Source: a virus. Taken from it: a stretch of DNA of 64,000 nucleotides. The position numbers were made by a program, and so were the translations under genes. Positions 1 through 64,000 of this stretch are shown piece by piece. The notes below the pieces were generated by a model. It searched no databases. It worked only from the letters and a program-made list of their open reading frames with translations, and was not told the DNA's origin. The stretch is taken from positions 1-64,000 of the IMG/VR virus record IMGVR_UViG_3300036832_001166. One strand, given 5' to 3'. Positions within the stretch are counted from its first letter, which is position 1, and every line of letters starts with the position of its first letter.

Positions 1-144
1 GGCGGCTGGAGCTGGTCCGTGATCGACGACGGAGACTTTGAGCTGGCTCGTGGCTGGGCGCGGACCTGGGCCCGGGCTCAAAGCGAGGCGATTGACGCTC
101 GCGCCGATCTCATCGCTCACGCTCCGAGCTGGAGGTGATCCTCG

Positions 145-459
145 ATGGTTGACGAGCGCGAGAACTTGGATCTCACGCCGGTGCAGCGGTATCGAGCCAA
201 GCGGAAGATCATCCGGCCGTCGCTGAATGCGCCGGGCCTGCAGCTCACGCCGGTGCAGCTTGTCGTGCTGCGGCGAATCGTCGGCAGCGGCGCGTGGGGC
301 TGGCCGATCACGGGACCGCCGCCGTACCGGATCCATCCGAGCCGAGTCAAGGCGCTGCGTCGACGCGGCTGCATCGTTGTCGATGGTGGCATGGCGCGCG
401 CAACGCACTGGGGCCGGTACTACGTGGCGGAGCACGACAAAGCCGCGATCAGCGAATGA
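145..459 (+). CDS. Hypothetical protein, basic
   Basis: 104-aa ORF with phage-like GC3 codon bias; ATGA overlap with the next ORF. Confidence 0.55.
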   Translation: MVDERENLDLTPVQRYRAKRKIIRPSLNAPGLQLTPVQLVVLRRIVGSGAWGWPITGPPPYRIHPSRVKALRRRGCIVVDGGMARATHWGRYYVAEHDKAAISE

Positions 460-635
460 CCGACGCGGAGCGCGACGACGCGGAGTCGGTGGCACGCGCG
501 GTTGCGGACGGCAGATGCTGGTTGCCGTTCCGCTGCCCTGGTCGCGGCTATTGCACGATGTTCCATGAGGGCTCGTTCAAGGCGCCGTGCTGGGACGAGG
601 CGGACGCGCCCCGCGATATGGCCGAATCTGACTGA
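456..635 (+). CDS. Small Cys-containing hypothetical protein
   Basis: ATG at 456 overlaps the upstream TGA; MTDAERDD...CWLPFRCPGRGYCTMFH. Confidence 0.5.
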   Translation: MTDAERDDAESVARAVADGRCWLPFRCPGRGYCTMFHEGSFKAPCWDEADAPRDMAESD

Positions 636-668
636 GGCGGGGCGCCCGGGTCGGCTTACGATCCGGGC

Positions 669-1061
669 GTGCCCGGCTACTGGGAGCAGGTCGCAGTCCA
701 TGAGGCGCGCGGCGTTCCGCGGCCGGTCGCGATGCGCGCCGCCCGGATCATCCTGGAGCGCCGCGACCCGTCGCACATGGCGTGGGACGAGATCCTGCAT
801 CCCCGTAACCGCCGCGGCGAGTTCAGCGTCAGCGACGTCGCGCGCACGAAGCTCCCGGCGGGCCGGTTCCCGTCGATGACCGCGAAGCAGATCCACCGGA
901 TGCTGCGCAAGGCGGGGTTCCGGCATGTCGGCACCAAGGGCTCGCACGCGGTGTTCGAACCGCCCACCGGTGGACGTCGCGTGGTGGTGCCGATGCACAC
1001 CGGCTCGATCCCGCGCGGCACGCTGCGCAGCATCCTGACGACGGCCGGGGCGGCGATCTGA
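669..1061 (+). CDS. hicA: HicA-family mRNA interferase domain fused to an N-terminal extension carrying WDEILHPRNRRGEF
   Basis: C-terminal 61 aa (from Met at 876) read AKQIHRMLRKAGFRHVGTKGSHAVF...VVVPMHTGSIPRGTLRSIL, the HicA GSH/VPxH/GTLxSIL pattern. TACGAT -10 box lies 6 nt before the GTG. Confidence 0.75.
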   Translation: MPGYWEQVAVHEARGVPRPVAMRAARIILERRDPSHMAWDEILHPRNRRGEFSVSDVARTKLPAGRFPSMTAKQIHRMLRKAGFRHVGTKGSHAVFEPPTGGRRVVVPMHTGSIPRGTLRSILTTAGAAI

Positions 1062-1196
1062 GATGCGTCACGGGATCGCTCCGGTTTTGTCACATCCGCA
1101 TGCCAACGGGGTATGTGTGATGCGTTAGGAATTGAAGAGTAGGGCGCGTCGGGGATCGCTCAGCACATATCCTGTTCTAAGAGTGAGGTCTCCCTG

Positions 1197-1397
1197 ATGA
1201 GCTGGACTGAGATCGCGATCGAGGCGGCGGAGATGATCGCCCGGCAGCGCGGATGCGAGCTGGCGAGCTTCAGCGTCGACGACGTCGACTGCTACGAGGC
1301 CGAGGACGGCACCGAGGTCGTGATGGTCAAGGCGTCCTGCCAGGTCACGCGTTCTGACGACGAGATCCCCGGGTTCCGGCTAGCCGCGGCGGAGTAG
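1197..1397 (+). CDS. Small acidic hypothetical protein
   Basis: 66-aa ORF after GAGG; degenerate operator copy at 1161-1179. Confidence 0.55.
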   Translation: MSWTEIAIEAAEMIARQRGCELASFSVDDVDCYEAEDGTEVVMVKASCQVTRSDDEIPGFRLAAAE

Positions 1398-1407
1398 GCT
1401 GCTGGGC

Positions 1408-1593
1408 ATGCCGCCGGGCGTGTCGCTTGCGAAGCTGGGGCTGGTCGCGCCCGATGGCCTAGAGTGCCCGGCGGGTGGTCTGCATCACGTGCTGGAGCCC
1501 GAGGTCTTGATAGCGGCCGCGCAGGGTGGTGGCAGCCCCCTCTGCCAGAAGTGCAGGCAGCCGGTCGCGTTGGAGTCGGCGCGCGAGCTTTGA
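1408..1593 (+). CDS. Possible Zn-binding hypothetical protein
   Basis: CPAGGLHH and CQKCRQ motifs in a 61-aa ORF. Confidence 0.4.
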   Translation: MPPGVSLAKLGLVAPDGLECPAGGLHHVLEPEVLIAAAQGGGSPLCQKCRQPVALESAREL

Positions 1594-1735
1594 GGAGACG
1601 GGCTCGCGCGCCGACAAAACATGAAGGAGGCGCCCCGTGCGCGAGCTGCCACGCTCGCTTCCCTCCCCGGGCGTCTCGGGTGGTGTCGTCGGCGCACGGA
1701 GCCACGCCGAGGACGTGAACGATAGGCGAGCGGGT

Positions 1736-1796
1736 TGGTGCGAGCGGGCGCTCCGGGACTCGAACCCGGCAACCCGGCCACTGTTCACCCGCTCGC
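1736..1796 (-). ncRNA. tRNA-like RNA without an anticodon arm, ending in ACCA
   Basis: Minus strand: 11-bp stem GCGAGCGGGTG/CGCCCGCTCGC followed by ACCA, a D-loop-like AGTGG, and a canonical T-arm CCGGG-TTCGAGT-CCCGG; 61 nt. Confidence 0.55.
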
Positions 1797-1819
1797 TGGG
1801 TACCCGTGGCTCCGCGGTC

Positions 1820-1842
1820 ACGATAGCTCACGACGTTTCCTG
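1820..1842 (-). promoter_or_regulatory. Half-operator plus -10 box upstream of the tRNA-like RNA
   Basis: Minus strand reads ACGTCGTGAGCTATCGT, matching the right half of the repeated operator (GTCGTGTGCTA) with -10 TATCGT. Confidence 0.45.
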
Positions 1843-1980
1843 CGCAAAGAGCGCACGATCGGCTCACGTTCGCGCTGCTGGTGCGGGTATGGTGGCTGCG
1901 GTGATCGTTCACGCTGGCCAGCAGAAGCGCGGTAACGCCCGGGAAGCCGAGGAGCGCGACGTGGTGAACCGGGGGCCAGC

Positions 1981-2301
1981 GTGACGATCCGGATCGGGCA
2001 GGACGCGCATGGCCATCACAGCCACACGATGAAACGCGCGCGACTGCCGACGGTGCCGGTGCGCCGGACCGAGACGCGGCAGGGGATCAAACGCCTGCCG
2101 CGCGATCGCGTGGCGGGCGATCTGCCGCTCACCGAGGGTCAGCAGGCGGTGTATGCCGCGATGGGCGAGAGCGTGGTCTCAGCGACCGCGCTGGCGCGCG
2201 CGGAGGGCATGTCCGCGGCGGGTGTCAGCTCGATCATGTACCGGCTGGCGGACCGCGGCCTGGTCGAGCGCGTGCCGGGCAAGGGCTGGCGCCGGACGTG
2301 A
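1981..2301 (+). CDS. Winged helix-turn-helix DNA-binding protein
   Basis: LTEGQQAVY...SATALARAEGMSAAGVSSIMYRLADRGLVERVPGKGWR wHTH pattern; true start may be ATG 2029. Confidence 0.65.
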   Translation: MTIRIGQDAHGHHSHTMKRARLPTVPVRRTETRQGIKRLPRDRVAGDLPLTEGQQAVYAAMGESVVSATALARAEGMSAAGVSSIMYRLADRGLVERVPGKGWRRT

Positions 2302-2468
2302 TGGCGCTGCTCGGCGTGCTCGGCTTCGGCGCTGCCGGTGGCATGCTCGGCTGGATGGTGGCGCTGTTCACCGCGCCGATGGACGAGGGCGCGATCACGG
2401 CGATGGCGGCCGACATGGGCGTTGGCACGGCGATCGGCCTGGGCGTCGGCATCGTCGTGCTGTCGTGA
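2301..2468 (+). CDS. Small two-TM membrane protein (holin candidate)
   Basis: 55-aa ORF read by hand, two Gly-rich hydrophobic segments, coupled by overlaps at both ends; not in the ORF track. Confidence 0.55.
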   Translation: MALLGVLGFGAAGGMLGWMVALFTAPMDEGAITAMAADMGVGTAIGLGVGIVVLS

Positions 2469-3121
2469 TCGCCCCGGCGCTGATCTTCGACTCGGCGGAG
2501 AAGTGGCTTCCGGTGGCCGCCGAGACGATCATCCTGGCGGGCGCCAAGATCGGCGGCGAGCAGATCACGAGCCTTGACCAGCTCACCGGCGATGCGTCCC
2601 CGAGCGCGCGCATCGACTTCCCGAAGGACATGCGGCCGGTCAACGACGACCCGGTCGGCTACCACCGCGTCGTTGACGGCGGCAGCTTGTGGTGGCACCA
2701 GTTCTGGCTGCTGTACCTGTACAACCCGAAGGTGTACGCCGGGTTCGGCGCGCACGAGGGCGACTGGGAGATGGTGCAGCTCGGCTGCCGCGACCCGGAC
2801 GGCAACGTCCCGATCCTGATGACGTTCAGTCAGCACGGCGGCGGCGAGCGACGCGAGTTCTGGCGCACCGAGCTGTACCCGGAGGGCAGCCCCGTGGTGT
2901 ACGTCGCGCGTGACTCGCACGCGAACTACCCGGGCCCGCACCGGGATGTGACCGACGTCGCGGACGGCAGGATGGGCGTTGTGTCGATCCGGTGGCTGGA
3001 GTTCGGGGACTGGGCGGCCTGGCCCGGCCGGTGGGGCAACTCGGAGAACAGCCCGGGCCCGTTGATGACCCGCCGGGCATGGCAGGCGCCGCACGCTTAC
3101 CACTCGCAAGCACGAGGATGA
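2465..3121 (+). CDS. Vps62/NPP1-like HEGDWE-motif protein
   Basis: FWLLYLYN...HEGDWEMVQL...FSQHGGG...VYVARDSHANY...WPGRWG; GTG start at 2465 overlaps the upstream stop. Confidence 0.6.
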   Translation: MIAPALIFDSAEKWLPVAAETIILAGAKIGGEQITSLDQLTGDASPSARIDFPKDMRPVNDDPVGYHRVVDGGSLWWHQFWLLYLYNPKVYAGFGAHEGDWEMVQLGCRDPDGNVPILMTFSQHGGGERREFWRTELYPEGSPVVYVARDSHANYPGPHRDVTDVADGRMGVVSIRWLEFGDWAAWPGRWGNSENSPGPLMTRRAWQAPHAYHSQARG

Positions 3122-3134
3122 CCGAGGAGGACTG

Positions 3135-3767
3135 ATGGAGCTGAACATGATCGAGATCCCCGAGGAGCAGGCCCGCAGCGCGTACGAGGAGTACGCGGCC
3201 GCGGTCAAGGTCAACCGAGACGAGGAGGATCGCGCCATCGCGGAGGGCTACAAGGCGCTGGCCGAGGGCAAGCACCTCATTCACCTGGGGCAGACGCTCG
3301 CGATCGGCGGCACCAGCATCGTGGAGGTCCGCTCGCGCTGGGACGGCCGCACCGTCAACGTCACCGTCCCGAACCTGGCGTGCATCCGCGCCGACGCCAA
3401 GATCGCCTACACGCAGGGCGTCGACCGCGACGGCGGCTGCGTCATCACCGCCGACCGCCGCGACAACCAACTGCACACCCACAACCGCAAGGACCGGTTC
3501 GTCATCGCCGACGGCACGTTCGAGCGGCCGGAGGATTCGCGGGCAGCGCCGGTCCGCGCCATCGTGCCCAACATTCCGCCGCGGCTGCGGCCCAAACGCG
3601 GCCTGCAGCTCTACACGCTGCTGTGGGAGGCGGAGTGGGCGGTCGACCCGGACGCGCCGCAGGATCCGGCGTTACTGCGCCGCCTTGGCGGGGAGCTGTA
3701 CATCGTGCTCGGCACGTGGGACCTGAGTGAGCTGGAGCGCACGGTCCTGTCGGGTCGAGCAAGCTGA
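3135..3767 (+). CDS. Hypothetical protein
   Basis: 210 aa, strong RBS GACCGAGGAGG, good codon bias. Confidence 0.7.
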   Translation: MELNMIEIPEEQARSAYEEYAAAVKVNRDEEDRAIAEGYKALAEGKHLIHLGQTLAIGGTSIVEVRSRWDGRTVNVTVPNLACIRADAKIAYTQGVDRDGGCVITADRRDNQLHTHNRKDRFVIADGTFERPEDSRAAPVRAIVPNIPPRLRPKRGLQLYTLLWEAEWAVDPDAPQDPALLRRLGGELYIVLGTWDLSELERTVLSGRAS

Positions 3768-3793
3768 CGTTCAACCACCACCAAGGAGGACTG

Positions 3794-3952
3794 ATGGAAA
3801 CGACCGAGACCCCCGGGCAGCCAGAGCCGGAGACGCCGGATGTGACGCCGGAGAGCGACCCGAACGTGGACACGCCGACGCCGGAGTCTGACCCGAACGT
3901 CGACACGGAGACCGGCGGCGACGAGGACGACGAGGGTGCCGCCAAGTCGTGA
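3794..3952 (+). CDS. Small acidic protein with a PESDPNVDT duplication
   Basis: 52 aa read by hand; RBS AAGGAGG; stop overlaps the lysin GTG. Confidence 0.55.
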   Translation: METTETPGQPEPETPDVTPESDPNVDTPTPESDPNVDTETGGDEDDEGAAKS

Positions 3953-4761
3953 GCATCACCTTCGCGGACATAAGCGAGCACCAGGAGGCGTTTGACCCGG
4001 TCGCCTACCGGCGGGCGGGCAACGAGGTGATCATCGTCCGTGTCCACAACGGCTACCGGCCCGACAAGTTCATGCCGGGCCGGGTCGCCGCTGTGCGCGC
4101 GGTCCCGTTCCTCGCCATCGGCTACTACCTGTACCTCGCCGCCAGCCGTGACGCCGCCGGGCAGGCCCGTGAGGCGTGCGACACGGTCGGTCGCGTGCGT
4201 GACAACGAGTTCCTCATCTGCGATCACGAGGAGGGGACGGGCAGCCAGGTCGCGCGCTGCGAGGCGGCGCTCGGCGTCATGGACCGCCACCAGGGCTTCC
4301 CCGCCACCCTGTACGCGTCGACGTCGTTCTTTGACGAGCATCTCGGTGGCCGGGCGCGGTGGCGGCGGCCGCGGTGGATGGCGAGCTACCTGTACTCCTA
4401 CAGCGCCGACATGAGCCAGTACCCGGCCGGGGCGACGTTCTGGCAGTACTCCGACCGCGGGCATTTCGCGGGTCTGCCCGGGCCGGTGGACGCCAGCATC
4501 TTCCCCGGCGCCGCGCGCGAGTTCCTGCCCGCGGTGCGATCTGGCGCCCCGCTCGCGCCGACACCTCTACCGAAGGGAGCGACGATGGCTGACCTGGTGG
4601 CTGTGCTGAAGGCCAACAAGGCGATCGAGCTGTTTGTGATGGACAAGGACGGGACGGTCTGGCATACGTGGCAGACCGGGGAGGGCTCAGGCTGGGCGGG
4701 CGCGCAGGCAGGCAAGCGCAACGCGGCCTGGTACAGCCTGGGCGCGCCCGGGAAGAAGTGA
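3949..4761 (+). CDS. Endolysin, GH25 (Chalaropsis-type) muramidase-like
   Basis: N-terminal DISEHQ, ICDHEE (DxE), W.ASY, FWQYSD...VD.SIF pattern; short C-terminal domain. Confidence 0.75.
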   Translation: MSITFADISEHQEAFDPVAYRRAGNEVIIVRVHNGYRPDKFMPGRVAAVRAVPFLAIGYYLYLAASRDAAGQAREACDTVGRVRDNEFLICDHEEGTGSQVARCEAALGVMDRHQGFPATLYASTSFFDEHLGGRARWRRPRWMASYLYSYSADMSQYPAGATFWQYSDRGHFAGLPGPVDASIFPGAAREFLPAVRSGAPLAPTPLPKGATMADLVAVLKANKAIELFVMDKDGTVWHTWQTGEGSGWAGAQAGKRNAAWYSLGAPGKK

Positions 4762-5099
4762 CGCACGCGATTATCCGGTTCGCGACGCCGCCGCTGGCGT
4801 TGAAGGACTGGGAGGCGTTCTGCGGTGAGCATGAGCTGAAGCGTTCCAGCGTGCTGGCGGGCGGGAACGTGTGGGTGCGTGGCGGCCGGACGGGGATCGA
4901 GGCGGCGTTCGGGCAGCCGACGCGCGGGGTGCGTGACCCGCCGCCGCCGGACGACGCGACCGATGTCGTGTTCGTGACGCCGTTCGGCGGCTCAAAGGCG
5001 CAGGAGCTGGCGAAGCTCGCGGGCGCGTTCTGGCTGCGGTTCGGCGGGGCGATGCAGGCGGAGGAGACGGTCCGCGGGATGATCGTTGGCGATGGCTGA
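4758..5099 (+). CDS. Hypothetical protein
   Basis: GTGA overlap with the lysin stop; 113 aa. Confidence 0.6.
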   Translation: MTHAIIRFATPPLALKDWEAFCGEHELKRSSVLAGGNVWVRGGRTGIEAAFGQPTRGVRDPPPPDDATDVVFVTPFGGSKAQELAKLAGAFWLRFGGAMQAEETVRGMIVGDG

Positions 5100-5298
5100 C
5101 CGCGGACGGAGGATCGGGCAGGAGGACGTCGACCGGCTGCGCGACTGGCTGGAGCGGCAGCACGCGCCGGGCGCGGACCGGTCTGACGAGGAGCTGCGCG
5201 AGATCCTGGTGGGCGCCGAGGAGTGGATTCACGGGCGCCGCTGGTCGTTCACGATCGTCGCGGCGAACTACCTGCGGGACGGCGTCTATCACGCGTAG
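5092..5298 (+). CDS. Hypothetical protein
   Basis: Overlaps the upstream gene; good codon bias. Confidence 0.55.
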   Translation: MADRGRRIGQEDVDRLRDWLERQHAPGADRSDEELREILVGAEEWIHGRRWSFTIVAANYLRDGVYHA

Positions 5299-5319
5299 GG
5301 CGTACGCTCCCGTTCGGCG

Positions 5320-5646
5320 ATGAGCGACGACGAGATGCTCGACTACCTCAGGACGCTCCGCGAGAAGTACCTGAAGTTCTGGCCCCTCACCGAACTACTG
5401 GAGAAGATGATGGCGGACATCGCGCAGATTCAGGCTGACGTCGCGGCGCTCAAGGATGCCGAGGCGGCCGCGGCGGATGAGCTGGAGAAGCTCGCGAACC
5501 TGCTGGGTTCGCTGCAGGCCGGGCAGGTCACGCAGGCGCAGCTTGACGAGCTGCACGACAATCTGCAGTCGGTGACGACGCAGTTGGTGGCCGCGACGCA
5601 GTCGGCGCAGGCGGCCGAGCCGCCGCACCCCGAGCAGACCGCCTGA
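5320..5646 (+). CDS. Coiled-coil hypothetical protein
   Basis: Heptad-rich IAQIQADVAALKDAE...LEKLANLL...LDELHDNL. Confidence 0.6.
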   Translation: MSDDEMLDYLRTLREKYLKFWPLTELLEKMMADIAQIQADVAALKDAEAAAADELEKLANLLGSLQAGQVTQAQLDELHDNLQSVTTQLVAATQSAQAAEPPHPEQTA

Positions 5647-5862
5647 CCGACGTCCGAGTATCCGGCGTACACGCTTGACGTTGCGCACGTGCCGGGCGCT
5701 GTCTACCCGTGGCGGGTGACGCTGCTGCGTCAGGAGCGCAAGTACGTCAGGCGCGAGGCGCTGGCGTGGAGTCAGGGCAAGACGCTGCCGGTCGCGCTGA
5801 AGGGCGTCGCGGGCCGGATTGAGGCGAATCGCACGACGCCGCCTTACGCGGAGCTGCTCTGA

Positions 5863-5913
5863 GGACGGGGGCGGGTCGGCTGCTGCGCCCCGAGCCGACC
5901 CGCCGCCCCTGTC
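5863..5913. terminator. Long GC hairpin, probable terminator
   Basis: GGCGGGTCGGCT...AGCCGACCCGCC inverted repeat. Confidence 0.5.
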
Positions 5914-6091
5914 GCACTCATTATCGGCATGTTGCCGGGGAGGGTTGAGCCCCCGGACGCGTCGATGTCAGCGGCCTGACAGAACCGGCCCTCTGGCGGC
6001 GGCTCGCATCGTGCGCCTTGTCGTTACCAGCCGCGGGATCCGGGTAGAGCACAAGCCACGTGCTAAGTGAACGACCCGAATCGGAGGTTGT

Positions 6092-7582
6092 ATGAGTGCT
6101 GTCAAGGATGCTGCAGGCAAGGCGAAGGACGCGGCGGGTGATGCCGCTGACGGGGCGAAGGGCGCGACCGATGGCGTGACCGGCGGGCTGCGCAAAGAGA
6201 TCCTGTCGAGCTTCGGCGACGTGCTCGGCCCGGCGATCAAGGAGATGTCCTCGCAATCGGCCGAGAAGCTCCTGGCCTACGCCAAGGAGCAGGGTCCGGC
6301 GATCTTCAAGGAGCAGGCGCTCCCGAAGATCATGAAGTCGGCCGGGGTCGATAACCCCGAAGATCTCGCCAAGGCCGGGGTCGGCAAGGTGGGCCAGATG
6401 ATGTCCAGCGGCGGCGGGATCACCGGCATGGCCGGGAAGCTGATGTCGAAGATCGGCGGCAAGGGCGGGAAGAAGGGCGTCGCGACCGGCTACGGCCAGG
6501 GCCGCCGGATCATGCTGCAGCAGCACCAGTACATCCCGGTCAAGACCGAGGACGTGTACCGCGCGTGGACGACGAGCGAGTGGCCGGAGTACATGCACCG
6601 CGTCAACACGCTGGACCGCCAGGTCGAGGAGGACGCGGTCCGCTACGCGATCGGCGTCAAGGGCTTCTGGTTCAAGAAGAACTTCACCGCGCAGATCCAG
6701 GAGGCGGTGCCGTTCCGGTTCATCGTGTGGTCGACGACGCAGGGCAACATCAAGAACACCGGCCGGGTCAGCTTCCACGCCGCGGGCGACGACCTGACGC
6801 TGATGGTCCTCAACCTCGACATGGCCCCGTCCGGGCTGCGCGAGAAGTGGGTGCGGGGCTTCCGCTACCACAAGCGCGGTGTGCGCTCTGACTTTCACCG
6901 CTTCTCCGCGTGGGTACAGATGCGGACCCAGGAGCAGCTCGATGACATGGACGGCTGGCTCGGCACGATCGAGGGCGGCAAGGTCGTCCAGACGCACGAG
7001 GACTACCTGGAGGAGCATCCGCGTGATGAGGAGGAGGGCCCGCCGTCATTGGAGGAAGAACGTGAGGGTGAGCGCGACGAGGAGGAGCAGGATGCTGAGC
7101 CCGATGAGGGCGATGAGCCCGCCGAGGGCGACGAGGACGAAGACGGCGAGCCCGAGGCCGACGACGAGGCCGACGAGCCCGAGCCCGAGGCCGAATCGGT
7201 TGATGACGAGGCGGACGCCGATGCCGACGCCGAGGGCGACGAGGAGCCCGATGACGAGGCTGATGTAGGGGACGAGGACGCGGGAGATGAAGACGAGGAT
7301 GAAGACGAGGATGAAGAAGACGAGGCCGAGGAGCCCGAAGACGAGGTAGATGAGGAGGAGGAGGAGCCGGAGGACGAGGAAGAGGGCGACGACTACGACG
7401 AGATGGGCGTCCCGGAGCTGCGCCGCGAGCTGCGCTCCCGCGACCTGCCGTCCCGCGGCCGCCGCTCCGAACTTGTCGACCGGCTACGCGAGGACGACGC
7501 CGCTGACGATGAGGAGGAGGAGGAGCCGGAGCCTGAGCCCGAGCGGCCACGTCGCCGCCGCCGGGCGAAGGCTTCGCGCTAG
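6092..7582 (+). CDS. SRPBCC (polyketide cyclase/START-like) protein with a long Asp/Glu tract and a SAP/Rho-N-like C-terminal domain
   Basis: YIPVKTEDVYRAWT..EWPEYM.RV...IVW..TQG...GRVSFH...L.M.P.G SRPBCC pattern; ~120 mostly D/E residues; YDEMGVPELRRELRSRDLPSRGRRSELVDRL; poly-Arg C-terminus. Confidence 0.7.
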   Translation: MSAVKDAAGKAKDAAGDAADGAKGATDGVTGGLRKEILSSFGDVLGPAIKEMSSQSAEKLLAYAKEQGPAIFKEQALPKIMKSAGVDNPEDLAKAGVGKVGQMMSSGGGITGMAGKLMSKIGGKGGKKGVATGYGQGRRIMLQQHQYIPVKTEDVYRAWTTSEWPEYMHRVNTLDRQVEEDAVRYAIGVKGFWFKKNFTAQIQEAVPFRFIVWSTTQGNIKNTGRVSFHAAGDDLTLMVLNLDMAPSGLREKWVRGFRYHKRGVRSDFHRFSAWVQMRTQEQLDDMDGWLGTIEGGKVVQTHEDYLEEHPRDEEEGPPSLEEEREGERDEEEQDAEPDEGDEPAEGDEDEDGEPEADDEADEPEPEAESVDDEADADADAEGDEEPDDEADVGDEDAGDEDEDEDEDEEDEAEEPEDEVDEEEEEPEDEEEGDDYDEMGVPELRRELRSRDLPSRGRRSELVDRLREDDAADDEEEEEPEPEPERPRRRRRAKASR

Positions 7583-7863
7583 ACGCCAATGGGCTGGTAG
7601 CGGTCGGTCGGCATCCGGCCGCGCCAGCCCGGCGCCCCCTCTCCGAGCGCCACCTGATGGCGCATCCGGTCGCGGGGCGAGCCGTTGGTGCCGTACACCA
7701 TCGGCGGGGCGCATTCGATCACCCGGAGCCGCTGCGGGGCGAAGCGGATGGGCCGCAGCGGCGCGGGCTCGTAGTGGTTGGCGGTGAGCCGCATGAGGAT
7801 CGGCTCGATCTGACGCTGGAGACGCCCGGCGTGGTTGGTGGGGGTGAGGCGGTAGTAGTCCAT
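7579..7863 (-). CDS. Possible hypothetical protein
   Basis: AGAGG RBS before the ATG; fills an otherwise empty gap. Confidence 0.35.
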   Translation of the reverse strand: MDYYRLTPTNHAGRLQRQIEPILMRLTANHYEPAPLRPIRFAPQRLRVIECAPPMVYGTNGSPRDRMRHQVALGEGAPGWRGRMPTDRYQPIGV

Positions 7864-7968
7864 ACCTCTCTAGAAGGTGGGCATAGGGCCGAATGTGTAA
7901 AGCCAAGATGTGTGCAAATAGCGGGATCGGCGTAAGCACACGTCTGGAGCTGCTGCTAGGGTCGGCGC

Positions 7969-8358
7969 ATGAGCAGAATCATCCTGGCCCGTTGGCCGAC
8001 CGGGCAAGAACGCGTTGTCGTCGGCTGGGACCATCCGTGCGGCGGCGCGTTTTGGCAGGAGTTCACCGAGGAGCCCGCCGACGGCAACTACCCGGACGAC
8101 TTTGAGGAGATGCTCCGCGAGGGCGGCTTCTTCAAGGGGATCCCGCTGGCGGAGTTCCGCGAGAGCATGCCCGAGGACTTGCGGCCGCTGATCACCGATG
8201 ACGTCATGGCGCTACTGGCCCGGCACGAGCGCGATCCCAACTCGGGCTACAACCAGGCGGCGACCGACCTGTCCGCCGAGGGGCAGGCATGGAAGGCCGA
8301 GCAGGAGGCGACGATGGAGGAGCGTCTCCATCACGCGCCAGACTTCGATCCCGAATGA
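7969..8358 (+). CDS. Hypothetical protein
   Basis: 129 aa; TAGGGT -10 box 6 nt before the ATG (leaderless candidate). Confidence 0.65.
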   Translation: MSRIILARWPTGQERVVVGWDHPCGGAFWQEFTEEPADGNYPDDFEEMLREGGFFKGIPLAEFRESMPEDLRPLITDDVMALLARHERDPNSGYNQAATDLSAEGQAWKAEQEATMEERLHHAPDFDPE

Positions 8359-8592
8359 ATGAGCGTCGAGCCTCAAGAATGCGGCCACAAGCTGTGCCAC
8401 GAGCCCGCGACCGACGCGGTCACCGTGTTCAACCCGTGGGTGAAGTGCGTGTTCACGCCTGACGTCGACGAGAACCGGCGCGAGTACGCGCTGTGCCCAG
8501 CTCACTTTGAGCGCTACTTCCCGCAGGGTGTCGGCTACATGCGGCGCGAGCACGCGGTTGCGCTGCACGTCCAGTGCAGGGTGGCGGCCTGA
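8359..8592 (+). CDS. Small Cys/His-rich hypothetical protein
   Basis: CGHKLC and LCPAH motifs. Confidence 0.55.
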   Translation: MSVEPQECGHKLCHEPATDAVTVFNPWVKCVFTPDVDENRREYALCPAHFERYFPQGVGYMRREHAVALHVQCRVAA

Positions 8593-8795
8593 TGGCCGAC
8601 AAGGATCCGGTCCCCGAGGCCGTCCGCCATGCGCGGCATGTCCACGCGATCCCGTCGGCTGCGCTGGGCGAACATGACTTCGGCGCCGCCGCGATCGCTC
8701 GCGACATCGAGCAGGCCGCGTTCTGGGCGGGCATGCGTCAGGTGATCCGCGAGGAGGTCGCCGCGGTGATGCAGCGACCGGCACCGGACCAGTGA
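8592..8795 (+). CDS. Hypothetical protein
   Basis: TGATG coupling with the upstream gene. Confidence 0.5.
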   Translation: MADKDPVPEAVRHARHVHAIPSAALGEHDFGAAAIARDIEQAAFWAGMRQVIREEVAAVMQRPAPDQ

Positions 8796-9334
8796 GCAAG
8801 CCGCCCACACCACGGCCGACTGTTCACGAAGGGGAGCGGTACGGGAGGTTGGTCGTGCTGGCTGTGGCCAGAGTTCCGCGTGCCACGCATCGCTACTACA
8901 CCTGCCTCTGTGACTGTGGGGCGACCACAACGGTGCGTGGCACCCACTTGCGAATGGGTCGCAGCCAAAGCTGCGGATGCCTGAAGCAAGAGATGGTGGC
9001 GGCGACTGGTAGGCACAACAGGCGCCACGGCTACACCGGGACACCTACGCACAGAGCGTGGGTCACGTTGATGCAGCGCTGCCTCAATCCGAACGACGCG
9101 GGCTGGGAGTATTACGGCGGTCGCGGCATCCGCGTCTGTGATCGCTGGCGCGAGAGCTTCGAGGCGTTCCTTGAAGACATGGGCGAGAAGCCCGCCTGGG
9201 CGACCGGCGGCATCGACCGGATCGACAACGATGGCGACTACGAGCCCGGCAACTGCCGCTGGGCGACCGTGAGCGAGCAGAACGCCAACCAGCGACCTCG
9301 TCGACGTGATGAGCAGGGACGATTCGCCGCATGA
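8792..9334 (+). CDS. HNH-type homing endonuclease-like protein
   Basis: YGRLVV...CLCDCG...SCGCL...QRCLNPN...YYGGRGIRVCDRW..FEAFLEDMG...IDRIDNDGDYEPGNCRWAT. Confidence 0.8.
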   Translation: MSKPPTPRPTVHEGERYGRLVVLAVARVPRATHRYYTCLCDCGATTTVRGTHLRMGRSQSCGCLKQEMVAATGRHNRRHGYTGTPTHRAWVTLMQRCLNPNDAGWEYYGGRGIRVCDRWRESFEAFLEDMGEKPAWATGGIDRIDNDGDYEPGNCRWATVSEQNANQRPRRRDEQGRFAA

Positions 9335-9774
9335 GTAAGCCGCCACCAGAGGACCTGCTTCAGTGGCCGAAGGGGGAGCTGGCCAAGGAGGTCGCGCGGC
9401 TACGCGCGATCAACCGCGAGTTTGCTGACCGGCCGCATGACGACGCGACGTCCGGCGGCGGGATCACCGACGTGGCGGGTGACCCGCACGCGCGCGGCGG
9501 CGTGGTCCTGGACGCGCGCGGCGCGGTGCTGATGGACACGGTCGATGTCGCGCTGGTTGACACCAAGAAGGAGGATGAGTCCCCGGCGATGTTCCTGGTG
9601 ATCGGGGGCCGCGTGAACTTTGAGACGCGCCGGACCAGTCAGGCGTTCATGTTCAGCGCGGATGGCGCGGCGGGGCTCGCGTCGGAGCTGATCGCGCTGG
9701 CGGGGCGCGCGGGCGGCGACTTCCTGGACGAGTTCAAGGCGTCGTTTGAGCAGCGCATGGGCGAGATGCCGTAA
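9331..9774 (+). CDS. Hypothetical protein
   Basis: 147 aa, ATGA overlap. Confidence 0.65.
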   Translation: MSKPPPEDLLQWPKGELAKEVARLRAINREFADRPHDDATSGGGITDVAGDPHARGGVVLDARGAVLMDTVDVALVDTKKEDESPAMFLVIGGRVNFETRRTSQAFMFSADGAAGLASELIALAGRAGGDFLDEFKASFEQRMGEMP

Positions 9775-9980
9775 TGGTCGCTGCGCATGACGCTGCGCTT
9801 GGTCGGGCGTTGGCGGAGGTTGGGTATCCGCCGAGCGTGGTGAACCAGGCCCGGCGCGGCTACTGGTCGGACTTCAAGACGGAGCTGGCGACCCCGAAGA
9901 TGGATCTGGCGGCGATGCTGGCCACGGATGGTCACATGGAGCTGCGTCAGCGCGTGATCAACGGGGAGTTCGACGGGTGA
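9774..9980 (+). CDS. Hypothetical protein
   Basis: TAATG coupling; GYWSDFK motif. Confidence 0.55.
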   Translation: MVAAHDAALGRALAEVGYPPSVVNQARRGYWSDFKTELATPKMDLAAMLATDGHMELRQRVINGEFDG

Positions 9981-10126
9981 TGACCATCGCGTTCTGGGAC
10001 AAGGCGTGCTACTGGACTGAGCGGGTCGGGGACTGGCTGTCGACGCCGTGGTTCCGGCTGAGCCGTTATTGCTATGCGCGTTGGATGGCGGCGGGCGGTC
10101 CCGAGCGCGACTGGAAGCGCGAGTGA
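9980..10126 (+). CDS. Small Trp-rich hypothetical protein
   Basis: 48 aa read by hand, TGATG coupling at both ends. Confidence 0.45.
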   Translation: MTIAFWDKACYWTERVGDWLSTPWFRLSRYCYARWMAAGGPERDWKRE

Positions 10127-10281
10127 TGGGCCAAAGCGCAACGTCAGACCGGCTTGGCCTGATCGGCATCGCGCTTGTGCTGGCGATCCTTGACCACGAC
10201 GAGCGACTGCGTGCCATCGCGGAGCGTGAACTGGATCGAGCGGCGTGTGAGCACACGAGTCGGGGGCGATCCGAGGCATGA
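10126..10281 (+). CDS. Small hypothetical protein
   Basis: ATG 10126 coupled to the upstream stop. Confidence 0.45.
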   Translation: MGQSATSDRLGLIGIALVLAILDHDERLRAIAERELDRAACEHTSRGRSEA

Positions 10282-10721
10282 GCAGCGAGGGTCCGCTGGA
10301 TATGGAGCGGCTACAGCGCAAGGCGCAGGAGGTCAACACCAGGTTGCGTCTGATGCCCGATTCGCTGGTTGCTGCCGAAGCGCGCCTGAAGCGCCACCGC
10401 TGGAAGCTGCACACGCCCGGCATGGACGGGCTCGGCCGGTGGACGCACGGCGCACGGCGCCTGCGGATGGTTCACTCCATCGCGATCGAGCAGGACGGCG
10501 AGCTGTGGGAGCACGTCAGCGTCTCGCGCGATGATGGGACGATGCCGACCTGGGAGCAGACCCGCGACGTGTTCCGCGAGGTCGCGGGCGACAGCGCGCT
10601 CGGCGTAATCGTCGTCCCGCCGAAGTCCGAGCATGTCGACATCGCCGAGGTCGCACACATCTGGCATTGCATGTCCCGGCGTCCGCTGCCCGACTTCGCC
10701 CGTGGCGGCGGCTCGATATGA
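10278..10721 (+). CDS. Conserved-looking phage hypothetical protein
   Basis: WEHVSVSR...PTWE...VPPKSEHV...HIW pattern, familiar from uncharacterised phage proteins. Confidence 0.65.
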   Translation: MSSEGPLDMERLQRKAQEVNTRLRLMPDSLVAAEARLKRHRWKLHTPGMDGLGRWTHGARRLRMVHSIAIEQDGELWEHVSVSRDDGTMPTWEQTRDVFREVAGDSALGVIVVPPKSEHVDIAEVAHIWHCMSRRPLPDFARGGGSI

Positions 10722-10972
10722 CCGGGCCCTACGACCGTGAGGCCGACACCGGCGACCCGCCGTCCGGCCCGATCGTCGGGCTCACCATCGACGTCGCCTG
10801 GGGCGATGACGGCTGGCGGATCACGCTCGGCGTCGGGAAGCTCGCCGTGGAGATGTCCGGCGTCAGCGACGTCGTGCTGCGCGAGCTGCTGGACTCCGAC
10901 GCGACCGCGGACATCCTGATCGCCCGCCGTGAGGAAGTGACCGAGGTTCATCAACCACCACCGGCAAGCTGA
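10718..10972 (+). CDS. Hypothetical protein
   Basis: ATGA overlap. Confidence 0.5.
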   Translation: MTGPYDREADTGDPPSGPIVGLTIDVAWGDDGWRITLGVGKLAVEMSGVSDVVLRELLDSDATADILIARREEVTEVHQPPPAS

Positions 10973-11124
10973 TGGATTCCGAGCAGTGTGTCTGCCCGCC
11001 GCCTCAGCCGCCGGTGACTGAACTGCGCGTGAGCTGGTGCCCGGTACACGGGCCTGCGATGAGGAAGCCAAAGCTCCACGTTGTCAAGGATGATGAGGAA
11101 CATCCGCGTGACCGACCGGCATAG
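10972..11124 (+). CDS. Small hypothetical protein (CxC...CPVHG)
   Basis: 50 aa read by hand, TGATG coupling. Confidence 0.4.
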   Translation: MDSEQCVCPPPQPPVTELRVSWCPVHGPAMRKPKLHVVKDDEEHPRDRPA

Positions 11125-11134
11125 CTACTCTGGC

Positions 11135-11518
11135 GTGTCGGCGCTCCCGGCGTGGTGGCTGATGGACGCCGACGGCAACCTGGTCGCGTCGATCCGCGCG
11201 GCGACGGCGGTGGAGGCCCGCGACCTGTTCAAGCGCGAGGGCTTGTCGGGCGTCCGCGTCAAACGGGCGGAGGTCGCGCCGGTCGAGGATCCGCCGGAGG
11301 AGCGCCGCGGGCCCGTCTGCGAGATCTGCAAGCGGGCGATCAACGAGGCGATCGACTACCGGACCGTGACCGGCTGGGAGCGGATCTCGCGCGGCGGCGC
11401 AGGCGGCACGCACGCGATCCGCGCGCCGGACCGGACAGCGGAACGGTTCGCGTGCATGTTCTGCGTCGACAAGCTCGCGAACGGCGTCTCCCCGCAGCAG
11501 GAGACGCTGGCGCTGTGA
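11135..11518 (+). CDS. Hypothetical protein with CxxC pairs
   Basis: VCEICK and ACMFC motifs; start uncertain (track gives 11081). Confidence 0.55.
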   Translation: MSALPAWWLMDADGNLVASIRAATAVEARDLFKREGLSGVRVKRAEVAPVEDPPEERRGPVCEICKRAINEAIDYRTVTGWERISRGGAGGTHAIRAPDRTAERFACMFCVDKLANGVSPQQETLAL

Positions 11519-11742
11519 CGTTGACGCAGCCGCTCTGCCTGCCGTGCTGGCGCACCGACTGGCCCGACGGCGGCATGAGCCGCGACCCGCCGCACGCGAT
11601 CAGCGCGCCGATGGAGCACTGCTGCCTGTGTGACCGGCCGACGAACCACGGCATCTACGTGCGCGTCGATCCCGCTACCGTCCCGTTCCCACGCATCCCG
11701 ACCGAGGAGGACCCATGTCCGGCTTCACCATCAACTCTGTGA
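11515..11742 (+). CDS. Zn-finger-like hypothetical protein
   Basis: LCLPCW and HCCLCD motifs; GTGA overlap. Confidence 0.5.
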   Translation: MTLTQPLCLPCWRTDWPDGGMSRDPPHAISAPMEHCCLCDRPTNHGIYVRVDPATVPFPRIPTEEDPCPASPSTL

Positions 11743-12185
11743 GCATCAGCGGGAACCTGACGCGGGATCCCGAGCTGCGGACGACAGGCTCGGGCACGCC
11801 GGTATGCGGCCTGCGGATCGCGGTCAACGAGCGTCGTAAGAACACGGTGACCAACGAGTGGGATGACCGCGCGAACTACTTTGACGTGACGGTCTGGAAG
11901 GGGCTGGGCGAGTGGCTGGCGGGCCACCTGCGCAAGGGTGATCAGATCGCGGTGCATGGGCGGCTGCAGTGGCGGGAGTGGCAGGACAAGGACGGCAACA
12001 ACCGGCAGAGCGTCGATATCGTCGCGGACTCGATCGTCCCGGTCACCCGCGACGGCGAGGGCGGCGGCTCGCGCGCGAGCCGCGCGCTGGAGTCTGATGT
12101 CCCGATCGACACGGGCGACCTGCCGCCCGTCCCCGTCGGCACCGCGGCGACGCCGGTAGACGACAGCGACGACATCCCGTTCTGA
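11715..12185 (+). CDS. ssb: Single-stranded DNA-binding protein
   Basis: INSVSISGNLTRDPELRTTGSGTPV...VTVWK...GRLQWREWQDKDGNNR; acidic DDIPF C-terminus. Confidence 0.95.
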   Translation: MSGFTINSVSISGNLTRDPELRTTGSGTPVCGLRIAVNERRKNTVTNEWDDRANYFDVTVWKGLGEWLAGHLRKGDQIAVHGRLQWREWQDKDGNNRQSVDIVADSIVPVTRDGEGGGSRASRALESDVPIDTGDLPPVPVGTAATPVDDSDDIPF

Positions 12186-12214
12186 GGTACGCCGTGAACG
12201 GGTAGCAGGGGATC

Positions 12215-12394
12215 GTGTTGACAATTCCTCTTACACCCCTGGCGGTGCTGCTGCTCGGCATCTGGGCCCTCATCAAGACCCTGGGCCACATCTCAAAGAC
12301 GGCCGCGCTGGTCCTGATCATCGTGTCGCTGATCCTGGCGATCATCGCGATGATCCGGCCGTACGCGTTCCGTCGCACGGTGCCTCCCGAGTGA
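12215..12394 (+). CDS. Small two-TM membrane protein
   Basis: 59 aa, two hydrophobic helices, basic C-terminus; read by hand. Confidence 0.5.
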   Translation: MLTIPLTPLAVLLLGIWALIKTLGHISKTAALVLIIVSLILAIIAMIRPYAFRRTVPPE

Positions 12395-12425
12395 GTCCCG
12401 AGGCGCGAGCGGGTAGCTCCTCGGC

Positions 12426-12584
12426 ATGTTAGGAGCCATCCTGGTGATCGTCGGTCTGTTGGTGTGGCTGCTCGCGGCCGCGCCGATTATCGGCATCATT
12501 CTCATAGTCATCGGGTTGCTGCTTCTGTTCGCCGGGCCCTATAGCTACAGCTACGGGTGGCACGGCCGCAGAGCGCCGCCTTAG
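12426..12584 (+). CDS. Small two-TM membrane protein
   Basis: 52 aa MLGAILVIVGLLVWLL...GWHGRRAPP; followed by a hairpin at ~12597-12630. Confidence 0.55.
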   Translation: MLGAILVIVGLLVWLLAAAPIIGIILIVIGLLLLFAGPYSYSYGWHGRRAPP

Positions 12585-12681
12585 ATGGCGGTGGCCCGCC
12601 GCCAGTCGGGGCTGGCGGCGGACCGCCTCAGACGCTAACCGCGGATCGGCCGGGGCTCACAAAGCATCCACGCCCCCCCTG

Positions 12682-12704
12682 GAGCGCACGTCGTGTGCTA
12701 CAAT
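12682..12704 (+). promoter_or_regulatory. Repeated 19-bp palindromic operator overlapping a -10 box
   Basis: GAGCGCACGTCGTGTGCTA with -10 TACAAT. Confidence 0.75.
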
Positions 12705-12738
12705 GGTGCTGTAAGGATCCCGACCGAAGGAGCGCCAG

Positions 12739-13029
12739 GTGGCCGTGAAACACGAAGCGACGACCGAGCGGTCGACGCGTAAGTTCCGTGACCGCGACAG
12801 CGGCTACTGGAAGTATCACTACCGCTGGATCTGCACGTGCGGCGGGCATGGTAGCTGGGTGTCGACCAAGCGTCGCGCCGCCGACGGGGCCGCGTACCAC
12901 GAGTATGGCGAGCGTCCGATGACCGCCGCCGAGGTGCGGACGATGGCCGACGGCCAGTACGCCGATCTGACCTACGAGGAGGCGCAGGCGCAGGCCGACG
13001 CCTACAACGCTCGCTACGGGGGGTGCTGA
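12739..13029 (+). CDS. Hypothetical protein (WICTCG...H)
   Basis: Downstream of the operator and CCCGACCGAAGGAG RBS; hairpin after the stop. Confidence 0.65.
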   Translation: MAVKHEATTERSTRKFRDRDSGYWKYHYRWICTCGGHGSWVSTKRRAADGAAYHEYGERPMTAAEVRTMADGQYADLTYEEAQAQADAYNARYGGC

Positions 13030-13270
13030 GGGCCCGGCGGCCGGTTGATGCCGGGCCCTCAAACCCCTGGATAGCAGGTCGCGCACAGCCGGGAGAGGCC
13101 TGCACGCTAATGGAGGGCGATCACCCGGAGACCATGCGCGGCCAGCGTCCGAGTCTCTCACCTTAACACCGCATCACCTCGCGCGGATCTGTGTTCTAGC
13201 GCACGACGTGGTATAACGCCACACCAGCCGTCGCGTGGCGCGTCGGCGCTACAGAAAAGAGGGGTGAAGG

Positions 13271-14134
13271 ATGCGTAGAGCCCTGGTGATCATTCCGGGC
13301 CTCGCGGGGGTGCTGATCGCAATCGTGGTCGCTACGGCGACGGCTGGGCAGACCGGAGGGCAGCTTCCGGGGTGCGTGCCGTCGCACCAGACACCGCAGA
13401 AGTGCATGTGCCGCGACAGGCATTCCGCGTGGTCGCACGGCGACCGTCGCCGTGACGAGTGCCCGCCGAAAGAGGAGAAGTGCGACGACCATCAGATGAA
13501 GCAGCCGTGCTGCGATTCAGACAACGACTGGGATGACGTCGGCTGCCCGACTACCAGCACGAGCAGTAGCACGAGCAGTAGCACGAGCAGTTCGACAACG
13601 AGCAGTTCGACAACGACCAGCTCGACAACGAGCAGCGAGACGACGACCGGCAGTGAGACCGGCACGACAACGGTGACGGTGACGGAGACCGGTCCTCCAG
13701 GGCCTCCCGGCCCTCCCGGCCCCCCCGGGCCCGCGGGCGCCAACGGGACCAACGGCGCCAACGGCGCCAACGGCGCGAATGGTGCGAATGGTGCGAACGG
13801 CAAGAACGGCAAGAACGCGCCCAGGTGCGTGAACAGGGTGAGGTTCGCTAGGACCGCGCCGCTGCCCCGGCGTTTCATCGGCGTCAAGCTGATCGACGTC
13901 AACATCGCCGGTCGCCACCAGACCGAGCCGCTGCTGCGCGGCCGCAAAGTGCGCGTCGTCCTGCGCGGCCTGGCGTGCGGCACGTACCCCATCGTGTTCA
14001 GCAACGCGCGCAACTCGCGCAAGCCGATCCCGGTCCTCCGGATCTGGCAGCTTGTCGGTGGCAGGCGTCTGATTCGCGCGGGATTCCCGCTGGTGGCTCC
14101 GCCGATTGGGCTGAGCTTTCGCCAAGGGCTGTAA
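13271..14134 (+). CDS. Secreted Cys-rich, Ser/Thr-rich, collagen-like protein
   Basis: Signal peptide MRRALVIIPGLAGVLIAIVVA; poly-S/T tract; (GPP)4 then (GAN)n/GKN triplets. Confidence 0.75.
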   Translation: MRRALVIIPGLAGVLIAIVVATATAGQTGGQLPGCVPSHQTPQKCMCRDRHSAWSHGDRRRDECPPKEEKCDDHQMKQPCCDSDNDWDDVGCPTTSTSSSTSSSTSSSTTSSSTTTSSTTSSETTTGSETGTTTVTVTETGPPGPPGPPGPPGPAGANGTNGANGANGANGANGANGKNGKNAPRCVNRVRFARTAPLPRRFIGVKLIDVNIAGRHQTEPLLRGRKVRVVLRGLACGTYPIVFSNARNSRKPIPVLRIWQLVGGRRLIRAGFPLVAPPIGLSFRQGL

Positions 14135-14141
14135 GACCTGC

Positions 14142-14180
14142 CTGGCAGCCACCGCCTTTCCGTCGGGCGGTGGCTGCCAG
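14142..14180. terminator. Bidirectional terminator between convergent genes
   Basis: CTGGCAGCCACCGCC / GGCGGTGGCTGCCAG perfect 15-bp inverted repeat. Confidence 0.7.
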
Positions 14181-14186
14181 TAGGGC

Positions 14187-14708
14187 CTAGTAGACGTGGT
14201 AGCCGACGCTGCCGACACCGCCGAAGCCGAGCGCTCCGGCGGTGCTCTGGCTCAGGTCGATGTTGCGGTCACCCGCGTAGGGCCCGTGATCGTCAACGAC
14301 GGCCGTGACCTGGCGGCCGCCGTAGAACAGCAGGATCCGGGTCCCGAACGCGTAGCAGGGCCCGGCGGAGCCGCACATCGCCACCCCGTAGGTGGCGTGC
14401 CATCCCGACGCGGTCTGGCCGGAGTCGTCATACCAGCTCGCCAGCCAGAGGCCGTCGGGCTGCGGATGGCGACGTAACCGCCACGCCGCGACCGCCCGTG
14501 CCCGGTAGGCCCGTATGCGGGCCCTGGAGACCGCCGGACGGGCGCAGCGCATGAAGTGCCGCAGGTGAGCCCGGTCGGCCCGTGTGACGTCCCTGGTGCC
14601 GCTGTACGCGACGCTGATGGCCCGCTTGATCATCGGCCCGGAGAACGTCTTGGGGCAGGCGGGTTGGGGCGTGACGGCCGTGATGGCCGCCACTAGTAGA
14701 GCGGTCAC
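14187..14708 (-). CDS. rlpA: RlpA-like double-psi beta-barrel (lytic transglycosylase-like) secreted protein
   Basis: ASWYDDSGQTASG...FGTRI...VTAVVDDHGPY..RNIDLS..A..LG..GV..V pattern; N-terminal hydrophobic leader. Confidence 0.7.
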   Translation of the reverse strand: MTALLVAAITAVTPQPACPKTFSGPMIKRAISVAYSGTRDVTRADRAHLRHFMRCARPAVSRARIRAYRARAVAAWRLRRHPQPDGLWLASWYDDSGQTASGWHATYGVAMCGSAGPCYAFGTRILLFYGGRQVTAVVDDHGPYAGDRNIDLSQSTAGALGFGGVGSVGYHVY

Positions 14709-14711
14709 CGC

Positions 14712-15284
14712 TCAGCCCGCGCAGGTCCAGTTAGACGCTCCTGCGCCACCGGCCCATAGCCGTGAGGCGGCCGCGTCCTGATCGGCTTTGCTGCCGCCGC
14801 CTCCGTTCATGAGCTGGTAGTAGCCGTTCGCTCCCGAACCGGTCGTGTTGGGTACGTCGCGGCCACCGGACTCGCATTGGACAATCCCGTACGGGATCGC
14901 CCAGCACTGGCCTCCACCGGCGTATGGCGTGGTCCCTCCACAGCCGCCGCCCGAGTAGCTCGTCGAGCTGCTGGTGACGACAGCAACGTTCGACGAGGGC
15001 GGCGGCCCCGATGCTCGGACCACCCGAACCACCCGGGGCGGTGGGGCGAACATGCGGTGCAGGACACCGATCGACGCCCGGATCCGAGCGTCAGTTCTCT
15101 GACCGGCGCAGGTGGAGTTTGGGCCGATCAGCTTGCACCCGGCGGAGCGCTGGCCGAACTTGTCGACGGCGTGGGCGTACGCCCGGCCGTAGGAGACGGC
15201 CTCCGCGTGGGTGAGCGCCTGGGCGCTGCCTGCGGGTACAGCAACGGCGAGCACGAAGCTCGCCGTGAGGGTCAATCGCTTCAA
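14712..15284 (-). CDS. rpf: Resuscitation-promoting-factor (Rpf)-like transglycosylase, secreted
   Basis: WAIPYGIVQCESGG...GANGYYQL...SKADQDAAASRLWAGGAGASNWTC; signal peptide; TTG start with AGGAG 5 nt upstream. Confidence 0.75.
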   Translation of the reverse strand: MKRLTLTASFVLAVAVPAGSAQALTHAEAVSYGRAYAHAVDKFGQRSAGCKLIGPNSTCAGQRTDARIRASIGVLHRMFAPPPRVVRVVRASGPPPSSNVAVVTSSSTSYSGGGCGGTTPYAGGGQCWAIPYGIVQCESGGRDVPNTTGSGANGYYQLMNGGGGSKADQDAAASRLWAGGAGASNWTCAG

Positions 15285-15447
15285 GGTGACTCCTGACGGT
15301 CGTGTTGTCACTGATCAGCTCGTGCGCTCGCACTGGCCTACTCGCGTACTTGGGCCGCGCACGGCAGTTGGTCGTGAAGTGCTCTCCTTTCCTGTTTGAC
15401 GGGGCGGTCTCGGGTAAGCCCGCCTCTTGGCACAACAGCGCCGGGAC

Positions 15448-15470
15448 TGTATCAGGATGTGCGCTACTAT
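15448..15470. promoter_or_regulatory. Half-operator between divergent promoters
   Basis: GATGTGCGCTA with plus-strand -10 TACTAT; minus-strand -10 TACAGT at 15446-15451. Confidence 0.5.
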
Positions 15471-15505
15471 CCCGCAAACCGATTCCGACCGATCGAGGAG
15501 GGCAG

Positions 15506-15700
15506 ATGGGCGTCTTGGAGCACGAGAAGCCGTCGTTCGTGGCGCGCGAAGCTGCGCTGGAGGGCGCGACAACGGACAACGCTGCGGTGATCGCGGCGCT
15601 GGTCTACGTCGGCGATGCGGTCACCGGCGTCGCGCACATGCTCGACCAGCTCGACACGACACTCAACAACCGGCTGGTCGACATCGAAGGGGCGATGTGA
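15506..15700 (+). CDS. Hypothetical protein
   Basis: GAGGAGG RBS. Confidence 0.6.
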   Translation: MGVLEHEKPSFVAREAALEGATTDNAAVIAALVYVGDAVTGVAHMLDQLDTTLNNRLVDIEGAM

Positions 15701-15957
15701 GCGTCGAGCCGCCGCGCGAGGTGCTGTGGATCGGTGAGCTGCTCGACGAGGACGGCCATGTCACCGCTCGCGCGCTGGTCTCCGAGGATTGGGTGCGGAC
15801 GGCCAGGGAGGCGGGCTGGCGGGTGTCGCGCTACACGCTGGCGGACCCGAGCATCTCCGAGGCGATCGACATCGGCGTGCGGCTGGCGAACGCGCAGCGG
15901 CCGGTGGATGCGCCGCGCGGCTTTCAGCGCAGGCGCCGACGCTGGCGGGCGGCATGA
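15697..15957 (+). CDS. Hypothetical protein
   Basis: GTGA overlap. Confidence 0.55.
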   Translation: MSVEPPREVLWIGELLDEDGHVTARALVSEDWVRTAREAGWRVSRYTLADPSISEAIDIGVRLANAQRPVDAPRGFQRRRRRWRAA

Positions 15958-16211
15958 CGCACCCGTCCGTCTGGCAGTTCTCCTGCCCGACCTGCGGAGC
16001 CCGCGAGGGCTCGTACTGCAAGGACTCCGACGGGGAGTGGACGCACAAGCGGCGTCAGAACCGGATGGGCCGCCTCAGCGGACCGCGATCCACCGAGTGG
16101 CTGTGCGGCAACGAATCGAACTGCGGCTGGCCAGATTGCGGCTGTCCGCGCTCGACGTCGGTACCGACCGTGTCCGGCGGCGCGTTTGAGATGAACCGAC
16201 GGCGGCACTGA
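15954..16211 (+). CDS. Zn-finger-like hypothetical protein
   Basis: CPTCGA..G.YC...H..R plus C-terminal CxxxxxCxxxxCxC. Confidence 0.55.
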   Translation: MTHPSVWQFSCPTCGAREGSYCKDSDGEWTHKRRQNRMGRLSGPRSTEWLCGNESNCGWPDCGCPRSTSVPTVSGGAFEMNRRRH

Positions 16212-16432
16212 TGGCGCTCTACGACGCTGAGCTGAACGCTCGCCGGGCGTCCGCGCCGGAGCCGATCGACAACGCGAGCCTTCCTGCCGGGTCGCCGATG
16301 TACTACTACTGCAAGTCGTGTGGCCACCAGACGGCGGTACTGCCCGAGAACTGGTATCTCACGCCGCCGCCGAAGTTCTGCGACTGGTGCGTCGAGCATG
16401 GCTATGGCTTCTCGAAGGAACCGTCGTCGTGA
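16211..16432 (+). CDS. Zn-ribbon hypothetical protein
   Basis: YCKSCG and FCDWC motifs. Confidence 0.6.
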   Translation: MALYDAELNARRASAPEPIDNASLPAGSPMYYYCKSCGHQTAVLPENWYLTPPPKFCDWCVEHGYGFSKEPSS

Positions 16433-16671
16433 CCGACGAGACGCGCGCGCAGGAGCGGCTGCAGCTCAGCCGCGAGAACGACGACGTGATGGAGATCCCG
16501 AACGTCGGCCCGGTCAACGTGCTGCGCGCTTCGATCGGCGGGACCGAGGAGATCGGCTACTACCTCAAGTTCCGCGGCGACCCCGCCGACGTTGTGAAGA
16601 TGCTGGAGCTGGCGACCGAGGCCGCGAAGGAGCGGCTTCCGCTCGGCCGCTACGACGACCGGCGGACGTGA
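16429..16671 (+). CDS. Hypothetical protein
   Basis: GTGA overlap; Y.KFRGD motif. Confidence 0.55.
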   Translation: MTDETRAQERLQLSRENDDVMEIPNVGPVNVLRASIGGTEEIGYYLKFRGDPADVVKMLELATEAAKERLPLGRYDDRRT

Positions 16672-16676
16672 TGTGC

Positions 16677-16880
16677 TCAGCGCTGCATGGAGCGGACGAA
16701 CTTGTCGATCTGCTCCTGGCTGAAGCGCCGCTGCCCCCCTGGCGTGCGGTAGTAGGGCAGGGAGCCTATATCCGCCCAGCGCCGGATCGTTCCCAGCGAG
16801 ACGCCCAGCTCCTGGGCTACCTGTGATGTCGACAGGTCCAGTAACGGCTTCCGCGGCGGCTTCCTTGGTTTTGCCCCCAT
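16677..16880 (-). CDS. MerR-like/excisionase HTH protein (BldC-like)
   Basis: LSTSQVAQELGVSLGTIRRWADIGSLPYYRTPGGQRRFSQEQI. Confidence 0.8.
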   Translation of the reverse strand: MGAKPRKPPRKPLLDLSTSQVAQELGVSLGTIRRWADIGSLPYYRTPGGQRRFSQEQIDKFVRSMQR

Positions 16881-17036
16881 CACTCCCGTTTCGGCTTGAT
16901 TGCGAAGCCATGATGAGACAAGCACAGCAATTGCGCAAACCGCTCTGGCGTTACTGGCGCTGCCCGCGCTGCGGGGAGGCCAACGGCAGCCGCCGGAGCT
17001 GCTACGCCTGCGGCTGGCCCTACGACAGGCGTCCCG

Positions 17037-17282
17037 GTGACTGAGCACTACAAGCTCGTCACGACACTCGTCCGTACCAGCGACGAGCACATCGCGCCGG
17101 TCACGGTCGGCTACTACGTGCAGCGCCTCGACGAGCCCGAGCCGCGCAGCGACTTCTACCAGTGGCACGTCTTCCGGGAGACCTTGCACGCCGAGGAGGA
17201 CAACGCTGCCCACCAGTTCACCATCGAGACGAATGTGTCCCGCGTCAAGCTGACGCCGGACCGGCCTAGAGATCCGCCGTGA
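17037..17282 (+). CDS. Hypothetical protein
   Basis: 81 aa, good codon bias. Confidence 0.5.
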   Translation: MTEHYKLVTTLVRTSDEHIAPVTVGYYVQRLDEPEPRSDFYQWHVFRETLHAEEDNAAHQFTIETNVSRVKLTPDRPRDPP

Positions 17283-17417
17283 GACGGCTCCGGGGGCTGC
17301 ATGAAGAACTTCCCGCACAGCGGGGACGGGGACAAGGAAGATCCCAAAATCGGTCCGTGCTCAACGGATGGGGCAAGGCACGCGGGCTGGAACAAGGAAG
17401 GGAAGGGGTGTCTTGCT

Positions 17418-18113
17418 ATGCGCAAGGTCATCGCAGTGGGGGCGAGCTTTGGAGCTTGTCTCGTAGTTGCTTCATCGGCGTTCGCAGCGCCACCCGGGCC
17501 ACCGCCCGGTCTCAACAGCGGACCTCCGGCTCCGATCGTCGCGCCGTTCGCGCCCGGCAACGGGGCCGACGGCGTCTCGGCGTCAGCGCCGATGACGTTG
17601 CAGTGCGGCCACAGCCCGGCGATGGACGCCGCTGTCGCCGTCAACCCGCCAGCCAACGCGGCGGCACTGCAGGCGCTGTGCCGTCAAACGCACGCACCGG
17701 GACCACCAGCAATGACTACCGCGTTGCGGAGTCGTAGGCACCGCACAGACGGGCGCTTTCACAAGTACACGCCCAGCCTGTGCGGTAACGCCGGATGCGC
17801 TTACATCTGGCTCTACAACCTGCACAACAGCTACGCAGAAGCAGAGTACGAGGCGGCTCCCAGCAGGGGATCGGTGCAGAGCGGGACGGCGTACTTCACC
17901 CGCTACACGCAGTCCAACAACAGCTATGCCGCGTGGAGCGACAGCATGGCGAGCAACTGCGGCGTGTCGTGGTGCGGCTACCGCTACCTCTATCCCATCG
18001 CCAACACGTCGAACTCCTGGGTCCACGTCAACGGCTCGGGCACGGCGGTCCTCACTGTCGGGTTCGCCAGTTGGGGGCCGGTGGATACCTGGAACTACAT
18101 CACGCACGGCTAG
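17418..18113 (+). CDS. Secreted hypothetical protein, Pro-rich linker and Cys/aromatic-rich C-terminal domain
   Basis: Signal peptide MRKVIAVGASFGACLVVASSAFA; GGAAGGGG RBS. Confidence 0.65.
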   Translation: MRKVIAVGASFGACLVVASSAFAAPPGPPPGLNSGPPAPIVAPFAPGNGADGVSASAPMTLQCGHSPAMDAAVAVNPPANAAALQALCRQTHAPGPPAMTTALRSRRHRTDGRFHKYTPSLCGNAGCAYIWLYNLHNSYAEAEYEAAPSRGSVQSGTAYFTRYTQSNNSYAAWSDSMASNCGVSWCGYRYLYPIANTSNSWVHVNGSGTAVLTVGFASWGPVDTWNYITHG

Positions 18114-18412
18114 CGCAATGCAGTCCCAGCCGCCCGATCAGCGACGCCCGCCCAACACGGAGGGTGAGCGCTGGTATCGCAAGGTGATCAGGTTCCTCGC
18201 CTACGTGGCGGGCCTGATCGGGGGCGCGGGCGGATGAGCAGCAGCTCACGCAGCCTGGCCGCGTGGCGAGTCAAGATCGTGATAGGGGTCATCATCGCCT
18301 TCATCGTGATCTTCGCCTTGCTGTATCTCCTCGGAGGCAGCAGTAGCGGCTGAGAGGAAGCTGGGGCGGGTCCGCATGACGCGGGCCCGCCTCAACCCGC
18401 GAAAGGAAGCAT

Positions 18413-18757
18413 ATGGCCGACCTGTCCAGGAGACGTAACCCCTGCCCGTCATGTCCGTGGCGGGTCGATCAGCACGCCGACACGATCCCCGGCTTCGGGC
18501 TGGAGCTGGCGGAGAAGCTGACCGCGACGCTGTCTGATCAGCTCGGCGCGCCGATGATGGCCTGCCACGGCTCCAAGACCGACCGCGAGGTGATCTGCGT
18601 CGGCTGGCTGTGGCGCTACGGATGGGATTCGATCGGCGTCCGGCTGAAGCTCCTGCGCGGCGACCTGCAGCCCGAGGATCTGGAGCCCGATCCCGGCATC
18701 GAGCTGCACGCTGACTTCGACGAGTTCATCGCGAAGCTCCGCGCGGACTTTGAGTGA
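18413..18757 (+). CDS. Cys-rich phage protein (recalled as DUF6283-like, unverified)
   Basis: PCPSCPWR.D...MACH...ICVGWL pattern; AAAGGAAG RBS. Confidence 0.6.
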   Translation: MADLSRRRNPCPSCPWRVDQHADTIPGFGLELAEKLTATLSDQLGAPMMACHGSKTDREVICVGWLWRYGWDSIGVRLKLLRGDLQPEDLEPDPGIELHADFDEFIAKLRADFE

Positions 18758-19022
18758 CCGCCGTCTAGGCTCGCCCGTCGTGACCGACGACATCAAGCGC
18801 TACGAGCAGGCGATGCTGTGGCGTTCACAGGCGCTGCCGTTCATGCGCCTGAGCCTGGAGCAGCTCTACCGGGCGCGGGACGCGTGCCCGATGACGGGGC
18901 CGACGATGGAGCGCCGGAAGATCGAGCAGGCGATCAAGCTTGCGCGCGCCGCGTTGAAGGAGTGCGAGAACAATCTGGTGGTCGCCCGCCGAATGGTTGA
19001 CCGGCAGACGAAGGGCGCATGA
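18750..19022 (+). CDS. Hypothetical protein
   Basis: 90 aa, overlap coupling. Confidence 0.5.
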   Translation: MSDRRLGSPVVTDDIKRYEQAMLWRSQALPFMRLSLEQLYRARDACPMTGPTMERRKIEQAIKLARAALKECENNLVVARRMVDRQTKGA

Positions 19023-19035
19023 CGTGTGCTAGGGT
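19013..19035 (+). promoter_or_regulatory. Operator copy plus -10 box
   Basis: GGGCGCATGACGTGTGCTA with -10 TAGGGT. Confidence 0.6.
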
Positions 19036-19043
19036 GAGGGGCG

Positions 19044-19481
19044 ATGGACGACCGAGGAGAAGCGTACGAGGTCACCGACCGCGGCTTCCGGCACTACAAG
19101 CCGATCGAGACCGGCTACGGCCACCAGGTGTCCGTCTACGAGTCATCCTCGGCGGCCGAGCCAGCGATCTGGCTCAACATCGGGCCGGGACAGACGGCGG
19201 GCGGGACCGCGCACATGAACTTTGACCAGGCGCGGCGGCTGATCGCCACGCTCACAGCCGCCATCGAAGGGCACTACCAGACGCGGGGCGAGCCTGCGAC
19301 CGACGATGACAAGTCCTGGGTGATCGAGTTCGATGAGCACTTCAACGTGATGCGCGTCTACCGCGCCGCGTGTGGCGTGGCCGACTCGATGGGCCCGGAG
19401 CTGACATCGCCCGCGGAGGTCGGCGCGCTGATCGACGACCTGCGCGAGAACGCCGTCCGCTACTTCGGAGCGGCTCGATGA
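19044..19481 (+). CDS. Hypothetical protein
   Basis: T.RGF..Y.PI...YG..V.VYESS.A...IWL pattern, familiar from actinophage proteins. Confidence 0.65.
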   Translation: MDDRGEAYEVTDRGFRHYKPIETGYGHQVSVYESSSAAEPAIWLNIGPGQTAGGTAHMNFDQARRLIATLTAAIEGHYQTRGEPATDDDKSWVIEFDEHFNVMRVYRAACGVADSMGPELTSPAEVGALIDDLRENAVRYFGAAR

Positions 19482-19723
19482 GCGAGATGCAGATCACCCT
19501 GCCCGACGGGACGACGCTCACCTTCAGCCTCGCGATGACGCTCGGGCGCCTGCGTACCGAGCATGGCGTCGACAAGACGCATTGGCACCTCAACGATTGC
19601 GGTTGCTGCGTGACGCTGCACGCGCCGGTCGGCAGCTACCTGATCGGCTCAGACGGCGAGGCGGACTTCTTCCCCGGCCAGCACTGTGGCTGCGGCGCCG
19701 ACGTGACCGGCCAGACCCGATGA
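19478..19723 (+). CDS. Cys/His-rich hypothetical protein
   Basis: HLNDCGCC..H and HCGC motifs. Confidence 0.55.
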   Translation: MSEMQITLPDGTTLTFSLAMTLGRLRTEHGVDKTHWHLNDCGCCVTLHAPVGSYLIGSDGEADFFPGQHCGCGADVTGQTR

Positions 19724-19950
19724 GTCAGCGCACCTTCCAGTTGCTGTGGTGCGAGCGGTGCGGCCACGCCGACGACGAGCTGCGCCCGGCGCGGCTTCCC
19801 GACTTCGCGCTCGCGTCCGGGCCGCTGGTCTGCACGAGCTGTAACGAGCCGCTGACCCTCCTCGACTGCCAAGTGGCGACCGGAGGTTTGCGCGACCGCA
19901 GCAGCGGGCGCTGGACCTGGAGTCCTCAGGACTTGGCGACGGTCCGATGA
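19720..19950 (+). CDS. Zn-ribbon hypothetical protein
   Basis: WCERCG and VCTSCN motifs. Confidence 0.55.
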   Translation: MSQRTFQLLWCERCGHADDELRPARLPDFALASGPLVCTSCNEPLTLLDCQVATGGLRDRSSGRWTWSPQDLATVR

Positions 19951-20144
19951 TCATCAAGATTGAGACCTGGATCTACGCCGACGTCAAGGACACCGACCAG
20001 GCCGAGGAGGCCTGCCACGCGCTCATGCACCTGGACGGCCAGATCAACCGCGGCTTCCCGCACGGCGAGATCATCGACACCGACGTCGACCACTACGAGG
20101 TCGTCTCCGCCGACGAGATCGCCGAGCGGGGCCTGGAGGAGTAG
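19947..20144 (+). CDS. Small acidic hypothetical protein
   Basis: ATGA overlap. Confidence 0.6.
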   Translation: MIIKIETWIYADVKDTDQAEEACHALMHLDGQINRGFPHGEIIDTDVDHYEVVSADEIAERGLEE

Positions 20145-20248
20145 TGGGTCAGATCCTGGTCGGCGTGATCGCTGGCCTGACGGTCCTGGTCGCGGTCGGC
20201 TTCGGCGTCGCCGCCTGGCAGGTGTGGAAGGACAAGGACGGGCTGTGA
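20144..20248 (+). CDS. Single-TM micro-protein
   Basis: 34 aa read by hand, coupled at both ends. Confidence 0.45.
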   Translation: MGQILVGVIAGLTVLVAVGFGVAAWQVWKDKDGL

Positions 20249-20760
20249 CCGCCGCCGTCGCGCTGATCAACCCGAAGTTCCCGCGCAACGTCGGCAACGC
20301 GCTCCGCGCCTGCTCGAACTTCGGAGCGCGCTACTGCGCGTGGACGCCGGACCGCGTCGAGGCGCCGGAGGACTGGCCGTCCGGCGAGCGTCTGCCGCGC
20401 GAGGAGCGCATGCGCCTGTACGAGGACGTCACCGTGATCACGCACAGCCGGACGATCATCGTCACCCGGTTCGCCGCGATGGGGTTCACGCCGGTCGCGA
20501 TCGAGGTTCGCGACAGCGCTGAGCGCCTGCCCGAGTTCATCCATCCCGACAGGGCAATCTACGTGTTCGGCCCGGAGGACGCCTCGCTGGACCGCGGGAT
20601 CCTGTCGGCGTGCCACCGGTTCGTCGTTATCCCGGCATCCAACTGCCTAAACCTAGCGGCGGCCGTGAACGTCGTGCTCTATGACCGCGCCGCGAAGGAC
20701 GCTCGCCGGGCGGCGCGGATGCCGCGCGCCACGACCGCCTACATGCGGGCCGAGGGTTGA
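20245..20760 (+). CDS. SpoU/TrmH-family (SPOUT) RNA methyltransferase
   Basis: VALINPKFPRNVGNALRAC..FG; YVFGPEDASL; IP...CLNLAAAVNVVLYDR (SpoU motifs 1-3). Confidence 0.85.
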   Translation: MTAAVALINPKFPRNVGNALRACSNFGARYCAWTPDRVEAPEDWPSGERLPREERMRLYEDVTVITHSRTIIVTRFAAMGFTPVAIEVRDSAERLPEFIHPDRAIYVFGPEDASLDRGILSACHRFVVIPASNCLNLAAAVNVVLYDRAAKDARRAARMPRATTAYMRAEG

Positions 20761-20951
20761 CCGAGCCGCCCACATTCCGGGGGCCCGCGAAGCTGCCGTG
20801 CAAGCTGGAGTGTGATGTCCCGCCGGGCGTGACGATGGTCGAGGTGCCGGTGCCGCGCCATGCCTGGACAGACGTGCTGGTGTGCCCGAATGAGGGCTGC
20901 GGCCGCGCGTGGTTGGTGCGAGGGCGGCCGTTCGCGGACGCTTCTGAGTAG
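20757..20951 (+). CDS. Small Cys-containing hypothetical protein
   Basis: TTGA overlap; CPNEGCGR motif. Confidence 0.5.
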   Translation: MTEPPTFRGPAKLPCKLECDVPPGVTMVEVPVPRHAWTDVLVCPNEGCGRAWLVRGRPFADASE

Positions 20952-20971
20952 CGCACAACTCGTGCTACACT
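20949..20971 (+). promoter_or_regulatory. Operator copy plus -10 box
   Basis: TAGCGCACAACTCGTGCTA with -10 TACACT. Confidence 0.65.
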
Positions 20972-21059
20972 CAACACACATCAGAAGCTAGAAGGCTTCT
21001 GCGGGGGCAGCCCGCCATCCGGCGGGCCCTGAATCAACCAGAAGAAAGGTCTCTCTCAC

Positions 21060-21500
21060 ATGAAGAGGATCATCCTCGCCGTTTCGGCGATCGCAGTGCT
21101 CGCAGTTCCCGCCACCTCGCTGGCGAATGCCGGTAACGGCCGCGTCGTTCAGGGCGGCGGCTCCGCTGGCGTCCCCGAGGTCGGCTACGTGGGCTCAGCC
21201 CAGGGCAACTCCCAGCAGTATTCAGCCACCTACACCGATCCGGTGTTCGGCGGTCCGATCACCTGCACGGGTGCGCACCAGTTCAAGCAGCACCAGGACA
21301 GCTTCACCTGCACGCTCAACGCGGGCTCGGTGTGGAGCAACACTCCCTCCGTCGGGCAGACCGTCTCCTGGAACTCCGACTGGGAGGGCGTTGCCAATCC
21401 GGGCGCAACTCTCAACGGCTCCATGACCATCAAGTCGGTGGGGCTCGACGCCACCGGCAACGTGACCTCGTACACCGGCGTCGCGACGTACACCTCGTAG
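21060..21500 (+). CDS. Secreted beta-rich hypothetical protein
   Basis: Signal peptide MKRIILAVSAIAVLAVPATSLA; own promoter and terminator. Confidence 0.7.
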   Translation: MKRIILAVSAIAVLAVPATSLANAGNGRVVQGGGSAGVPEVGYVGSAQGNSQQYSATYTDPVFGGPITCTGAHQFKQHQDSFTCTLNAGSVWSNTPSVGQTVSWNSDWEGVANPGATLNGSMTIKSVGLDATGNVTSYTGVATYTS

Positions 21501-21562
21501 TCACCAAGCCTCGGTACGGACACCAACCGGCACGGACGCCGATCTAGCACGGAAGCTGGGGC

Positions 21563-21597
21563 AAGGGGGGGTCTCTTCGGAGGCCCCCCTTCTCTTT
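21563..21597 (+). terminator. Intrinsic terminator with UUCG tetraloop
   Basis: AAGGGGGGGTCTC-TTCG-GAGGCCCCCCTT followed by CTCTTT. Confidence 0.65.
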
Positions 21598-21649
21598 GGG
21601 TACCTGGGTACCCAAAGGGTCATAGCTCACGTCCGATGCTCTCTGTAGC

Positions 21650-21946
21650 GTGCCCCGCATGCCGCTATCCGACGAGACCATCAACGAGCTGCCCCAGAAC
21701 GTCATCAACGAGATGGCGATCCTGGAAGACCGCGCGCTGTGCGCCGAAGGCCAGCTCATACAGAAGACCCGGCGGCTTGCCGAGCTGACGGATGAGGTCG
21801 CCAAGCTCCGCGGCGAGATCGGCCTGCTGCTCGACCTCGCCACCACCCTGCAGGAGTTCGCTCAGGCCATCGCCGAGACCGCCCGCATCGAAGCGGCCAG
21901 GGTCGAAGAGCAGCTCCGTCACTTCCTGGTGGTGCAGGCCGGGTGA
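21650..21946 (+). CDS. Coiled-coil hypothetical protein
   Basis: Heptad pattern; start 21650 or 21659. Confidence 0.6.
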   Translation: MPRMPLSDETINELPQNVINEMAILEDRALCAEGQLIQKTRRLAELTDEVAKLRGEIGLLLDLATTLQEFAQAIAETARIEAARVEEQLRHFLVVQAG

Positions 21947-22176
21947 CCGCCACGCTGCGCCTGTTCGTCTCCGAGCGCGACGCCGCCGAGGACCGGCGTC
22001 GCGCCAGGGTCGAGCAGGCGCTGGCGCAGCCGCGCTGCACAAGCTGCGGCCGGTTCGCCCGCGAGTTCTGGTTCGACTCCATCTGCCTGGACTGCATGAC
22101 AGACGAGCGCCCCGCGATCCGGTTCAAGGTGGATCAGGCGCGCCGCTGGTACGCCGCCGTCGGCACATTGCGCTGA
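21943..22176 (+). CDS. Zn-finger hypothetical protein
   Basis: RCTSCG and ICLDC motifs. Confidence 0.55.
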   Translation: MTATLRLFVSERDAAEDRRRARVEQALAQPRCTSCGRFAREFWFDSICLDCMTDERPAIRFKVDQARRWYAAVGTLR

Positions 22177-22212
22177 ACCACCGCCCGGACAGGGGGTTAC
22201 CATGCGCCCCAG

Positions 22213-24999
22213 ATGGACCTCGTCACCATCGCGCGCGAGAACGCGACGCTTCGCGAGGAGTTCCTGCGCCGCGGACTGGTCACGGAGGACCGCCTGAACC
22301 AGCTCGGCTGGGTGTCGCACTCAGACCTTGACCTGTGGCAGGACGCGGGCGTGCTGGAGCTGGGCGTCCGCGGGCTGCAGGAGGCGTGGGGCCATAGCGT
22401 CCCCGGCGGCATCCGCGTCGGCGGCGGCGGCCGCCACGGCGCGTGGGGTCTCGGCGCCCTCAGCGGCGACGTCTTCAACCGACGGATCCTCCGCGGCCGC
22501 GGCGGCAGGTTCGCCGGGAGCATCGGCGGCAAGCAGGTCGCGCCCGGCGAGAAGCACAACCGGCGCATCGCGGCCATCCCGAGCCTGCCGCGCGTCTCAC
22601 GCATCGAGCATCCCGGCGCGAAGGAGGGCGCGCCGATCGCGACGGTCAAGACCCGCCGCGGGATCGGGCCGTCCAAGAAGCTGAAGGTGTACGCCACCCC
22701 AGCGAGCCGCGCTCGGCCGGGGCTGCCCGAGCGGATGAGCGGCGAGCAGGCGCAAGCCGAGTTCGCCAGCCAGGCCGCGCCCGCCATCGGGCATCCCGAG
22801 GAGCTGCACGCGCTCGGGAAGGAGCGTCTCAAGCGCATGGCTGACGCGGAGCACAAGGCCGGTGTCAGCGCCTGGCGCGCCGGGGACGTCGCCGCCGCCA
22901 ACAAGCACCACCGGACCGCGGGCGAGCACATGGCCTCGATCCACAATCCCGACGAGACGCTCAAGGCGGGCACCGCGGAGGTGTACGAGCGGCGCAGCAA
23001 GCGGCTGGAGAAGCGGATCTCGCGCCGGGTCGCGAAGGCCGGGAAGCAGAAGCGCACCCCAGCGGCCCGCCAGCCGCGCGGCGAGCACGACCTGAGCGCC
23101 GCCGAGGTTCACTTCAACGACGCCGGACGCGTCTCGCAGAAGACGCTGCTGGCCTACGTCGAGCAGGCCGCGACCAAGCCGACGACCGCGTCGATGTACC
23201 GCGACGCGAACGGCAACTACCACCCGTCCCGTCAGGCGTTGCACGCGGCGATCATCGACAAGCTGTTCCGCCAGCAGACCGACCAGGGCCTGAGCGGGAC
23301 GGCGCCCGAGCTGAAGCCGCCCGCCGACGGCAAGCCGACCGTGCATTTCACCGGCGGCGGCTACGCCAGCGGCAAGGGCGGCGTCATCAAGCAGCTCAAG
23401 GCGAAGGGCGAATGGCCCGAGGACGCGATGCTGCTCGACCCGGACCTGATCAAGGCGGAGCTGCCCGAGTTCCAGCACGCCGCGATGGACGACCCGGAGG
23501 CGAACCTGCGCGTCTACACCGAGGCGTGGGACATCGCGCAGCAGGCGATGAAGCTGGCGCAGGAGAAGAAGCTGAACGTGGTGGTCGACGGGATCACGAA
23601 CACGAGCCCCGACGAGGTCGCCAAGCGGCTGAAGAGCTTCACCGACGCGGGCTACGTCAACCCGCGGATCAGCTACGTCAGCGTGCCGACCGAGGAGGCG
23701 ATCTCCCGGGCGAGAGCGCGGGCGGAGAAGGCTAAGACCCCGGCGGACCGGCGGATGATCCCGGAGACGATCATGCGGTCCGTCCACCGTGACGTGTCGG
23801 CGACGCTGCCGGGCGTCCTGCAGCGCGCGAAGGAGATGGGCGCGCAGGTGCAGGTGTACGACACCAACCAGGGGCTCGACGAGACGACCGGGCGGCCGAA
23901 CGCGCCGAAGCTGGTGGCCGAGGCGATGCCGAACGGCCACATCCACTACCCGGACCCGGAGGGCTACCAGGCGATCCTGAACAAGGCGCAGGAGACGATC
24001 TCCGGCGTCCCGGACGTGCGGGCACCCGAGCAGGGCGCGTGGCGTACCGGCGGGCAGATCGTGAAGATCGACCCGGGCGTCGAGCGCAAGGTCGGCCAGG
24101 ATCTGATGCGCAGCATGCCGAACGCGGCCGAGCAGAAGCTGCCGCAGCCGACCAGCGATCCCGCTGACCTGCTCAAGATCGCGGAGGAGAAGGGCCTGCC
24201 CGCGTACCGGGCGCTGCTCGATCTCGGCGCGGGGATTGCACAGGCGCTCGGCGGTGACGTTCACGACATCTCGGCGGGCAAGGACTTCAAGCAGGTCGGC
24301 GAGGACATCGCCAGCAACATGAGCAAGCCGCACGTGATCATCGCGCCGGTCAAGAGCATGCGGCGAGCGTTGGAGAAGGCCGCGGCGGACGGCACCCCGA
24401 ACGACTTCTCTCACCTCCACGACGCGGTGCGCGCGACCGTGACCGTCCCGACGGCGCAGGATCTGCCGCACGCCATCGCGACGATCACCAAGGAGGCGGA
24501 GGCGCGCGGCTGGAAGGTGGAGCGCACCAAGGCGCGGCTGCTGAACGCGAAGGGCTCTAACCGGTCGGGCTCCAACGGCTACGGCGACACGACCCTGATC
24601 CTGCGCGCGCCGCCGGAGGCGGGCGGGATGACAGCCGAGCTGCAGATCAACACCAACCCGATGTGGTGGACCAAGGAGGTCGGGCCGGGCCACAAGTACT
24701 ACGAGCTGGAGCGCCAGATCACCGGCCGCGCGATGGCCGAGAAGCGCAAGCCGACGCCGCAGGAGTCCGACCTGGTCGGCAAGATCCAGGAGGCCGCCAA
24801 GCCGCTGTATGACCGCGCGCACGGCGCGTCGCTGAACGGCGGCATCACCGGCAACGCCGGGGACGCCGTGATGGGCAACGAGAGCGATCGCGCGCAGGCG
24901 CAGAGCACCCTCAAAGAGCTGGCTGACCAGACGGCCGGGATGATGGGCGGCCCGCCGACGCCGACGTCGCAGCGTGGCCGCAGGCCGAGGGCGGCGTGA
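22213..24999 (+). CDS. Multidomain protein: N-terminal LQEA/RGRGGRF region, Zeta-toxin-like P-loop kinase, RelA/SpoT-like nucleotidyltransferase
   Basis: FTGGGYASGKG, LDPDLIKAELPEF, NVVVDGIT, ISYVSVPTEEAISRA..RA, RRMIPE (Zeta/PezT-like); VKSMRRALEK, LHDAVRATV, NGYGDT, AELQINT..M, GHKYYE (RelA_SpoT-like). Confidence 0.8.
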   Translation: MDLVTIARENATLREEFLRRGLVTEDRLNQLGWVSHSDLDLWQDAGVLELGVRGLQEAWGHSVPGGIRVGGGGRHGAWGLGALSGDVFNRRILRGRGGRFAGSIGGKQVAPGEKHNRRIAAIPSLPRVSRIEHPGAKEGAPIATVKTRRGIGPSKKLKVYATPASRARPGLPERMSGEQAQAEFASQAAPAIGHPEELHALGKERLKRMADAEHKAGVSAWRAGDVAAANKHHRTAGEHMASIHNPDETLKAGTAEVYERRSKRLEKRISRRVAKAGKQKRTPAARQPRGEHDLSAAEVHFNDAGRVSQKTLLAYVEQAATKPTTASMYRDANGNYHPSRQALHAAIIDKLFRQQTDQGLSGTAPELKPPADGKPTVHFTGGGYASGKGGVIKQLKAKGEWPEDAMLLDPDLIKAELPEFQHAAMDDPEANLRVYTEAWDIAQQAMKLAQEKKLNVVVDGITNTSPDEVAKRLKSFTDAGYVNPRISYVSVPTEEAISRARARAEKAKTPADRRMIPETIMRSVHRDVSATLPGVLQRAKEMGAQVQVYDTNQGLDETTGRPNAPKLVAEAMPNGHIHYPDPEGYQAILNKAQETISGVPDVRAPEQGAWRTGGQIVKIDPGVERKVGQDLMRSMPNAAEQKLPQPTSDPADLLKIAEEKGLPAYRALLDLGAGIAQALGGDVHDISAGKDFKQVGEDIASNMSKPHVIIAPVKSMRRALEKAAADGTPNDFSHLHDAVRATVTVPTAQDLPHAIATITKEAEARGWKVERTKARLLNAKGSNRSGSNGYGDTTLILRAPPEAGGMTAELQINTNPMWWTKEVGPGHKYYELERQITGRAMAEKRKPTPQESDLVGKIQEAAKPLYDRAHGASLNGGITGNAGDAVMGNESDRAQAQSTLKELADQTAGMMGGPPTPTSQRGRRPRAA

Positions 25000-25742
25000 T
25001 GGCACGCGACCCGCTCGTGCCCGCGGATCCCGGCAGCACGCAGGACAGCAGCGTCGACCCGTCGCAGACGATCCCGAACCGCGGCCAGCCGCAGGGCAGC
25101 GACGACTCCGCCTACGACGGCGGCGAGTACGAGTACTGGCTGCGTGACGGCGTCACGCCGTACCGGACGCTCGGCCCGGCCGAGGCCGACGTGTTCTCGC
25201 AGCACGACAACGGCTGGATGATGCAGCACACCGTCGCCCGCGACAGCCTGTGGCCGTCAGGCCCGGGCGAGGTCGCGGGCATGATCGGCGGACGTCACCG
25301 CCTGACCGAGCCGACGAAGGGCGCGGCGCCGCTTGACCCGGGCCCCGGCGAGGACTTCGCGCCGGTCGAGTCGCCTGACTACATGGCCGAGGCCGACTCC
25401 GGCGGCGACCTGCCGCAGCCCGACGATGACGCGACGAACGTGGCGCAGCCGCCGCCGTCCGCGCAGGCCGACGGCCAAGACCTTCCCTCCGGCGGCATGA
25501 CTGAGGAGCAGATCCGCGACGCGGGCCTGCGCATCGACGTGCCGTTCGAGAGTCCGCTACCGGCGGACTTGAAGTACAAGGACACGGGACAGCAGGCGTG
25601 GACTCCGCCGCCGGGGTTCCGCCAAGGCCTGCCCCCGATCGACGACTGGCTCGCGGAGAGGCTTGGGGTGCCGCGAGACCTGGGAACGGAAGGGGCCGAG
25701 GGTGGCAGTGGCAGTGGAGATACCGGGGAGCCTGGCGACTGA
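24996..25742 (+). CDS. Acidic, Pro/Asp/Gly-rich hypothetical protein (immunity/partner candidate)
   Basis: Translationally coupled (GTGA) to the Zeta-RelA/SpoT gene. Confidence 0.65.
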   Translation: MMARDPLVPADPGSTQDSSVDPSQTIPNRGQPQGSDDSAYDGGEYEYWLRDGVTPYRTLGPAEADVFSQHDNGWMMQHTVARDSLWPSGPGEVAGMIGGRHRLTEPTKGAAPLDPGPGEDFAPVESPDYMAEADSGGDLPQPDDDATNVAQPPPSAQADGQDLPSGGMTEEQIRDAGLRIDVPFESPLPADLKYKDTGQQAWTPPPGFRQGLPPIDDWLAERLGVPRDLGTEGAEGGSGSGDTGEPGD

Positions 25743-26037
25743 CTGCCCGCCGGGTCACCCGGACGAGTTCGTGGGACGGCCGGTCAACCCGGCCGAGCAG
25801 ATTCGTGTTCTGCTGGTCCGCAAGAAGCGTCAGGGGATCACGGACTGGGGCCGCGTGTGGCCGTGGGCGGTCGGACGCGTGCGCTGGCCGCATGACCGCG
25901 AGGAGCGTCACGAGTGGAAGCGGACGATCATGTGGGCGGAGGTGGCGTTCCGGTCGGCGTACGAGGGCGAGCACGTCGTGGTGGACATGAGCGCGCTGAT
26001 CATGTTTGAGGTGTCGACGCGGATCGTCGACGCGTAG
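25714..26037 (+). CDS. Trp-rich hypothetical protein
   Basis: W..AW.WA..R.RWPH...R.EW pattern; start inferred at GTG 25714. Confidence 0.55.
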   Translation: MEIPGSLATDCPPGHPDEFVGRPVNPAEQIRVLLVRKKRQGITDWGRVWPWAVGRVRWPHDREERHEWKRTIMWAEVAFRSAYEGEHVVVDMSALIMFEVSTRIVDA

Positions 26038-26092
26038 GGCGCCCCCGGGCCAAGTGTCCATCTCGGTAACCCGGGAGCACCAGCCGCCACCG

Positions 26093-26115
26093 TAGCACAT
26101 ATCGCGTGCTATCCT
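26093..26115 (+). promoter_or_regulatory. Operator copy plus -10 box
   Basis: TAGCACATATCGCGTGCTA with -10 TATCCT. Confidence 0.7.
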
Positions 26116-26143
26116 CGGCAGCAATCGACCGAGGAGAACCAAG

Positions 26144-26458
26144 ATGGCACACGCCTACCACGAATCGCTGTCGGGCTACGACCCGCGCCAGATCCTGTTC
26201 GACGGCTGCCGCGAGTGCGGGCACCGAGGCAAGGACGTCGAGGTTGCGCTCGCGAACATGGACAACGAGACGTTCGCTCGCGCCTGGAAGCGCGCGTATG
26301 ACTGGCAGGCGTCCAGCGGTGGCGGCTACGACGCCACCGGCGATGTGAGCCTGGCCGAGACGGCGGTCCTGAGGGCGCTGTGGGGCGTTCAGGTGCTGCT
26401 GCAGCGCCAGGGCTACACGCTTGACGGCGACCTGCCGCGGCGGGAGATCCGGTTTTGA
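26144..26458 (+). CDS. Hypothetical protein
   Basis: CGACCGAGGAG RBS; DGCRECG motif. Confidence 0.7.
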   Translation: MAHAYHESLSGYDPRQILFDGCRECGHRGKDVEVALANMDNETFARAWKRAYDWQASSGGGYDATGDVSLAETAVLRALWGVQVLLQRQGYTLDGDLPRREIRF

Positions 26459-26736
26459 CCGAGCGCGAGATCCTGCACGCCCGCCAGCAGGCGCGTCAGC
26501 AGCTCCTGGAGGAGCAGGCCGAACGTCAACGTCTGCGGGCGCCCGAGCCCGTCGAGTGGCACGGCGAGGAGCTGCCCTACGACGACACCGACGCCGACGT
26601 CGAGCGCGTGATCGTCGCGATCGCGGTCGTGATCCTGGTGATCGTCGCGCTGGTGTTCGGTGCATGGCCGTTCTGGATCGGCATGCTCGCGGCGGTGATC
26701 GTGGTGCCGCCGCTGGTGGTGCGCGCGTCACGTTGA
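26455..26736 (+). CDS. Two-TM membrane protein
   Basis: C-terminal hydrophobic helices. Confidence 0.55.
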   Translation: MTEREILHARQQARQQLLEEQAERQRLRAPEPVEWHGEELPYDDTDADVERVIVAIAVVILVIVALVFGAWPFWIGMLAAVIVVPPLVVRASR

Positions 26737-26809
26737 ACTTTTCGGAAGGGATGTCAGGTTCTGCGTCGAACTGACGACTACAGGATCAGACCCCGACCGA
26801 GGAGACCTG

Positions 26810-27193
26810 ATGTTCACCAAGCCACGCAGTGCCGTCGAGCTGTTTCAGGAGTTCAAGCTCGACTACGAGGCCGCGCTCAGCCCGTGCATGATCTGCCTGT
26901 TCGAGAAGTGCCCGGAGGAGGAGCAGGGCAAGCTGGAGGCGTTGCTTGATGCGTACGACCTGTTCCCGTCGCCGCCGTACTCGCCGGTGCAGCTCCGCCG
27001 GATCGAGGAGAAGATGGCGCCGCTGATCGACCGGGCGATGGCCGACCCGGCGGTCGTCGCGTCCGAGGATCAGCGCGAGGCGCTGTGGCGCGACACCGCC
27101 TGGTGGAAGAAGACGTGGAGCCGGGCTCGCTTTCGCGGTTTCGTGTGGAAAATGCGGGTTCGGCAGGTGGGCCGCCGCAAGCCTTGGGAGTAG
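26810..27193 (+). CDS. Hypothetical protein
   Basis: CCCCGACCGAGGAG RBS. Confidence 0.65.
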   Translation: MFTKPRSAVELFQEFKLDYEAALSPCMICLFEKCPEEEQGKLEALLDAYDLFPSPPYSPVQLRRIEEKMAPLIDRAMADPAVVASEDQREALWRDTAWWKKTWSRARFRGFVWKMRVRQVGRRKPWE

Positions 27194-27289
27194 GCTGGCG
27201 GCGCTTCGATGCGCCGCTCCTCCTTCCTCCGGTTCGTGTACGTGTTCGGGACGTTCGCGGCGGTGCTGTACATCTGCGCGCACTTGAGC

Positions 27290-27312
27290 TAGCGCACGTC
27301 GTGTGCTATCCT
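27290..27312 (+). promoter_or_regulatory. Operator copy plus -10 box
   Basis: TAGCGCACGTCGTGTGCTA with -10 TATCCT. Confidence 0.8.
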
Positions 27313-27358
27313 CTAGGTGGAGCCTGGAGGCTTCACTTCCCCGACCGAGGAGGCCACA

Positions 27359-27811
27359 TTGACGAGCGCGACTCGCGCCATCAGCACGGCCGCCGAGTGG
27401 GACTACAACGGCTACTTCGGCGCGGACCGCACAGTCACGCTGATCCCCGGCGAGTTCAACGCCGACGCCACCGACGTGTTCACCCGCGGCCACTGCCACA
27501 GCCTGGCGCTGGCGATCCGAGAGCTGATCCCCGAAGCGGAGCTGTTCGGCGTGTACGCCGAGGGCGAGCTGTGGCACGTGTTCGCGTGGATCCCCGGCTT
27601 CGGATACCTGGACGGTAAGGGGCTGGCCGAGACCGAGGAGGAGATCCTGGCCGGGTACGCCGTCGCCGAGATCCACTGGGTCGAGGACGAGGAGCTGGAG
27701 GATTTGGAGGAGCGCCAGGAGTACCGGCGCCGCCGGGTCGACGACGCGATCCCCTTCGCCCGAGCCCTGATCAGGCAAGTCGGCCTGACGGAGGTGGTCG
27801 CGGTTGCGTGA
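27359..27811 (+). CDS. Hypothetical protein with GHCH.LA...H..DG.G motif (possible papain-like fold)
   Basis: FTRGHCHSLALAI...LWHVFA...YLDGKG; TTG start after CCGACCGAGGAGG. Confidence 0.65.
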   Translation: MTSATRAISTAAEWDYNGYFGADRTVTLIPGEFNADATDVFTRGHCHSLALAIRELIPEAELFGVYAEGELWHVFAWIPGFGYLDGKGLAETEEEILAGYAVAEIHWVEDEELEDLEERQEYRRRRVDDAIPFARALIRQVGLTEVVAVA

Positions 27812-27836
27812 TGTCCGTGGCGGCCGGTAGCGTTCA

Positions 27837-27918
27837 GGTTGCGGTATGGAGCAGCGGCAGCTCGCCGAGGCGCTCCGCACGCCACGGAGATCGTGGGTTC
27901 GAGTCCCACTACTAGCCC
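27837..27918 (+). ncRNA. Atypical tRNA-like RNA (CCG in the anticodon loop; 8-bp anticodon stem; bulged acceptor stem; no encoded CCA)
   Basis: D arm GAGC-AGCGGCA-GCTC; stem CCGAGGCG/CGCCACGG around loop CTCCGCA; variable region AGATC; T arm GTGGG-TTCGAGT-CCCAC. Confidence 0.6.
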
Positions 27919-27920
27919 GG

Positions 27921-27950
27921 AGAGGGTCGGACCAGTCCGACCCTCTTTCT
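27921..27950 (+). terminator. Intrinsic terminator after the tRNA-like RNA
   Basis: AGAGGGTCGGA-CCAG-TCCGACCCTCT followed by TTCTT. Confidence 0.75.
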
Positions 27951-28178
27951 TGCGGGGCTCGCGCATAGGATTGTTCGGCCGAGCGCGCTGCCCTGGGGGC
28001 GCTCAGGGCGGAGGCGTCGCACGCCCGGCCGAGCTTTTGCAAGATCCTCCTTAGATGAACGGTACCCGGGGGCTGAAACTTCTCGCTAAATGCGAGGACG
28101 CTCACATCTGGAGCTAGCCGCGGCGCCCTCCCGGTGGCAGTATGCGGGGCGTCCGGACGACAGCGAGAAGGAGCACGT

Positions 28179-28373
28179 ATGCGGGTTGCAGAGATCGACG
28201 CCATGATGGCCGCCGGGATCCCGTTTGAGCGGATCGAAGCCGAGATCGAGTGCATGCAGGAGCCTGACGTCATCAAGAGCGCGCTCTGGCTGTATGCGTG
28301 GACGGAGTCCGATCGGCCGTCCCGGCGCCGCGCTGTCGGCGAACTGCTCACCGGGCTGGGGCTCTCGACCTAG
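28179..28373 (+). CDS. Hypothetical protein
   Basis: AAGGAG RBS; KSALWLYAW motif. Confidence 0.6.
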   Translation: MRVAEIDAMMAAGIPFERIEAEIECMQEPDVIKSALWLYAWTESDRPSRRRAVGELLTGLGLST

Positions 28374-28393
28374 CGCTCATCGTGTGCTATCCT
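28371..28393 (+). promoter_or_regulatory. Operator copy plus -10 box
   Basis: TAGCGCTCATCGTGTGCTA with -10 TATCCT. Confidence 0.75.
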
Positions 28394-28432
28394 GTAGGTG
28401 GGCCCGGAGAGGGCTCACGACCGAGGAGACCG

Positions 28433-28639
28433 ATGAGACAGGAAGCGACACAGCCGCAGCGAGAGTTCATGGAGCGCCTCGCGCTGGAGCACGGGCGCGT
28501 GAACATCCGCGACGGGTTCGCCGACGGCCACATCGTGATGAGCGTCGAGTCCGGCGCCGCCTGGATCGTCCCCCAGTACGGGACGCCACGAGCGACCCTG
28601 AACCATTCGGTGCGCTGGAGCGAGGCCTACGATGCCTAA
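28433..28639 (+). CDS. Hypothetical protein
   Basis: CGACCGAGGAG RBS. Confidence 0.6.
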   Translation: MRQEATQPQREFMERLALEHGRVNIRDGFADGHIVMSVESGAAWIVPQYGTPRATLNHSVRWSEAYDA

Positions 28640-28916
28640 GCCCAGCACCGGCAAGTACGACTGGTGGCCGGTCGGACCGCGGCAGTTCATGGACCGGCGA
28701 ATGGCGCTCAAGCGCGACGTCGGCATCGTCCGCTACGCGGTCCGCGCCTATCGCGGCGTGATCGTGCGTCGCGGCGCCGACGGCAAGGCCGAGTACGACA
28801 AATGTCCGCACGCCCATCAGAAGCAGGGCGCGGCACGGAAGTGCGCCGAGAAGGAAGCGCGGCGCCGTAACCGAGAGGCCAGGAAGGCCACATCACCGAC
28901 CGAGGAGAAGCCATGA
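28632..28916 (+). CDS. Basic hypothetical protein (CPHAH...A..CA)
   Basis: Overlap coupling. Confidence 0.6.
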   Translation: MPKPSTGKYDWWPVGPRQFMDRRMALKRDVGIVRYAVRAYRGVIVRRGADGKAEYDKCPHAHQKQGAARKCAEKEARRRNREARKATSPTEEKP

Positions 28917-29707
28917 ACTTAGGCTTTGGATACAGCCGAGGTGTCCCGGAGGACATCACCACAGCATGGGGCGCGCGACTGATCGCCCCGAACGATCTCC
29001 TGCACGACCGCCAGGACTTGAAGGCCGAGTCTGATGAGGCCAAGCAGGAGCTGATCGCCTGGCTCAACGGCGAGCCGAGCGGCCAGGGCGCGATCAGCAG
29101 GGCGCTCAAGGCGCTGAGCGAGCAGGCCTCTGAGCTGCGCTACCGCGAGGGTGAGTTCACCGTCTACGAGGACGAGGACGGCATCGTCGTCGGCAACACC
29201 CAGCAGAGCGGCGGGTACGTCTACGTCGCCGGTTGGTTGAAGCCTGACCGGCTGTCGGCCGAGGCGCGCGAGCGGCTGACCGAGATCCGCCGGATGACCG
29301 AGATCGGACGTACGCACGAGGATCTCAAGCAGGGGTGGTACGAGCTGATCCGCGGCGCCATCCCGGCGGAGCGCTGGGAGAAGGCGTACGGCTGGACGGC
29401 CGAGCAGGCCGCCAGCATGGACAACAGCAGCACCGAGGTGCGGCTCTTCCACGTCGCCACCGACGGTACGCGCCGGGAGATCGGCGAGAACGTTGACGTC
29501 GGCTACGAGTTCGGCTACGGCGGCACCGGCCCGCACGTCAGCGCGGCCGCGATCGTCCGTGACGTTGCAGGCGAGGGGTCCGACGCGGCGCGTCTGCGCG
29601 AGCTGGTGCCCGAGGTGTTCGGTCGTGACGCCGGGCACGACGACGAGCGCGTCGTGATCCGGGCCGCCGACGTCGCCGCCCGGCTGCGCGAGGCAGCGGC
29701 GGCGTGA
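28913..29707 (+). CDS. Two-domain hypothetical protein
   Basis: 264 aa; C-terminal YEFGYGGTGP..SA.AI motif; CCGACCGAGGAG RBS. Confidence 0.7.
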   Translation: MNLGFGYSRGVPEDITTAWGARLIAPNDLLHDRQDLKAESDEAKQELIAWLNGEPSGQGAISRALKALSEQASELRYREGEFTVYEDEDGIVVGNTQQSGGYVYVAGWLKPDRLSAEARERLTEIRRMTEIGRTHEDLKQGWYELIRGAIPAERWEKAYGWTAEQAASMDNSSTEVRLFHVATDGTRREIGENVDVGYEFGYGGTGPHVSAAAIVRDVAGEGSDAARLRELVPEVFGRDAGHDDERVVIRAADVAARLREAAAA

Positions 29708-29907
29708 CGTGTAGGTGCGGACGCCGTGACGCATGGCGCGTCACGGCGTACCGCTGCAACTACTCGGCGTTCAACGGCTACCACTACACGCCGAGCGACT
29801 ACAGCGAAGTGACGTGCAGCGAGGACGCCGGGGGCTGCGGCAGGCGGTGGCGCACCAAGGCGCGCTACGTCGAAGAGCTGCCACGGATGGCGCGTAGCTC
29901 ACGTTAG
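29704..29907 (+). CDS. Zn-ribbon hypothetical protein
   Basis: CRCG...CNYSAFNG..YT.SDYS.V.C...CG..WRT.A.YV. Confidence 0.6.
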   Translation: MTCRCGRRDAWRVTAYRCNYSAFNGYHYTPSDYSEVTCSEDAGGCGRRWRTKARYVEELPRMARSSR

Positions 29908-29959
29908 ACGTTAGGGGACGCTACACTGGGTCGGCGTACCCGACCCGAGGAGGACAAGA

Positions 29960-30460
29960 ATGCCCAGTGCGATGCAGGACGCGCCCGCCCAGAACGGCAG
30001 CGCGCCCCAGGTCCCGCACGCTGCCGAGATCGTCCAGCAGCTCCGCGCCCTGATCGACGAGCGACGCATCCGGCTCGCCGAGCTGGACCAGGAGCGCGAC
30101 CGGATCAACGCTGAGGTGAAGGCCTACGAGCAGGCGATCAAGCCGCTGACCGGAGAGCAGCCACGCAAGCGCGGCCGAGCCAAGGCCCAGCAGTCCGGGA
30201 ACCTGACGAGGGTCGGCACCGATCGCCTGGAGGAGCTGAAGAACTTCCTCCGCGCCTACGGTGCCGATCACGACGAGTTTCGGCAGGTCGACATCCGCGC
30301 CGCGATGGGTCAATGGGCGGACGGCGCCAAGATCAGCTCCGGCGCGAGCGCCTCGGCGTTTGAGACGCTGCGTCAGGAGCCGCACAACTTCTTGCGCATC
30401 GGCCGGGTGGACGGCAATTCGAAGTACTACCGGCTGACCCGTGAAGCGCTGCGGTCATGA
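29960..30460 (+). CDS. Coiled-coil plus putative DNA-binding domain
   Basis: N-terminal heptads, basic linker RKRGRAK. Confidence 0.65.
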   Translation: MPSAMQDAPAQNGSAPQVPHAAEIVQQLRALIDERRIRLAELDQERDRINAEVKAYEQAIKPLTGEQPRKRGRAKAQQSGNLTRVGTDRLEELKNFLRAYGADHDEFRQVDIRAAMGQWADGAKISSGASASAFETLRQEPHNFLRIGRVDGNSKYYRLTREALRS

Positions 30461-30939
30461 GCGCGTCGCGCAACGGCCGGGTCGACATGACCCTGCTGGG
30501 GATCTCCGACGCGGACATCCTCGGCATCCTTGATGACCTGAGCGACGAGAACGGCTGGGCGACGACGATGGCGGTCCGCGTTCAGCTTGGCGAGGACCCG
30601 TGGGTCCCGTCCACGGGCGAGCATCGCTCCGGCGTCGGCATTCGACTGGCATGGCTGCGGCGCTACGGCTGGCTGGAGAAGGGTCAGCGCGAGAAGATCG
30701 ACTCCGACGACGAGCGCGGCTGGCGCTGGTCGCAATCCTGGCGGCTCACCGCGATGGGGCAGGCGCTGCTTGACCACCCGGAGCTGAACCGGACTGTCGA
30801 GAAGGCGCTGGCCGGACTGAACCCCGCGCAGCGGCTGCGGATGGTCCGGGAGCTGGGGGAGTCGGGGTTCGGTGCAGCGCCCGAGATCCAGTCGGCGCTA
30901 CGTCGGCAGTGGCGACGCTCAATGCGCCTGCGCGCATGA
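30457..30939 (+). CDS. Winged-helix-like protein
   Basis: GIRLAWLRRYGWLEKG...WRLTAMG pattern. Confidence 0.6.
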   Translation: MSASRNGRVDMTLLGISDADILGILDDLSDENGWATTMAVRVQLGEDPWVPSTGEHRSGVGIRLAWLRRYGWLEKGQREKIDSDDERGWRWSQSWRLTAMGQALLDHPELNRTVEKALAGLNPAQRLRMVRELGESGFGAAPEIQSALRRQWRRSMRLRA

Positions 30940-31133
30940 CCAACGCCTGCTACTGCCTGTGCGGGATCAACCACCCGTCAGTCCCCGGCCTGTGCGGCGC
31001 GGTCGCCGAGACGAAGGTGTACTTCTGGGTCGGCGAGGAGCCCGAGCGCGAGCGGGTCGCCATACCGATGTGCTCGCGCTGCGCGGCCGCGACGCTGGCG
31101 CACAGCCCGGGAGCGTCGACGACATCGTCATGA
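30936..31133 (+). CDS. Zn-finger hypothetical protein
   Basis: CYCLC..NH..LC...MCSRC. Confidence 0.5.
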   Translation: MTNACYCLCGINHPSVPGLCGAVAETKVYFWVGEEPERERVAIPMCSRCAAATLAHSPGASTTSS

Positions 31134-31166
31134 GGCTGGGGGCTGACACGGCCGTACGCTTCCCAT

Positions 31167-32975
31167 GTGTCGGTCTCCGCACCCCCGCCTGCCGCTCCAG
31201 CCGCGCCTCCGCCCGGCGGCGGCACCGGTACGTGGAGCGCGCAGCTTCACCCGCGCGGCCGCGGCGGGAAGTGGATCGTCTCGCACGGCGCCGGGTACGG
31301 GCCCGCCGGGGCTGACCAGACCACCCAGCAGCTCCAGCAGCGCCTGAAGCAGCTCGGCTTCAATGTGCCCGCTGACGGCAAGTACGGGCCGCTGACCCAG
31401 CAGGCCGTCAAGGCGTTCCAGAACCGGTACGGGCTGACTCCCAGCGGCAGCGTCGACGCCGCGACGATGGAGGTCTTGCAGAACCCGCCCAGCCAGACGC
31501 TCAAGCAGGTGCAGACGGGCATGGCGGCCACCAAGAAGGCGGCGTCTACGGCCGCTCGCAAGACCGCCACCGCCAAGGCCAGGGCCAAGTCGAGCCAGCG
31601 TACGGCCAGGATCCGCGCGGGCTCAGGCAGCCCTACGCGGGCTCTGAACAGCACCGTGCAGGGGCCCGGCCATCTCGGCCAGGGCAACCTGCAGCAGGGC
31701 GCGGGCCTGACCGGCACCGCCAGCCCCGCGGTCTCCAACCTGCAGGCGACGCTCACCGCCGCCGGATACAAAGTCAACAAGGACGGGCGCTTCGGCCCGC
31801 AGACGGAGGCAGCCGTGAGACAGCTTCAGCAGGCGCACGGGCTCGCCGTTGACGGCGTCGTCGGACCCGAGACGAAGGGCCTGCTGATCGGGCTGGCGGC
31901 AAGCACCGCCAAGACGACGACGAGAGCCAAGCGCTCCGCCCGGATCACGAGCAAGTCGATCCCCGGGCAGCCCGCCGTCCTGCGCACCGCGGCGGGGACG
32001 CCACGTCACGGCAGCCGCAGCGCCGGGAGCCGCATGAAGCTGACGCCGCCGAAGAAGGGCCCGGGGATCCTGAAGTACTCGGCGGAGGTGCCGACTGAGC
32101 AGCCCGGGCTGGAGGAGACGACGGTCGCGTTCGGCTACGGCGGTCAGCCGTCGATGTCGATCAAGGATGCTCGCGATCAGGAGCCTGCCTACGACCAGCC
32201 GGTGTGGACCCGAACCAGCGTTCAGACTGACATCCCGGACCTGACCATCCAAGACGGCCGCGAGCCCTCCCCGCCGACACCGAAGCAGGGCGAGATCCTC
32301 GTCGACGGCCGCGAGCCGTCACCGCCGACGCTGCCCGGCCAGATGCTCGTCGACGGCCGCGAGCCCCCGCCGCCGCAGCCGACCGGCGACCTGACGATCC
32401 CGGACGGGCGCGTTCACGTCCAGACGATGACCCGGCTCGCCGAGGCCGTGCTGGCGCGCAGGGCCGCCAAGACCGGCGACGAGTTCGTGCGCGCCCGGGC
32501 TCGCGAGCGCGTGCTCCGCCAGCAGCTCGCCGAAGCCGGGCTGTACAAGGAGGCGCTTCACCCACGCGGCCGCGGCGGGAAGTGGATGCAGGCGCAGCGT
32601 GACCGGGTCGCGCCGTACTTCGATCTGACCAAGCCGCACGAGATGGTGCCCGTGGACGCGCTGCGGCCGACCAAGGAGGACCCGGAGTCGAGCTACCGCA
32701 ACGCCGCGAAGCGGATGGACGACGCGGCGCGAGGCGGGCTGGCGAAACGCAAGCCGGTGACCGCTCAGCGCGGCGCTGGCGGCAGGCTGCTGCTCGTCGA
32801 CGGTCACGCAACCGTGGAGGCACTCAAGCGCAAGGGCATCACGCACGTTCCGGCCGAGATCCGGCCGCGCGCCACGCCGCTGAACCCGAAGACCACGCAC
32901 GAGGCGATCCGCGAGCAGGAGCGGCTGGAGCGGGCCGCGATCGAACAAGAGAGCAAGCGAAGGAGAGCACGATGA
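31167..32975 (+). CDS. Modular protein: HPRGRGGKW motif, two peptidoglycan-binding domains, DGREP repeats, helical module, second HPRGRGGKW, ParB/Srx-like domain
   Basis: LQQRLKQLGFNVPADGKYGPLTQQAVKAFQ...GL..SG.VD and LQATLTAAGY...DGRFGPQTEAAVRQLQ..HGL.VDGVVGPET (PG_binding_1); VPVDALRP...KPV...LLLVDGH...ALKRKG..HVPAEI (ParB-like). Confidence 0.8.
   Translation: MSVSAPPPAAPAAPPPGGGTGTWSAQLHPRGRGGKWIVSHGAGYGPAGADQTTQQLQQRLKQLGFNVPADGKYGPLTQQAVKAFQNRYGLTPSGSVDAATMEVLQNPPSQTLKQVQTGMAATKKAASTAARKTATAKARAKSSQRTARIRAGSGSPTRALNSTVQGPGHLGQGNLQQGAGLTGTASPAVSNLQATLTAAGYKVNKDGRFGPQTEAAVRQLQQAHGLAVDGVVGPETKGLLIGLAASTAKTTTRAKRSARITSKSIPGQPAVLRTAAGTPRHGSRSAGSRMKLTPPKKGPGILKYSAEVPTEQPGLEETTVAFGYGGQPSMSIKDARDQEPAYDQPVWTRTSVQTDIPDLTIQDGREPSPPTPKQGEILVDGREPSPPTLPGQMLVDGREPPPPQPTGDLTIPDGRVHVQTMTRLAEAVLARRAAKTGDEFVRARARERVLRQQLAEAGLYKEALHPRGRGGKWMQAQRDRVAPYFDLTKPHEMVPVDALRPTKEDPESSYRNAAKRMDDAARGGLAKRKPVTAQRGAGGRLLLVDGHATVEALKRKGITHVPAEIRPRATPLNPKTTHEAIREQERLERAAIEQESKRRRAR
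32239..32418 (+). repeat. Tandem ~16-aa repeat (I/L/V)xDGREPxPP, three full copies plus one partial
   Basis: TIQDGREPSPPTP, ILVDGREPSPPTL, MLVDGREPPPPQP, TIPDGRVH. Confidence 0.75.
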
Positions 32976-33307
32976 CCCTGCTTGAAGACCGATTGCAGGA
33001 GGCCGTTGACGCGCGCAAGGCGGCGGCCAGCTCGACCGAGTTCGTGCGCGCCCGCGCTCGCGAGACGTACTTCCGCCGCCAGCTTGAGGAGAAGCAGTTC
33101 ACCGCCGCGCGCCGCGAGACGCTCGCCAAGAAGGGGAAGGCGATGCCGCACGGCGGCTTCCCGATCGAGAACGGCGCGGATCTCTCCAACGCGATCCAGG
33201 CGCTCGGCCGCGCGAAGAACCCCGAGGCGGCGAAGGCGCACATCATCAAGCGTGCGAAGGCGCTCGGACTGACCAGCAAGCTGCCGGACTCCTGGAACGT
33301 GAGCTGA
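32972..33307 (+). CDS. Small head-associated phage protein (recalled as DUF6582-like, unverified) with an N-terminal helical module
   Basis: R..LAKKG.AMP.GGFPI.N..DL.NAIQA.GRAKN...AKAHIIKRA..LG....LP.SW. Confidence 0.65.
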   Translation: MTLLEDRLQEAVDARKAAASSTEFVRARARETYFRRQLEEKQFTAARRETLAKKGKAMPHGGFPIENGADLSNAIQALGRAKNPEAAKAHIIKRAKALGLTSKLPDSWNVS

Positions 33308-33810
33308 TGCCGTACGCCTGCCGCGGCAACGACGTCATCCGCTCCGACACCGGCGCGGTGGTCAAGCATCACTCAACGCACGCGAAGGCGCTCGCGCACC
33401 TGCGCGCGCTAAAGGCCAACGTCGAGAGTCAGGAGGCCGAGTGGCGCTGGCTGGATGAGCACGCCGAGGAGTGGCTGCCGACCGACGAGCAGCTCGCGCT
33501 GGAGGAGTCCGAGAAGACGGCCGGGTACTCGGTGACCAAGTCGCCGTTCTCGGCGAGCACCACGAGCAACTGGATCGCTCGGCTCGGGGGGCTCCCGGCC
33601 TACATCCAGAACGTGGCCAAGGGGATCATGAAGCGGGGCAAGACCGAGTCGCAGGCGATCCAGATGGCCATCGGCGTGATCAAGAACTGGGCCAGCGGGC
33701 GCGGCAAGGTCAGTGCTGAGGTGCGCGCGGCGGCAGCGAAGGCGCTCGCCGCCTGGGAGGCCCTGAAGGCCAAGAACGCGGCCAAGAAGGGCGCCAAGAA
33801 GGCCGCATAA
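33307..33810 (+). CDS. Head-morphogenesis-associated protein (NWI..LGGLP.YI domain)
   Basis: NWIARLGGLPAYIQNVAKGIM..G..ESQAIQMAIG..K.WA.G domain, recalled from actinophage protease-associated proteins. Confidence 0.6.
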   Translation: MPYACRGNDVIRSDTGAVVKHHSTHAKALAHLRALKANVESQEAEWRWLDEHAEEWLPTDEQLALEESEKTAGYSVTKSPFSASTTSNWIARLGGLPAYIQNVAKGIMKRGKTESQAIQMAIGVIKNWASGRGKVSAEVRAAAAKALAAWEALKAKNAAKKGAKKAA

Positions 33811-33831
33811 GCGCACGACGTGTGCTATAGT
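33809..33831 (+). promoter_or_regulatory. Operator copy plus -10 box
   Basis: AAGCGCACGACGTGTGCTA with -10 TATAGT. Confidence 0.75.
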
Positions 33832-33837
33832 CGTAGA

Positions 33838-34020
33838 CGTCAGGTGAGGAGTTTCTCCCTGATTGGCGCGAGTCGCCGGTGGGCCCCAGAGGCTTCGACC
33901 CCAGGCATGGGCGAGCAGGCCCGGCGCCAGACTCGCAGCCCCAACGGGTGGCTGACAGCAAGCCCGCTCTGACCCCTGGTCCGACCGACTTACCAGGCTG
34001 AGAGATGAGCGGGCTTCGGG
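33838..34020 (+). ncRNA. Candidate structured non-coding RNA (four hairpin domains)
   Basis: Lies between two operator-promoters; stems TCAGG/CCTGA, GCGAGTC/GACTCGC with GGGCC/GGCCC, CAGCC/GGCTG, AAGCCCGCTC/GAGCGGGCTT with CCTGGT/ACCAGG. Confidence 0.5.
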
Positions 34021-34025
34021 CTATC

Positions 34026-34048
34026 TAGCGCACGTTGTGTGCTAGAAT
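34026..34048 (+). promoter_or_regulatory. Operator copy plus -10 box
   Basis: TAGCGCACGTTGTGTGCTA with -10 TAGAAT. Confidence 0.8.
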
Positions 34049-34090
34049 GGAGGTGCGGCCACGAGGCCGTGATCCCCGACCGAGGACACG

Positions 34091-34252
34091 ATGACCACCG
34101 AGAAGACGTTCACTATCACCTGCCAGCACGGCAAGTTCGCCAGTCGCTGGGTTGTGAAGGCGTACTGGCTCGGCGCGGAGCGTGTCGTGTACGAGAGCCC
34201 CAGCGTCTACGCCTGCTGCCGCTGGGTCGCCAAGCAGAAAGAGGAGGAATGA
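34091..34252 (+). CDS. Small hypothetical protein
   Basis: 53 aa read by hand, after CCCCGACCGAGGA. Confidence 0.55.
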   Translation: MTTEKTFTITCQHGKFASRWVVKAYWLGAERVVYESPSVYACCRWVAKQKEEE

Positions 34253-34461
34253 TGAGCTACGCCCCCGAGTTCGTCGCTGACGCCAGCGGCACGTGGGCCG
34301 GTAACGCGCTGCGGTTCGCCACCATGCTGGAGGCCGAGCAGTATGCCTTCGACCTGTCGATGCGCTGGACGCTAGTGCGCGATACGCGCGTCGTCGAATC
34401 CGACGATCCCGTCAACTACGCCATCGTCGACGGCGTGCTCAACAGGATCGAGGCAGGCTGA
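34252..34461 (+). CDS. Small phage hypothetical protein (N.LRFAT..EAE.Y..DL..RW)
   Basis: GAGGAGG RBS; TGATG coupling. Confidence 0.65.
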   Translation: MSYAPEFVADASGTWAGNALRFATMLEAEQYAFDLSMRWTLVRDTRVVESDDPVNYAIVDGVLNRIEAG

Positions 34462-34808
34462 TGGGCTTTCTAACTCGCGCGCTCGTGCCGCGAAGTGTCC
34501 GACGCGCGGCACATCCTGTGCGGACCGCGAAGCGCGCCGCCACGCCTAAGACGATCAAGAAGGCGCGCCGCGCCCTCAGCCCGATCGACAACGCGATGTA
34601 CGACGTCGAGCGCAAGCTGAACACGAAGTCGCCCAAGCAGAAGCGGCAGGCGACACGCCCGAGCCGCAAGCATGGCGGGGCCTACATAGGCGCGTGGGTC
34701 GAGGACCGGGGCACCGGCATGCGCGGGCGAGTGACCGAGCTGCTGGACGACGGCTCCGTGGTGACGATCTGGGAGGACGGCGAGATGAGGACTGCCCGTG
34801 CCGACTAG
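34461..34808 (+). CDS. Basic hypothetical protein
   Basis: P..VRRAAHPVRT.KRA.TPK pattern; SH3-like C-terminus. Confidence 0.6.
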   Translation: MGFLTRALVPRSVRRAAHPVRTAKRAATPKTIKKARRALSPIDNAMYDVERKLNTKSPKQKRQATRPSRKHGGAYIGAWVEDRGTGMRGRVTELLDDGSVVTIWEDGEMRTARAD

Positions 34809-35004
34809 CGCACAGAACGACCGCTTCGACGCGGCCGTCGACCGGCTTGACGACCGGTTCGTCGCACGCGTGCTCGGGCTCGGCAGCTACGGCGCCGACT
34901 ATGAGGCGATCGTCGTGCGCTTCGACAGCCTCCCGCAGGATCGTGCTGAGCGGATTCTGCGGGCGCTGGAGGGCGAGGCCCGCCGGATCCAGGGCCTGTG
35001 GTAA
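34798..35004 (+). CDS. Hypothetical protein
   Basis: 68 aa, overlap coupling. Confidence 0.5.
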   Translation: MPTSAQNDRFDAAVDRLDDRFVARVLGLGSYGADYEAIVVRFDSLPQDRAERILRALEGEARRIQGLW

Positions 35005-35024
35005 CGCACGATGTGTGCTACAAT
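35002..35024 (+). promoter_or_regulatory. Operator copy plus -10 box
   Basis: TAACGCACGATGTGTGCTA with -10 TACAAT. Confidence 0.75.
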
Positions 35025-35068
35025 GAGGGTGCGGTCAGGAGAGACCGCAAACCGACCGAGGAGCAGAC

Positions 35069-36934
35069 TTGACCACCACCCTGCAAGCCGTTTACGAGCG
35101 CCAGCAGGCTGCCGATAACGCGCGCTGGGATGTCAGCGAGACCTACGAGCGCGTGTACTGGGAGCTGGACGCCCGGGCGCGTGAGCGGGTCAACGTGTAC
35201 GAGCATCCCGACGTCGCCGCCGCCCAGCGCGTCGCTGACAAGCTGAACACTGAGGTCGCCGCGCTCCGCGAGGAGGTCGGCGGACGCGTGTTCCGCGTCG
35301 TCGACAGCAAGCTCGACGAGCTGCGCGCCCGGATCGAGAAGCTGAATAAGAAGGCCGCCAAGTACGAGACCGAGCCGGTCACGCTGATCGTCTCCGACGA
35401 GCACGACCAGCAGGTGATCCGCGAGGCCCGCCCCGCCGGGGACGCGGTCGAGGCCTCCCTGGAGGCCGTCGAGGGCACCCGCCACTACACCGAGCGGATC
35501 GTCGACTACACGTTCGTGGTGGTCGACGGGCCCAGCGCGGTGATCGAGGGCTGGGTGTTCGTGGCCACGCTGGACCACGACGCCGACCAGGGCGCTGACG
35601 AGAGCGTCGGCATCCGCCGGGCGCCCGTGGGCACCAACCTGATCAACCGGGTCGGCGCCGAGGCCGCTGCGGCGGTCGAGGCGGCCGACCTGACGAGCTA
35701 CCGTCACGCGCGCGCTGACTGCGATCACTGCGGCTGGAAGCGGCGCCGCAACCAGACCTACGTGCTCTACGAGCTGGCCACCGGCGCGCTGCGCCAGATC
35801 GGCTCGACGTGCCTGAAGGACTACACCGGCGCCAGCTCCGCTGAGCGGGCCGCCTCGTGGGCCGAGTGGCTGGAGGCCCTGTACAGCGACCTGGGCGGCG
35901 GCGAGTACGGCGAGCCCGGCGACGGCGGCGGACGGATCGCCTTCCGGACCGACGACTTCCTGGCCAACGTGGCAGCGGTCACCCGCGAGAACGGCTGGCG
36001 ATCGCGCTGGAGCAAGGACGGCTACGGCGGCTTCGAGCGCAACCACGACGCCACAGCCGACCAGGCGCTGGCCAACATGAACGCCCGCAAGCCTGACATC
36101 AAGGTCACCGACGAGGACTGCGAGGAGGCCCGGATCGCGCTGGAGTGGGTCCGCGACGACCTTGCCGAGCGCGACGAGCTGGACGAGTTCCAGCACAACC
36201 TCGCGACCTACTGCCGCGCGGACTACCTGCCCGCCAAGGGCGACGGGTTCGTGGCCTACGCCATCGAAGCGCGCAAGCGCGAGATCGGGACGCGGCTGGA
36301 GTACGAGCGCAAGGAGCGGGTCGCGGTCGAGTCCGAGTGGATCGGCGAGCCCAAGCAGCGGATCAAGGGCCTGGTCTTCACCGTCACCTTCACCAAGGTG
36401 ATCGACGGGCTCTACGGCGCCAAGCAGCTCACCAAGGGCCACGACGCCGACGGGAACCTCCTGATCTGGTGGGCGTCCGGCGGCACCTGGCTCGACCAGG
36501 GTCACACCTACGAGCTGACCGCCACCGTCAAGGCCCACGACCGCGACAGCTACCAGAATGACGCGAAGGTGACCGAGATCACCCGGGTCCACGGGCCCTC
36601 CGTCACGGACATCACCGTGTGCGAGACGTGCGGCGAGCGACTCCAGCCCGACCCCGAGAAGGCGGGCTCAAGCAAGGCCGAGATCTGCGCCTGCACCATC
36701 AAGGCGCGGGAGGAGGAGGACGCGAAGCGGGCCGCTGAGGAGGCGGCCTTTGACGCTGAGCACGCTGAGCTGCGCGCGATCTACGACCGCGTCCGCGGAG
36801 ACAACCAGAGCATCTGGCGGCACCTGAAGTTCGGGAGCTTCGTCGCGACCGCGAAGAACGACCCCGAGCTGGTCGAGGCGCTGGTGAAGAGCCTGGACGA
36901 GAAGGCAGCAGCAACGACCGAGGAGACACGATGA
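35069..36934 (+). CDS. Large phage protein with a Zn-binding site (CDHCG...STCL) and an OB-fold-like domain
   Basis: CDHCGWKRRR...QIGSTCLKDY; IGEPKQR...YGAK...DADGNLLIWWAS...ATVKAH...TEITR. Confidence 0.75.
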   Translation: MTTTLQAVYERQQAADNARWDVSETYERVYWELDARARERVNVYEHPDVAAAQRVADKLNTEVAALREEVGGRVFRVVDSKLDELRARIEKLNKKAAKYETEPVTLIVSDEHDQQVIREARPAGDAVEASLEAVEGTRHYTERIVDYTFVVVDGPSAVIEGWVFVATLDHDADQGADESVGIRRAPVGTNLINRVGAEAAAAVEAADLTSYRHARADCDHCGWKRRRNQTYVLYELATGALRQIGSTCLKDYTGASSAERAASWAEWLEALYSDLGGGEYGEPGDGGGRIAFRTDDFLANVAAVTRENGWRSRWSKDGYGGFERNHDATADQALANMNARKPDIKVTDEDCEEARIALEWVRDDLAERDELDEFQHNLATYCRADYLPAKGDGFVAYAIEARKREIGTRLEYERKERVAVESEWIGEPKQRIKGLVFTVTFTKVIDGLYGAKQLTKGHDADGNLLIWWASGGTWLDQGHTYELTATVKAHDRDSYQNDAKVTEITRVHGPSVTDITVCETCGERLQPDPEKAGSSKAEICACTIKAREEEDAKRAAEEAAFDAEHAELRAIYDRVRGDNQSIWRHLKFGSFVATAKNDPELVEALVKSLDEKAAATTEETR

Positions 36935-37167
36935 CCACGACCGAGAACACGACCGTCACGATCGGCCGGATCACCTACGAGGTGACCGCCACCGGCGACG
37001 AGAACACGCCGTACGAGCTGCGCGGACCGCGCGGCGCGCACTACGGGCTGATGCGCAACGTGCCCCGACCCGAACTGCTGTTCCTCTTCAACATGAGGGG
37101 CTTCACGCGGGGCACGCCCGACGCCTGGTTCACCGACCGGAGCGGGACACTGGAGCTGCTGCGATGA
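36931..37167 (+). CDS. Hypothetical protein (YELRGPRGA.Y.L.RN)
   Basis: CGACCGAGGAG RBS. Confidence 0.65.
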   Translation: MTTTENTTVTIGRITYEVTATGDENTPYELRGPRGAHYGLMRNVPRPELLFLFNMRGFTRGTPDAWFTDRSGTLELLR

Positions 37168-37406
37168 CCGATGAACCGTTCAGGATCGGACCCGACTATC
37201 TCAACGAGGTGCTCGACGCCGCTGACGTGAAGGGCGTCACGATGACGAAGGACTGGCGCGGGCAGCTCAAGCTCGACACCGAGCTGTCATCGACCGAGGT
37301 GATCAACCTCCTGATCAGCGGCCTAGCCCTGCTGTACGCCCGGCTGACCAAGGCGCGTGACGAGCTGGCCAGGACGCAGGAGGCAATCATCGGGGATGAG
37401 CCATGA
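37164..37406 (+). CDS. Hypothetical protein
   Basis: ATGA overlap. Confidence 0.55.
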   Translation: MTDEPFRIGPDYLNEVLDAADVKGVTMTKDWRGQLKLDTELSSTEVINLLISGLALLYARLTKARDELARTQEAIIGDEP

Positions 37407-37621
37407 GCAACCTCAGGCTGCTCTGGATCCGCAGCGCGACGGACCGCTACTCGCGTGACGCGGACGAGGCGTCCAACTGGTACGAGCTGCGCGAGGACGA
37501 CGGCACGCTGATCACCGAGGGCGACGACCACGACATCCTGATGGCGCTCGCGGACCGCGAGGGCGTCGAGATCGACTACGGCCCGAACACCGGCGCCGGG
37601 CGACGGCGGGCTGAAGGATGA
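37403..37621 (+). CDS. Hypothetical protein
   Basis: ATGA overlap. Confidence 0.55.
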   Translation: MSNLRLLWIRSATDRYSRDADEASNWYELREDDGTLITEGDDHDILMALADREGVEIDYGPNTGAGRRRAEG

Positions 37622-37816
37622 GCCGGATCCTGGCCCGGAAGCAGGAAGCGATCATCGGTGACGAGCCATGAGCCGCATTGTTGCTCGTGTGCTCGCGCTG
37701 GTGGCTGACGCGCTCAAGCTGATCGCCGCCGGTGGCTACGCGCAGGCGGCGGGTAGCTTGCGCCAGGCCGCCAACCAACTGGACGAGCTGTCATGAACGC
37801 CGCTCGGGTCCCGGCA

Positions 37817-38725
37817 TCACCGCGGTGACTGCTGAACCTCGGCGCACACGGCGAACGCCGTGACCTGCCACGCGAGCGTGGCGCCGTGGCTGACTACGCC
37901 GATCAGCCAGCCGCGGTCGTCGGGCGCAGGGCCGTCGGCCTGAACGACGAGGTGTGGGTCGGCGGGCTGGTTGGAGAACCCGCCGGAGATCGCGGCCATT
38001 CCCCCCGGGCAGTCCACGGTCAGCAGCTTGGCCGGTGTCGTGTCGGGCCCGTCGACCTGCTTGACGACGGTCACGCTGGAGACTCCCGCTGAGCCCTGGG
38101 GCCCGGCTACGCCCGGCGGCCCCTGCGGCCCGGTGTCGCCCTTCTCGCCCTTTGCGCCACGGATGCCCTGGATGCCCTGGGCGCCCTGGTCGCCGGTCGC
38201 GCCGGGTACGCCCTGGTCGCCGGTCGCGCCCGTCGGACCGATCTCTCCGGTGGCTCCAGCCGGGCCGGTGGTGCCGGGCACGCCTGCGGCCCCGGTGGCG
38301 CCAACCGCGCCGGTGGCGCCGGGTGCGCCCGCCGCTCCAGCGTCGCCCTTCGCGCCCTTGGGCCCGGCCGGGCCCGGCGGCAGGGCCGCGGGGTTAGAGC
38401 CCGGCTGCCCGGGTGCGCCGTCCTTGCCGTTGGCGCCGGGGACGCCCGGTAGGCCGCGCTCGCCGCGCAGGTAGAGGTAGATGTCGTTGCTCTTGTCGTT
38501 GGCGGAGCTGGCGGTCTTGTGCGCGTGATCGGCAGCGAGCTGGGCCGCGTCGGTCTGATCGCGGGCGACGCGTCCGGCCAGCAGCAGCGCCGCGCATGTG
38601 AGTAGGGCCAGGCAGCCGAGCGCGAGCCAGGTGCCGAGGAACCGGTGGCGCGAGTAGCGCAGCACCTGCTTGTTGAGGGCGGCGAGCTGTTGGAGCGGGT
38701 CGGGCGGGGGGTCAGGGGTCGCCAT
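37817..38725 (-). CDS. Membrane-anchored collagen-like protein
   Basis: TM helix FLGTWLALGCLALLTCAALLLAG; ~100 residues of Gly-X-Y; C-terminal CPGG..AISGGF...GW...AVCA domain. Confidence 0.8.
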   Translation of the reverse strand: MATPDPPPDPLQQLAALNKQVLRYSRHRFLGTWLALGCLALLTCAALLLAGRVARDQTDAAQLAADHAHKTASSANDKSNDIYLYLRGERGLPGVPGANGKDGAPGQPGSNPAALPPGPAGPKGAKGDAGAAGAPGATGAVGATGAAGVPGTTGPAGATGEIGPTGATGDQGVPGATGDQGAQGIQGIRGAKGEKGDTGPQGPPGVAGPQGSAGVSSVTVVKQVDGPDTTPAKLLTVDCPGGMAAISGGFSNQPADPHLVVQADGPAPDDRGWLIGVVSHGATLAWQVTAFAVCAEVQQSPR

Positions 38726-39035
38726 CGCTGGTCTCCTTGGGGTCGAGTCTGCGCATCTTGCCGCCCAGCATCGCCTGCGTCTCGGCCAGTTGGCGCCGCG
38801 CCTCGCGCAGCTCGCCGGTCAGCTCGGTGTTGCGCTGGTGCTCCTCATCGCGCTGCGTGCGCAGCTCGGCGGTGAGCGCGGTCATCTCGCTGACGATGGT
38901 GTTCTGCTGGGTGAGGACGGCGGTGGTGTCGTCACGCCGCCAGCGCAGCGCGGTGAAGATCAGACCCGCTACACCGGCGACACCGATGGCGATAGACACC
39001 AGGGAGGGGACGTCTATGGCAGCGAGGATCGGCAT
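38712..39035 (-). CDS. Single-TM coiled-coil protein (lysis-accessory-like)
   Basis: N-terminal TM then heptads; overlaps the collagen gene start. Confidence 0.65.
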   Translation of the reverse strand: MPILAAIDVPSLVSIAIGVAGVAGLIFTALRWRRDDTTAVLTQQNTIVSEMTALTAELRTQRDEEHQRNTELTGELREARRQLAETQAMLGGKMRRLDPKETSDGDP

Positions 39036-39138
39036 CACCTCACATCGTCCCGGCCAACCCGGGACAGCCCGGAATCCGAATCCGGGAGGCGCCCAGACCG
39101 GCTGTAGGCTCCGGTCTGTGTCCAGCGAAGGAGACCCC

Positions 39139-39816
39139 GTGAATGAGATCGAGCGGCTGCTGGAGCGTGGTGCTGTCCTCCTGGAGCCTGCCGGGCCGAT
39201 GCTGCCGACCGAGTACGGCAAGCGTTGGCTGGAGCGGATCTGGACCGACCTCGACCGCCACTCCAACACGATCCGCGACGTGGCCAAGCTCGCTGAATGC
39301 GAGCGGACGGAGGCCGGGTGGGAGAGCGAAGCGCAGCGATGGGCGGCGCTGGAGCAGCTCCTGACCGACGAGGGCGTTCCGACCGCGATCAGCTCGGGCG
39401 TCTCGCAGTACGGGATGGCGAAGCTGATCGACCACCTGAACGGCAAGACGGCGTTCACGATGCCGGTCACGGTGGCGATGGCGCTGCTGACGGCCGCGCC
39501 GACCTCCACCACCACCGGCGCCACGGGCGTGGAGGCGACCTATACCGGCTACGGCCGTCAGACGATCGCTGGTGCCGGATGGAACGCTGCGACGGCCGCG
39601 ACGCCATCGGTGGGCACCAACGCGTCGACGATCACGTTCGGCAACTGCACGGCGGGCACGAGCACGCTGCTCGGCTTCACCCTCGATGATTCGGCCACGG
39701 TCAGCGCGGGCAACGCGCTGTGGTACGGGACGCTGACCTCGACGGTCATCTCGACCACGCAGACCCCGCCGACGGTCGCGGCGGGTGCGCTGAGCACGTC
39801 CATGACCGGGACCTAG
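39139..39816 (+). CDS. Putative virion structural/fibre-associated protein
   Basis: C-terminal EATYTGYGRQ...W..A...N...ITFG...F.L.D....GN.LWYG.L pattern of small phage fibre-associated proteins; AAGGAG RBS. Confidence 0.65.
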   Translation: MNEIERLLERGAVLLEPAGPMLPTEYGKRWLERIWTDLDRHSNTIRDVAKLAECERTEAGWESEAQRWAALEQLLTDEGVPTAISSGVSQYGMAKLIDHLNGKTAFTMPVTVAMALLTAAPTSTTTGATGVEATYTGYGRQTIAGAGWNAATAATPSVGTNASTITFGNCTAGTSTLLGFTLDDSATVSAGNALWYGTLTSTVISTTQTPPTVAAGALSTSMTGT

Positions 39817-39828
39817 AGGGGAGCGACG

Positions 39829-40254
39829 ATGGGCGAGATCTACACCCACCCGGACACCGGCGAGGAGGTCGAGATCCCCGACGGGGCGGAGATCACCTAC
39901 GTCGGCAAGGGCAAGGACGCCCAGATCGCCGGGTGGTCAAACCCGCCCGACACGGCCGAGGGCGACCTGCACCCCGACCAGGTCGAGGACTACGAGCCGC
40001 ACTTCGACCGGGCGAGCATCCAGCGTCGCGTGCTCGGCTACATCACCGATGACGACCACGTCGGCCGTGGGCCGCGCAACACTGCCGACCGGCTGAACCA
40101 GGAGCTTGACGAGGATCCGTTCTCGCCGTACGTCGCTGACGACGATGATGTCCAGGCCTACCTGGATGAGTTGGTCGAGGCGGGGCTGGTCGAGGACCGC
40201 GGCGACGGCACCTACGGCGTCACCGAGCCGGGGCGCATCGAACTCGTCAACTAG
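39829..40254 (+). CDS. Hypothetical protein with a C-terminal winged-helix-like segment
   Basis: VQAYLDELVEAGLVE..GDGTY.VTE.G. Confidence 0.6.
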   Translation: MGEIYTHPDTGEEVEIPDGAEITYVGKGKDAQIAGWSNPPDTAEGDLHPDQVEDYEPHFDRASIQRRVLGYITDDDHVGRGPRNTADRLNQELDEDPFSPYVADDDDVQAYLDELVEAGLVEDRGDGTYGVTEPGRIELVN

Positions 40255-40266
40255 GAAGGGGCCGTC

Positions 40267-40545
40267 ATGGTCACCGCTCGCTTCGCTGACGGCACGGCTG
40301 GCGTCTACAACACCGTCACCGAGGCGCTTGACCAGGCGTCCGCGGACCAGATGCTAGGCACGGGTGACCTGCAGGACGTGATCGACGGCGGCCCGTACGA
40401 CGATCCATTCTCCGTCGCCAACCCGACCATCGTGGCGACGCCCGCCGATCTCGCGACGCATTACACGACGTGGTCGCAGGCAAACGGTGAGGTCGGCGGC
40501 CGGGTGATGCCCGTCAACCTGATCGACGCCTCCGGGGTGTACTGA
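40267..40545 (+). CDS. Hypothetical protein
   Basis: GGAAGG RBS. Confidence 0.6.
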   Translation: MVTARFADGTAGVYNTVTEALDQASADQMLGTGDLQDVIDGGPYDDPFSVANPTIVATPADLATHYTTWSQANGEVGGRVMPVNLIDASGVY

Positions 40546-41189
40546 TGAGATGGACCCGCGAGCGGGGCGCGCTCGTCCCGGTCGTCGAGGATCTGGTCGC
40601 GTCCGATCTCCTGCGCAAATGGGAGGCGTTTGATCTGAGCCGTGAGCGCGATTGCCAGCGACGCGAGTGGGGGCGGACGCTTCGCGATGTTCTGCGCTCC
40701 GGTCGGCCGACCATGAGCGTGCCGGGCAACGCCTACTCCGTTGTCAGTCCTGTCTTCGCGGTGACCACGACCGCGAAGACGGCGGTCAACCTGATCACCG
40801 GGGCTTCCAACCAGCCGTCGATCGTCGAGTGGGGCGTTTCGTGCGACGGCACGAGCGGCAACCTGCTGATTGAGCTGTGCCAGTCGACGCAGGCGGGCGC
40901 GGGCACGCCGGGCTCCAGCCCGACCCCCACTCAGATTCGCGGCTGGCCCGCTCAGACGAGCGCGAACACGTGCAGCATCAGCTACACCGCCGAGCCGACC
41001 GTGCTCACGACGTCGGGCGTCAAACGCTGGCGCATCCCGCTGCCCGGCGGCCCGCTGGTCATCCAGTCCCCGCTTGGTCGTGAGATCACGGGGATCATCA
41101 CCGCGGCGACGTCCGCGAAAGGACTCTGCCTCCGGCTCACCGCTTCGGTCGCGGCGAACGCCGACAGCTACGCGGAATGGGAAGAATGA
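40545..41189 (+). CDS. Putative virion structural protein (beta-rich C-terminal 158 aa)
   Basis: TAKT.VNLI....Q..IVEWGVS.DG......IEL...EWEE C-terminus. Confidence 0.6.
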   Translation: MRWTRERGALVPVVEDLVASDLLRKWEAFDLSRERDCQRREWGRTLRDVLRSGRPTMSVPGNAYSVVSPVFAVTTTAKTAVNLITGASNQPSIVEWGVSCDGTSGNLLIELCQSTQAGAGTPGSSPTPTQIRGWPAQTSANTCSISYTAEPTVLTTSGVKRWRIPLPGGPLVIQSPLGREITGIITAATSAKGLCLRLTASVAANADSYAEWEE

Positions 41190-41290
41190 GCGAGAACCAC
41201 CCTGATGCGTCTGGGATGAGGCGAATCGGGACTAGCCGTAAGCAGGGCTAGGCTGTGGCGTTCGCGCTGGTCGGCGCGGCGGGCTGAGCG

Positions 41291-42073
41291 GTGGCCGCCC
41301 CTAGCGCTACCAACGTCGGCGTGCTGTCGGCCAAGGGCCTGAGCGCCAGTCCGGTTACGACAGCAGCAATCGGAACGGCAGCCAGCGGCGCGGGAGCCTA
41401 TGTACTGCTGTTGCAAATGGCTTCGCCGACAGGCACTGGCACCTATACGGCCGTAAGTTGCACCGACTCGGCAGGGAATAGCTATACGGTGGCTGCGGGA
41501 ACGCTGGCTGGCCCCAGCAACTCTGCAGGTCAAGCGGGCGCCATTCTGGTGAGCGGCTCGAATCCGAACGCGCTTCTGACGACCAGCACATTCACCGTGA
41601 CTGCCACGGGCACGACGATCGGAAAATATGTTCTGCATGTACTCAAGATCGACGTGCCGCCTACTGTTGTCGCCGGTACGGGCGCGGCCGGAACGCTGAC
41701 CGGCGGCTCGACGATAGCGGTCACGTCAGGGACGCCTGCTGCGAGCGGCGATTACCTTTGGCTCGGGACAATGGGTTGGGGTTCGAGCGGTCAAACCGCA
41801 ACCATTTCGTCCACGGGATACACGCTCATTCCAACCGGCACGGCCGTCGAGGGGACCACGGGCGGCAGCGCAACGACCAACATCTCGGCGAAGGAGGGCT
41901 ATCAGCAGGTCTTGGCTTCCGCGTCGCCGCAGACGTTCAATGGAACGCTCAGCGGCAATGCGTCATGTCCGGGGGCCTCGATTGTGGCGCTTAGCGTCGT
42001 CGCCGCTGCGCCTGCGAAAGTAGGCACGCCGATCGTTGTCAGCCAGGCCGTATCACGGGCGGCGACGAGATAG
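41291..42073 (+). CDS. Gly/Thr/Ala-rich putative fibre/receptor-binding protein with atypical codon usage
   Basis: 260 aa, beta-rich, many A/T-ending codons; in frame with a 10-codon leader (41255) that ends at TGA 41285. Confidence 0.65.
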   Translation: MAAPSATNVGVLSAKGLSASPVTTAAIGTAASGAGAYVLLLQMASPTGTGTYTAVSCTDSAGNSYTVAAGTLAGPSNSAGQAGAILVSGSNPNALLTTSTFTVTATGTTIGKYVLHVLKIDVPPTVVAGTGAAGTLTGGSTIAVTSGTPAASGDYLWLGTMGWGSSGQTATISSTGYTLIPTGTAVEGTTGGSATTNISAKEGYQQVLASASPQTFNGTLSGNASCPGASIVALSVVAAAPAKVGTPIVVSQAVSRAATR

Positions 42074-42904
42074 ATGGCGCGCACCGGGCGCTCCGCACCG
42101 TCGCTAGGCCGGGTCCAGGTACTGCAGACGCGGCTGCCGCCGCCGCCGATCGCGACGCTCCAGGACGCGTTCGTCGGGTCCGTGCTCAACTCGTCGCTGT
42201 GGCAGGTCGAGAGCGGCACCGTGTCGGTCAGTGGCCAGTTGAACCTGACGGCGACCTCGGGGTACTCCGGCGTGGTGTCCAGGAATCGCTACCGGCTCAC
42301 CGGCTCGGCCTTTCTGCTGCAGCTCACCCCGATGGCAGTGGGTAACGGCACGAACCAGGTCGGCTTCGGCCTACGACCCCACCAACTCGACAACAACATC
42401 GGTTCGCTCGGAGCCGACGTTGGTGGATCCGGCCCGCCCCCGACGCTCGAAGCCACCTACCGCGACACCAGCGGCACCCAGCACTTGGTCGGGGCGGGGA
42501 TCCCGTGCCCCACCGGAGCCAGTCCGATCTGGCTGCGCGTCCGAGAATCCGCCGGGACGGTGTATTGGGACTGGTCGGCGGACAACCTGAACTGGACCAA
42601 CGTCTGGAGCCTGGCCGACCCGTTCTCGACCGACGCGCTCTACGTCGAGATCTTCGCCGGGCACTACGGCGCCGAGACCGATACGATCGCGGCGCTCGAC
42701 AACGTCAACGTTCTACCGGCGCTGACGACGCCAGTCGCTGCTGCGGCTACGGCGGCGGCGGCCTACGTGACCGGTGGCCCGGTGCAGCAGATGTTCCCGT
42801 CCGGCGACCTGACTGCCACCGGCTGGACGCCGTCGAGCGGCACGAGCCTGTCCGCGATGCTGAGCGACCAGGCCGACGCCACCTACGACTTCTCGCCGGT
42901 GTAA
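42074..42904 (+). CDS. Concanavalin-A/LamG-like putative fibre protein
   Basis: LQDAF...LNSSLW...WLRVRESAG.VYWDWSAD..NWT beta-sandwich pattern. Confidence 0.65.
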   Translation: MARTGRSAPSLGRVQVLQTRLPPPPIATLQDAFVGSVLNSSLWQVESGTVSVSGQLNLTATSGYSGVVSRNRYRLTGSAFLLQLTPMAVGNGTNQVGFGLRPHQLDNNIGSLGADVGGSGPPPTLEATYRDTSGTQHLVGAGIPCPTGASPIWLRVRESAGTVYWDWSADNLNWTNVWSLADPFSTDALYVEIFAGHYGAETDTIAALDNVNVLPALTTPVAAAATAAAAYVTGGPVQQMFPSGDLTATGWTPSSGTSLSAMLSDQADATYDFSPV

Positions 42905-45900
42905 TGGCTCGGCTGCTGACGTGCGGGTTTGAGGGCGGCAGCCTCGCCGCCGACGAGAACCTCAGCGGCTTCTTTGACTCCGGCCTGGGCGGCACCACCT
43001 ACGCCTACTCGACGACCACCGTGCGCTCGGGCGCGCGCTCGTTGCAGCTTGGTGGCGGTGGCTCGCAGAACCTGGGCCTCAGCGCTGGGTCGGTCCTCAC
43101 GAACACGTACTACCAGCGGCTCGCGATCTACCCCACGACGCGCGACGCGAGCGACTGGTATGTGATCCAGATCGCCGATGGCAGCACCGGGCTGCAGTTC
43201 ACGGTCAAGCCCACCGGCGCGATGGAGGTCGAGAACTACAGCTCGAACGCGGCGGTCCTCACCGGCGTGGGCACGCTGGCGCTCAACACATGGACGGTGA
43301 TCGAGTGCAGCTACGTGCCCGCCACGGGTGCGACGGTAGTACGCGTCAACGGGACGCAGGTGGTCTCGGGCACGATCGAGACCACCACCAACGCTGTCTG
43401 CTACATCGCCAATATGTTCGGCTCGGGCGTCGCGTTCGTCGACGACTGGGCCATCAACGACAGCACCGGCGCGAGCAACAACTCGTGGCCCGGTCTGGGG
43501 CGGACCGGCCCGATTGCCGAGGTGAGCCTCGCCGCTGGCGGAGCACCGTCCGCTCGCACCGCTCACTCTCTCGTGTTCCGGGGCCGGACCCAGACGCCCG
43601 CCACCGTGACCCTTCAGCTCGCGTTGATGGAGGGCGCCACGAACCGGTCGGGCACGCTGACGAGCGCTCCGCTGACCACCACGGTCGCCCAGTACGTCGT
43701 CCCGATCCCCGATGCGGTCGCCGCGTCGATCGCCAGCTACAGCGATCTGTCGGTGCGGATGTGGGGCTCCTCGGACGCCCCTGTCGTCATCGAAGTCGAG
43801 CAGCTCTTCCTCCAGGCGCCGCCCGTCGGCGGTCCGCAGGCGCTGACCGCATCGGCGACCGCCGCGACAGCCGCTTCGGCGGCAGTCATCGCGCCTTCGA
43901 CCGCCTACCGCAACGCGATCCTGGCCGAGCCGGGGCTCGTGTCCTACTGGCGGCTCGGTGAGACGTCAGGGAACGTGCTCGACTCCAAGGACTCCAACCC
44001 GGGCACCACCGTCACAAGCATCACGCGCAACGTCCCCGGCCTGATCGTCAACAGCGGCGACGGGGCAGCGAGCACCGACGGGACGACCGGCCCGTACGTC
44101 CGGGTGCCGTACAGCGCGAACATGGACACGGGCGCGGAGCTGTCGGTCGAGTTCTGGATCAAGCCGACGGCGCTTGATGCGTCAAGCCTCATCTATCCCA
44201 TCGGCCGAGATAACCCCAGCACCACGATCTGGTTCGTCCGTTACTACGCCTCCGGTGACGGTCGCTGGGAGGTAGACGTTGTCGACGCGAATAGCGTGAC
44301 CACCGTCCTCACGTCGAAAACGGGCACCGAGGCGGCGGCGGCGGGCAAGCTGCAGCACATCGTCGCGACGTACAGCGCCACGGCCGGGCAACTCAGGCTC
44401 TTTATCAACGGCGTCTCGACCACCTCGACCCAGAACCGGACGCCCAACGCGAACGTCTTGGCGGCGTCGTCTGTCATCGACCTGTTCAGCGGCTGGAGCC
44501 ACACCTCGACGCCTTCGATGAACGGCGTCCTCGACGAAGTGGCGGTCTACAACGCTGCGCTGACGCCCAGCCAGATCGCGAACCACTACGTGCTCGGGAC
44601 CGGGATTCCGTACCTCGCGGCCAGCGCCTCGGGTGCCAGCCAGGCGACGGCGCTTGTCGCGGTGCTGGCCCCGGTGCTCGCAACGGCGACCAGCACGACG
44701 ATCGCCGCGGCCGCGCTCACGGCGGCGGCGCGGATCACCGCCGCTGCCGTCACGCCGTCGGCTGCCCTAGCGGTCATCAGCGCCCCGACGAGCCTCGCGG
44801 CGTCCGCGGCCACCCCGACCGCGGCCACGGCGGCTGTTCTGGCGCAGGGCCAGTTGTCCGCGTCGGCCAGCACCGCGACGAGCGCTCAGGCAGCCGTCAC
44901 GGCCGCCACCGTCGCTCCTGCCGCGTTGACCGCTACGGCCGCTGCCAGCTCCAGCGCGGTCGCGTCCGTGGCTGCGCTCGCCGTGCTCACGGCGACCGCT
45001 CAGGGAGCATCAGCGGCTGTCACTGCCGCCCGCGCAGCCTCGCAGCTCGCGTCGGTCGCGGCCGCGAGTACGGCGGCGCAGGCGCTCACGACCGCTTCGG
45101 CGAAGCTGACCACCAGCGCGCAGGCGACCGGAAGCGTCACCGCCACGATGCTGGTTCCGGGCGTCGCGCTCCTGACCGCTACCGCGCAGGCGGCGACGAG
45201 CGCGAGCGGCTTCACCACGGCGGCGGCGCAGCTCGGCGGCGCGGCCATCACCTACGACGCCGCGATCGCGCCCGACGGCCCGATTCACGCCTACCCGACA
45301 AACGAGAGCGGGGGGAGCGTATCCAGCGATTCGGTGGCGGGCGATAACGCCAGTTGGACGGGCACGTTCACGCTGGCGCAGGCCGGGCCGCCGGGGATAG
45401 GCAACGCCGCCGTCGCGGTCACCGGAGCGACTGCCCAGACATCGGTCGGCGAACTGTCTATCGACACGCTCTCGGAGGAGGTCTGGTTCAAGGTCGCCAA
45501 CGCGTACGCGGCCGGTGGCGGTCTCATCCAGTTCGCAGATGTCACCGGGACCACGGCATACGACCGCCAGGTGTGGATGGGCAATGACGGGAAGATCTAC
45601 TTCGGCTTCTGGCAGAGCGCCGGGGCGATCACCATCGGCTCGCCCGGCGCATATAACGACGGGCTCTGGCATCACGCGGTGGCGACGCACCTGTCGGGCG
45701 GCAACTGCAACCTGTATGTGGACGGCGTCCTGGTCGCTGGCCCAGCCGCCGCGACGGCCGCTGGAGCGGGCTACACCGGCTACTGGAAGTTCGCCAACGC
45801 CTATCTGCTGACGTGGGCGCCGCTGCCCACGAACGCGAGCATCACGGGTGCGGTCGCCAAGATGGCGATCTACAACAGCGCGCTCTCGGCCGCGCGGGTG

Positions 45901-48900
45901 GTCGCCCACTACAACGCGGGCGTCACCGCGGGCGTTGGCGGCATAGCGGTCCAGGCGACGACGAGCGCTCAAGCGACCGTCACGGCCGCCGCCGTCACTC
46001 CTGCCGCGATCACCGCCACTGCTGGCGCTGCTGCTGCTGCCAGCGCCACCACGACCGCACCCGCTCGGCCCACGGCGACCGCCCAGGCCCCGACGGCCGC
46101 AACGTTGACGGTCCTCACCGCTCAGGTCGTGTCCGCGACCGCGCAGGCGAGTGCCCAGGCGACGACGACGCTGACGGCGGCGGCGCGGATTACGGCGAGC
46201 GCGCAGGCCATTGCGGCGGCCGCCGCAAATACGACCGTCGCCGCAATCTTGACCGTTCCCGCCCAGACGGCGACCCAGGCGACGGCCTCCTCTACCGCTC
46301 AGGCAGCGCTGGCGGCTGCGGCTGCGGCCGCGACCGCTGCGAGCATCACGCTGACCGTCCCCGGCGTCGCGTTCCTGACGTCGACGGCGGCTGCCGCTAC
46401 AGCCGCAACGATGGTCGTCAGCGCTGCCGCTGGGCTGACCCCCACGGCCAGTACCGCCGCGCAGGCGGTCGCTCTCGTGACCGCGAGGGCCACTGTGGTC
46501 AACAACGCGGAGGGTGGCGGCGTTGGCGTGACCGTCACCATCGGCAACTCGGGGGGCGCATCCGGCAACGCACCCGACGTCGTCGACATCGGCACCGGCG
46601 CGGCGCTCACCTTCGACAACACGCATGTCGCTCACGGTCGCCTGGCGTACAAGTTCTCCACCGGGGCGACCGCCGCGCTCTCGCGACTCCAGTGGAACGT
46701 CTCTATGGGCCTTCAGGCGAAGGCGTGGTTCCGGACCTACGTCTGGGTGGATGCATGGCCAGCGGCAACGATTCGGCTGATCAACATGGATCAGGGCACC
46801 ACTGCCTGCTGTGTGGTGGTGCTCCTGAGCAGCGGCAAGATGCAGGTCAGGACCGGCAGCGCTGGCACCCAGACGATCACCACCACCAACACGGTGCCGA
46901 CCGGCGCCTGGTTCCGGATCGAGGGCTTCTGCATCGGAGATCCGGCCCTCGGTCAGGTCGAGCTGAAGCTGTTCACAGACCCGGACAGCCCGACGCCTCT
47001 GGAGACGCAGACCTCGGCCGCGAACGTCAACACGTTCGGGCTGATGGATCACTTCAACGTCGGGGTCTCGACCACCACGGCGAACGTTGCCGCGTACTGG
47101 GAAGACGACGTCGGCTTCTCCAACGTCGCCTATCTCGGCCCGCCGATGCAGGCCAGCGCGGGCGCGGCGACGGCCGCGGTGGCCGCGGTTAGCACCGGAG
47201 CGCCACTAGCCGCCAGCGCCGCGAACCAGGCTGCCGCCGTCACGACGGTCACGACAACGAGTCCGCTGACCGCGAGTGCGGCGGCTGTGAGCCAGGCGAT
47301 CGCGCTGCTCGCCAGCGGCGGCGCGCAGCTCGCGCCCGCGGCCAGCGCCACGACGGTCGCCGTCGCCGCGGTCACGGCGGCCGCGACATTACCGGCCGTC
47401 GCCTCGGCGGCCTCGGCGGCGATCGCCGCCGTCATCGCAGCGCCCAGCCTGGCCGTGAGCGCCCAGACCGTGACGGCCGCCAGCGGCTTCACAACGGCGC
47501 CGGTGTCGTTGAGCACTGCGGCTGCGCTGGCTGTCACGTCGCTGACATCGAGCAACGCCGCCGCCACGACCGTCGCCACGACTGCGAGCGTCTCGCCTAC
47601 CGCCAATAGCCTGCTCGTGCTCTGGATCGCGCACGCTGTTTCCGGCGGCACTACGGCCACTCCGTCGGGACTGGGATTGACCTGGACGCTCGCACAGCGG
47701 CTCGTTGTCGCGTCCTCGACGAAGATCGAGTGCTGGACGGCAGTGTGCGGTGCGTCCCCAGGATCGGGCGCAATCACAATCACGCTTGGTGCTGCCGCGA
47801 CCGTCTGCTGGGACGTTGATCAGGTCACGGGCGAAAACGTCTCCGCGCCGCTGGTGACCGCCAACACGAAGACCGCGAGCGGGACGGGCACCGCTGCGGC
47901 GCTGACCTACAACGCGCCGACGGCGACGGACGGGCTGCTGTACGGCTGCGGCGCCTCGGGCTTCGTCAGCCAGACGCCCAATACGGCGGCGGGCTGGACG
48001 GAGCTGGCCGACCGGTCACAGGCGACCCCGTCCATCTCACTGGAAACGCAGCTTTCCTTGCCTCCTGCAAGTACGGCCGGGGCCTCGACACTGAGCGCCA
48101 GCGTCAACTGGGGCGTAATCGGGATCGAGCTTGCGGCTGCGGTGGGGATCGGTCCTAGCGCCACGACCGCGACCAGCGCTACCGCGACCGTCACGACCGC
48201 GCTCGTGCCGCTGCTCGCTCCTGCCGCCGCCGCGGTCACGAGCGTTACGGCGAGCGTCACGGCCGCGGCTCCGATGCAGGCCAGCGCGAGCGCGGCCACC
48301 CAGGCGCAGACAGCCGCGACGGCTGCGACCCAGCTCATCGCAACGGCCCAGACGAGGACGCAGGCCACGGCCGGTCTCATCACCGGCGAGGCGCTCGTCG
48401 CGACCGCGCAGGCAGTTACGAGCTGCACCACTGGCATGCAGGTCCCGGGCGTCGCGTTCCTGACCGTGACGGCCGCGGGGGTGACCGCCGCCAGCGCTAC
48501 CGCAACCGCCGCAGCGCGGCTTGCTGCAGCAACGAGCAGCGCCACACAGGCTCTGGCCACGCTCAGCACGCCCGCCTTCCTGAGCCCGGCTGCGACCACA
48601 ACGAGCGCTGCCACGAGCGCTGTGAGCGCCGCTCCGGCCCTCGCTCCGGCCGCCCAAGCCCTAACCCAGGCCGCGGTGTCGGCCACGACCCCGATCCGGC
48701 TGAGCGTCTCGGCGAGCGCCGCGACCTTGGCCGTGGCGCTTCTCGGGGCCGGGACGGGCCTGGCGCCATCCGCGTCGACCGCGACACAGGCGATCGCCCT
48801 GGTCGCCTGTCCGAGTTCGCTGACGCTGAGCGCAACGGTGCGGTTCGCGGCCACCGCTAGCACGTCGGCAGCGTCGACGCTGCAGGCCGCCGCGACGAGC

Positions 48901-49236
48901 ACCACCACCACCGCCTGCACGCTCGGCTACCGGCCCTGGCTGAGCCCGGCGGCCGCTGCTGCCTCTAGCGCTGGGCTGATCGTGAGCGTGCGTGTCTCGC
49001 TTCGGGCGAACGCGACCAGCCAGACGCTGGCGCAGCTCGTCGTCACCGCGCCGCTGCTCGCGGCTCTGAAGCTGCCGTTCTACGCGGACGTCTTCTCGAA
49101 TCGCACGTTCGCCGATGTCGCGGATGTGAGGGCGTACGTCGACGTGGTCCAGCCGCGCGCCTACGCCGACGTTGCCGACCTGTTCACCTACGCCGACGTC
49201 GAGCGCGCCAGAACCCTGGTCGACGTCGAAAGCTAA
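42904..49236 (+). CDS. Giant (~2110 aa) Ala/Thr-rich protein with several LamG/ConA-like domains; putative fibre/adhesin
   Basis: LVSYWRLGE...SVEFWIK...HIVATY...RLFING...LDEVAVYN.AL and YPTNE...EVWFK...WHHAVAT...LYVDG...MAIYN.AL LamG patterns separated by A/T/S-rich spacers; TAATG coupling gives start 42904. Confidence 0.8.
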   Translation: MARLLTCGFEGGSLAADENLSGFFDSGLGGTTYAYSTTTVRSGARSLQLGGGGSQNLGLSAGSVLTNTYYQRLAIYPTTRDASDWYVIQIADGSTGLQFTVKPTGAMEVENYSSNAAVLTGVGTLALNTWTVIECSYVPATGATVVRVNGTQVVSGTIETTTNAVCYIANMFGSGVAFVDDWAINDSTGASNNSWPGLGRTGPIAEVSLAAGGAPSARTAHSLVFRGRTQTPATVTLQLALMEGATNRSGTLTSAPLTTTVAQYVVPIPDAVAASIASYSDLSVRMWGSSDAPVVIEVEQLFLQAPPVGGPQALTASATAATAASAAVIAPSTAYRNAILAEPGLVSYWRLGETSGNVLDSKDSNPGTTVTSITRNVPGLIVNSGDGAASTDGTTGPYVRVPYSANMDTGAELSVEFWIKPTALDASSLIYPIGRDNPSTTIWFVRYYASGDGRWEVDVVDANSVTTVLTSKTGTEAAAAGKLQHIVATYSATAGQLRLFINGVSTTSTQNRTPNANVLAASSVIDLFSGWSHTSTPSMNGVLDEVAVYNAALTPSQIANHYVLGTGIPYLAASASGASQATALVAVLAPVLATATSTTIAAAALTAAARITAAAVTPSAALAVISAPTSLAASAATPTAATAAVLAQGQLSASASTATSAQAAVTAATVAPAALTATAAASSSAVASVAALAVLTATAQGASAAVTAARAASQLASVAAASTAAQALTTASAKLTTSAQATGSVTATMLVPGVALLTATAQAATSASGFTTAAAQLGGAAITYDAAIAPDGPIHAYPTNESGGSVSSDSVAGDNASWTGTFTLAQAGPPGIGNAAVAVTGATAQTSVGELSIDTLSEEVWFKVANAYAAGGGLIQFADVTGTTAYDRQVWMGNDGKIYFGFWQSAGAITIGSPGAYNDGLWHHAVATHLSGGNCNLYVDGVLVAGPAAATAAGAGYTGYWKFANAYLLTWAPLPTNASITGAVAKMAIYNSALSAARVVAHYNAGVTAGVGGIAVQATTSAQATVTAAAVTPAAITATAGAAAAASATTTAPARPTATAQAPTAATLTVLTAQVVSATAQASAQATTTLTAAARITASAQAIAAAAANTTVAAILTVPAQTATQATASSTAQAALAAAAAAATAASITLTVPGVAFLTSTAAAATAATMVVSAAAGLTPTASTAAQAVALVTARATVVNNAEGGGVGVTVTIGNSGGASGNAPDVVDIGTGAALTFDNTHVAHGRLAYKFSTGATAALSRLQWNVSMGLQAKAWFRTYVWVDAWPAATIRLINMDQGTTACCVVVLLSSGKMQVRTGSAGTQTITTTNTVPTGAWFRIEGFCIGDPALGQVELKLFTDPDSPTPLETQTSAANVNTFGLMDHFNVGVSTTTANVAAYWEDDVGFSNVAYLGPPMQASAGAATAAVAAVSTGAPLAASAANQAAAVTTVTTTSPLTASAAAVSQAIALLASGGAQLAPAASATTVAVAAVTAAATLPAVASAASAAIAAVIAAPSLAVSAQTVTAASGFTTAPVSLSTAAALAVTSLTSSNAAATTVATTASVSPTANSLLVLWIAHAVSGGTTATPSGLGLTWTLAQRLVVASSTKIECWTAVCGASPGSGAITITLGAAATVCWDVDQVTGENVSAPLVTANTKTASGTGTAAALTYNAPTATDGLLYGCGASGFVSQTPNTAAGWTELADRSQATPSISLETQLSLPPASTAGASTLSASVNWGVIGIELAAAVGIGPSATTATSATATVTTALVPLLAPAAAAVTSVTASVTAAAPMQASASAATQAQTAATAATQLIATAQTRTQATAGLITGEALVATAQAVTSCTTGMQVPGVAFLTVTAAGVTAASATATAAARLAAATSSATQALATLSTPAFLSPAATTTSAATSAVSAAPALAPAAQALTQAAVSATTPIRLSVSASAATLAVALLGAGTGLAPSASTATQAIALVACPSSLTLSATVRFAATASTSAASTLQAAATSTTTTACTLGYRPWLSPAAAAASSAGLIVSVRVSLRANATSQTLAQLVVTAPLLAALKLPFYADVFSNRTFADVADVRAYVDVVQPRAYADVADLFTYADVERARTLVDVES

Positions 49237-49274
49237 CTGGGGCAGGGCCCGCTGCGGCTCGTACGATCCCGGTC

Positions 49275-49664
49275 ATGGTGCTGCTTCTCACCGGCCCGTG
49301 GAAGATCAAGCGCGGCGCGACGTCACCGCCGTACCGGGTGACGCTGCGCCAGGCGGACAAAAGCCCGGTCGACTTGAGTCAGGCCGACCACGTGAACTTC
49401 GTCATGTGCCTGCGCGGGGCGCCGGAGGAGCCGACCGTCGACGCGGAGGCGACCACGATCCAGCAGGGCGACGCGGATACCGGCACTGACGTTGGCGTGT
49501 GCGAGTACGACTGGACGGCGGGCGACACGGACATCATCGGGATCTACGACGTCGAGTTCGCGCTCTACGACGTCAACGGCAAGGTGTACGCCCGGATCCC
49601 GAACGACGGCTACCTGGAGCTGCAGATCCTCGGAAACCTCTCCGCGCCACCGCCCGGTCCCTGA
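49275..49664 (+). CDS. BppU N-terminal-like (baseplate upper) protein
   Basis: IKRG.T.P...TL...PVDLS.A..V.F.M...G.CEY.W..GDT...G.Y..EF...P.DGY. Confidence 0.7.
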   Translation: MVLLLTGPWKIKRGATSPPYRVTLRQADKSPVDLSQADHVNFVMCLRGAPEEPTVDAEATTIQQGDADTGTDVGVCEYDWTAGDTDIIGIYDVEFALYDVNGKVYARIPNDGYLELQILGNLSAPPPGP

Positions 49665-49668
49665 CGCG

Positions 49669-49691
49669 AAGCGCACATCTTGTGCTATGAT
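49669..49691 (+). promoter_or_regulatory. Operator copy plus -10 box
   Basis: AAGCGCACATCTTGTGCTA with -10 TATGAT. Confidence 0.7.
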
Positions 49692-49740
49692 GTAGGTGCG
49701 GCCCGAGAGAGGCCGCTCCCCCCGACCGAGGAGGCACGAG

Positions 49741-49887
49741 ATGGTGAAGGTGAAGGTCACGTTCGCCAGCGGCGTTGTCCGGTCCGGCAAAGGCAAGACC
49801 GCTGAGGCGGCTGTCGCCAGGCTGAAGAAGTACGCGGGCTCGCTGGGTGCCGTCACCGCGGTCGACGTGAAAGGAGCAGCAGCATGA
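49741..49887 (+). CDS. Small basic hypothetical protein
   Basis: CCCGACCGAGGAGG RBS; ATG 49741. Confidence 0.55.
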   Translation: MVKVKVTFASGVVRSGKGKTAEAAVARLKKYAGSLGAVTAVDVKGAAA

Positions 49888-50021
49888 ACGCGATGACCAT
49901 CCGCTCGGACGCCTACACCGACGGCATCGACACCTGGTCGGTGTGGCAGGGCAGGCGCCGCGTGGCGTCCTACTTCACCAGCCGCGAGGCAGCCCGGGCC
50001 TGGATCGAGGCGCGGGCATGA
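49884..50021 (+). CDS. Small hypothetical protein
   Basis: 45 aa read by hand; AAAGGAG RBS. Confidence 0.5.
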   Translation: MNAMTIRSDAYTDGIDTWSVWQGRRRVASYFTSREAARAWIEARA

Positions 50022-50248
50022 CCGCCGAAACGGAGCGCTGCGGATGGCTGATCCAGGTTCCCAGCGGTAACCCAGAGCCGGACTTCCCCGAGGATCTCTG
50101 GCGGGTCGTTGAGTGCGGCGCTGAGCTGACCGTCAACGAGTACGGGTCCTGGCGCTGCACCGCCGGTCACGAGTACGTGACCTACGACGACCCCGCTCGC
50201 CGCGCCTGGGACGTCGAGCAAGCGTTCATCGAACGACAGGAAGGATGA
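50018..50248 (+). CDS. Zn-ribbon hypothetical protein
   Basis: ERCGW...ECGA...WRCTAGH. Confidence 0.55.
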   Translation: MTAETERCGWLIQVPSGNPEPDFPEDLWRVVECGAELTVNEYGSWRCTAGHEYVTYDDPARRAWDVEQAFIERQEG

Positions 50249-50622
50249 CCGAGATGGACCGACCGACATTCCGAGAGGCCCAGCGTCGGCAGAGCATCTT
50301 CGACTGGGACGAGCTGGCGCGCGAGACACTCCGCACGCCGCTGGGCTGCGAGGCCTGGAGCGGCTACTCGTACGTCGAGATGCTCGACGGCGAGCCCGAC
50401 TGGGAAGAGACCTACATCGACATGATGTGGGCCGACGCCGAGCAGCGCCGCTGGGCCGAGCAGTACACGACGGATCGCGACGCGTACTTCGCGCCCGGGC
50501 CCGACGGCTACAGCCAGCACGACCTGCGCATGGAGGCCGAGTCGATCCGCGAGGAGGAGCGCCGGATGCGCGAGGATCACGAGCGCGACATCGTCCGCGG
50601 GCTGGGGGGGCGGTGGTGGTGA
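50245..50622 (+). CDS. Acidic hypothetical protein
   Basis: ATGA overlap. Confidence 0.55.
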   Translation: MTEMDRPTFREAQRRQSIFDWDELARETLRTPLGCEAWSGYSYVEMLDGEPDWEETYIDMMWADAEQRRWAEQYTTDRDAYFAPGPDGYSQHDLRMEAESIREEERRMREDHERDIVRGLGGRWW

Positions 50623-50990
50623 GCGGAGTACGAGCCAGCATCTACCGCAAGGACTGGCAGGACTTCGCCAACGGCGGGCTCTCCAGCTACGTCCGCGAGG
50701 TCACGATCACCGACACCGGCCCGCACCTCGGCGGCTTCCCGCCCGAGGTGGCCGAGTATGAGCCGACCGAGACGGCCCCGGCCGTGCGGCTCGTGGCCCG
50801 CTGGCTCAACGGGCACCGCTACGTTCACGCCGAGCCGGTCGACAAGCCCGAAGGCATGGTCGGGCCGATGTTCGGCGGCACCTACATCGCGATGCACGAC
50901 CTCAGCGCCGAGCAGTGCATCGACTTTCAGGGAGCGATCCCGCTGCACGACCGCTACGAGACGGTCGAGCAGTACGCGAGCTACGACTAG
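50619..50990 (+). CDS. Phage hypothetical protein (MFGG.YI...IPLHDR.E)
   Basis: Recognisable MFGG/PLHDR pattern; GTGA overlap. Confidence 0.65.
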   Translation: MSGVRASIYRKDWQDFANGGLSSYVREVTITDTGPHLGGFPPEVAEYEPTETAPAVRLVARWLNGHRYVHAEPVDKPEGMVGPMFGGTYIAMHDLSAEQCIDFQGAIPLHDRYETVEQYASYD

Positions 50991-51031
50991 GTGAAGATGG
51001 CCGCCCCCGAGCGGCCACGCCCGGCAGAATC

Positions 51032-51068
51032 CATCTGGGGGAGCGCCCAAAGGCGGCCGTAGTATCGG
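51032..51068 (+). promoter_or_regulatory. Putative late promoter CATCTG-N22-TAGTATCGG
   Basis: Same motif and spacing at 56964-57000. Confidence 0.5.
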
Positions 51069-51076
51069 GGCTCAGC

Positions 51077-52582
51077 ATGAGTGCCACGGTCACAGCGGAC
51101 CCTTCCACTGACACGCTTGAGCTGCGGGAGGCGATGTACGCGCTCCCGCGCAGCGCCGTCGAGTTCCCGATCGAGCTGCAAGAGGCGCGTGTTCAGCGGC
51201 TCGTCGACGACGGTCTCAGCCTGGAAGAAGCAGCCGCGCGCGAGGAGCAGGAGCGCTCCAAACTGCTGCCGCTGCACATCCTGCGGCCGTGCCTCGGCAA
51301 GGGCAAGGGCCGCCACCTCTACGAGGCCAAGATGCTGGAGGAGAACGCCACCAAGTTCGCGGGCTGGCGCCAGTACATCGACCATCTCTCCCCGGAGGCT
51401 CGCCGCGCCGCCAAGGGTCTGCCCCGCTCGATCCGCGACCTGGGCGGACGGATCGTCGAGAGCTACTGGGACGGCAGCGTGCCGCCCAACCCCGACAAGG
51501 GGTTCGACCAGGGCGCCGTGGTCGGCTGGTCGCTCCCGACACCGTTCATCCGTGAGCTGGCCGAGAACGACCCCGAGCTGGTCGAGGCGTCGATCTCCGC
51601 GAACGCCACCAGCGTGCAGCCGATCATGCGCGACGGCAAGCGAGCGTGGCTGGTCGAAGGCATCGAGGACCGCGGAAGCGTTGACTGGGTGACGGAGGCG
51701 GGCGCGGGCGGCCGCGTCGTCGCGTTGATGGAAGCTGCCTACGAGGAGGACGGGATGGGACTGCTTGAGTCCATGACCGACGAGGAGTTCATCGCCTACG
51801 TCGAAGAGGTGCGCCCCCACCTGCTCACCGAGCAGTCCGACGGCGACGCCGAGGATGCGAAGGATGGTGGCGACGACGAGCTGGAGGAAATGATCGCGCG
51901 GATGATGAAGCGCAATCCCAAGCTCACCCGCGGCCAGGCCGAGGCGATGGCCAAGAAGGCTCTCGCTCAGTCGAGTTCGTCAGTGGCGGAAGCCGAGATC
52001 ACAAAGGAGACAGACATGGGTGCGATCACCCCAGAGGCGCTCCAGGAGGCTCTCCAGAGTGAGGACTCTCGCGGCGCCCTTGAGACGATCATCGGGCCGC
52101 TCGTCGAGGAGCGCGTCAAGACGCTGGTCGAGACGGCGGTGGCGGGCGAGCGAGAGCTGATCCGCGCGGAGGCGCGCGCCGACGCTGACCGGCAGCTTGA
52201 GCTGCGCGACATGCGCGACGACGCGCACCGGCAGATCAGCGAGGCCAAGCTTCCCGGAGCGTTCACGGACCGTGCCAAGGCGCTGTTCGAGATCACCGAC
52301 GACGGCCCGACGTCGACGTTGGACGTTGTCGATGACGTCGACGACGACGGCCACGTCACCAAGAAGGCGGCCGACAAGCTCCAGGAGGCGGTGGATGCCG
52401 CCGTCCAGGATCAGCGCGAGCTGCTCGCCGCGGCGAACCCGACGACCGTCCGCGGTCAGGGTCCGGGCGCTCCCGCTAAGCGCGGCGAGGACGGGGAGGA
52501 GGCGAAGAAGGGCGAGGGAACGCTCTACGGCGCCTTGCTTCAGGAAGCAGGAGTCGATCCCTCCAAGGCGTGGGACGACTGA
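51077..52582 (+). CDS. Prohead protease with C-terminal scaffolding domain
   Basis: ILRPCLG...YIDH (His), ASISA (Ser), SVDWVT.AGAGG (Asp) pattern, then an acidic helical region; sits upstream of the decoration and capsid genes. Confidence 0.8.
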   Translation: MSATVTADPSTDTLELREAMYALPRSAVEFPIELQEARVQRLVDDGLSLEEAAAREEQERSKLLPLHILRPCLGKGKGRHLYEAKMLEENATKFAGWRQYIDHLSPEARRAAKGLPRSIRDLGGRIVESYWDGSVPPNPDKGFDQGAVVGWSLPTPFIRELAENDPELVEASISANATSVQPIMRDGKRAWLVEGIEDRGSVDWVTEAGAGGRVVALMEAAYEEDGMGLLESMTDEEFIAYVEEVRPHLLTEQSDGDAEDAKDGGDDELEEMIARMMKRNPKLTRGQAEAMAKKALAQSSSSVAEAEITKETDMGAITPEALQEALQSEDSRGALETIIGPLVEERVKTLVETAVAGERELIRAEARADADRQLELRDMRDDAHRQISEAKLPGAFTDRAKALFEITDDGPTSTLDVVDDVDDDGHVTKKAADKLQEAVDAAVQDQRELLAAANPTTVRGQGPGAPAKRGEDGEEAKKGEGTLYGALLQEAGVDPSKAWDD

Positions 52583-52611
52583 GGCCATCGGTAGGCAGAA
52601 AGGAGTGACTC

Positions 52612-53010
52612 ATGCCGTATAACCGCCCAGGCCCAGGCGTCTACGTCACCAACGGCGCCACGCCCATCGCGCACGGTTCGCCGCAGTACGCCGCGGGGTT
52701 CGTCGGCGTCGCGGTCAAGCAGTTGGCGCGAGTGTGGAGCGACTCGTTCGCGGTCCAGGCACAGATCGACGCGAACGAGCCGTACTTCCTCATCACGAAG
52801 GGTGTGGTCCAGGTGTCGAACGCCGGGATCAGCGCGAACGTCAAGGGCGACACGATCTACATGACGAACGCCACCGGAGTCCTGACACCGACCGGTCCGG
52901 GGTCGGGCACCGTCTCCAAGTTCGGCCGGATCGTCGAGGTGGCCGGGCAGCGCGGCACGCCAGCAGGCAAGGTCAGGATCGACCTGGATACGAAGGACAG
53001 CTTCGTCTAG
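52612..53010 (+). CDS. Capsid decoration/cement protein (DUF2190-like)
   Basis: 132 aa between protease and capsid; GFVGVAV...ITKGV...GD.IY...FG.I pattern. Confidence 0.65.
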   Translation: MPYNRPGPGVYVTNGATPIAHGSPQYAAGFVGVAVKQLARVWSDSFAVQAQIDANEPYFLITKGVVQVSNAGISANVKGDTIYMTNATGVLTPTGPGSGTVSKFGRIVEVAGQRGTPAGKVRIDLDTKDSFV

Positions 53011-53121
53011 TTCTCAGCCGGGTCCCCCCACCCGGCTGAGTCGGCCCTCGGGCATCATCATGGGCGCGTTGCGCCTTGGCGGGGAAGCAGCGACAGATTC
53101 ATCATCCAAGGAGCAACGCAC

Positions 53122-54177
53122 ATGAACGGCAATCCATACGGGATCTTCGGGCGGCCGATCCGGCTGCTTGAGGCTTACCGCGAGTGGAGGGACGAGCGGA
53201 TGCTGGAGGAGGCCGACTCCAAGGCCGACTTCCCGTCGTTCCTGTTCGGCCCGGTCCGCCAGTCGATGTGGACCGGCTACAGCCGCGCGCAGGCACAGTA
53301 CCAGCGCTACACCCGGCAGGAGTCCGCGCCGGACTTCCGTGACCGGCGGCTGCGTGGCCTCAACGGCCTGCTCGGGATCGGCTACGTGGGCGACCACGGG
53401 CACTATCCCGGGCTGGCTCGCACGGAGCGCCCGGCGGCCCGGCTGGCGGTCGACACCTACGGTGGCGTCTACCAGATCACCCGCCAGGCGATCATCAACG
53501 ACGACAGCAACGAGCTGCTGAACCGCAACCCGGCCGACATGGGCTACGCGGCCGGGGTGTTCATCCTGCAGACCGTGATCGCGATGATCCAGAACCCCGG
53601 CAACGCGCCGGACGGCAACCCGTTCTACAGCGTCGGCCGCGGCAACCAGGTGGTCACGCCGCTGTCCGAGGACGCGATCGCGGACGCGATCGGGTTCATG
53701 GAGTCCCAGGTGGACGACGACGGCCGTCAGATCGTTGTCACGCCGAGCCTCCTGGTGGTCCGCAGCGCGCGGATGCAGATGATCGCCCAGCGGATCCTCA
53801 ACTCGACCCAGACCGGCGTCAACATCCAGTACGCGGGCGCCCCCGGGATTGGGTCCAACGTGTTCGACAAGGGCACGATCAACCCGCTGGCCGGGATCCT
53901 GCCCGCCGACGGCGTGATCCGCGACCCGTGGTTCTCGGACTCCAACGACTGGTATCTGTTCGCGGATCCGGGCGACGTTCCGGGGTTCGCGGTCGGCTTC
54001 CTCAACGGGCAGTCCGAGCCGCAGGTGATGCTCAAGGATCCGATGGTCCGGATGGCGCTCGGCGCCGGAACGGACCCGTACCAGTACGAACTCGATTCCG
54101 TCGACTTCAAGGTCCGTTCGGACTTCGGTGTCGCGCCCGTCGATCCGCGCGGCGCGTTCCGCGCCATCGTCCCCTGA
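53122..54177 (+). CDS. Major capsid protein, Mu gpT-like (HK97 fold)
   Basis: ADFPSFL, SAPDFR, TYGG...ITRQAIINDD, WYLFADP, FLNGQ.EP, FKVR.DFGV..VD.RG. Confidence 0.9.
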   Translation: MNGNPYGIFGRPIRLLEAYREWRDERMLEEADSKADFPSFLFGPVRQSMWTGYSRAQAQYQRYTRQESAPDFRDRRLRGLNGLLGIGYVGDHGHYPGLARTERPAARLAVDTYGGVYQITRQAIINDDSNELLNRNPADMGYAAGVFILQTVIAMIQNPGNAPDGNPFYSVGRGNQVVTPLSEDAIADAIGFMESQVDDDGRQIVVTPSLLVVRSARMQMIAQRILNSTQTGVNIQYAGAPGIGSNVFDKGTINPLAGILPADGVIRDPWFSDSNDWYLFADPGDVPGFAVGFLNGQSEPQVMLKDPMVRMALGAGTDPYQYELDSVDFKVRSDFGVAPVDPRGAFRAIVP

Positions 54178-54195
54178 TCGGCCCCCCAAGGGACC

Positions 54196-54230
54196 AGCGG
54201 CGGCGGCTCGGGGCCGCCGCCGCTCGTTTG
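54196..54230 (+). terminator. Terminator after the capsid gene
   Basis: AGCGGCGGCGGC-TCGGG-GCCGCCGCCGCT followed by CGTTTG. Confidence 0.65.
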
Positions 54231-54295
54231 TGACCCCCCTCCAGGGCACGGGTAGCCTTGTCGGCAGACGACCAGCCCGAAGGAGGCGACTGAAG

Positions 54296-54853
54296 GTGCC
54301 CAGAGGCAACGACGCAGACGCAGCGGGGCAGGAGATGGCAGCCCGCACGGGCCAGAACCCGAACGCTGAGACGATGATCGCGGAGAACCAGGCGCGCTGG
54401 CCCGAGCAGCTCCTCGCGGCGAACAACCGCCCGATCGACGCGGAGGCCACCGAGGAGATGAGCGAGGAGGATGCTCAGGGCCTGCTCGACGACGACAACG
54501 TCACGGTGCTCAGCTACGCGGTGCGCGGCCCGTTCGTTGTGGTCGTCTACGAGGACGCGGACGGCAACGTGTCCAAGCAGGCGTTCGCGCGCGAGGGTCA
54601 CGAGAAGCAGGCCGAGCGGCTCGCACCCAAGCGGGGGGACAAGGACGCCGAGAAGGCTGACGAGAAGTATCGCGAGCGGGCCGAGAAGCGGGCCGAGAAG
54701 CGCGCGAAGGAAGCAGAGCAGGCGGAGGAGGAGCAGGCCGAGGAGGACGGCAGCGAGGCTGAGGCGCCGCCTGCCGAGCCCCCGGCAGCCGAGGCCGCTG
54801 CGGCTGGTGCTGCGACGAGGCCTCCGGCCGGTCGCGGCGCGCGCCGCCAGTAG
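54296..54853 (+). CDS. Acidic/charged head-associated hypothetical protein
   Basis: AAGGAGG RBS then GTG 54296; lies between capsid and adaptor. Confidence 0.65.
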   Translation: MPRGNDADAAGQEMAARTGQNPNAETMIAENQARWPEQLLAANNRPIDAEATEEMSEEDAQGLLDDDNVTVLSYAVRGPFVVVVYEDADGNVSKQAFAREGHEKQAERLAPKRGDKDAEKADEKYRERAEKRAEKRAKEAEQAEEEQAEEDGSEAEAPPAEPPAAEAAAAGAATRPPAGRGARRQ

Positions 54854-54867
54854 GAGGGGGAGCGACG

Positions 54868-55452
54868 GTGAGCGTCACGCCAACGGCGGTGCTGCCGCCC
54901 ACCGTCACCGACCTGACGAGCTGGAGCCGGATCGACTTCTCGTCGCTCGACGCGCCGTACACCGACGACGATCTGGAGGTGCAGATCGTCCGCGCGACGG
55001 GGTACTTGACCGCGGTCACCGGCCGCGCGATGGACGACACGATGCCGCCCCCGCTCGTGCCGATCGCGCAGGACGCCTACCAGCTCCAGGTCGAGCAGCA
55101 GGTGTTCAAGAGCCAGCCGGACTACGTCGAGACGTCGAGCGACGATCTGATCTCGTCGTTCTCGGCGGGCAACTACTCCGAGACCCGAAAGGAGCCGGGA
55201 CGCTCGCGCTACACCGGCCTGACGACGGGCCTGCCGAACATCAACCCGGACCCGCGGCTCAACACCGACATCTGGCTGCTCTGCACTCCGCAGATGCAGG
55301 ACTACTGGCGTTTCATCCTGCAGAACCAGGGCGCGCCGACGACCGAGACCACCGAGGTTGACTGGGGCAACTACGACGGGCTGTACCCGTACAGCTACGG
55401 CGTCGGCATGTACCAGCGCGGGGTGCTCGATCCGAGCGTCTGGGGCGCGTAG
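54868..55452 (+). CDS. Head-tail adaptor/connector
   Basis: Position; RATGYL..VTGR...AY.LQVEQ...SFSAGNYSET pattern. Confidence 0.65.
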   Translation: MSVTPTAVLPPTVTDLTSWSRIDFSSLDAPYTDDDLEVQIVRATGYLTAVTGRAMDDTMPPPLVPIAQDAYQLQVEQQVFKSQPDYVETSSDDLISSFSAGNYSETRKEPGRSRYTGLTTGLPNINPDPRLNTDIWLLCTPQMQDYWRFILQNQGAPTTETTEVDWGNYDGLYPYSYGVGMYQRGVLDPSVWGA

Positions 55453-55850
55453 TGTCGCTGAACTCCGCGCTCGTTGACCGGGCCCGGCGAGTCAGCGACA
55501 CGCCAACCGGCGAGAAGGTCGAGGGCACGACCACGTTTCAGACGCTGCACGGCCCGTGGTTCAAGGTGCGGCTCACGCTGGCACCAGCGCCCGAGTCCGA
55601 CGATCCGCAGGCCGCCCGCCGACGCGTCCCGCATCCCGGGACGATCCTGTGCGGCGTCAAGGACGCCGACGGCGGCGTGGTCACGGTCAGCGCCGCGGAC
55701 CGGCTGTGGGTCGACTCCAAGGAGCTGGGCGGCGCGCTGTATGAGATCACCTCCGACGGCGAGCCGATCCGCAAGAAGCGCAAGCTGATCGGCTGGATGG
55801 CGAACATCACCCGCCTGGAGGAGCACTCCTTCACCCCGGCCGAGCTGTGA
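55452..55850 (+). CDS. Head closure (stopper) protein
   Basis: Position; beta-rich ...DRLWV...YEI..DGEP. Confidence 0.6.
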   Translation: MSLNSALVDRARRVSDTPTGEKVEGTTTFQTLHGPWFKVRLTLAPAPESDDPQAARRRVPHPGTILCGVKDADGGVVTVSAADRLWVDSKELGGALYEITSDGEPIRKKRKLIGWMANITRLEEHSFTPAEL

Positions 55851-56407
55851 CTCCCATCCTCGGCGGCAAGTACGAGGCGTACTACGTTGGGCCGACGCTC
55901 GCGGACCTGTTCGACCCCAGGCCCGCGGAGCGCGCGGCGGAGCGGATGGCCGAGAAGGGCGGCGACAAGCTGCACGACCTGGTGGTCGGGCTGACGCCGA
56001 TCAAGACCGGCAACCTGGCCACGAGCTGGTATCGAAAGCCGACGCTTGTGACCAAGAGCGTGCGGGGAACGCGGTATAGGTCGACCGTTGCGACGGACGT
56101 CGACTATGCGCCGTACGTCAACTACGGGACGGGGCTGTGGGGCCCGGAGCATCGCAAGTACCTGATCGAGCCGCATCCGCCCAACCAGATGCTGTCGTGG
56201 ATCGACCCGCTGACCGGCCGTCGCGTGTTTGCGCGCCGCGTGTGGCATCCCGGCAGTCCCGGCCATCACATGGTCGAGGAGGGCACCCAGTTCCTCGGGA
56301 CGATGCTGAACGTCACGATGGCGAGTGAGATGGAGCGGTTCAAGGGCGAGATGGAGGCGCAGGCGGTGCGTGCGCAGGCTCGGGCGAGGACGCACCGGTG
56401 GCTGTGA
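55847..56407 (+). CDS. HK97 gp10-like tail completion protein
   Basis: TPIKTGNLATSW...VDYAPYVNYGTG...V..PG..GHHM.E. Confidence 0.75.
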   Translation: MTPILGGKYEAYYVGPTLADLFDPRPAERAAERMAEKGGDKLHDLVVGLTPIKTGNLATSWYRKPTLVTKSVRGTRYRSTVATDVDYAPYVNYGTGLWGPEHRKYLIEPHPPNQMLSWIDPLTGRRVFARRVWHPGSPGHHMVEEGTQFLGTMLNVTMASEMERFKGEMEAQAVRAQARARTHRWL

Positions 56408-56961
56408 CCAGCCTCGACGTCGGCCGGACGAACACCGACGCGCTGCGCTCGGTCAAGCGCTACGTCGCCGCCGCGCTCGGCGACGCGTGGGAGGTGCGAC
56501 TGTCGCGCGAGGAGGGCGCGTTTGACCGGCCGTTCGCCCGCGTGTGGCAGGTGGCGGGCACGACCTACCCGTTGACCGGCGGCCGCTGGCTGGCTGACGT
56601 CGTGCAACCGTTCGTGATCTCCGCCTACCCGGAGGCGGGCGACACGCCCGACAACGCGCTGATCGGTGCGCAGGCAGTCGAGGAGCTGCTGTACGCCGCG
56701 TTCCGCTGCGGGGTGGCGGATGGGCGTCCGCTGCGCGTGCCGCTGTACAGCTACACGGGGGTCGCGCTCAACGGGGCGGGCAGCCCGCTGCCGCTGGCGT
56801 TCATGCGCGTCAACGACCTGTCGACGCAGCCGTTTCCCGACCCGGACGAGAACCGTCTGTGGACGGTCGTGTGCGACGTTCGGCTGACCTGGCGCAGGCT
56901 GTCGGATGCGCGTCCTGGCACCCAGCCGCTCACCGACGTGACGGTCGCGCCGACGCCCTGA
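56398..56961 (+). CDS. Tail terminator protein
   Basis: Position between the gp10-like gene and the sheath. Confidence 0.6.
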   Translation: MAVTSLDVGRTNTDALRSVKRYVAAALGDAWEVRLSREEGAFDRPFARVWQVAGTTYPLTGGRWLADVVQPFVISAYPEAGDTPDNALIGAQAVEELLYAAFRCGVADGRPLRVPLYSYTGVALNGAGSPLPLAFMRVNDLSTQPFPDPDENRLWTVVCDVRLTWRRLSDARPGTQPLTDVTVAPTP

Positions 56962-56963
56962 TT

Positions 56964-57000
56964 CATCTGTGGCCGCTCGCTTGCGGCGCCGTAGTATCGG
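56964..57000 (+). promoter_or_regulatory. Putative late promoter CATCTG-N22-TAGTATCGG
   Basis: Matches 51032-51068 in sequence and spacing. Confidence 0.5.
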
Positions 57001-57036
57001 CGGCAGCCCGTCTGAGGGCTCACAGAGAGGAGCACG

Positions 57037-57357
57037 GTGGCGGAATCAGGATCACGTCAGAGCAAGGTAACCAAGGCGGCCGCCGCTGCGGACGAGCCCA
57101 CGGTCGAGCCCACGGTCGAGCCCACGGTCGAGCCCACGACCGAGGACACGGAGGACGCGACCGCGGAGGAGGTCGAGGTCTCGGTTGCTCACCTGATTGA
57201 GGAAGGTCCAGACTTCCTGGGTCAGCCGTCCTACGTTGTAGCGGGGGCCCTGAGCGGGCACGACCCTGCCGAGGTGATGACGGTCGGCGAGGGCCGGGTC
57301 GCGGTGGAGGCGTGGCTCCAGCAGCCGGTTCAGGTCGAAGGCGACGAGGAGGGATAA
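57037..57357 (+). CDS. Small pre-sheath protein (YqzN/YkzM-like) with EPTV repeats
   Basis: (EPTV)3-EPTT at 57094-57141; C-terminal LG..S.VVAGAL...MT..E....V..WL..PV. Confidence 0.6.
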   Translation: MAESGSRQSKVTKAAAAADEPTVEPTVEPTVEPTTEDTEDATAEEVEVSVAHLIEEGPDFLGQPSYVVAGALSGHDPAEVMTVGEGRVAVEAWLQQPVQVEGDEEG

Positions 57358-57363
57358 CGACAC

Positions 57364-58878
57364 ATGCCTGGCGTCTTCTCCAAGAGTGCGCGACCGGCTC
57401 GACCGGGCGCCTACTTCGACTGGGCCTCGGTGCCCGTGTCGACCATCCTGCCGAACATCGGCTCGGTCGTGCTGGTGGCGATCACGCACGACTGGGGTCC
57501 GGCCGGGACGGTCGTGTCGTGCGGCTCGCTGGGGGACTTCCAGGCCGCGTTCGGGATGACCACCCTGATCGGCGGCGCGCCAGCGCCCGGCTACGCAGCG
57601 GTCAAGCAGTGCTTCAAGGGCGAGGGTCTTGCTGGTCGCGGCGGCGCTGGAACGGTCCTTGTCTACCGCATGGTCGGCACCAGCGGCAAGGCGGCGACGA
57701 TCACGATTCAGAACACAACGCCCGCCAATGCGCTCTCTCTCACCGCTAAGTACCCGGGCGCGTTCGGCAATCAGATCGGCTTCAAGAGCCACGTCAACGC
57801 TGCGGATGCGACGAAGAATGACCTGCAGATCTGGGTCGCCGGGCAGATGGTCGAGGTGTACACCTACACGAAGGCCACGATTTCGAGCCTGGTCACTCAG
57901 ATCAACGATCCGATCGCGGGCTCGGACTGGGTGACGGCCACGCTCATTCTCGACGGGACGGCGCTCCCGGTCACCACAACGCCGGACACGGTCACATCGC
58001 TGGCCACGGGGGACAGCGGCTCGACGCTCGTCCAGCAGGACTGGGTCAACATGACCAACGGGGTCACCGGCGCTCGCTTCTCGCTGTTCGCCGGGTACGA
58101 CGTGACCGACCCGACGACGCTGACCGCGCTGCAGGGATGGTGTTCGAACGCCAACGTGACGGGTCACCGGTTCATGATGGTCTGCGGCGGAGCGGCCAGC
58201 GACACGGCCGTCACGGCCATCGCACGCTCGGCGTCGATCGTGACGGCGTCACAGGCGGCGGGCACCAGCGGGGAGAACACGGTCAATCTCGGCGTCGGGT
58301 CGCTGTACGACTCCGACCTTGGCGCCACGCTCTCGACCTCGCAGCTTGCGCCACGAGTGGCGGGCATCCTGGCGGCGCGCGGCGAGTCGATGAGCATCAC
58401 GTTCGCGCGACTGGCGGATACGTCGGCGGGAGTGCTCCCGATCGACTCAGACGTCACGAAGTGCTTCAACGGCGGCGTTGTCGTGTTCGGTCAGGACTCC
58501 AACCCGGACTCGCCGATCCGGATCGAGAAGGGCCTGACCTGCTACATCGGCGGCGACTCCACCAAGCCGTACCTGATCTACCGTCAGCCGAAGTTCATGC
58601 GCACGATGCACGGCATCGAGCTGGACATCACCGAGTGGGCTGCGTCCAACGCGATCGGATCGCTGCAGGTCAACGACGCCACGCGCGCGTTCATCGTCGG
58701 TTACGCCCATTCGGCGATTCAGGCGCGCGCGGATCGAGGCGTGATCCAGACGGGCTTCAGTGTCGGCATCGACCCGATTCCGCCGCCGAGTGACGACGAC
58801 GAGTTCGTGGCCCTGCTCTACGGCATTGCGTTCGGCCGCTCCGTCGAGCAGATCTACAACCTCGTGTACATCAGCTAG
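57364..58878 (+). CDS. Tail sheath protein (XkdK-like)
   Basis: RPGAYF...DWGP...AKYPGAFGN.I...RVAGILA...S.TFA...IRIEKG.T...K..RTM..I..DI...EQIY. Confidence 0.9.
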   Translation: MPGVFSKSARPARPGAYFDWASVPVSTILPNIGSVVLVAITHDWGPAGTVVSCGSLGDFQAAFGMTTLIGGAPAPGYAAVKQCFKGEGLAGRGGAGTVLVYRMVGTSGKAATITIQNTTPANALSLTAKYPGAFGNQIGFKSHVNAADATKNDLQIWVAGQMVEVYTYTKATISSLVTQINDPIAGSDWVTATLILDGTALPVTTTPDTVTSLATGDSGSTLVQQDWVNMTNGVTGARFSLFAGYDVTDPTTLTALQGWCSNANVTGHRFMMVCGGAASDTAVTAIARSASIVTASQAAGTSGENTVNLGVGSLYDSDLGATLSTSQLAPRVAGILAARGESMSITFARLADTSAGVLPIDSDVTKCFNGGVVVFGQDSNPDSPIRIEKGLTCYIGGDSTKPYLIYRQPKFMRTMHGIELDITEWAASNAIGSLQVNDATRAFIVGYAHSAIQARADRGVIQTGFSVGIDPIPPPSDDDEFVALLYGIAFGRSVEQIYNLVYIS

Positions 58879-58888
58879 GAGGTGAGCG

Positions 58889-59434
58889 ATGCCTGACATC
58901 GGATCAAGCGAGGGCCTGTATCGGTTCTCGGGGATGTACGGCTACGTGATCATGGACGGCTTCGTCCGTGCCGAGATCACGAACGTCACGGCGACGATCA
59001 CGATCGCCAAGGTCGAGCTGCCGCTCGTGGGCTCCACCCGCATGGGCATCAAGCCCGGCCGGGAGACGCGCGACGGCACCTTCTCGGTGCAGAAGATCGA
59101 CACGCACTGGGAGAAGTACGTGTACAGCTACCTGTCGCAGAGCCTCGCGCAGCGGCGCGCCGCGCGTGGGACGCAAGCGGGCATGATGCGGGCGTTCGCG
59201 ATGCAGGTGTGGCTGGACGACCCGGACGCGCTCGGGTTTGAGGTGTGGCAGCTCAACGGCTGCCTCATCTGGGATCTGCCGCTTGGGTTTGACATCACCG
59301 CCGACGTCATCGACAAGCAGTTCAGCTTCGGCTGGGAGACCGAGAAGCCGCTGGAGAGCTTCGAGATCAACCAGGGTCAGACCAACCCGGCCACCGGCCA
59401 GCCCGCGGTCTCGGTGCTCGACTCGCTGAGCTGA
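58889..59434 (+). CDS. Tail tube protein (XkdM-like)
   Basis: SG.YG.V..DG...AEI...TA...DGT...K.D...LDDPDA.G.E..QL.GC...LPLGF...F.F. Confidence 0.85.
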   Translation: MPDIGSSEGLYRFSGMYGYVIMDGFVRAEITNVTATITIAKVELPLVGSTRMGIKPGRETRDGTFSVQKIDTHWEKYVYSYLSQSLAQRRAARGTQAGMMRAFAMQVWLDDPDALGFEVWQLNGCLIWDLPLGFDITADVIDKQFSFGWETEKPLESFEINQGQTNPATGQPAVSVLDSLS

Positions 59435-59438
59435 CCGG

Positions 59439-59648
59439 GTGATCGTCGATCACGAGAGAGCGTGGATGGAGATGAAGGCCTTCCTGCTCTCCAAGAACTC
59501 GCACGGACAGCGCGACCTGCTGGCGCGAATGGCGCAGATCGAGGTCGACTGCCGCGTGCCCGAGGAGTTCCGGGCGTTCGACCCCGGTCCTCTCCCGCAT
59601 AGGGAGCCCGCTACGCACGCACTCCGCGAGGTGCGGCGGCATGGCTGA
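59439..59648 (+). CDS. Small hypothetical protein (K.SHG.RDLL..M)
   Basis: 69 aa between tube and chaperone genes. Confidence 0.5.
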   Translation: MIVDHERAWMEMKAFLLSKNSHGQRDLLARMAQIEVDCRVPEEFRAFDPGPLPHREPATHALREVRRHG

Positions 59649-59693
59649 TCTGTCACACCGTCGCGAGGCCACCGGCCCCGAAGGAGTCACACC

Positions 59694-60281
59694 ATGTCTG
59701 ACACCGCCACACCGGCGCAGCCGCCCACGCCGAGGGAGCGCGAAGCTCCCCAGCCGCTGCCGCCCCCGACGGCCCTAAGGGGCCGCGAAGACCGGCCCGA
59801 CCGGCTCACGCCCGAAGTCCTGGAAGCGCTCGCCTCCGACAAGCAAGTCACCGGCAACGAGGCGCAATCCGCCCTGGACTGGTTCCTGTCTGAGGAGCCC
59901 GAGCAGGACGAGGAGCAGACACACACCATCGAGCTGAACGTCGGCGTCGGCGAGAAGGAGCACTGGATCTCGTGGGTGGTGCGCCCCATCGACTCGGACG
60001 AGCTGCGCCGGATCCAGCGCCAGACCCAGGCGTTGCGGCGCCGCGGCCGCCAGGACGATCTCGCCGTCGACCAGCTCGGCAACCTGAAGGTGATCATCGC
60101 GGGCTCAGTCGAGCCGGACATCGTGACCATCGCTCAGGAGCAGGGCAAGCAGCCGGAGTCGATCCTGCTGAAGCGGTTCATCAAGAAGCCGGGGCTGATC
60201 GCGCAGCTCGCCGGGCAGATCATGGCGCTGTCGGGGTTCGACGACGAGGACGTCCGCGACGCGCTGATCGCAAAAAACTGA
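59694..60281 (+). CDS. Tail assembly chaperone (XkdN-like), short form
   Basis: Position; KKPGLIAQLAGQIMALSGF; ends DALIAKN-stop. Confidence 0.8.
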   Translation: MSDTATPAQPPTPREREAPQPLPPPTALRGREDRPDRLTPEVLEALASDKQVTGNEAQSALDWFLSEEPEQDEEQTHTIELNVGVGEKEHWISWVVRPIDSDELRRIQRQTQALRRRGRQDDLAVDQLGNLKVIIAGSVEPDIVTIAQEQGKQPESILLKRFIKKPGLIAQLAGQIMALSGFDDEDVRDALIAKN

Positions 60282-60535
60282 TCAAGGCCGGGGGCGAAGC
60301 GCAGCTCCTGTTCCTGGCCTGGAGGTACGGCGGTGCCGATCCCTACCGGATGTACAACGGGCTCGACGAGGACTACCGGCCGCCGGGGCGCGCCGACGCG
60401 ATCCCGCATCCACCGACGTACCCGTCGCGGCTGCGTCACTTCGTCTACGGCTGCGGGCTCATGGCGCTCGACAACGAGAGCAGGCTCGCCGGAGGGAAGT
60501 CGGGTCAGAGAGTCTCGCGTGCGCTGGGAGGCTAA
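60272..60535 (+). other. -1 programmed frameshift site (A AAA AAC) and extension ORF for the long chaperone form
   Basis: Slippery heptamer at 60272-60278; the -1 frame is open to TAA 60535 (KKLIKAGGEAQLLFLAW...), ending 3 nt before the tape measure start. Confidence 0.75.
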
Positions 60536-60538
60536 GCC

Positions 60539-63500
60539 GTGGCGGTGAGCCTGGAGGCGGCGTTCGTCCTGCTCGACAAGGCGTCGCCCGCGCTGAAGGA
60601 CATCCGCAGGAACGCCATCGAGGCCGACAAGGCGCTACGCGGACTCGGCACCGGCCGCGCGGGGCTCGGCGGCAGCTCGTCAAGCTGGACGGGCGGCGGC
60701 TCTGTCACGGGCTACACCCAGTCGATCACGAAGGCGGGCGACGCCACCAAGAAGACGGGCAACGAGGTCAAGAAGACCGCCGACGAGGTCAAGAAGGCGA
60801 GCGGTTGGTTCAAGCGGGTGACGACGGACGTCAAGGACTGGGCCAAGGCGCTTGACAAGACGCATCCGGCGCTGGCGAACCTCGCGAGCCAGCTCGGTGG
60901 CGTGGTCGGTGGCGTGAAGGGGCTGGCGACCGCGCTGCCGACGATGGCCTGGGCGGCGATCGCCGCGGCCGCGGCGCTGGGTCCGCTGGTGGGGGTGATC
61001 GGTGCGCTTGTCTCGTCGTTGACGTTTGCTGTCGGCGGCGCCGGACTGCTCGGCGGTGGGCTGCTCGGCTCCTTCGCGGTCGGGATCGGCTCGGTGATAG
61101 CCGTCGCCAAGCCTGCGCTGACGGGGCTGAAGAAGTACCAGGCGGCGGTCACGGCGCTCAACAAGGCGATGGCGTCCGGCAGCACGACGCAGATCCGGCA
61201 GCGCCAGAAAGAGCTGGACGCGATCGCCAAGGCCAACCCTGGCGTGGCCCAGTTGGCGCAGAACCTGACCGCGTTCGAGAAGAGCTGGAAGAAGGCGACA
61301 GCGCCGGGTCGCGCGAGCTTCTTCAAGCTCGCGGCCGATGGGATCGCCACGCTGCGCAAGTTGACCCCGACGCTCGCCTCCGAGGTCAACAAGAACACCG
61401 CCGCCGTCGAGGGCGGGTTCCGCAAGATCCTCGCTCCATTCCTGACCGGCAAGACGTTCCAGGACATGATCAAGGGCTTCGGCGGCATCTTCCGCGCGAA
61501 CCTGCCGGGGGTCATGCGAGGGATCGTCAACATCATCACCGGCCTGGCCAACGCGCTGAAAGTCGTCACCCCGGAGCTGAAGAAGTTCGGGCCGTGGTTC
61601 GCGGACTTCACCGACAAGTTTGCGAAGTGGACGGAGTCGCGGCGGGGCCGCGGCCAGATGAACGACATGATCAGGGCGTTCCGGGAGTGGATGCGGCTGC
61701 TCGGCGGCATCGGGCGGTTGCTTGGCGAGATCGTCTCGGGCGGCCAAAAGGGCGGGACGTCGCTCGTGACCAAGATGGCGGACTCGGTCAACAAGCTGGC
61801 CGATAACCTGGCTACGCCGCAGGGCAGGAAGGGGACCGCGAACTACTTCAGCAGGGCGCTGGCCGACGCCGACAAGCTGTGGCCGATCCTGCAGAAGCTC
61901 GTGGACGCCCTCTCGGGGATCTACAAGATCCTCAAGCCGGTCGGGTCGGCCACCACGTTCATCCTCAGCAAGCTGCCCGCGGGGGCGTTCACGGCGCTGG
62001 GGGCCGCATTCCTCGGGTTCAAGATGCTCTCGCCCGCCATCAAGGGCTACAAGGCCGTCAGCGGCTTCTTCACTGGCCGAGACGGCTCGACGCCAACCAA
62101 GTCCCTGTGGGTGTCGCTTACTGGCGGCGGTGGCGGCGAGGGCGGTGGCGGCGGCGGTAGCAGCAGGGGCAAGAAGGGCAAGCTGACCGCGGAGGAGGAG
62201 CAGCTCGCCAAGGAGGCCGAGAAGAAGCCGGGCTTCTTCGGGCGGTTCTTCCGGCGGATCCCCGGCGTGTCGAAGGTCAGCGACTTCATCACCGGCGGCA
62301 AGGAGGGCGCGTCGCTGCTCTCGCGGATCCCGGGCGTCGGCAAGATCACCGGCTTCGGTTCTAAGGCAGCGGGCCTGTTCGGGAAGATCCCCGGACTCTC
62401 AAAGCTCGGGAAGGTCGGGGAGATCGCCGGGAAGGTCGGCTCGCACCTCCCGCTCCTCAGCCTTCTCGCGATGGGGTACGGCGCGGCCGCGTCGCCCGAG
62501 AACGCGTCGGCCGCCGGGCGGATCTCTGGCGCGGCCGAGATGGTCGACCCGACGTCACTCCTGAGCCTCATTCCTGGTCTTGGCGGGTTCCGCGGCGTGG
62601 CGGGCTCGATCCTGCATCCGCTTGCGAGCAGCGGCGGCGCAGGCGGCGTCGCTGCTGGTGCGCTCGGCGGCGCCACGATCGGCGGGACCCTCGGCACGTT
62701 TGTCGCCCCCGGGCTCGGTACGGCGATCGGCGCCGGGATCGGCGGGGTGGCGGGCGGCCTCGGTTCGCTCCTGTTCGGTAGCGGTCCGAACCGGCAGCAG
62801 CAGCAGGCCGACCAGGGCCTGAAGAGCTTCGGGAACCGGATCAAGGGCGTGAAGGACGACCTGGCCGAGTTGACACCCAAGCAGCTCCAGGCGCTGAGGA
62901 GCTGGGCGACGCAGCTCGCCAACGACAAGCACCTCAGCAAGTACCGGGACCAGATCCTGGATGTGCGCGATGCGCTGAAGAATCCGACCACGGGGCTGCC
63001 AAGCGCGCTGGACAAGGTCGCGCCCGCGTTCGACTACATGAAGAGGGGCGCCGGGAAGAGCCTCGACGCGATCCAGGTCATGACGAACTTTGCTGTCCAG
63101 GAGATTCAGAAGACGCTGCCCGCGGGCTCCAAGGCCGCGACCGATGCGCTGGCGGTCAACTACTCGATCGCCGCGGACGATGTGAAGGCGTCGATGAAGG
63201 ACGGTGTCGTCAAGAACACCCGGGAGGGCATCGCGGAGGTCAACCGGCTGATGGCCGAGGCGTTCAAGCAGCTCGGCATTAGCCCGGCGACCGCGAAGAA
63301 GCTCGCAGCCCAGGGCTGGTCGCTGAAGGCCATCACCAGCGCTGGGTCAAGCGCGCAGAAGTCGGGCCTGACCGGCTCGGGGGGCGGCCTGACCGGGTCG
63401 ACGGTCAGCGGGCAGTCCTACCAGTACGCGGCGGGCGGACGGATCCCCGGACGGGCACGCGGCGATCACATCCCGCTCTACGGCCGCGGCGGCGGCCTGC

Positions 63501-64000
63501 TCGGGATCGCTGACGGCGGCGAGCTGGTCGTCAACCGGCATACCGAGAGCCGCATCAACCGCAAGCTGGCGGCATACGGGACAACGCTCGGCAAGGAGGT
63601 CGCGAGCGAGACCAAGCCGCATTACCAGACGGGCAGCTACGCGCACGGCGGACGCGTCCAGGGCTACCAGACCGGCGGGGTCGTCGGGCAGATCAACGCG
63701 CTGGCGTCGGCCGCCGGGTTCAACCGGATCGCGATCGCCGGGCTGCTCGGCAATGCGATGCAGGAGTCGAGCCTGAACCCGAACACGCCCGGCGGCGGCC
63801 TGTGGCAGCAGATCTCCAACTTCGGTCAAGGCACCGGCGGCTCGGTCGCGCAGCAGTGGGCGCGCATGCTCCCGCAGATCACCGGGCTGCGCGCGGCAAT
63901 GAACGCGGCAGGCACGCCCGGCGCCGCCGCGACCATCTTCGAACAGGGGTTTGAGAAGGCGGGCATCCCAGCCCTGGCCAACCGCATCCGGTACGCAAAC
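60539..64000 (+). CDS. Tape measure protein with a phage-tail-lysozyme domain (truncated by the window end)
   Basis: Open frame from GTG 60539 (MAVSLEAAFVLLDKASPAL) with no stop seen; Ala/Gly/Lys-rich helical; near the end IAGLLGNAMQESSLNP...GLWQ...F..GFE..G.....R..YA. Missing from the ORF track because there is no stop. Confidence 0.85.
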   Translation, partial: MAVSLEAAFVLLDKASPALKDIRRNAIEADKALRGLGTGRAGLGGSSSSWTGGGSVTGYTQSITKAGDATKKTGNEVKKTADEVKKASGWFKRVTTDVKDWAKALDKTHPALANLASQLGGVVGGVKGLATALPTMAWAAIAAAAALGPLVGVIGALVSSLTFAVGGAGLLGGGLLGSFAVGIGSVIAVAKPALTGLKKYQAAVTALNKAMASGSTTQIRQRQKELDAIAKANPGVAQLAQNLTAFEKSWKKATAPGRASFFKLAADGIATLRKLTPTLASEVNKNTAAVEGGFRKILAPFLTGKTFQDMIKGFGGIFRANLPGVMRGIVNIITGLANALKVVTPELKKFGPWFADFTDKFAKWTESRRGRGQMNDMIRAFREWMRLLGGIGRLLGEIVSGGQKGGTSLVTKMADSVNKLADNLATPQGRKGTANYFSRALADADKLWPILQKLVDALSGIYKILKPVGSATTFILSKLPAGAFTALGAAFLGFKMLSPAIKGYKAVSGFFTGRDGSTPTKSLWVSLTGGGGGEGGGGGGSSRGKKGKLTAEEEQLAKEAEKKPGFFGRFFRRIPGVSKVSDFITGGKEGASLLSRIPGVGKITGFGSKAAGLFGKIPGLSKLGKVGEIAGKVGSHLPLLSLLAMGYGAAASPENASAAGRISGAAEMVDPTSLLSLIPGLGGFRGVAGSILHPLASSGGAGGVAAGALGGATIGGTLGTFVAPGLGTAIGAGIGGVAGGLGSLLFGSGPNRQQQQADQGLKSFGNRIKGVKDDLAELTPKQLQALRSWATQLANDKHLSKYRDQILDVRDALKNPTTGLPSALDKVAPAFDYMKRGAGKSLDAIQVMTNFAVQEIQKTLPAGSKAATDALAVNYSIAADDVKASMKDGVVKNTREGIAEVNRLMAEAFKQLGISPATAKKLAAQGWSLKAITSAGSSAQKSGLTGSGGGLTGSTVSGQSYQYAAGGRIPGRARGDHIPLYGRGGGLLGIADGGELVVNRHTESRINRKLAAYGTTLGKEVASETKPHYQTGSYAHGGRVQGYQTGGVVGQINALASAAGFNRIAIAGLLGNAMQESSLNPNTPGGGLWQQISNFGQGTGGSVAQQWARMLPQITGLRAAMNAAGTPGAAATIFEQGFEKAGIPALANRIRYAN

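What the first reader, a model, noticed from the sequence alone, without database searches (positions are those of the whole stretch)
669..33810. Candidate head-packaged cargo system: one short motif and L-x-E|A sites linked to different effector domains
Seen: three dispersed ORFs carry an aromatic-x3-LHPRxxxG[KRE][FW] motif or a variant: 669 (WDEILHPRNRRGEF), 31167 twice (WSAQLHPRGRGGKW, YKEALHPRGRGGKW) and 22213 (FNRRILRGRGGRF). Each is followed by a different cargo: HicA; two peptidoglycan-binding domains; ParB-like; Zeta kinase plus RelA/SpoT. In three of the four cases an x-x-E-A site lies upstream of the motif (VHEA, LQEA, LAEA/YKEA). The same L-x-E-A/S signature is dense in the protease/scaffold (LREA, LQEA x4, LEEA, LMEA, LLES) and at the capsid N-terminus (LLEA, LEEA just before the conserved ADFP). 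Established: T4 gp21 cleaves head and internal proteins after L/I-x-E, and MuF-linked and polyvalent phage proteins carry toxin-like domains into hosts. Inference: these are internal head proteins that are targeted, matured by the prohead protease and ejected, forming a modular effector system based on a peptide tag rather than a MuF domain.
Basis: partly seen in the sequence, partly recalled or inferred. Interest (0 to 1): 0.82.

Follow-up and report, generated by a model that had tools for sequence, protein, structure and literature searches.

The report
Header tag on phage head cargo
A 125-kb uncultured phage puts the same short peptide in front of at least eight unrelated enzyme and toxin modules, usually just after a site that matches what its own capsid protease probably cuts, so these look like proteins packed in the virus head, cut apart and injected; the peptide is widespread and I found no published description of it.

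Summary
[LIVMF]HPRxxxG[KRE][FWY] occurs 7 times in the complete 125,432-bp phage genome, against 0.0009 expected. There is also one G-A-W copy and a decayed copy in the Zeta-kinase gene. The full unit is L-x-E-A-x-[WYF]-x-E-x-L-H-P-R-G-R-G-G-K-W. Five copies lie outside the window, in two giant genes just downstream of the portal gene.

L-x-E-[AS] is the most over-represented pattern in the head protein at 51077-52582 (10 sites against 1.04 expected). Two more sites sit in the first 31 capsid residues, and five sit directly before tags. The N-terminal domain of that head protein folds like T4 prohead protease gp21 (Z 9.3).

A tag profile finds 1,051 protein clusters among 1.84 billion, with up to 16 copies per protein. 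The core is universal. The residues just before it are uniform within a protein and differ between lineages. Stand-alone tagged genes start at the position where cleavage would leave the new N-terminus.

The reading "packaged, cut by the prohead protease, ejected" is plausible but unproven. "Tag rather than MuF" is wrong: the tag also sits behind portal and post-portal anchor proteins. Earlier agents in this scan noted the same tag on other DNA. No paper was found.

The parts
669..1061 (+). Tagged HicA-like toxin gene (130 aa from the first GTG; the true start is uncertain, and an ATG at 777 would put Met at position -6 of the tag)
   Evidence: Pfam HicA_toxin E 4e-16 over residues 73-127; PHROG 'toxin' E 3e-16; sequence read
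777..836 (+). HPR header tag, M-A-W-D-E-I-LHPRNRRGEF, with no in-register L-x-E-A
22213..24999 (+). 928-aa protein: conserved 50-aa N-module, decayed tags, Zeta-type kinase, weak RelA/SpoT-like C-terminal domain
   Evidence: Zeta_toxin E 1e-22; RelA_SpoT E 0.004, below the cut-off; the kinase part matches PHROG 16619 'minor head protein' E 5e-16
22375..22512 (+). LQEA followed by two decayed tag copies (…GGGGRHGAW and F-N-R-R-I-L-RGRGGRF, which lacks H-P)
   Evidence: The orthologue L031:1-2112:- (50% identity over 666 aa) has a canonical L-Q-E-V-D-W-T-E-V-LHPRGRGGKW here; L048 aligns its LHPRGRGGKF to the second copy
31167..32975 (+). 602-aa two-module protein: N-terminal tag, 2 peptidoglycan-binding domains, low-complexity spacer, LAEA + second tag, ParB-like domain
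   Evidence: PG_binding_1 E 9e-37; ParBc_2 22.4 bits against a cut-off of 23.6; the family with an N-terminal tag plus PG-binding domains recurs in 9 of 57 tagged ORFs
31233..31274 (+). N-terminal header tag (W-S-A-Q-LHPRGRGGKW) behind a Pro/Ala/Gly leader, with no L-x-E-A
32526..32585 (+). Internal junction: L-A-E-A-G-L-Y-K-E-A-LHPRGRGGKW (putative cut site one residue out of the commonest register, then the tag)
51077..52582 (+). Prohead protease-scaffold fusion candidate (501 aa). Residues 11-207 have a gp21-like fold, and the C-terminal half is helical and scaffold-like
   Evidence: AF2 pLDDT 73.9; best structural match T4 gp21 5jbl_A, Z 9.3, 141 of 165 residues, next rows Z 6.5 or lower; PHROG 172 scaffold E 6e-7; invariant H103 and S172; L.EA 9 against 0.72 expected, z 10; no Pfam family in 335 homologues
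52612..53010 (+). Capsid decoration/cement protein
   Evidence: Phage_cement_2 E 1e-5
53122..54177 (+). Major capsid protein; LLEA (53164-53175) and LEEA (53203-53214) lie just before the start of the conserved capsid fold
   Evidence: Phage_capsid_4 E 4e-36, aligned from residue 31; sites p 0.006; N-terminus conserved in 25 related contigs

Best explanation
The peptide [WYF]-x-E-x-L-H-P-R-G-x-x-G-[KR]-[WF] is a conserved header that opens each cargo module of head-associated 'polyvalent' phage proteins.

In this phage the cargo comes in two forms. One form is strings of modules behind a post-portal anchor protein, which lie outside the window at genome 106782-114704. The other form is separate genes, which are the three in the window.

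In this lineage each internal header is preceded by L-x-E-A. I infer that the gp21-like prohead protease, fused to the scaffold at 51077-52582, cuts after the Glu. The same event would degrade the scaffold and trim the capsid N-terminus. Each module would then be released with the header at its new N-terminus. Stand-alone tagged genes in other phages begin at that same position.

The released modules would be HicA, PG-binding/ParB-like, Zeta kinase/RelA-like, CCA-adding enzyme, HD hydrolase, GNAT and zincin-like units. They would stay in the head and enter the host with the DNA.

Shown:
- the tag and its non-random distribution;
- its position at module boundaries;
- the site enrichment in head proteins;
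- the protease-like fold;
- the fusions to portal and anchor proteins.

Inferred: packaging, cleavage, ejection, and what reads the header.
For: - Tag frequency: 7 copies against 0.0009 expected, all in + strand genes.
- The extended unit L-x-E-A-x-[WYF]-x-E-x-LHPR occurs in 5 of 8 copies, plus one M-Q-E-S.
- In 60 non-identical internal tags from 52 viral-contig stretches, whose upstream residues were not part of the search pattern: aromatic at -4 in 59, E at -2 in 42, E at -7 in 34, L at -9 in 24.
- The tags sit between Pfam domains. Orthologous anchor proteins (55-83% identical over the N-terminal region) carry different cargo: GNAT, LigT, Zeta+NUDIX, CCA+HD+Cmk.
- 57 tagged ORFs carry 23 Pfam families, including one Mu-type portal fused to two tagged modules, and LPD1.
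- The portal gene lies directly upstream of the tagged giant genes.
- Protease: fold match to T4 gp21, Z 9.3 and well clear of the rest; invariant His and Ser.
- L.EA is the one strongly enriched pattern in that protein, at z 10. The enrichment persists in a more distant homologue (L097; homologues in this family are 46-83% identical), at 9 against 0.69 expected.
- The capsid has two sites just before the conserved fold.
- Across 143 distant tagged proteins the core is universal. Positions -9 to -5 are uniform within a protein and differ between lineages.
- A complete phage whose tags follow T-A-A lacks this protease family and shows no L-x-E-[AS] enrichment.
- Stand-alone tagged genes start with ATG at -7 behind Shine-Dalgarno sequences, one with an in-frame stop 3 codons upstream.
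- Literature: T4 internal proteins are targeted to the core and trimmed by gp21 (PMC9958956). A 2,811-aa polyvalent protein was found in phi24B virions by proteomics (bioRxiv 10.64898/2026.04.10.717836).
Against: - There are no virion proteomes or N-terminal data for any tagged protein.
- The protease call rests on one predicted model. No sequence family matched: Pfam S77, S78, ClpP and Mu-like_Pro were all absent, and hhalign to Mu gpI and HK97 gp4 was negative. The catalytic residues were not superposed.
- A gp21-like fold does not imply gp21-like specificity.
- Uniform flanks within a protein could reflect recent duplication of tag-plus-flank rather than selection for a cut site.
- L-x-E-A could be favoured in helical E/A/L-rich segments for structural reasons.
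- The anchor protein is not recognised as MuF by Pfam.
- Two of the three window genes lack an in-register L-x-E-A before their first tag.
- The three window genes lie 18-50 kb from the head genes.
- The lineage covariation test rests on three contigs.
Confidence: 0.55

Rival explanations
1. The modules are packaged through the anchor protein, but they are cut apart by the zincin-like metallopeptidase units embedded in the polyproteins. These are the HExxH motifs in the genes at genome 106782-109922 and 113022-114704. On this view the prohead protease is not involved, and the header plus its upstream residues is the recognition site of those embedded peptidases.
For: HEAAH and HEAGH motifs lie in two modules of the anchor polyprotein, and HETLH lies in the next gene. 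Iyer et al. 2017 describe zincin-like peptidase domains as regular parts of polyvalent proteins (PMC5512222). The phi24B polyvalent virion protein has a MuF-C metallopeptidase.
Against: The same L-x-E-[AS] site is enriched tenfold in the protease-scaffold protein and occurs twice in the capsid N-terminus. That pattern points to the enzyme that matures the head. The zincin calls rest on short motifs only; the best Pfam match is E 0.22.
Confidence: 0.15
2. There is no cleavage. The header and its helical lead-in form a structural joint or docking element, for example a beta-hairpin that binds packaged DNA, the portal or the scaffold. It lets modules fold independently and be retained or ejected as whole polyproteins. 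The L-x-E-A density in the scaffold would be a by-product of helical, E/A/L-rich sequence.
For: The header is basic and glycine-rich (R-G-R-G-G-K-W), and it resembles the rRNA-contacting R-D-G-R-F-I-E-K-L-G stretch of ribosomal protein bS16, though not significantly (E 0.68). Stand-alone genes carry the header at the very N-terminus with nothing to cut off. Across lineages the -7/-6 residues are as often A-A as E-A.
Against: L.EA is the only strongly enriched gapped pattern in the scaffold protein, and related patterns of the same residues are not enriched. The sites also flank the capsid N-terminal extension, which is not a coiled coil. The upstream stretch is lineage-specific while the core is universal, as expected for two separate functions.
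Confidence: 0.2
3. The header acts only after delivery or in the infected cell, for instance by directing each enzyme to a common host target or to a phage-made compartment. On this view its link with head genes is incidental.
For: The three tagged genes in the window sit among early- or middle-looking small genes, 18-50 kb from the capsid gene. No partner that reads the header has been identified.
Against: Tagged modules are fused to a portal protein, and are fused behind the post-portal anchor protein in more than 20 related phages. Zeta-kinase modules match a PHROG annotated as minor head protein.
Confidence: 0.1

Closest known systems
Polyvalent proteins of phages and conjugative elements (Iyer, Burroughs, Anand, de Souza, Aravind 2017, PMC5512222)
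   Same: They are strings of 2 to 16 unrelated enzyme or toxin domains in one polypeptide, encoded next to head genes, often behind MuF or portal. They include Zeta kinase and zincin-like peptidases, and are proposed to be packaged and injected. LPD1 occurs in one tagged ORF.
   Different: The paper's text does not mention an HPR-type header or any repeated junction peptide. Here every module is opened by one conserved peptide, and the same peptide also heads separate small genes.
T4 internal proteins IPI-III and Alt, with their capsid targeting sequence and gp21 cleavage (PMC9958956)
   Same: A short N-terminal peptide marks non-structural proteins for the prohead core. A prohead protease that also degrades the scaffold trims them, and the products are injected.
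   Different: In T4 the targeting peptide lies before the cut and is removed. Here the cut would lie before the header, which stays on the product. The header has no sequence similarity to the T4 peptide. The protease is fused to the scaffold and does not match Pfam S77.
MuF polymorphic toxins of temperate phages (Jamet et al. 2017, PMC5576092)
   Same: A conserved N-terminal head-protein anchor carries interchangeable C-terminal toxin or enzyme domains. Orthologous anchors here carry GNAT, LigT, Zeta+NUDIX or CCA+HD+Cmk.
   Different: The anchor is not detected by PF04233. There are several cargo modules per protein, each with a header. No immunity gene was found. The paper does not mention linkers, motifs or cleavage.
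Ejection proteins of giant phages (SPN3US, phiKZ group) processed by a gp21-related prohead protease (PMC7411985, PMC10052503)
   Same: Many head-internal proteins are cut at a short consensus site ending in Glu by the prohead protease and are then ejected.
   Different: These are different phage groups. No shared header peptide is reported there, and I did not read these papers beyond their abstracts.

Membership tests
Polyvalent proteins (Iyer et al. 2017) | Two or more unrelated effector domains in one polypeptide of a phage or conjugative element | tested here: met
   ORF 31167: PG_binding x2 + ParB-like. ORF 22213: Zeta + RelA-like. Genome 109935-113018: CCA-adding enzyme + HD + DUF7178. 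Genome 106782-109922: GNAT + HExxH units.
Polyvalent proteins (Iyer et al. 2017) | Hallmark accessory domains (MuF, LPD families, zincin-like peptidase) | tested here: inconclusive
   LPD1 occurs in one tagged ORF of another contig. In this genome there are only HExxH motifs read by eye and no LPD or MuF Pfam hit.
MuF / SPP1 gp7 minor head protein (PF04233) | Match to the family profile | tested here: not met
   No PF04233 match at E up to 10 in the whole genome, nor in the protein itself. The nearest named ESM-Atlas cluster is Phage_Mu_F at score 0.90, which is a lead only.
MuF / SPP1 gp7 minor head protein (PF04233) | Gene directly downstream of the portal gene | tested here: met
   The portal is at genome 102681-104747 (PHROG 10963, E 5e-30). 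The anchor gene starts at 106782, with one minus-strand gene between them.
T4 gp21-type prohead protease (MEROPS S77, PF03420) | Match to the sequence family | tested here: not met
   PF03420 has no match at E up to 1 in the genome. S78, ClpP and Mu-like_Pro are also absent.
T4 gp21-type prohead protease (MEROPS S77, PF03420) | Assemblin-like fold of gp21 | tested here: met
   Model residues 11-207 against 5jbl_A: Z 9.3, rmsd 4.0, 141 of 165 residues aligned. This is the only chain with Z of 8 or more among 48,161. Foldseek found nothing.
T4 gp21-type prohead protease (MEROPS S77, PF03420) | Catalytic His and Ser in the equivalent positions | tested here: inconclusive
   H103 and S172 are invariant in 24 homologues, but no residue-level superposition was available.
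T4 gp21-type prohead protease (MEROPS S77, PF03420) | Cleavage after Glu in L/I-x-E | not testable with these tools
   Only indirect evidence: L-x-E-[AS] is enriched tenfold in the protein itself and in two homologues, and occurs at the capsid N-terminus.
T4-type capsid-targeted internal proteins | N-terminal targeting peptide that is removed at the protease site | tested here: not met
   The putative site lies upstream of the header, so the header would be retained. Stand-alone genes start with the header itself.
T4-type capsid-targeted internal proteins | Presence in the prohead core and mature head | not testable with these tools
   There is no proteome for this uncultured phage. The indirect support is fusion of tagged modules to a portal.
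MuF polymorphic toxins (Jamet et al. 2017) | Conserved anchor with variable C-terminal toxin among relatives | tested here: met
   21 homologues of the anchor's first 330 residues carry at least five different cargo sets.
MuF polymorphic toxins (Jamet et al. 2017) | Cognate immunity gene next to the toxin | tested here: inconclusive
   No HicB or other antitoxin family was found in the neighbours of ORFs 669, 22213 and 31167. Small unannotated genes follow each of them.

The most novel reading that the evidence does not exclude
The HPR header is a universal, portable address for protein delivery by tailed phages. It would be read by a conserved head or DNA component in phages of many bacterial phyla, and it would be combined in each lineage with a cut site tuned to that lineage's own prohead protease. 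Any protein given the header, plus the local cut site, would then be loaded into capsids, released as a free module and injected.
Probability: 0.3. Interest if true: 0.9.

Novelty: new variant of a known kind. Interest (0 to 1): 0.72.

Why it matters
Polyvalent and MuF-linked proteins are thought to be the payload that phages inject with their DNA to disarm the host. How such proteins are loaded, separated and released is unknown outside T4 and the giant phages.

A header of about 20 residues is shared by more than a thousand protein clusters. In this lineage it sits next to a site that matches the phage's own head protease. That gives a concrete, testable rule for which proteins are payload and where they are cut.

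The rule would allow payloads to be read directly from phage genomes. In this phage the payload would be HicA, Zeta kinase, an alarmone synthetase/hydrolase pair, a CCA-adding enzyme, GNAT, and PG-binding/ParB-like modules. It also suggests a handle for loading chosen proteins into laboratory phages.

Tried and rejected
- Nucleotide and protein searches of 50,697 cultured-phage records found no close relative. The best capsid match was 27% identical. No cultured phage carrying a tagged protein turned up.
- The first structure prediction of the protease domain, from 10 near-identical sequences, failed (pLDDT 48). A deeper alignment worked.
- Foldseek against the PDB gave nothing for that model.
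- hhalign of the protease-scaffold family against Mu gpI and HK97 gp4 was negative.
- The tag profile has no counterpart in PDB sequences, apart from a non-significant bS16 stretch.
- A word-indexed search with the tag profile was swamped by the 8,000-candidate limit and returned only 21 proteins. The exhaustive search was used instead.
- The scan of bacterial genomes with the back-translated tag returned 120 rows, all of them chance-like. Only 3 had an aromatic residue at -4, and the matches lay in short or out-of-frame ORFs. At about 33 bits of pattern in 596 Gb, roughly 100 chance hits are expected. The scan therefore says nothing about prophages and serves only as a negative control.
- The covariation test in a second lineage was inconclusive. 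The T-A-A signature carries too little information, and no protein of that 93.8-kb phage is enriched for it.
- Relatives of two other multi-tag proteins fetched from viral contigs had no tags.
- No antitoxin or immunity family was found beside the tagged toxin-like genes.
- Full-text searches for LHPR-type motifs found no relevant paper.

Full report
WHAT THE WINDOW IS

The window is the first 64 kb of a single 125,432-bp virus record. The record is 69% G+C, is classed as having direct terminal repeats, and is rated 100% complete.

It is a contractile-tailed phage:
- major capsid protein at 53122-54177 (Phage_capsid_4, E 4e-36);
- cement protein at 52612-53010;
- tail sheath at 57364-58878;
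- tape-measure-like gene from 60539;
- baseplate J and terminase gpA further on;
- portal at genome 102681-104747 (PHROG 10963, E 5e-30).

No cultured phage is close. The best capsid match is 27% identical. About 25 uncultured viral contigs have capsids 81-94% identical.

THE OBSERVATION

A six-frame scan of the whole genome finds seven matches to [LIVMF]HPRxxxG[KRE][FWY], plus one G-A-W copy. All are in long + strand genes, and none is in the other five frames. From the residue frequencies of the 32,032-aa proteome, 0.0009 matches are expected, and 2 of 2000 shuffles gave one.

Five copies lie beyond the window, in two giant genes right after the portal:
- genome 106782-109922 has three copies;
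- genome 109935-113018 has two copies;
- the next gene has a degenerate copy.

Read together, the copies show a longer unit: L-x-E-A-x-[WYF]-x-E-x-L-H-P-R-G-R-G-G-K-W.

The cargo calls hold for HicA, the PG-binding pair and Zeta kinase. They are weak for ParB-like and RelA/SpoT-like.

The odd copy in ORF 22213 is a decayed true tag. An orthologue 50% identical over 666 residues has a canonical L-Q-E-V-D-W-T-E-V-LHPRGRGGKW at that spot. A second homologue aligns its LHPRGRGGKF to the R-G-R-G-G-R-F copy.

One detail is wrong. VHEA in ORF 669 is far out of register with the tag.

THE L-x-E-A CLAIM

L-x-E-[AS] occurs 50 times in the proteome.
- Ten sites are in the 501-aa head protein at 51077-52582, against 1.04 expected from shuffling its own residues (0 of 5000 shuffles).
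- Two are in capsid residues 15-31, against 0.11 expected for the whole protein (p 0.006).
- Five are directly in front of tags, and a sixth tag has M-Q-E-S.

In an unbiased scan of all a-x-b-c patterns in the head protein, L.EA is the only one with four or more hits. It has 9 observed against 0.72 expected, z 10.

The enrichment persists in homologues from two other contigs, one of them clearly more distant: 10 against 1.04, and 9 against 0.69.

The capsid profile alignment starts at residue 31, right after the second site. The N-terminal stretch with both sites is conserved in all 25 relatives.

IS THE HEAD PROTEIN A PROTEASE?

No sequence library recognises its N-terminal half:
- Pfam, PHROGs and PDB sequences give nothing;
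- 335 homologues carry no Pfam family;
- S77, S78, ClpP and Mu-like_Pro are absent from the genome;
- hhalign to Mu gpI and HK97 gp4 is negative.

A model built from 24 homologues has pLDDT 73.9, and 80-95 over most of residues 25-205. Foldseek found nothing.

An exhaustive structural alignment against 48,161 PDB representatives puts T4 prohead protease gp21 (5jbl_A) first. The match has Z 9.3 and rmsd 4.0, with 141 of 165 residues aligned over model residues 11-207. It is the only chain with Z of 8 or more. All following rows, at Z 6.5 or lower, fall on the helical C-terminal half.

His103 and Ser172 are invariant. The C-terminal half matches a scaffold PHROG.

I read this protein as a prohead protease fused to its scaffold. 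The fold does not by itself give the specificity.

THE TAG ELSEWHERE

A back-translated pattern found 52 stretches in viral contigs. These gave 89 tags in long ORFs, of which 84 were non-identical. The residues upstream were not part of the pattern. Even so, among the 60 internal copies, 59 have an aromatic residue at -4, 42 have E at -2, 34 have E at -7 and 24 have L at -9.

The same pattern in bacterial genomes gave only chance-like hits without these features.

Fifty-seven tagged ORFs carry 23 Pfam families: PG-binding, Zeta, NUDIX, CCA-adding enzyme, HD, GNAT, cytidylate kinase, LigT, LPD1 and others. One is a Mu-type portal fused to two tagged modules.

The first 330 residues of the post-portal protein have 21 homologues on 107-123-kb contigs, with at least five different cargo sets.

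A profile of the tag, searched against 1.84 billion representatives, finds 1,051 proteins at E up to 0.001 and 166 at E up to 1e-10. Proteins of 5,313 and 7,334 residues have up to 16 copies.

In these proteins the core [WFY]-[DEN]-E-x-x-HPR-[DG]-x-x-G-[RK]-[FW] is universal. Positions -9 to -5 are uniform within a protein and differ between lineages:
- L-x-E-A here;
- F-S, V-A-A-G-D, T-A-A, S-L-[ST] and A-Y-[AV]-E elsewhere.

Two contigs with E-A-type tags have the protease-scaffold family. A complete 93.8-kb phage with T-A-A-type tags lacks it, and no protein there is enriched for L-x-E-[AS]. This agrees with a lineage-specific cut site next to a universal header. However, it rests on three contigs, and shared descent of duplicated tags could produce the same uniformity.

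WHERE THE PRODUCT WOULD START

Small stand-alone tagged genes in three contigs begin with ATG at position -7 (M-[AGS]-R-[WF]-…). Each ATG lies behind a Shine-Dalgarno sequence, and one has an in-frame stop three codons upstream.

A cut after E at -7 would give internal modules the same N-terminus as these free genes have. N-terminal tags that follow a short leader often lack L-x-E-A altogether. An example is the Pro/Ala/Gly leader of ORF 31167.

This fits two functions side by side: a cut site where something must be removed, and a header that every module keeps.

MECHANISM

Most likely, at about 0.55 for the whole chain:
1. The polyproteins enter the procapsid through the post-portal anchor, and the separate tagged proteins enter through the header.
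2. The protease-scaffold protein digests itself, trims the capsid N-terminus, and cuts each junction after L-x-E.
3. The freed modules, each headed by the tag, stay in the head and enter the cell with the DNA.

T4 internal proteins and gp21 are the model for this (PMC9958956). A 2,811-residue polyvalent protein has been found in phi24B particles by proteomics.

The difference from T4 is that the header would be retained, so it must do more than target. Retention on DNA, or passage through the tail, are guesses. What reads the header is unknown.

Rivals are processing by the embedded HExxH units, no processing at all, and a role only inside the host.

COMPARISON AND NOVELTY

The system belongs with polyvalent proteins (PMC5512222) and MuF polymorphic toxins (PMC5576092). 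Neither paper mentions such a header, and full-text searches for the motif found nothing relevant.

The anchor is not a Pfam MuF, although it sits in the MuF position and an embedding search points to MuF.

Earlier agents of this scan noted the same header on other genomes and on the downstream part of this genome. Those are unverified notes, not independent evidence. What I tested myself agrees with them.

I rate this a new variant of a known kind.

NOT DONE

Noticed in passing
genome 106782-114704 (outside the window; L003:2782-10704): Three consecutive giant genes lie after the portal. The first is an anchor with 3 tagged modules (two HExxH units and a GNAT). The second has a tagged CCA-adding enzyme/HD, a tagged HD_4-like phosphohydrolase and DUF7178. 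The third is a 560-aa protein with the degenerate header L-Q-E-A-F-D-P-T-Q-P-R-F-P-K-G-H-A-R-A-G-Q-W and an HExxH motif.
   Followed up: partly
window 24070-24996 and genome 111576-112073 (L003:7642-8139): The phage seems to carry both a RelA/SpoT-like nucleotide pyrophosphokinase (weak, E 0.004, fused to Zeta kinase) and an HD_4 / metal-dependent phosphohydrolase module (PHROG 990, E 1e-27). Each is behind a header. This could be an alarmone synthetase and hydrolase pair delivered together.
   Followed up: partly
window 22213-22365: A conserved module of about 50 residues (…A-R-E-N-A-T-L-R-E-E-F-L-R-R-G-L…G-W-V-S-H-x-D-L-D…) precedes the header in Zeta-kinase proteins of at least four other contigs (L031, L048, L023, L050). 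No library names it.
   Followed up: no
window 42505-49236 (+): Giant Ala/Thr/Ser-rich ORF of up to 2,243 aa with Laminin_G_3 / concanavalin-like domains (E 2e-31), probably a fibre or adhesin. Its second-codon-position G+C is unusually high (0.63). The true start is uncertain, because the ORF overlaps the gene at 42074-42904.
   Followed up: partly
alignment A1 of tags against PDB sequences: The stretch after H-P-R (R-x-G-[KR]-[FW]-I-[ED]-K-L-G) resembles R-D-G-R-F-I-E-K-L-G of ribosomal protein bS16 (E 0.68, not significant). This hints at a beta-hairpin that could contact nucleic acid.
   Followed up: no
L004:1-3930:- (viral contig IMGVR_UViG_3300012971_001162): A 1,310-aa Mu-type portal protein (Portal_Mu, E 4e-37) is fused at its C-terminus to two tagged modules, with tags at residues 765 and 1086. 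This is the most direct sequence link between the header and the head.
   Followed up: partly
L036:861-2379, L007:8166-9385, L037:1760-3003: These are arrays of two or three adjacent small genes (117-250 aa). Each starts directly with the header (M-A-R-W-N-…LHPRG…) and continues with a Gly/Ser/Lys-rich stretch. The phages are small, with contigs of 18-34 kb.
   Followed up: partly
window 6092-7582, 13271-14134, 37817-38725(-), 3949-4761: Other annotatable genes: a 496-aa protein with a C-terminal SAP DNA-binding motif, a collagen-repeat protein, a minus-strand collagen-like tail fibre gene, and a GH25 lysozyme. A VanY-type peptidase lies at genome 115370-116005.
   Followed up: no
viral contigs L006, L014, L034, L038, L045: A recurring 39-codon ORF (…I-C-P-P-G-P-I-LHPRRRRGKFGVW…) matches the H-P-R core but has no aromatic residue at -4. 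It is probably unrelated to the header.
   Followed up: no

Follow-up and report, generated by a model that had tools for sequence, protein, structure and literature searches.

Can one phage protein combine a zeta-toxin-like kinase with a RelA/SpoT-like synthetase, and what would such a protein act on? The question arises from a gene (P0001; positions 22,213–24,999, stop codon included) in the 64,000-nucleotide window analysed here, which covers positions 1 to 64,000 of the IMG/VR record IMGVR_UViG_3300036832_001166. The gene and all features described below lie on the plus strand. The record is a complete DTR phage genome of ~125 kb with 68–71% GC. A preliminary description, made from the sequence alone, had read the gene as a single ORF of 928 residues. 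This reading is supported by the ORF call, by orthologues and by the GC content at the three codon positions (GC1 0.69, GC2 0.49, GC3 0.95), a pattern typical of a real gene in a genome of this composition.

About 20 full-length orthologues of 870–955 residues and 41–72% identity were found, all on metagenomic phage contigs of 105–125 kb. Statements on conservation among orthologues refer to an alignment of 21 sequences. The gene has no blastn match in 50,697 phage records, and tblastn of the whole protein found, among cultured phages, only the zeta region of a protein of cyanophage PSS2. The synthetase domain alone gave no tblastn match to phage proteins. NCBIfam matches were found neither for the 928-residue protein nor for the gene downstream, and a scan for promoters and terminators around the gene returned nothing exceeding shuffled sequences. 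Sequence searches of the PDB, with the single sequence and with a profile of the 21 orthologues, gave chance matches only, apart from the weak Zeta match described below.

The kinase domain occupies residues ~290–600 (23,080–24,012) and is recognised by Pfam, PHROG and the family profile. Pfam Zeta_toxin (PF06414) matches residues 370–550 (23,320–23,862) with an E-value of 9.9e-23 and a score of 81.1 bits, far above the cut-off of 22.3. The protein also matches Pfam AAA_33 (E 2e-8), and its kinase domain matches phrog_16619 (E 5e-16). The Walker A motif GGGYASGKG (23,353–23,379) begins with G381 at nucleotide 23,353, as the preliminary description had it, and carries K388 followed by G389 in place of the usual Ser/Thr. 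Downstream, the D409-P-D411 motif (23,437–23,445), invariant in the orthologues, aligns to D65-N-D67 of Zeta at the position of the catalytic aspartate. The alignment of the family profile to Zeta (1gvn_B) spans the P-loop and the DxD motif and is weak (E 0.088). By sequence, the kinase region alone has no match in the PDB, and a zeta-centred profile of 30 sequences matched only Tas1 there, with no Zeta/PezT or AvrRxo1 among the matches.

The P-loop raises the possibility that the zeta-like domain is degenerate or only binds nucleotides, so that the protein would be a single-enzyme toxin on a large carrier. The weak similarity to the solved Zeta structure fits such a possibility, as does G389, which replaces the Mg-coordinating Ser/Thr of the Walker A consensus GxxGxG-K-[ST]. 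However, a P-loop ending in GKG is normal among adenylate-kinase-type enzymes. In addition, K388, D411, D459 and four downstream arginines (R503, R514, R522 and R526) are kept in all 21 orthologues and are near-invariant in 30 more distant relatives, and G389 itself is shared by 20 of the 21. In one relative (P0021), the P-loop is interrupted by an intein between A385 and S386, as is typical of functionally constrained sites, and some relatives contain two zeta domains. We therefore regard loss of kinase function as improbable. Residues ~290–600 are best described as a predicted P-loop kinase of the zeta-toxin family, in which the Walker A lysine, the aspartate of the DxD motif and the arginines are intact. 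Its candidate substrates include UDP-GlcNAc, NAD, which AvrRxo1-type kinases phosphorylate, or another molecule.

The second enzyme domain lies at residues ~649–881 (24,157–24,855). With the 928-residue sequence alone, Pfam RelA_SpoT (PF04607) stays below threshold (E 0.021, 15.5 bits against 27), while 34 of 89 relatives of the domain match it at E < 1e-3, the best at 1e-7. The AlphaFold2 (AF2) model of the domain has a pLDDT of 89 and a pTM of 0.85. A structure search, which the preliminary description had proposed as a check, assigned it to the alarmone synthetase fold: Foldseek returned SaEAS, CapRel, RelP, RelQ and Tas1 at E 2e-5 with a probability of 1.0, and the best 26 of the 35 matches at E <= 0.001 were all alarmone synthetases, CapRel or Tas1. 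VIA gave Z-scores of 13.3–13.7 to RelQ, RelP, SaEAS and Tas1 over 166–178 residues (rmsd 2.5–3.4), 12.4 to CapRel and ~8 to Pol-beta nucleotidyltransferases. In the VIA alignment, the domain is 26% identical to Tas1 over 166 residues. The profile of the 89 relatives matched Tas1 (6ox6_A) at E 1.2e-20 and ppGpp synthetases at 0.03–0.08, and a second alignment used as a profile matched 6ox6_A at E 4e-11. Because fold and profile agree in this way, the resemblance to RelA/SpoT reflects homology and not chance, in spite of the sub-threshold Pfam score.

The series of RelA/SpoT motifs that had been noticed by eye is located at 24,352–24,702, and its residues are invariant in the 21 orthologues. It comprises a syn1-like K714-S-M-R-R718-A-L-E-K722 (24,352–24,378; KSRERAMQK in Tas1), syn2 D737-A-V-R740-A-T742 (24,421–24,438; DLARNT in Tas1), syn3 G789-Y-G-D792 (24,577–24,588), syn4 E809-L-Q811-I-N-T814 (24,637–24,654; EIQVNS in Tas1) and a syn5-like G826-H827-K-Y-Y830 (24,688–24,702; GHKYY in Tas1). 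Across the 89 relatives, K714, R718, K722, D737, R740, G789, Y790, E809, Q811 and H827 are near-invariant; this set covers the catalytic pattern of the synthetases, with Lys/Arg for ATP, the Mg-binding Asp, GY, ExQ and H..Y. The aspartate of syn3 is specific to the family, since Tas1 has GYSG and ppGpp synthetases have GYxS at this position; the GYxD form sets the family apart as a branch of the Tas1 clade that has yet to be characterised. Model and alignment together assign residues ~649–881 to the small-alarmone-synthetase fold and, by predicted kinship, to the Tas1/Apk clade, with all syn catalytic residues conserved. The protein ends in a tail (24,856–24,996) of helices followed by a disordered basic stretch, ...RGRRPRAA, whose basic end is conserved in most orthologues.

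Which acceptor would this synthetase modify? The preliminary description had left (p)ppGpp, (p)ppApp and tRNA CCA ends side by side, and the likeness to Tas1/Apk favours (p)ppApp over the other two. Most likely, the enzyme would move pyrophosphate from ATP onto the 3'-OH of adenine nucleotides, yielding (p)ppApp and draining ATP. The signature motifs give a mixed picture. Apk enzymes are marked by R-Y-T in syn2, G-x-N in syn3 and Y-H in syn4 (PMC12226406). The R-A-T of syn2 fits the R-x-T of the Apk type (PMC12226406), whereas I-N of syn4 resembles V-N of Tas1 and not Y-H of Apk2, and syn3 reads G-D-T-T against G-x-N.

A different acceptor, either the 3'-CCA of tRNA, as for CapRel, FaRel2 and PhRel2, or guanine nucleotides, as for (p)ppGpp-specific exported synthetases, would be compatible with the fold match to CapRel (Z 12.4), which is nearly equal to those of the other synthetases, and with the GYGD of syn3, which is unlike both Tas1 and ppGpp synthetases. 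Tas1 homologues that are (p)ppGpp-specific or promiscuous do exist (PMC12691689), and motif swaps did not convert specificity (PMC12226406, PMC12691689). However, the profile match to Tas1 is at least 16 orders of magnitude above that to any other solved synthetase, CapRel and FaRel2 have no sequence match to the family profile, and syn2 and syn4 follow Tas1.

The same genome supplies further evidence on this point. It encodes an HD domain of the SpoT type, at ~111,642–112,094 of the genome, ~87 kb from the gene, and fused to a CCA-adding enzyme; the domain matches the (p)ppApp hydrolase Aph1 (PDB 7smg, E 1.8e-10). The fusion could be read as a repair kit for tRNA ends, in line with a tRNA acceptor, but the nearest match of the HD domain is Aph1, which is specific for (p)ppApp, and the residues aligned to D24 and R119, the specificity positions of Aph1, are retained. 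Among seven related records, most of them incomplete (L002–L008), co-occurrence with the synthetase is imperfect: the Aph1-like domain is present in one record without the synthetase (G006) and was not found in two that have it (G003 and G004, 85–86% complete). Taken together, modification of tRNA or guanine nucleotides appears unlikely, and (p)ppApp is the product that we favour.

The first ~290 residues are, as far as the models indicate, non-enzymatic and consist of a helical leader and a degenerate tag of the LHPRGRGGKW type. The leader (residues 1–61; 22,213–22,395), a ARENATLREEFLRRGL...SHxDLD module, is predicted by AF2 to form helices at residues 3–61 (pLDDT 77–91), and the same module heads many proteins with other cargo domains. 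The tag copy, RGRGGRF (residues 94–100; 22,492–22,512), lies in a disordered linker and is without the His-Pro; the orthologues P0010, P0014–16 and P0020 have LHPRGRGGKW at this position. A small beta unit (residues 128–159, pLDDT ~70) and three long helices (residues 195–275, pLDDT ~96) follow (22,585–23,037). No enzyme fold was recognised in residues 128–275, and Pfam, PHROG and NCBIfam gave no match there. The AF2 model of the N-terminus as a whole (pLDDT 68, pTM 0.35) is mostly helices and disorder, and a search of the ESM Atlas for the N-terminus returned no usable feature match and only structures with TM < 0.3. We rejected the idea that the small genes upstream encode an N-terminal part split off from the leader, since no similarity was found.

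The tag connects the protein to a wider set of phage proteins. Four other proteins of the same phage contain it, eight times in all: a HicA ORF and three large ORFs that each combine several enzymes. In other phages, it stands ahead of modules of the zeta, NUDIX and cytidylate-kinase types. In one phage (L016), it sits between Phage_portal_3 and a PBECR3 nuclease. Relatives of the synthetase domain are fused to Portal_Mu (P0052 and P0062) and to ART-MuF-TopoIB (P0073), and further partners are NUDIX, InPase and PG_binding. Since the protein belongs to a leader-plus-tag polyvalent family with portal- or MuF-fused relatives, virion delivery is the more likely mode of action.

Alternatively, the same two enzymes might never be packaged and could act as an early or middle product within the infected cell, in takeover, nucleotide-pool remodelling or counter-defence, with leader and tag serving partner binding or processing. 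The position of the gene agrees with this, as its neighbours are small genes of the same orientation and without assigned function, and the scaffold and capsid genes of the distant head module lie ~25–30 kb further downstream. MuF (SPP1 gp7, PF04233) has no match in the protein or anywhere in the genome, the protein has no recognisable portal domain, and searches of the genome for Phage_portal_3 and Portal_Mu gave no match either, although the control of the Portal_Mu search likewise had no match. The tag is also carried by the HicA RNase and the CCA-adding/HD enzyme, which could equally well work in the cytoplasm. What weighs against an unpackaged product is that covalent fusions to portal and MuF proteins recur in other phages for the synthetase subfamily as well as for the tag, that the architecture is like that of injected polyvalent proteins (PMC5512222), and that a free ATP-draining enzyme would hurt the phage during its own replication unless restrained. 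We consider a purely intracellular role less probable, and delivery by the virion remains our preferred reading.

Directly downstream, an overlapping gene (24,996–25,742) encodes an acidic, proline-rich, disordered protein of 248 residues. It contains a conserved module of ~45 residues, GMTEEQIRDAGLRIDVPFE..LKY..WTPPPGF, and all leader-zeta proteins examined have this module either after them or in the same chain. Among the neighbours, Pfam, PHROG and NCBIfam recognised neither an epsilon/PezA-type antitoxin nor an immunity gene of the Tis1/IapK type.

The closest known systems each share one part of this arrangement. Tas1/Apk1, a T6SS effector of Pseudomonas, and Apk2, a group of toxins from temperate phages in which a (p)ppApp synthetase is fused to MuF, resemble the phage protein in having a C-terminal synthetase of the Tas1 clade on a delivery protein, and R-x-T in syn2 and Q-x-N in syn4 are shared with Tas1. 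They differ in syn3 (GYxGxN against GYGD), and the phage protein has no MuF or PAAR but a zeta-type kinase in the same chain. No adjacent Tis1/IapK was found here, the Aph1-like hydrolase of the phage is distant, and while Apk2 carriers are typically small temperate phages, the present genome is that of a ~125 kb DTR phage. Zeta/PezT toxins, which are UDP-GlcNAc 3'-kinases, share the Pfam family, the P-loop lysine and the catalytic aspartate of the DxD motif. However, they form two-gene toxin-antitoxin modules, whereas the domain described here ends its Walker A motif in GKG and is part of a 928-residue multidomain protein.

Kinase and pyrophosphokinase domains lie on one polypeptide encoded by a complete DTR phage record, which places the protein among polyvalent proteins, in which several unrelated enzyme domains are combined in a single phage polypeptide (PMC5512222). 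Its relatives carry ART, MuF, InPase, NUDIX, TopoIB and PBECR3 as modules of the polyvalent type. Zeta kinases and RelA/SpoT domains have each been reported, separately, as parts of polyvalent proteins or MuF fusions (PMC5512222, Iyer et al. 2017). The 'minor head protein' of cyanophage PSS2 (ACT65592, phrog_16619) contains a zeta-like region that is 30% identical, within a protein of ~1500 residues; the match is confined to the kinase region, with no RelA/SpoT-like part and no common leader detected. The preliminary description had named no characterised fusion of the two enzymes, and our literature search agrees with it: no paper on a zeta-RelA/SpoT fusion was found, and the searchable literature makes no mention of this combination, of the N-terminal leader or of the LHPRGRGGKW tag.

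Together, our results point to a polyvalent effector against the host, with a zeta-type kinase and a Tas1-like synthetase as its two enzymes, that is probably delivered by the virion; we hold this reading to be fairly probable. The 928-residue protein would be loaded into the capsid, possibly processed near the tag, and would enter the cell with the DNA. Early in infection, the injected protein would bring host metabolism or defence to a halt, and the Aph1-like (p)ppApp hydrolase of the phage could undo the effect on nucleotides later. A host-directed effector, as first suggested, fits this evidence, but superinfection exclusion in particular finds no support in it.

A bolder version, which we put forward only tentatively, is that high-GC soil phages possess an undescribed system for capsid loading or processing, in which the leader and an E-x-LHPRGRGGKW tag mark interchangeable enzyme modules for packaging, cleavage or both. 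The tagged modules would include the zeta kinase, the Apk-like synthetase, a ParB-like nuclease, NUDIX, CMP kinase, HicA and the CCA-adding/Aph1-like hydrolase. Kinase and synthetase might then be coupled, both modifying nucleotides or nucleotide-sugars at the 3'-OH and draining ATP and precursors, until the Aph1-like hydrolase reverses the effect.

Apk2 had shown that phages can encode (p)ppApp synthetases, and zeta-like kinases had been found, separately, on head proteins. In the present family, both enzymes are joined without MuF, behind a leader and a tag that links effectors to portals, and alongside an Aph1-like hydrolase. The family provides a defined set of constructs for studying whether nucleotide-poisoning enzymes are injected by phages, how cargo may be addressed to the capsid and whether the poisoning is later switched off by the phage.

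The gene at 22213-24999 (+ strand) encodes a 928-aa protein that combines a zeta-type kinase (aa ~290-600) with a RelA/SpoT-like synthetase (aa ~649-881), and this central proposal of the preliminary description is correct and well supported. The ORF has a GC3 of 0.95, matching the codon signature of the genuine genes of this genome, and is surrounded by small genes of the same orientation without assigned function. The source record is 125,432 bp long, with a GC content of 66-72%, direct terminal repeats and an IMG/VR completeness rating of 100%, and its first 64 kb were analysed as the window. Since the window contains scaffold-like (50915-52582), major capsid (53122-54177), tail sheath (57364-58878) and tape measure (from 60539) genes, the virus is a contractile-tailed phage. 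Upstream of the head genes lies a 2243-aa ORF (42505-49236) with Laminin_G_3 domains (E 2e-31) and no PHROG match.

A word-indexed search identified about 20 orthologues that span the whole protein (870-955 aa, 41-72% identity), mostly on contigs of 105-125 kb, and seven related viral loci were also retrieved. In the conservation alignment of 21 sequences, the invariant positions concentrate in the kinase motifs (G381-K388, D409, D411, D459-G460, R503, R514, R522 and R526) and the synthetase motifs (K714, R718, K722, D737, R740, T742, G789-Y-G-D792, E809, Q811, T814 and G826-H827).

The zeta-like kinase assignment is borne out by the Pfam Zeta_toxin match of aa 370-550 (E 9.9e-23), and the P-loop GGGYASGKG starts exactly at nt 23353, as first placed. 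The protein also matches Pfam AAA_33 (E 2e-8). Its only PHROGs match, covering the Zeta_toxin region, is phrog_16619 ("minor head protein"), a ~1500-aa head protein of cyanophage PSS2 and the sole cultured-phage match. Overall, the orthologue profile has weak similarity to Zeta (1gvn_B; E 0.088), and the alignment pairs K388 with the Walker A lysine and D409-P-D411 with D65-N-D67 of Zeta. Gly389 replaces the usual Walker A Ser/Thr in 20 of the 21 orthologues, which is no argument for an inactive kinase because adenylate-kinase-type P-loops likewise read GKG. Some relatives carry two zeta domains. In P0021, a 1311-aa relative on a 113-kb contig, the kinase P-loop harbors an intein with Hom_end/LAGLIDADG homing-endonuclease domains, at a junction placed by BLAST between the equivalents of A385 and S386; such an insertion is typical of sites under functional constraint. 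Judged from its sequence, the kinase could be of either the UDP-GlcNAc type or the NAD type (AvrRxo1-like).

The RelA_SpoT motif series described for the C-terminal region is present, although Pfam RelA_SpoT matches aa 713-828 only below threshold (E 0.021). A structure model of aa 640-928, built with the orthologue alignment (pLDDT 89, pTM 0.85), returned the alarmone-synthetase fold: every one of the 35 PDB matches that Foldseek gave at E <= 0.001 (listed ranks 1-26) is to a small alarmone synthetase, to CapRel or to Tas1, with E of ~2e-5 to 3e-4 and probability 1.0. VIA-align gave Z scores of 13.3-13.7 to RelQ, RelP, SaEAS and Tas1, the Tas1 superposition having an rmsd of 2.5 over 166 residues with 26% identity, and lower scores otherwise: 12.4 for CapRel, 8-10 for long Rel enzymes and ~8 for generic Pol-beta nucleotidyltransferases. 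An exhaustive HMMER search found 403 representative clusters matching the domain at E <= 1e-3, in which it is usually C-terminal within proteins of 200-4,400 aa. Among the 89 relatives used for a homology profile, 34 match Pfam RelA_SpoT at E < 1e-3. This profile matched Tas1 (6ox6_A) at E 1.2e-20, SaEAS at 2e-4 and (p)ppGpp synthetases only at 0.03-0.08, and the profile of a second alignment again matched Tas1 alone (E 4e-11).

Aligned residue by residue with Tas1, the protein reads DAVRAT against DLARNT at syn2, GYGD against GYSG at syn3, ELQINT against EIQVNS at syn4, and GHKYYE in both at syn5. In a published comparison, the motifs that set Apk enzymes apart from guanosine pyrophosphokinases are R-Y-T (syn2), G-x-N (syn3) and Y-H (syn4), and exchanging them did not convert specificity (PMC12226406). 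Syn2 of our protein is Apk-like, syn4 is Tas1-like, and syn3 bears an invariant Asp specific to its family. Given these two motifs and the Tas1 profile match, the domain appears to belong in the Tas1/Apk clade, and (p)ppApp synthesis is its most likely predicted activity. Some Tas1 homologues have (p)ppGpp or mixed specificity (PMC12691689).

A 1027-aa protein of the same phage (genome 109,935-113,018; L009:5936-9019 in the later genome segment) comprises a CCA-adding tRNA nucleotidyltransferase with its own HD domain, a tag described below, an Aph1-like HD domain and DUF7178. The Aph1-like domain (L009:7643-8095) matches phrog_990 (E 1e-27) and, over nearly its whole length, Aph1 (7smg, E 1.8e-10) as best PDB match. 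Aph1 is a (p)ppApp-specific hydrolase, its specificity assigned by its authors to D24 and R119, and an immunity enzyme in Apk2 systems; in our alignment the phage domain keeps both residues. It thus speaks for (p)ppApp chemistry in the phage. Its connection with the synthetase is loose: the two occur together in two complete relatives, while the hydrolase domain also occurs without synthetase in a 91%-complete relative and was not found in the incomplete related records. The 1027-aa protein may act in repair, of tRNA ends and alarmones, or in counter-defence.

The model of aa 1-345 (pLDDT 68) contains no enzyme fold; helices span 3-61, residues 61-116 are disordered, 128-159 form a small beta unit, and 195-275 make up three long helices (pLDDT ~96). 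The first ~60 residues (ARENATLREEFLRRGL...SHxDLD) form a leader that recurs close to the start of many further proteins retrieved by our searches, whose cargo is zeta or synthetase alone, a pair of zeta domains, or ParB-like domains. It is usually followed by a tag, E-x-LHPRGRGGK[W/F], which reads RRILRGRGGRF here and LHPRGRGGKW in the orthologues P0010, P0014-16 and P0020. The canonical tag (E-x-LHPR[GDN]RxG[KRE][WF]) has eight further copies in three large multi-enzyme ORFs and one HicA ORF of this genome: at 798-827 in the HicA ORF 669-1061, at 31248-31277 and 32559-32588 in ORF 31167-32975, at genome ~107682, 108510 and 109173 in a 1046-aa GNAT-containing ORF (~106.8-109.9 kb), and at ~110106 and 111627 in the 1027-aa ORF (~109.9-113.0 kb). 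Each copy is followed, roughly 10-70 residues downstream, by a recognised domain. The HicA-toxin domain (Pfam E 4e-16) lies behind an N-terminal extension bearing LHPRNRRGEF, so HicA may represent one more tagged cargo instead of half of a toxin-antitoxin pair. ORF 31167-32975 (602 aa) has two PG_binding_1 repeats and a C-terminal ParB-like domain besides its two tags. In a pattern scan of 2.9 million IMG/VR viral contigs, 33 stretches from ~22 contigs carried the strict tag, frequently in multiple copies within one protein. Among ten tagged proteins inspected, that of L016, another phage, has it between Phage_portal_3 and a PBECR3 nuclease, and in the rest it precedes zeta, NUDIX, cytidylate-kinase or PG-binding modules. 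Directly downstream of the kinase-synthetase gene and overlapping its stop codon, the gene at 24996-25742 encodes an acidic, proline-rich, largely disordered 248-aa protein, whose conserved ~45-aa module (GMTEEQIRDAGLRIDVPFE..LKY..WTPPPGF) lies downstream of all leader-zeta genes examined and is fused to one in a relative (L008/P0043).

Synthetase-domain relatives are also linked to virion proteins: P0052 and P0062 are fused to Mu-type portal proteins through a segment resembling the ParB-like domain of ORF 31167-32975, P0073 is an ADP-ribosyltransferase-MuF-topoisomerase IB protein, and others bear NUDIX, InPase, PG-binding, ParB_N or GNAT domains. The same architecture was named polyvalent proteins by Iyer et al., who predicted their injection along with the DNA and listed zeta-like kinases and RelA/SpoT domains in separate entries, each also MuF-fused (PMC5512222). 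Our literature searches found no paper on the two together, nor on the LHPRGRGGKW-type tag. The protein fits best among the polyvalent phage effectors, as a new form pairing a zeta-type kinase with a Tas1/Apk-type synthetase, without MuF and with a family-specific leader and tag; from its architecture alone, it is probably delivered with the virion.
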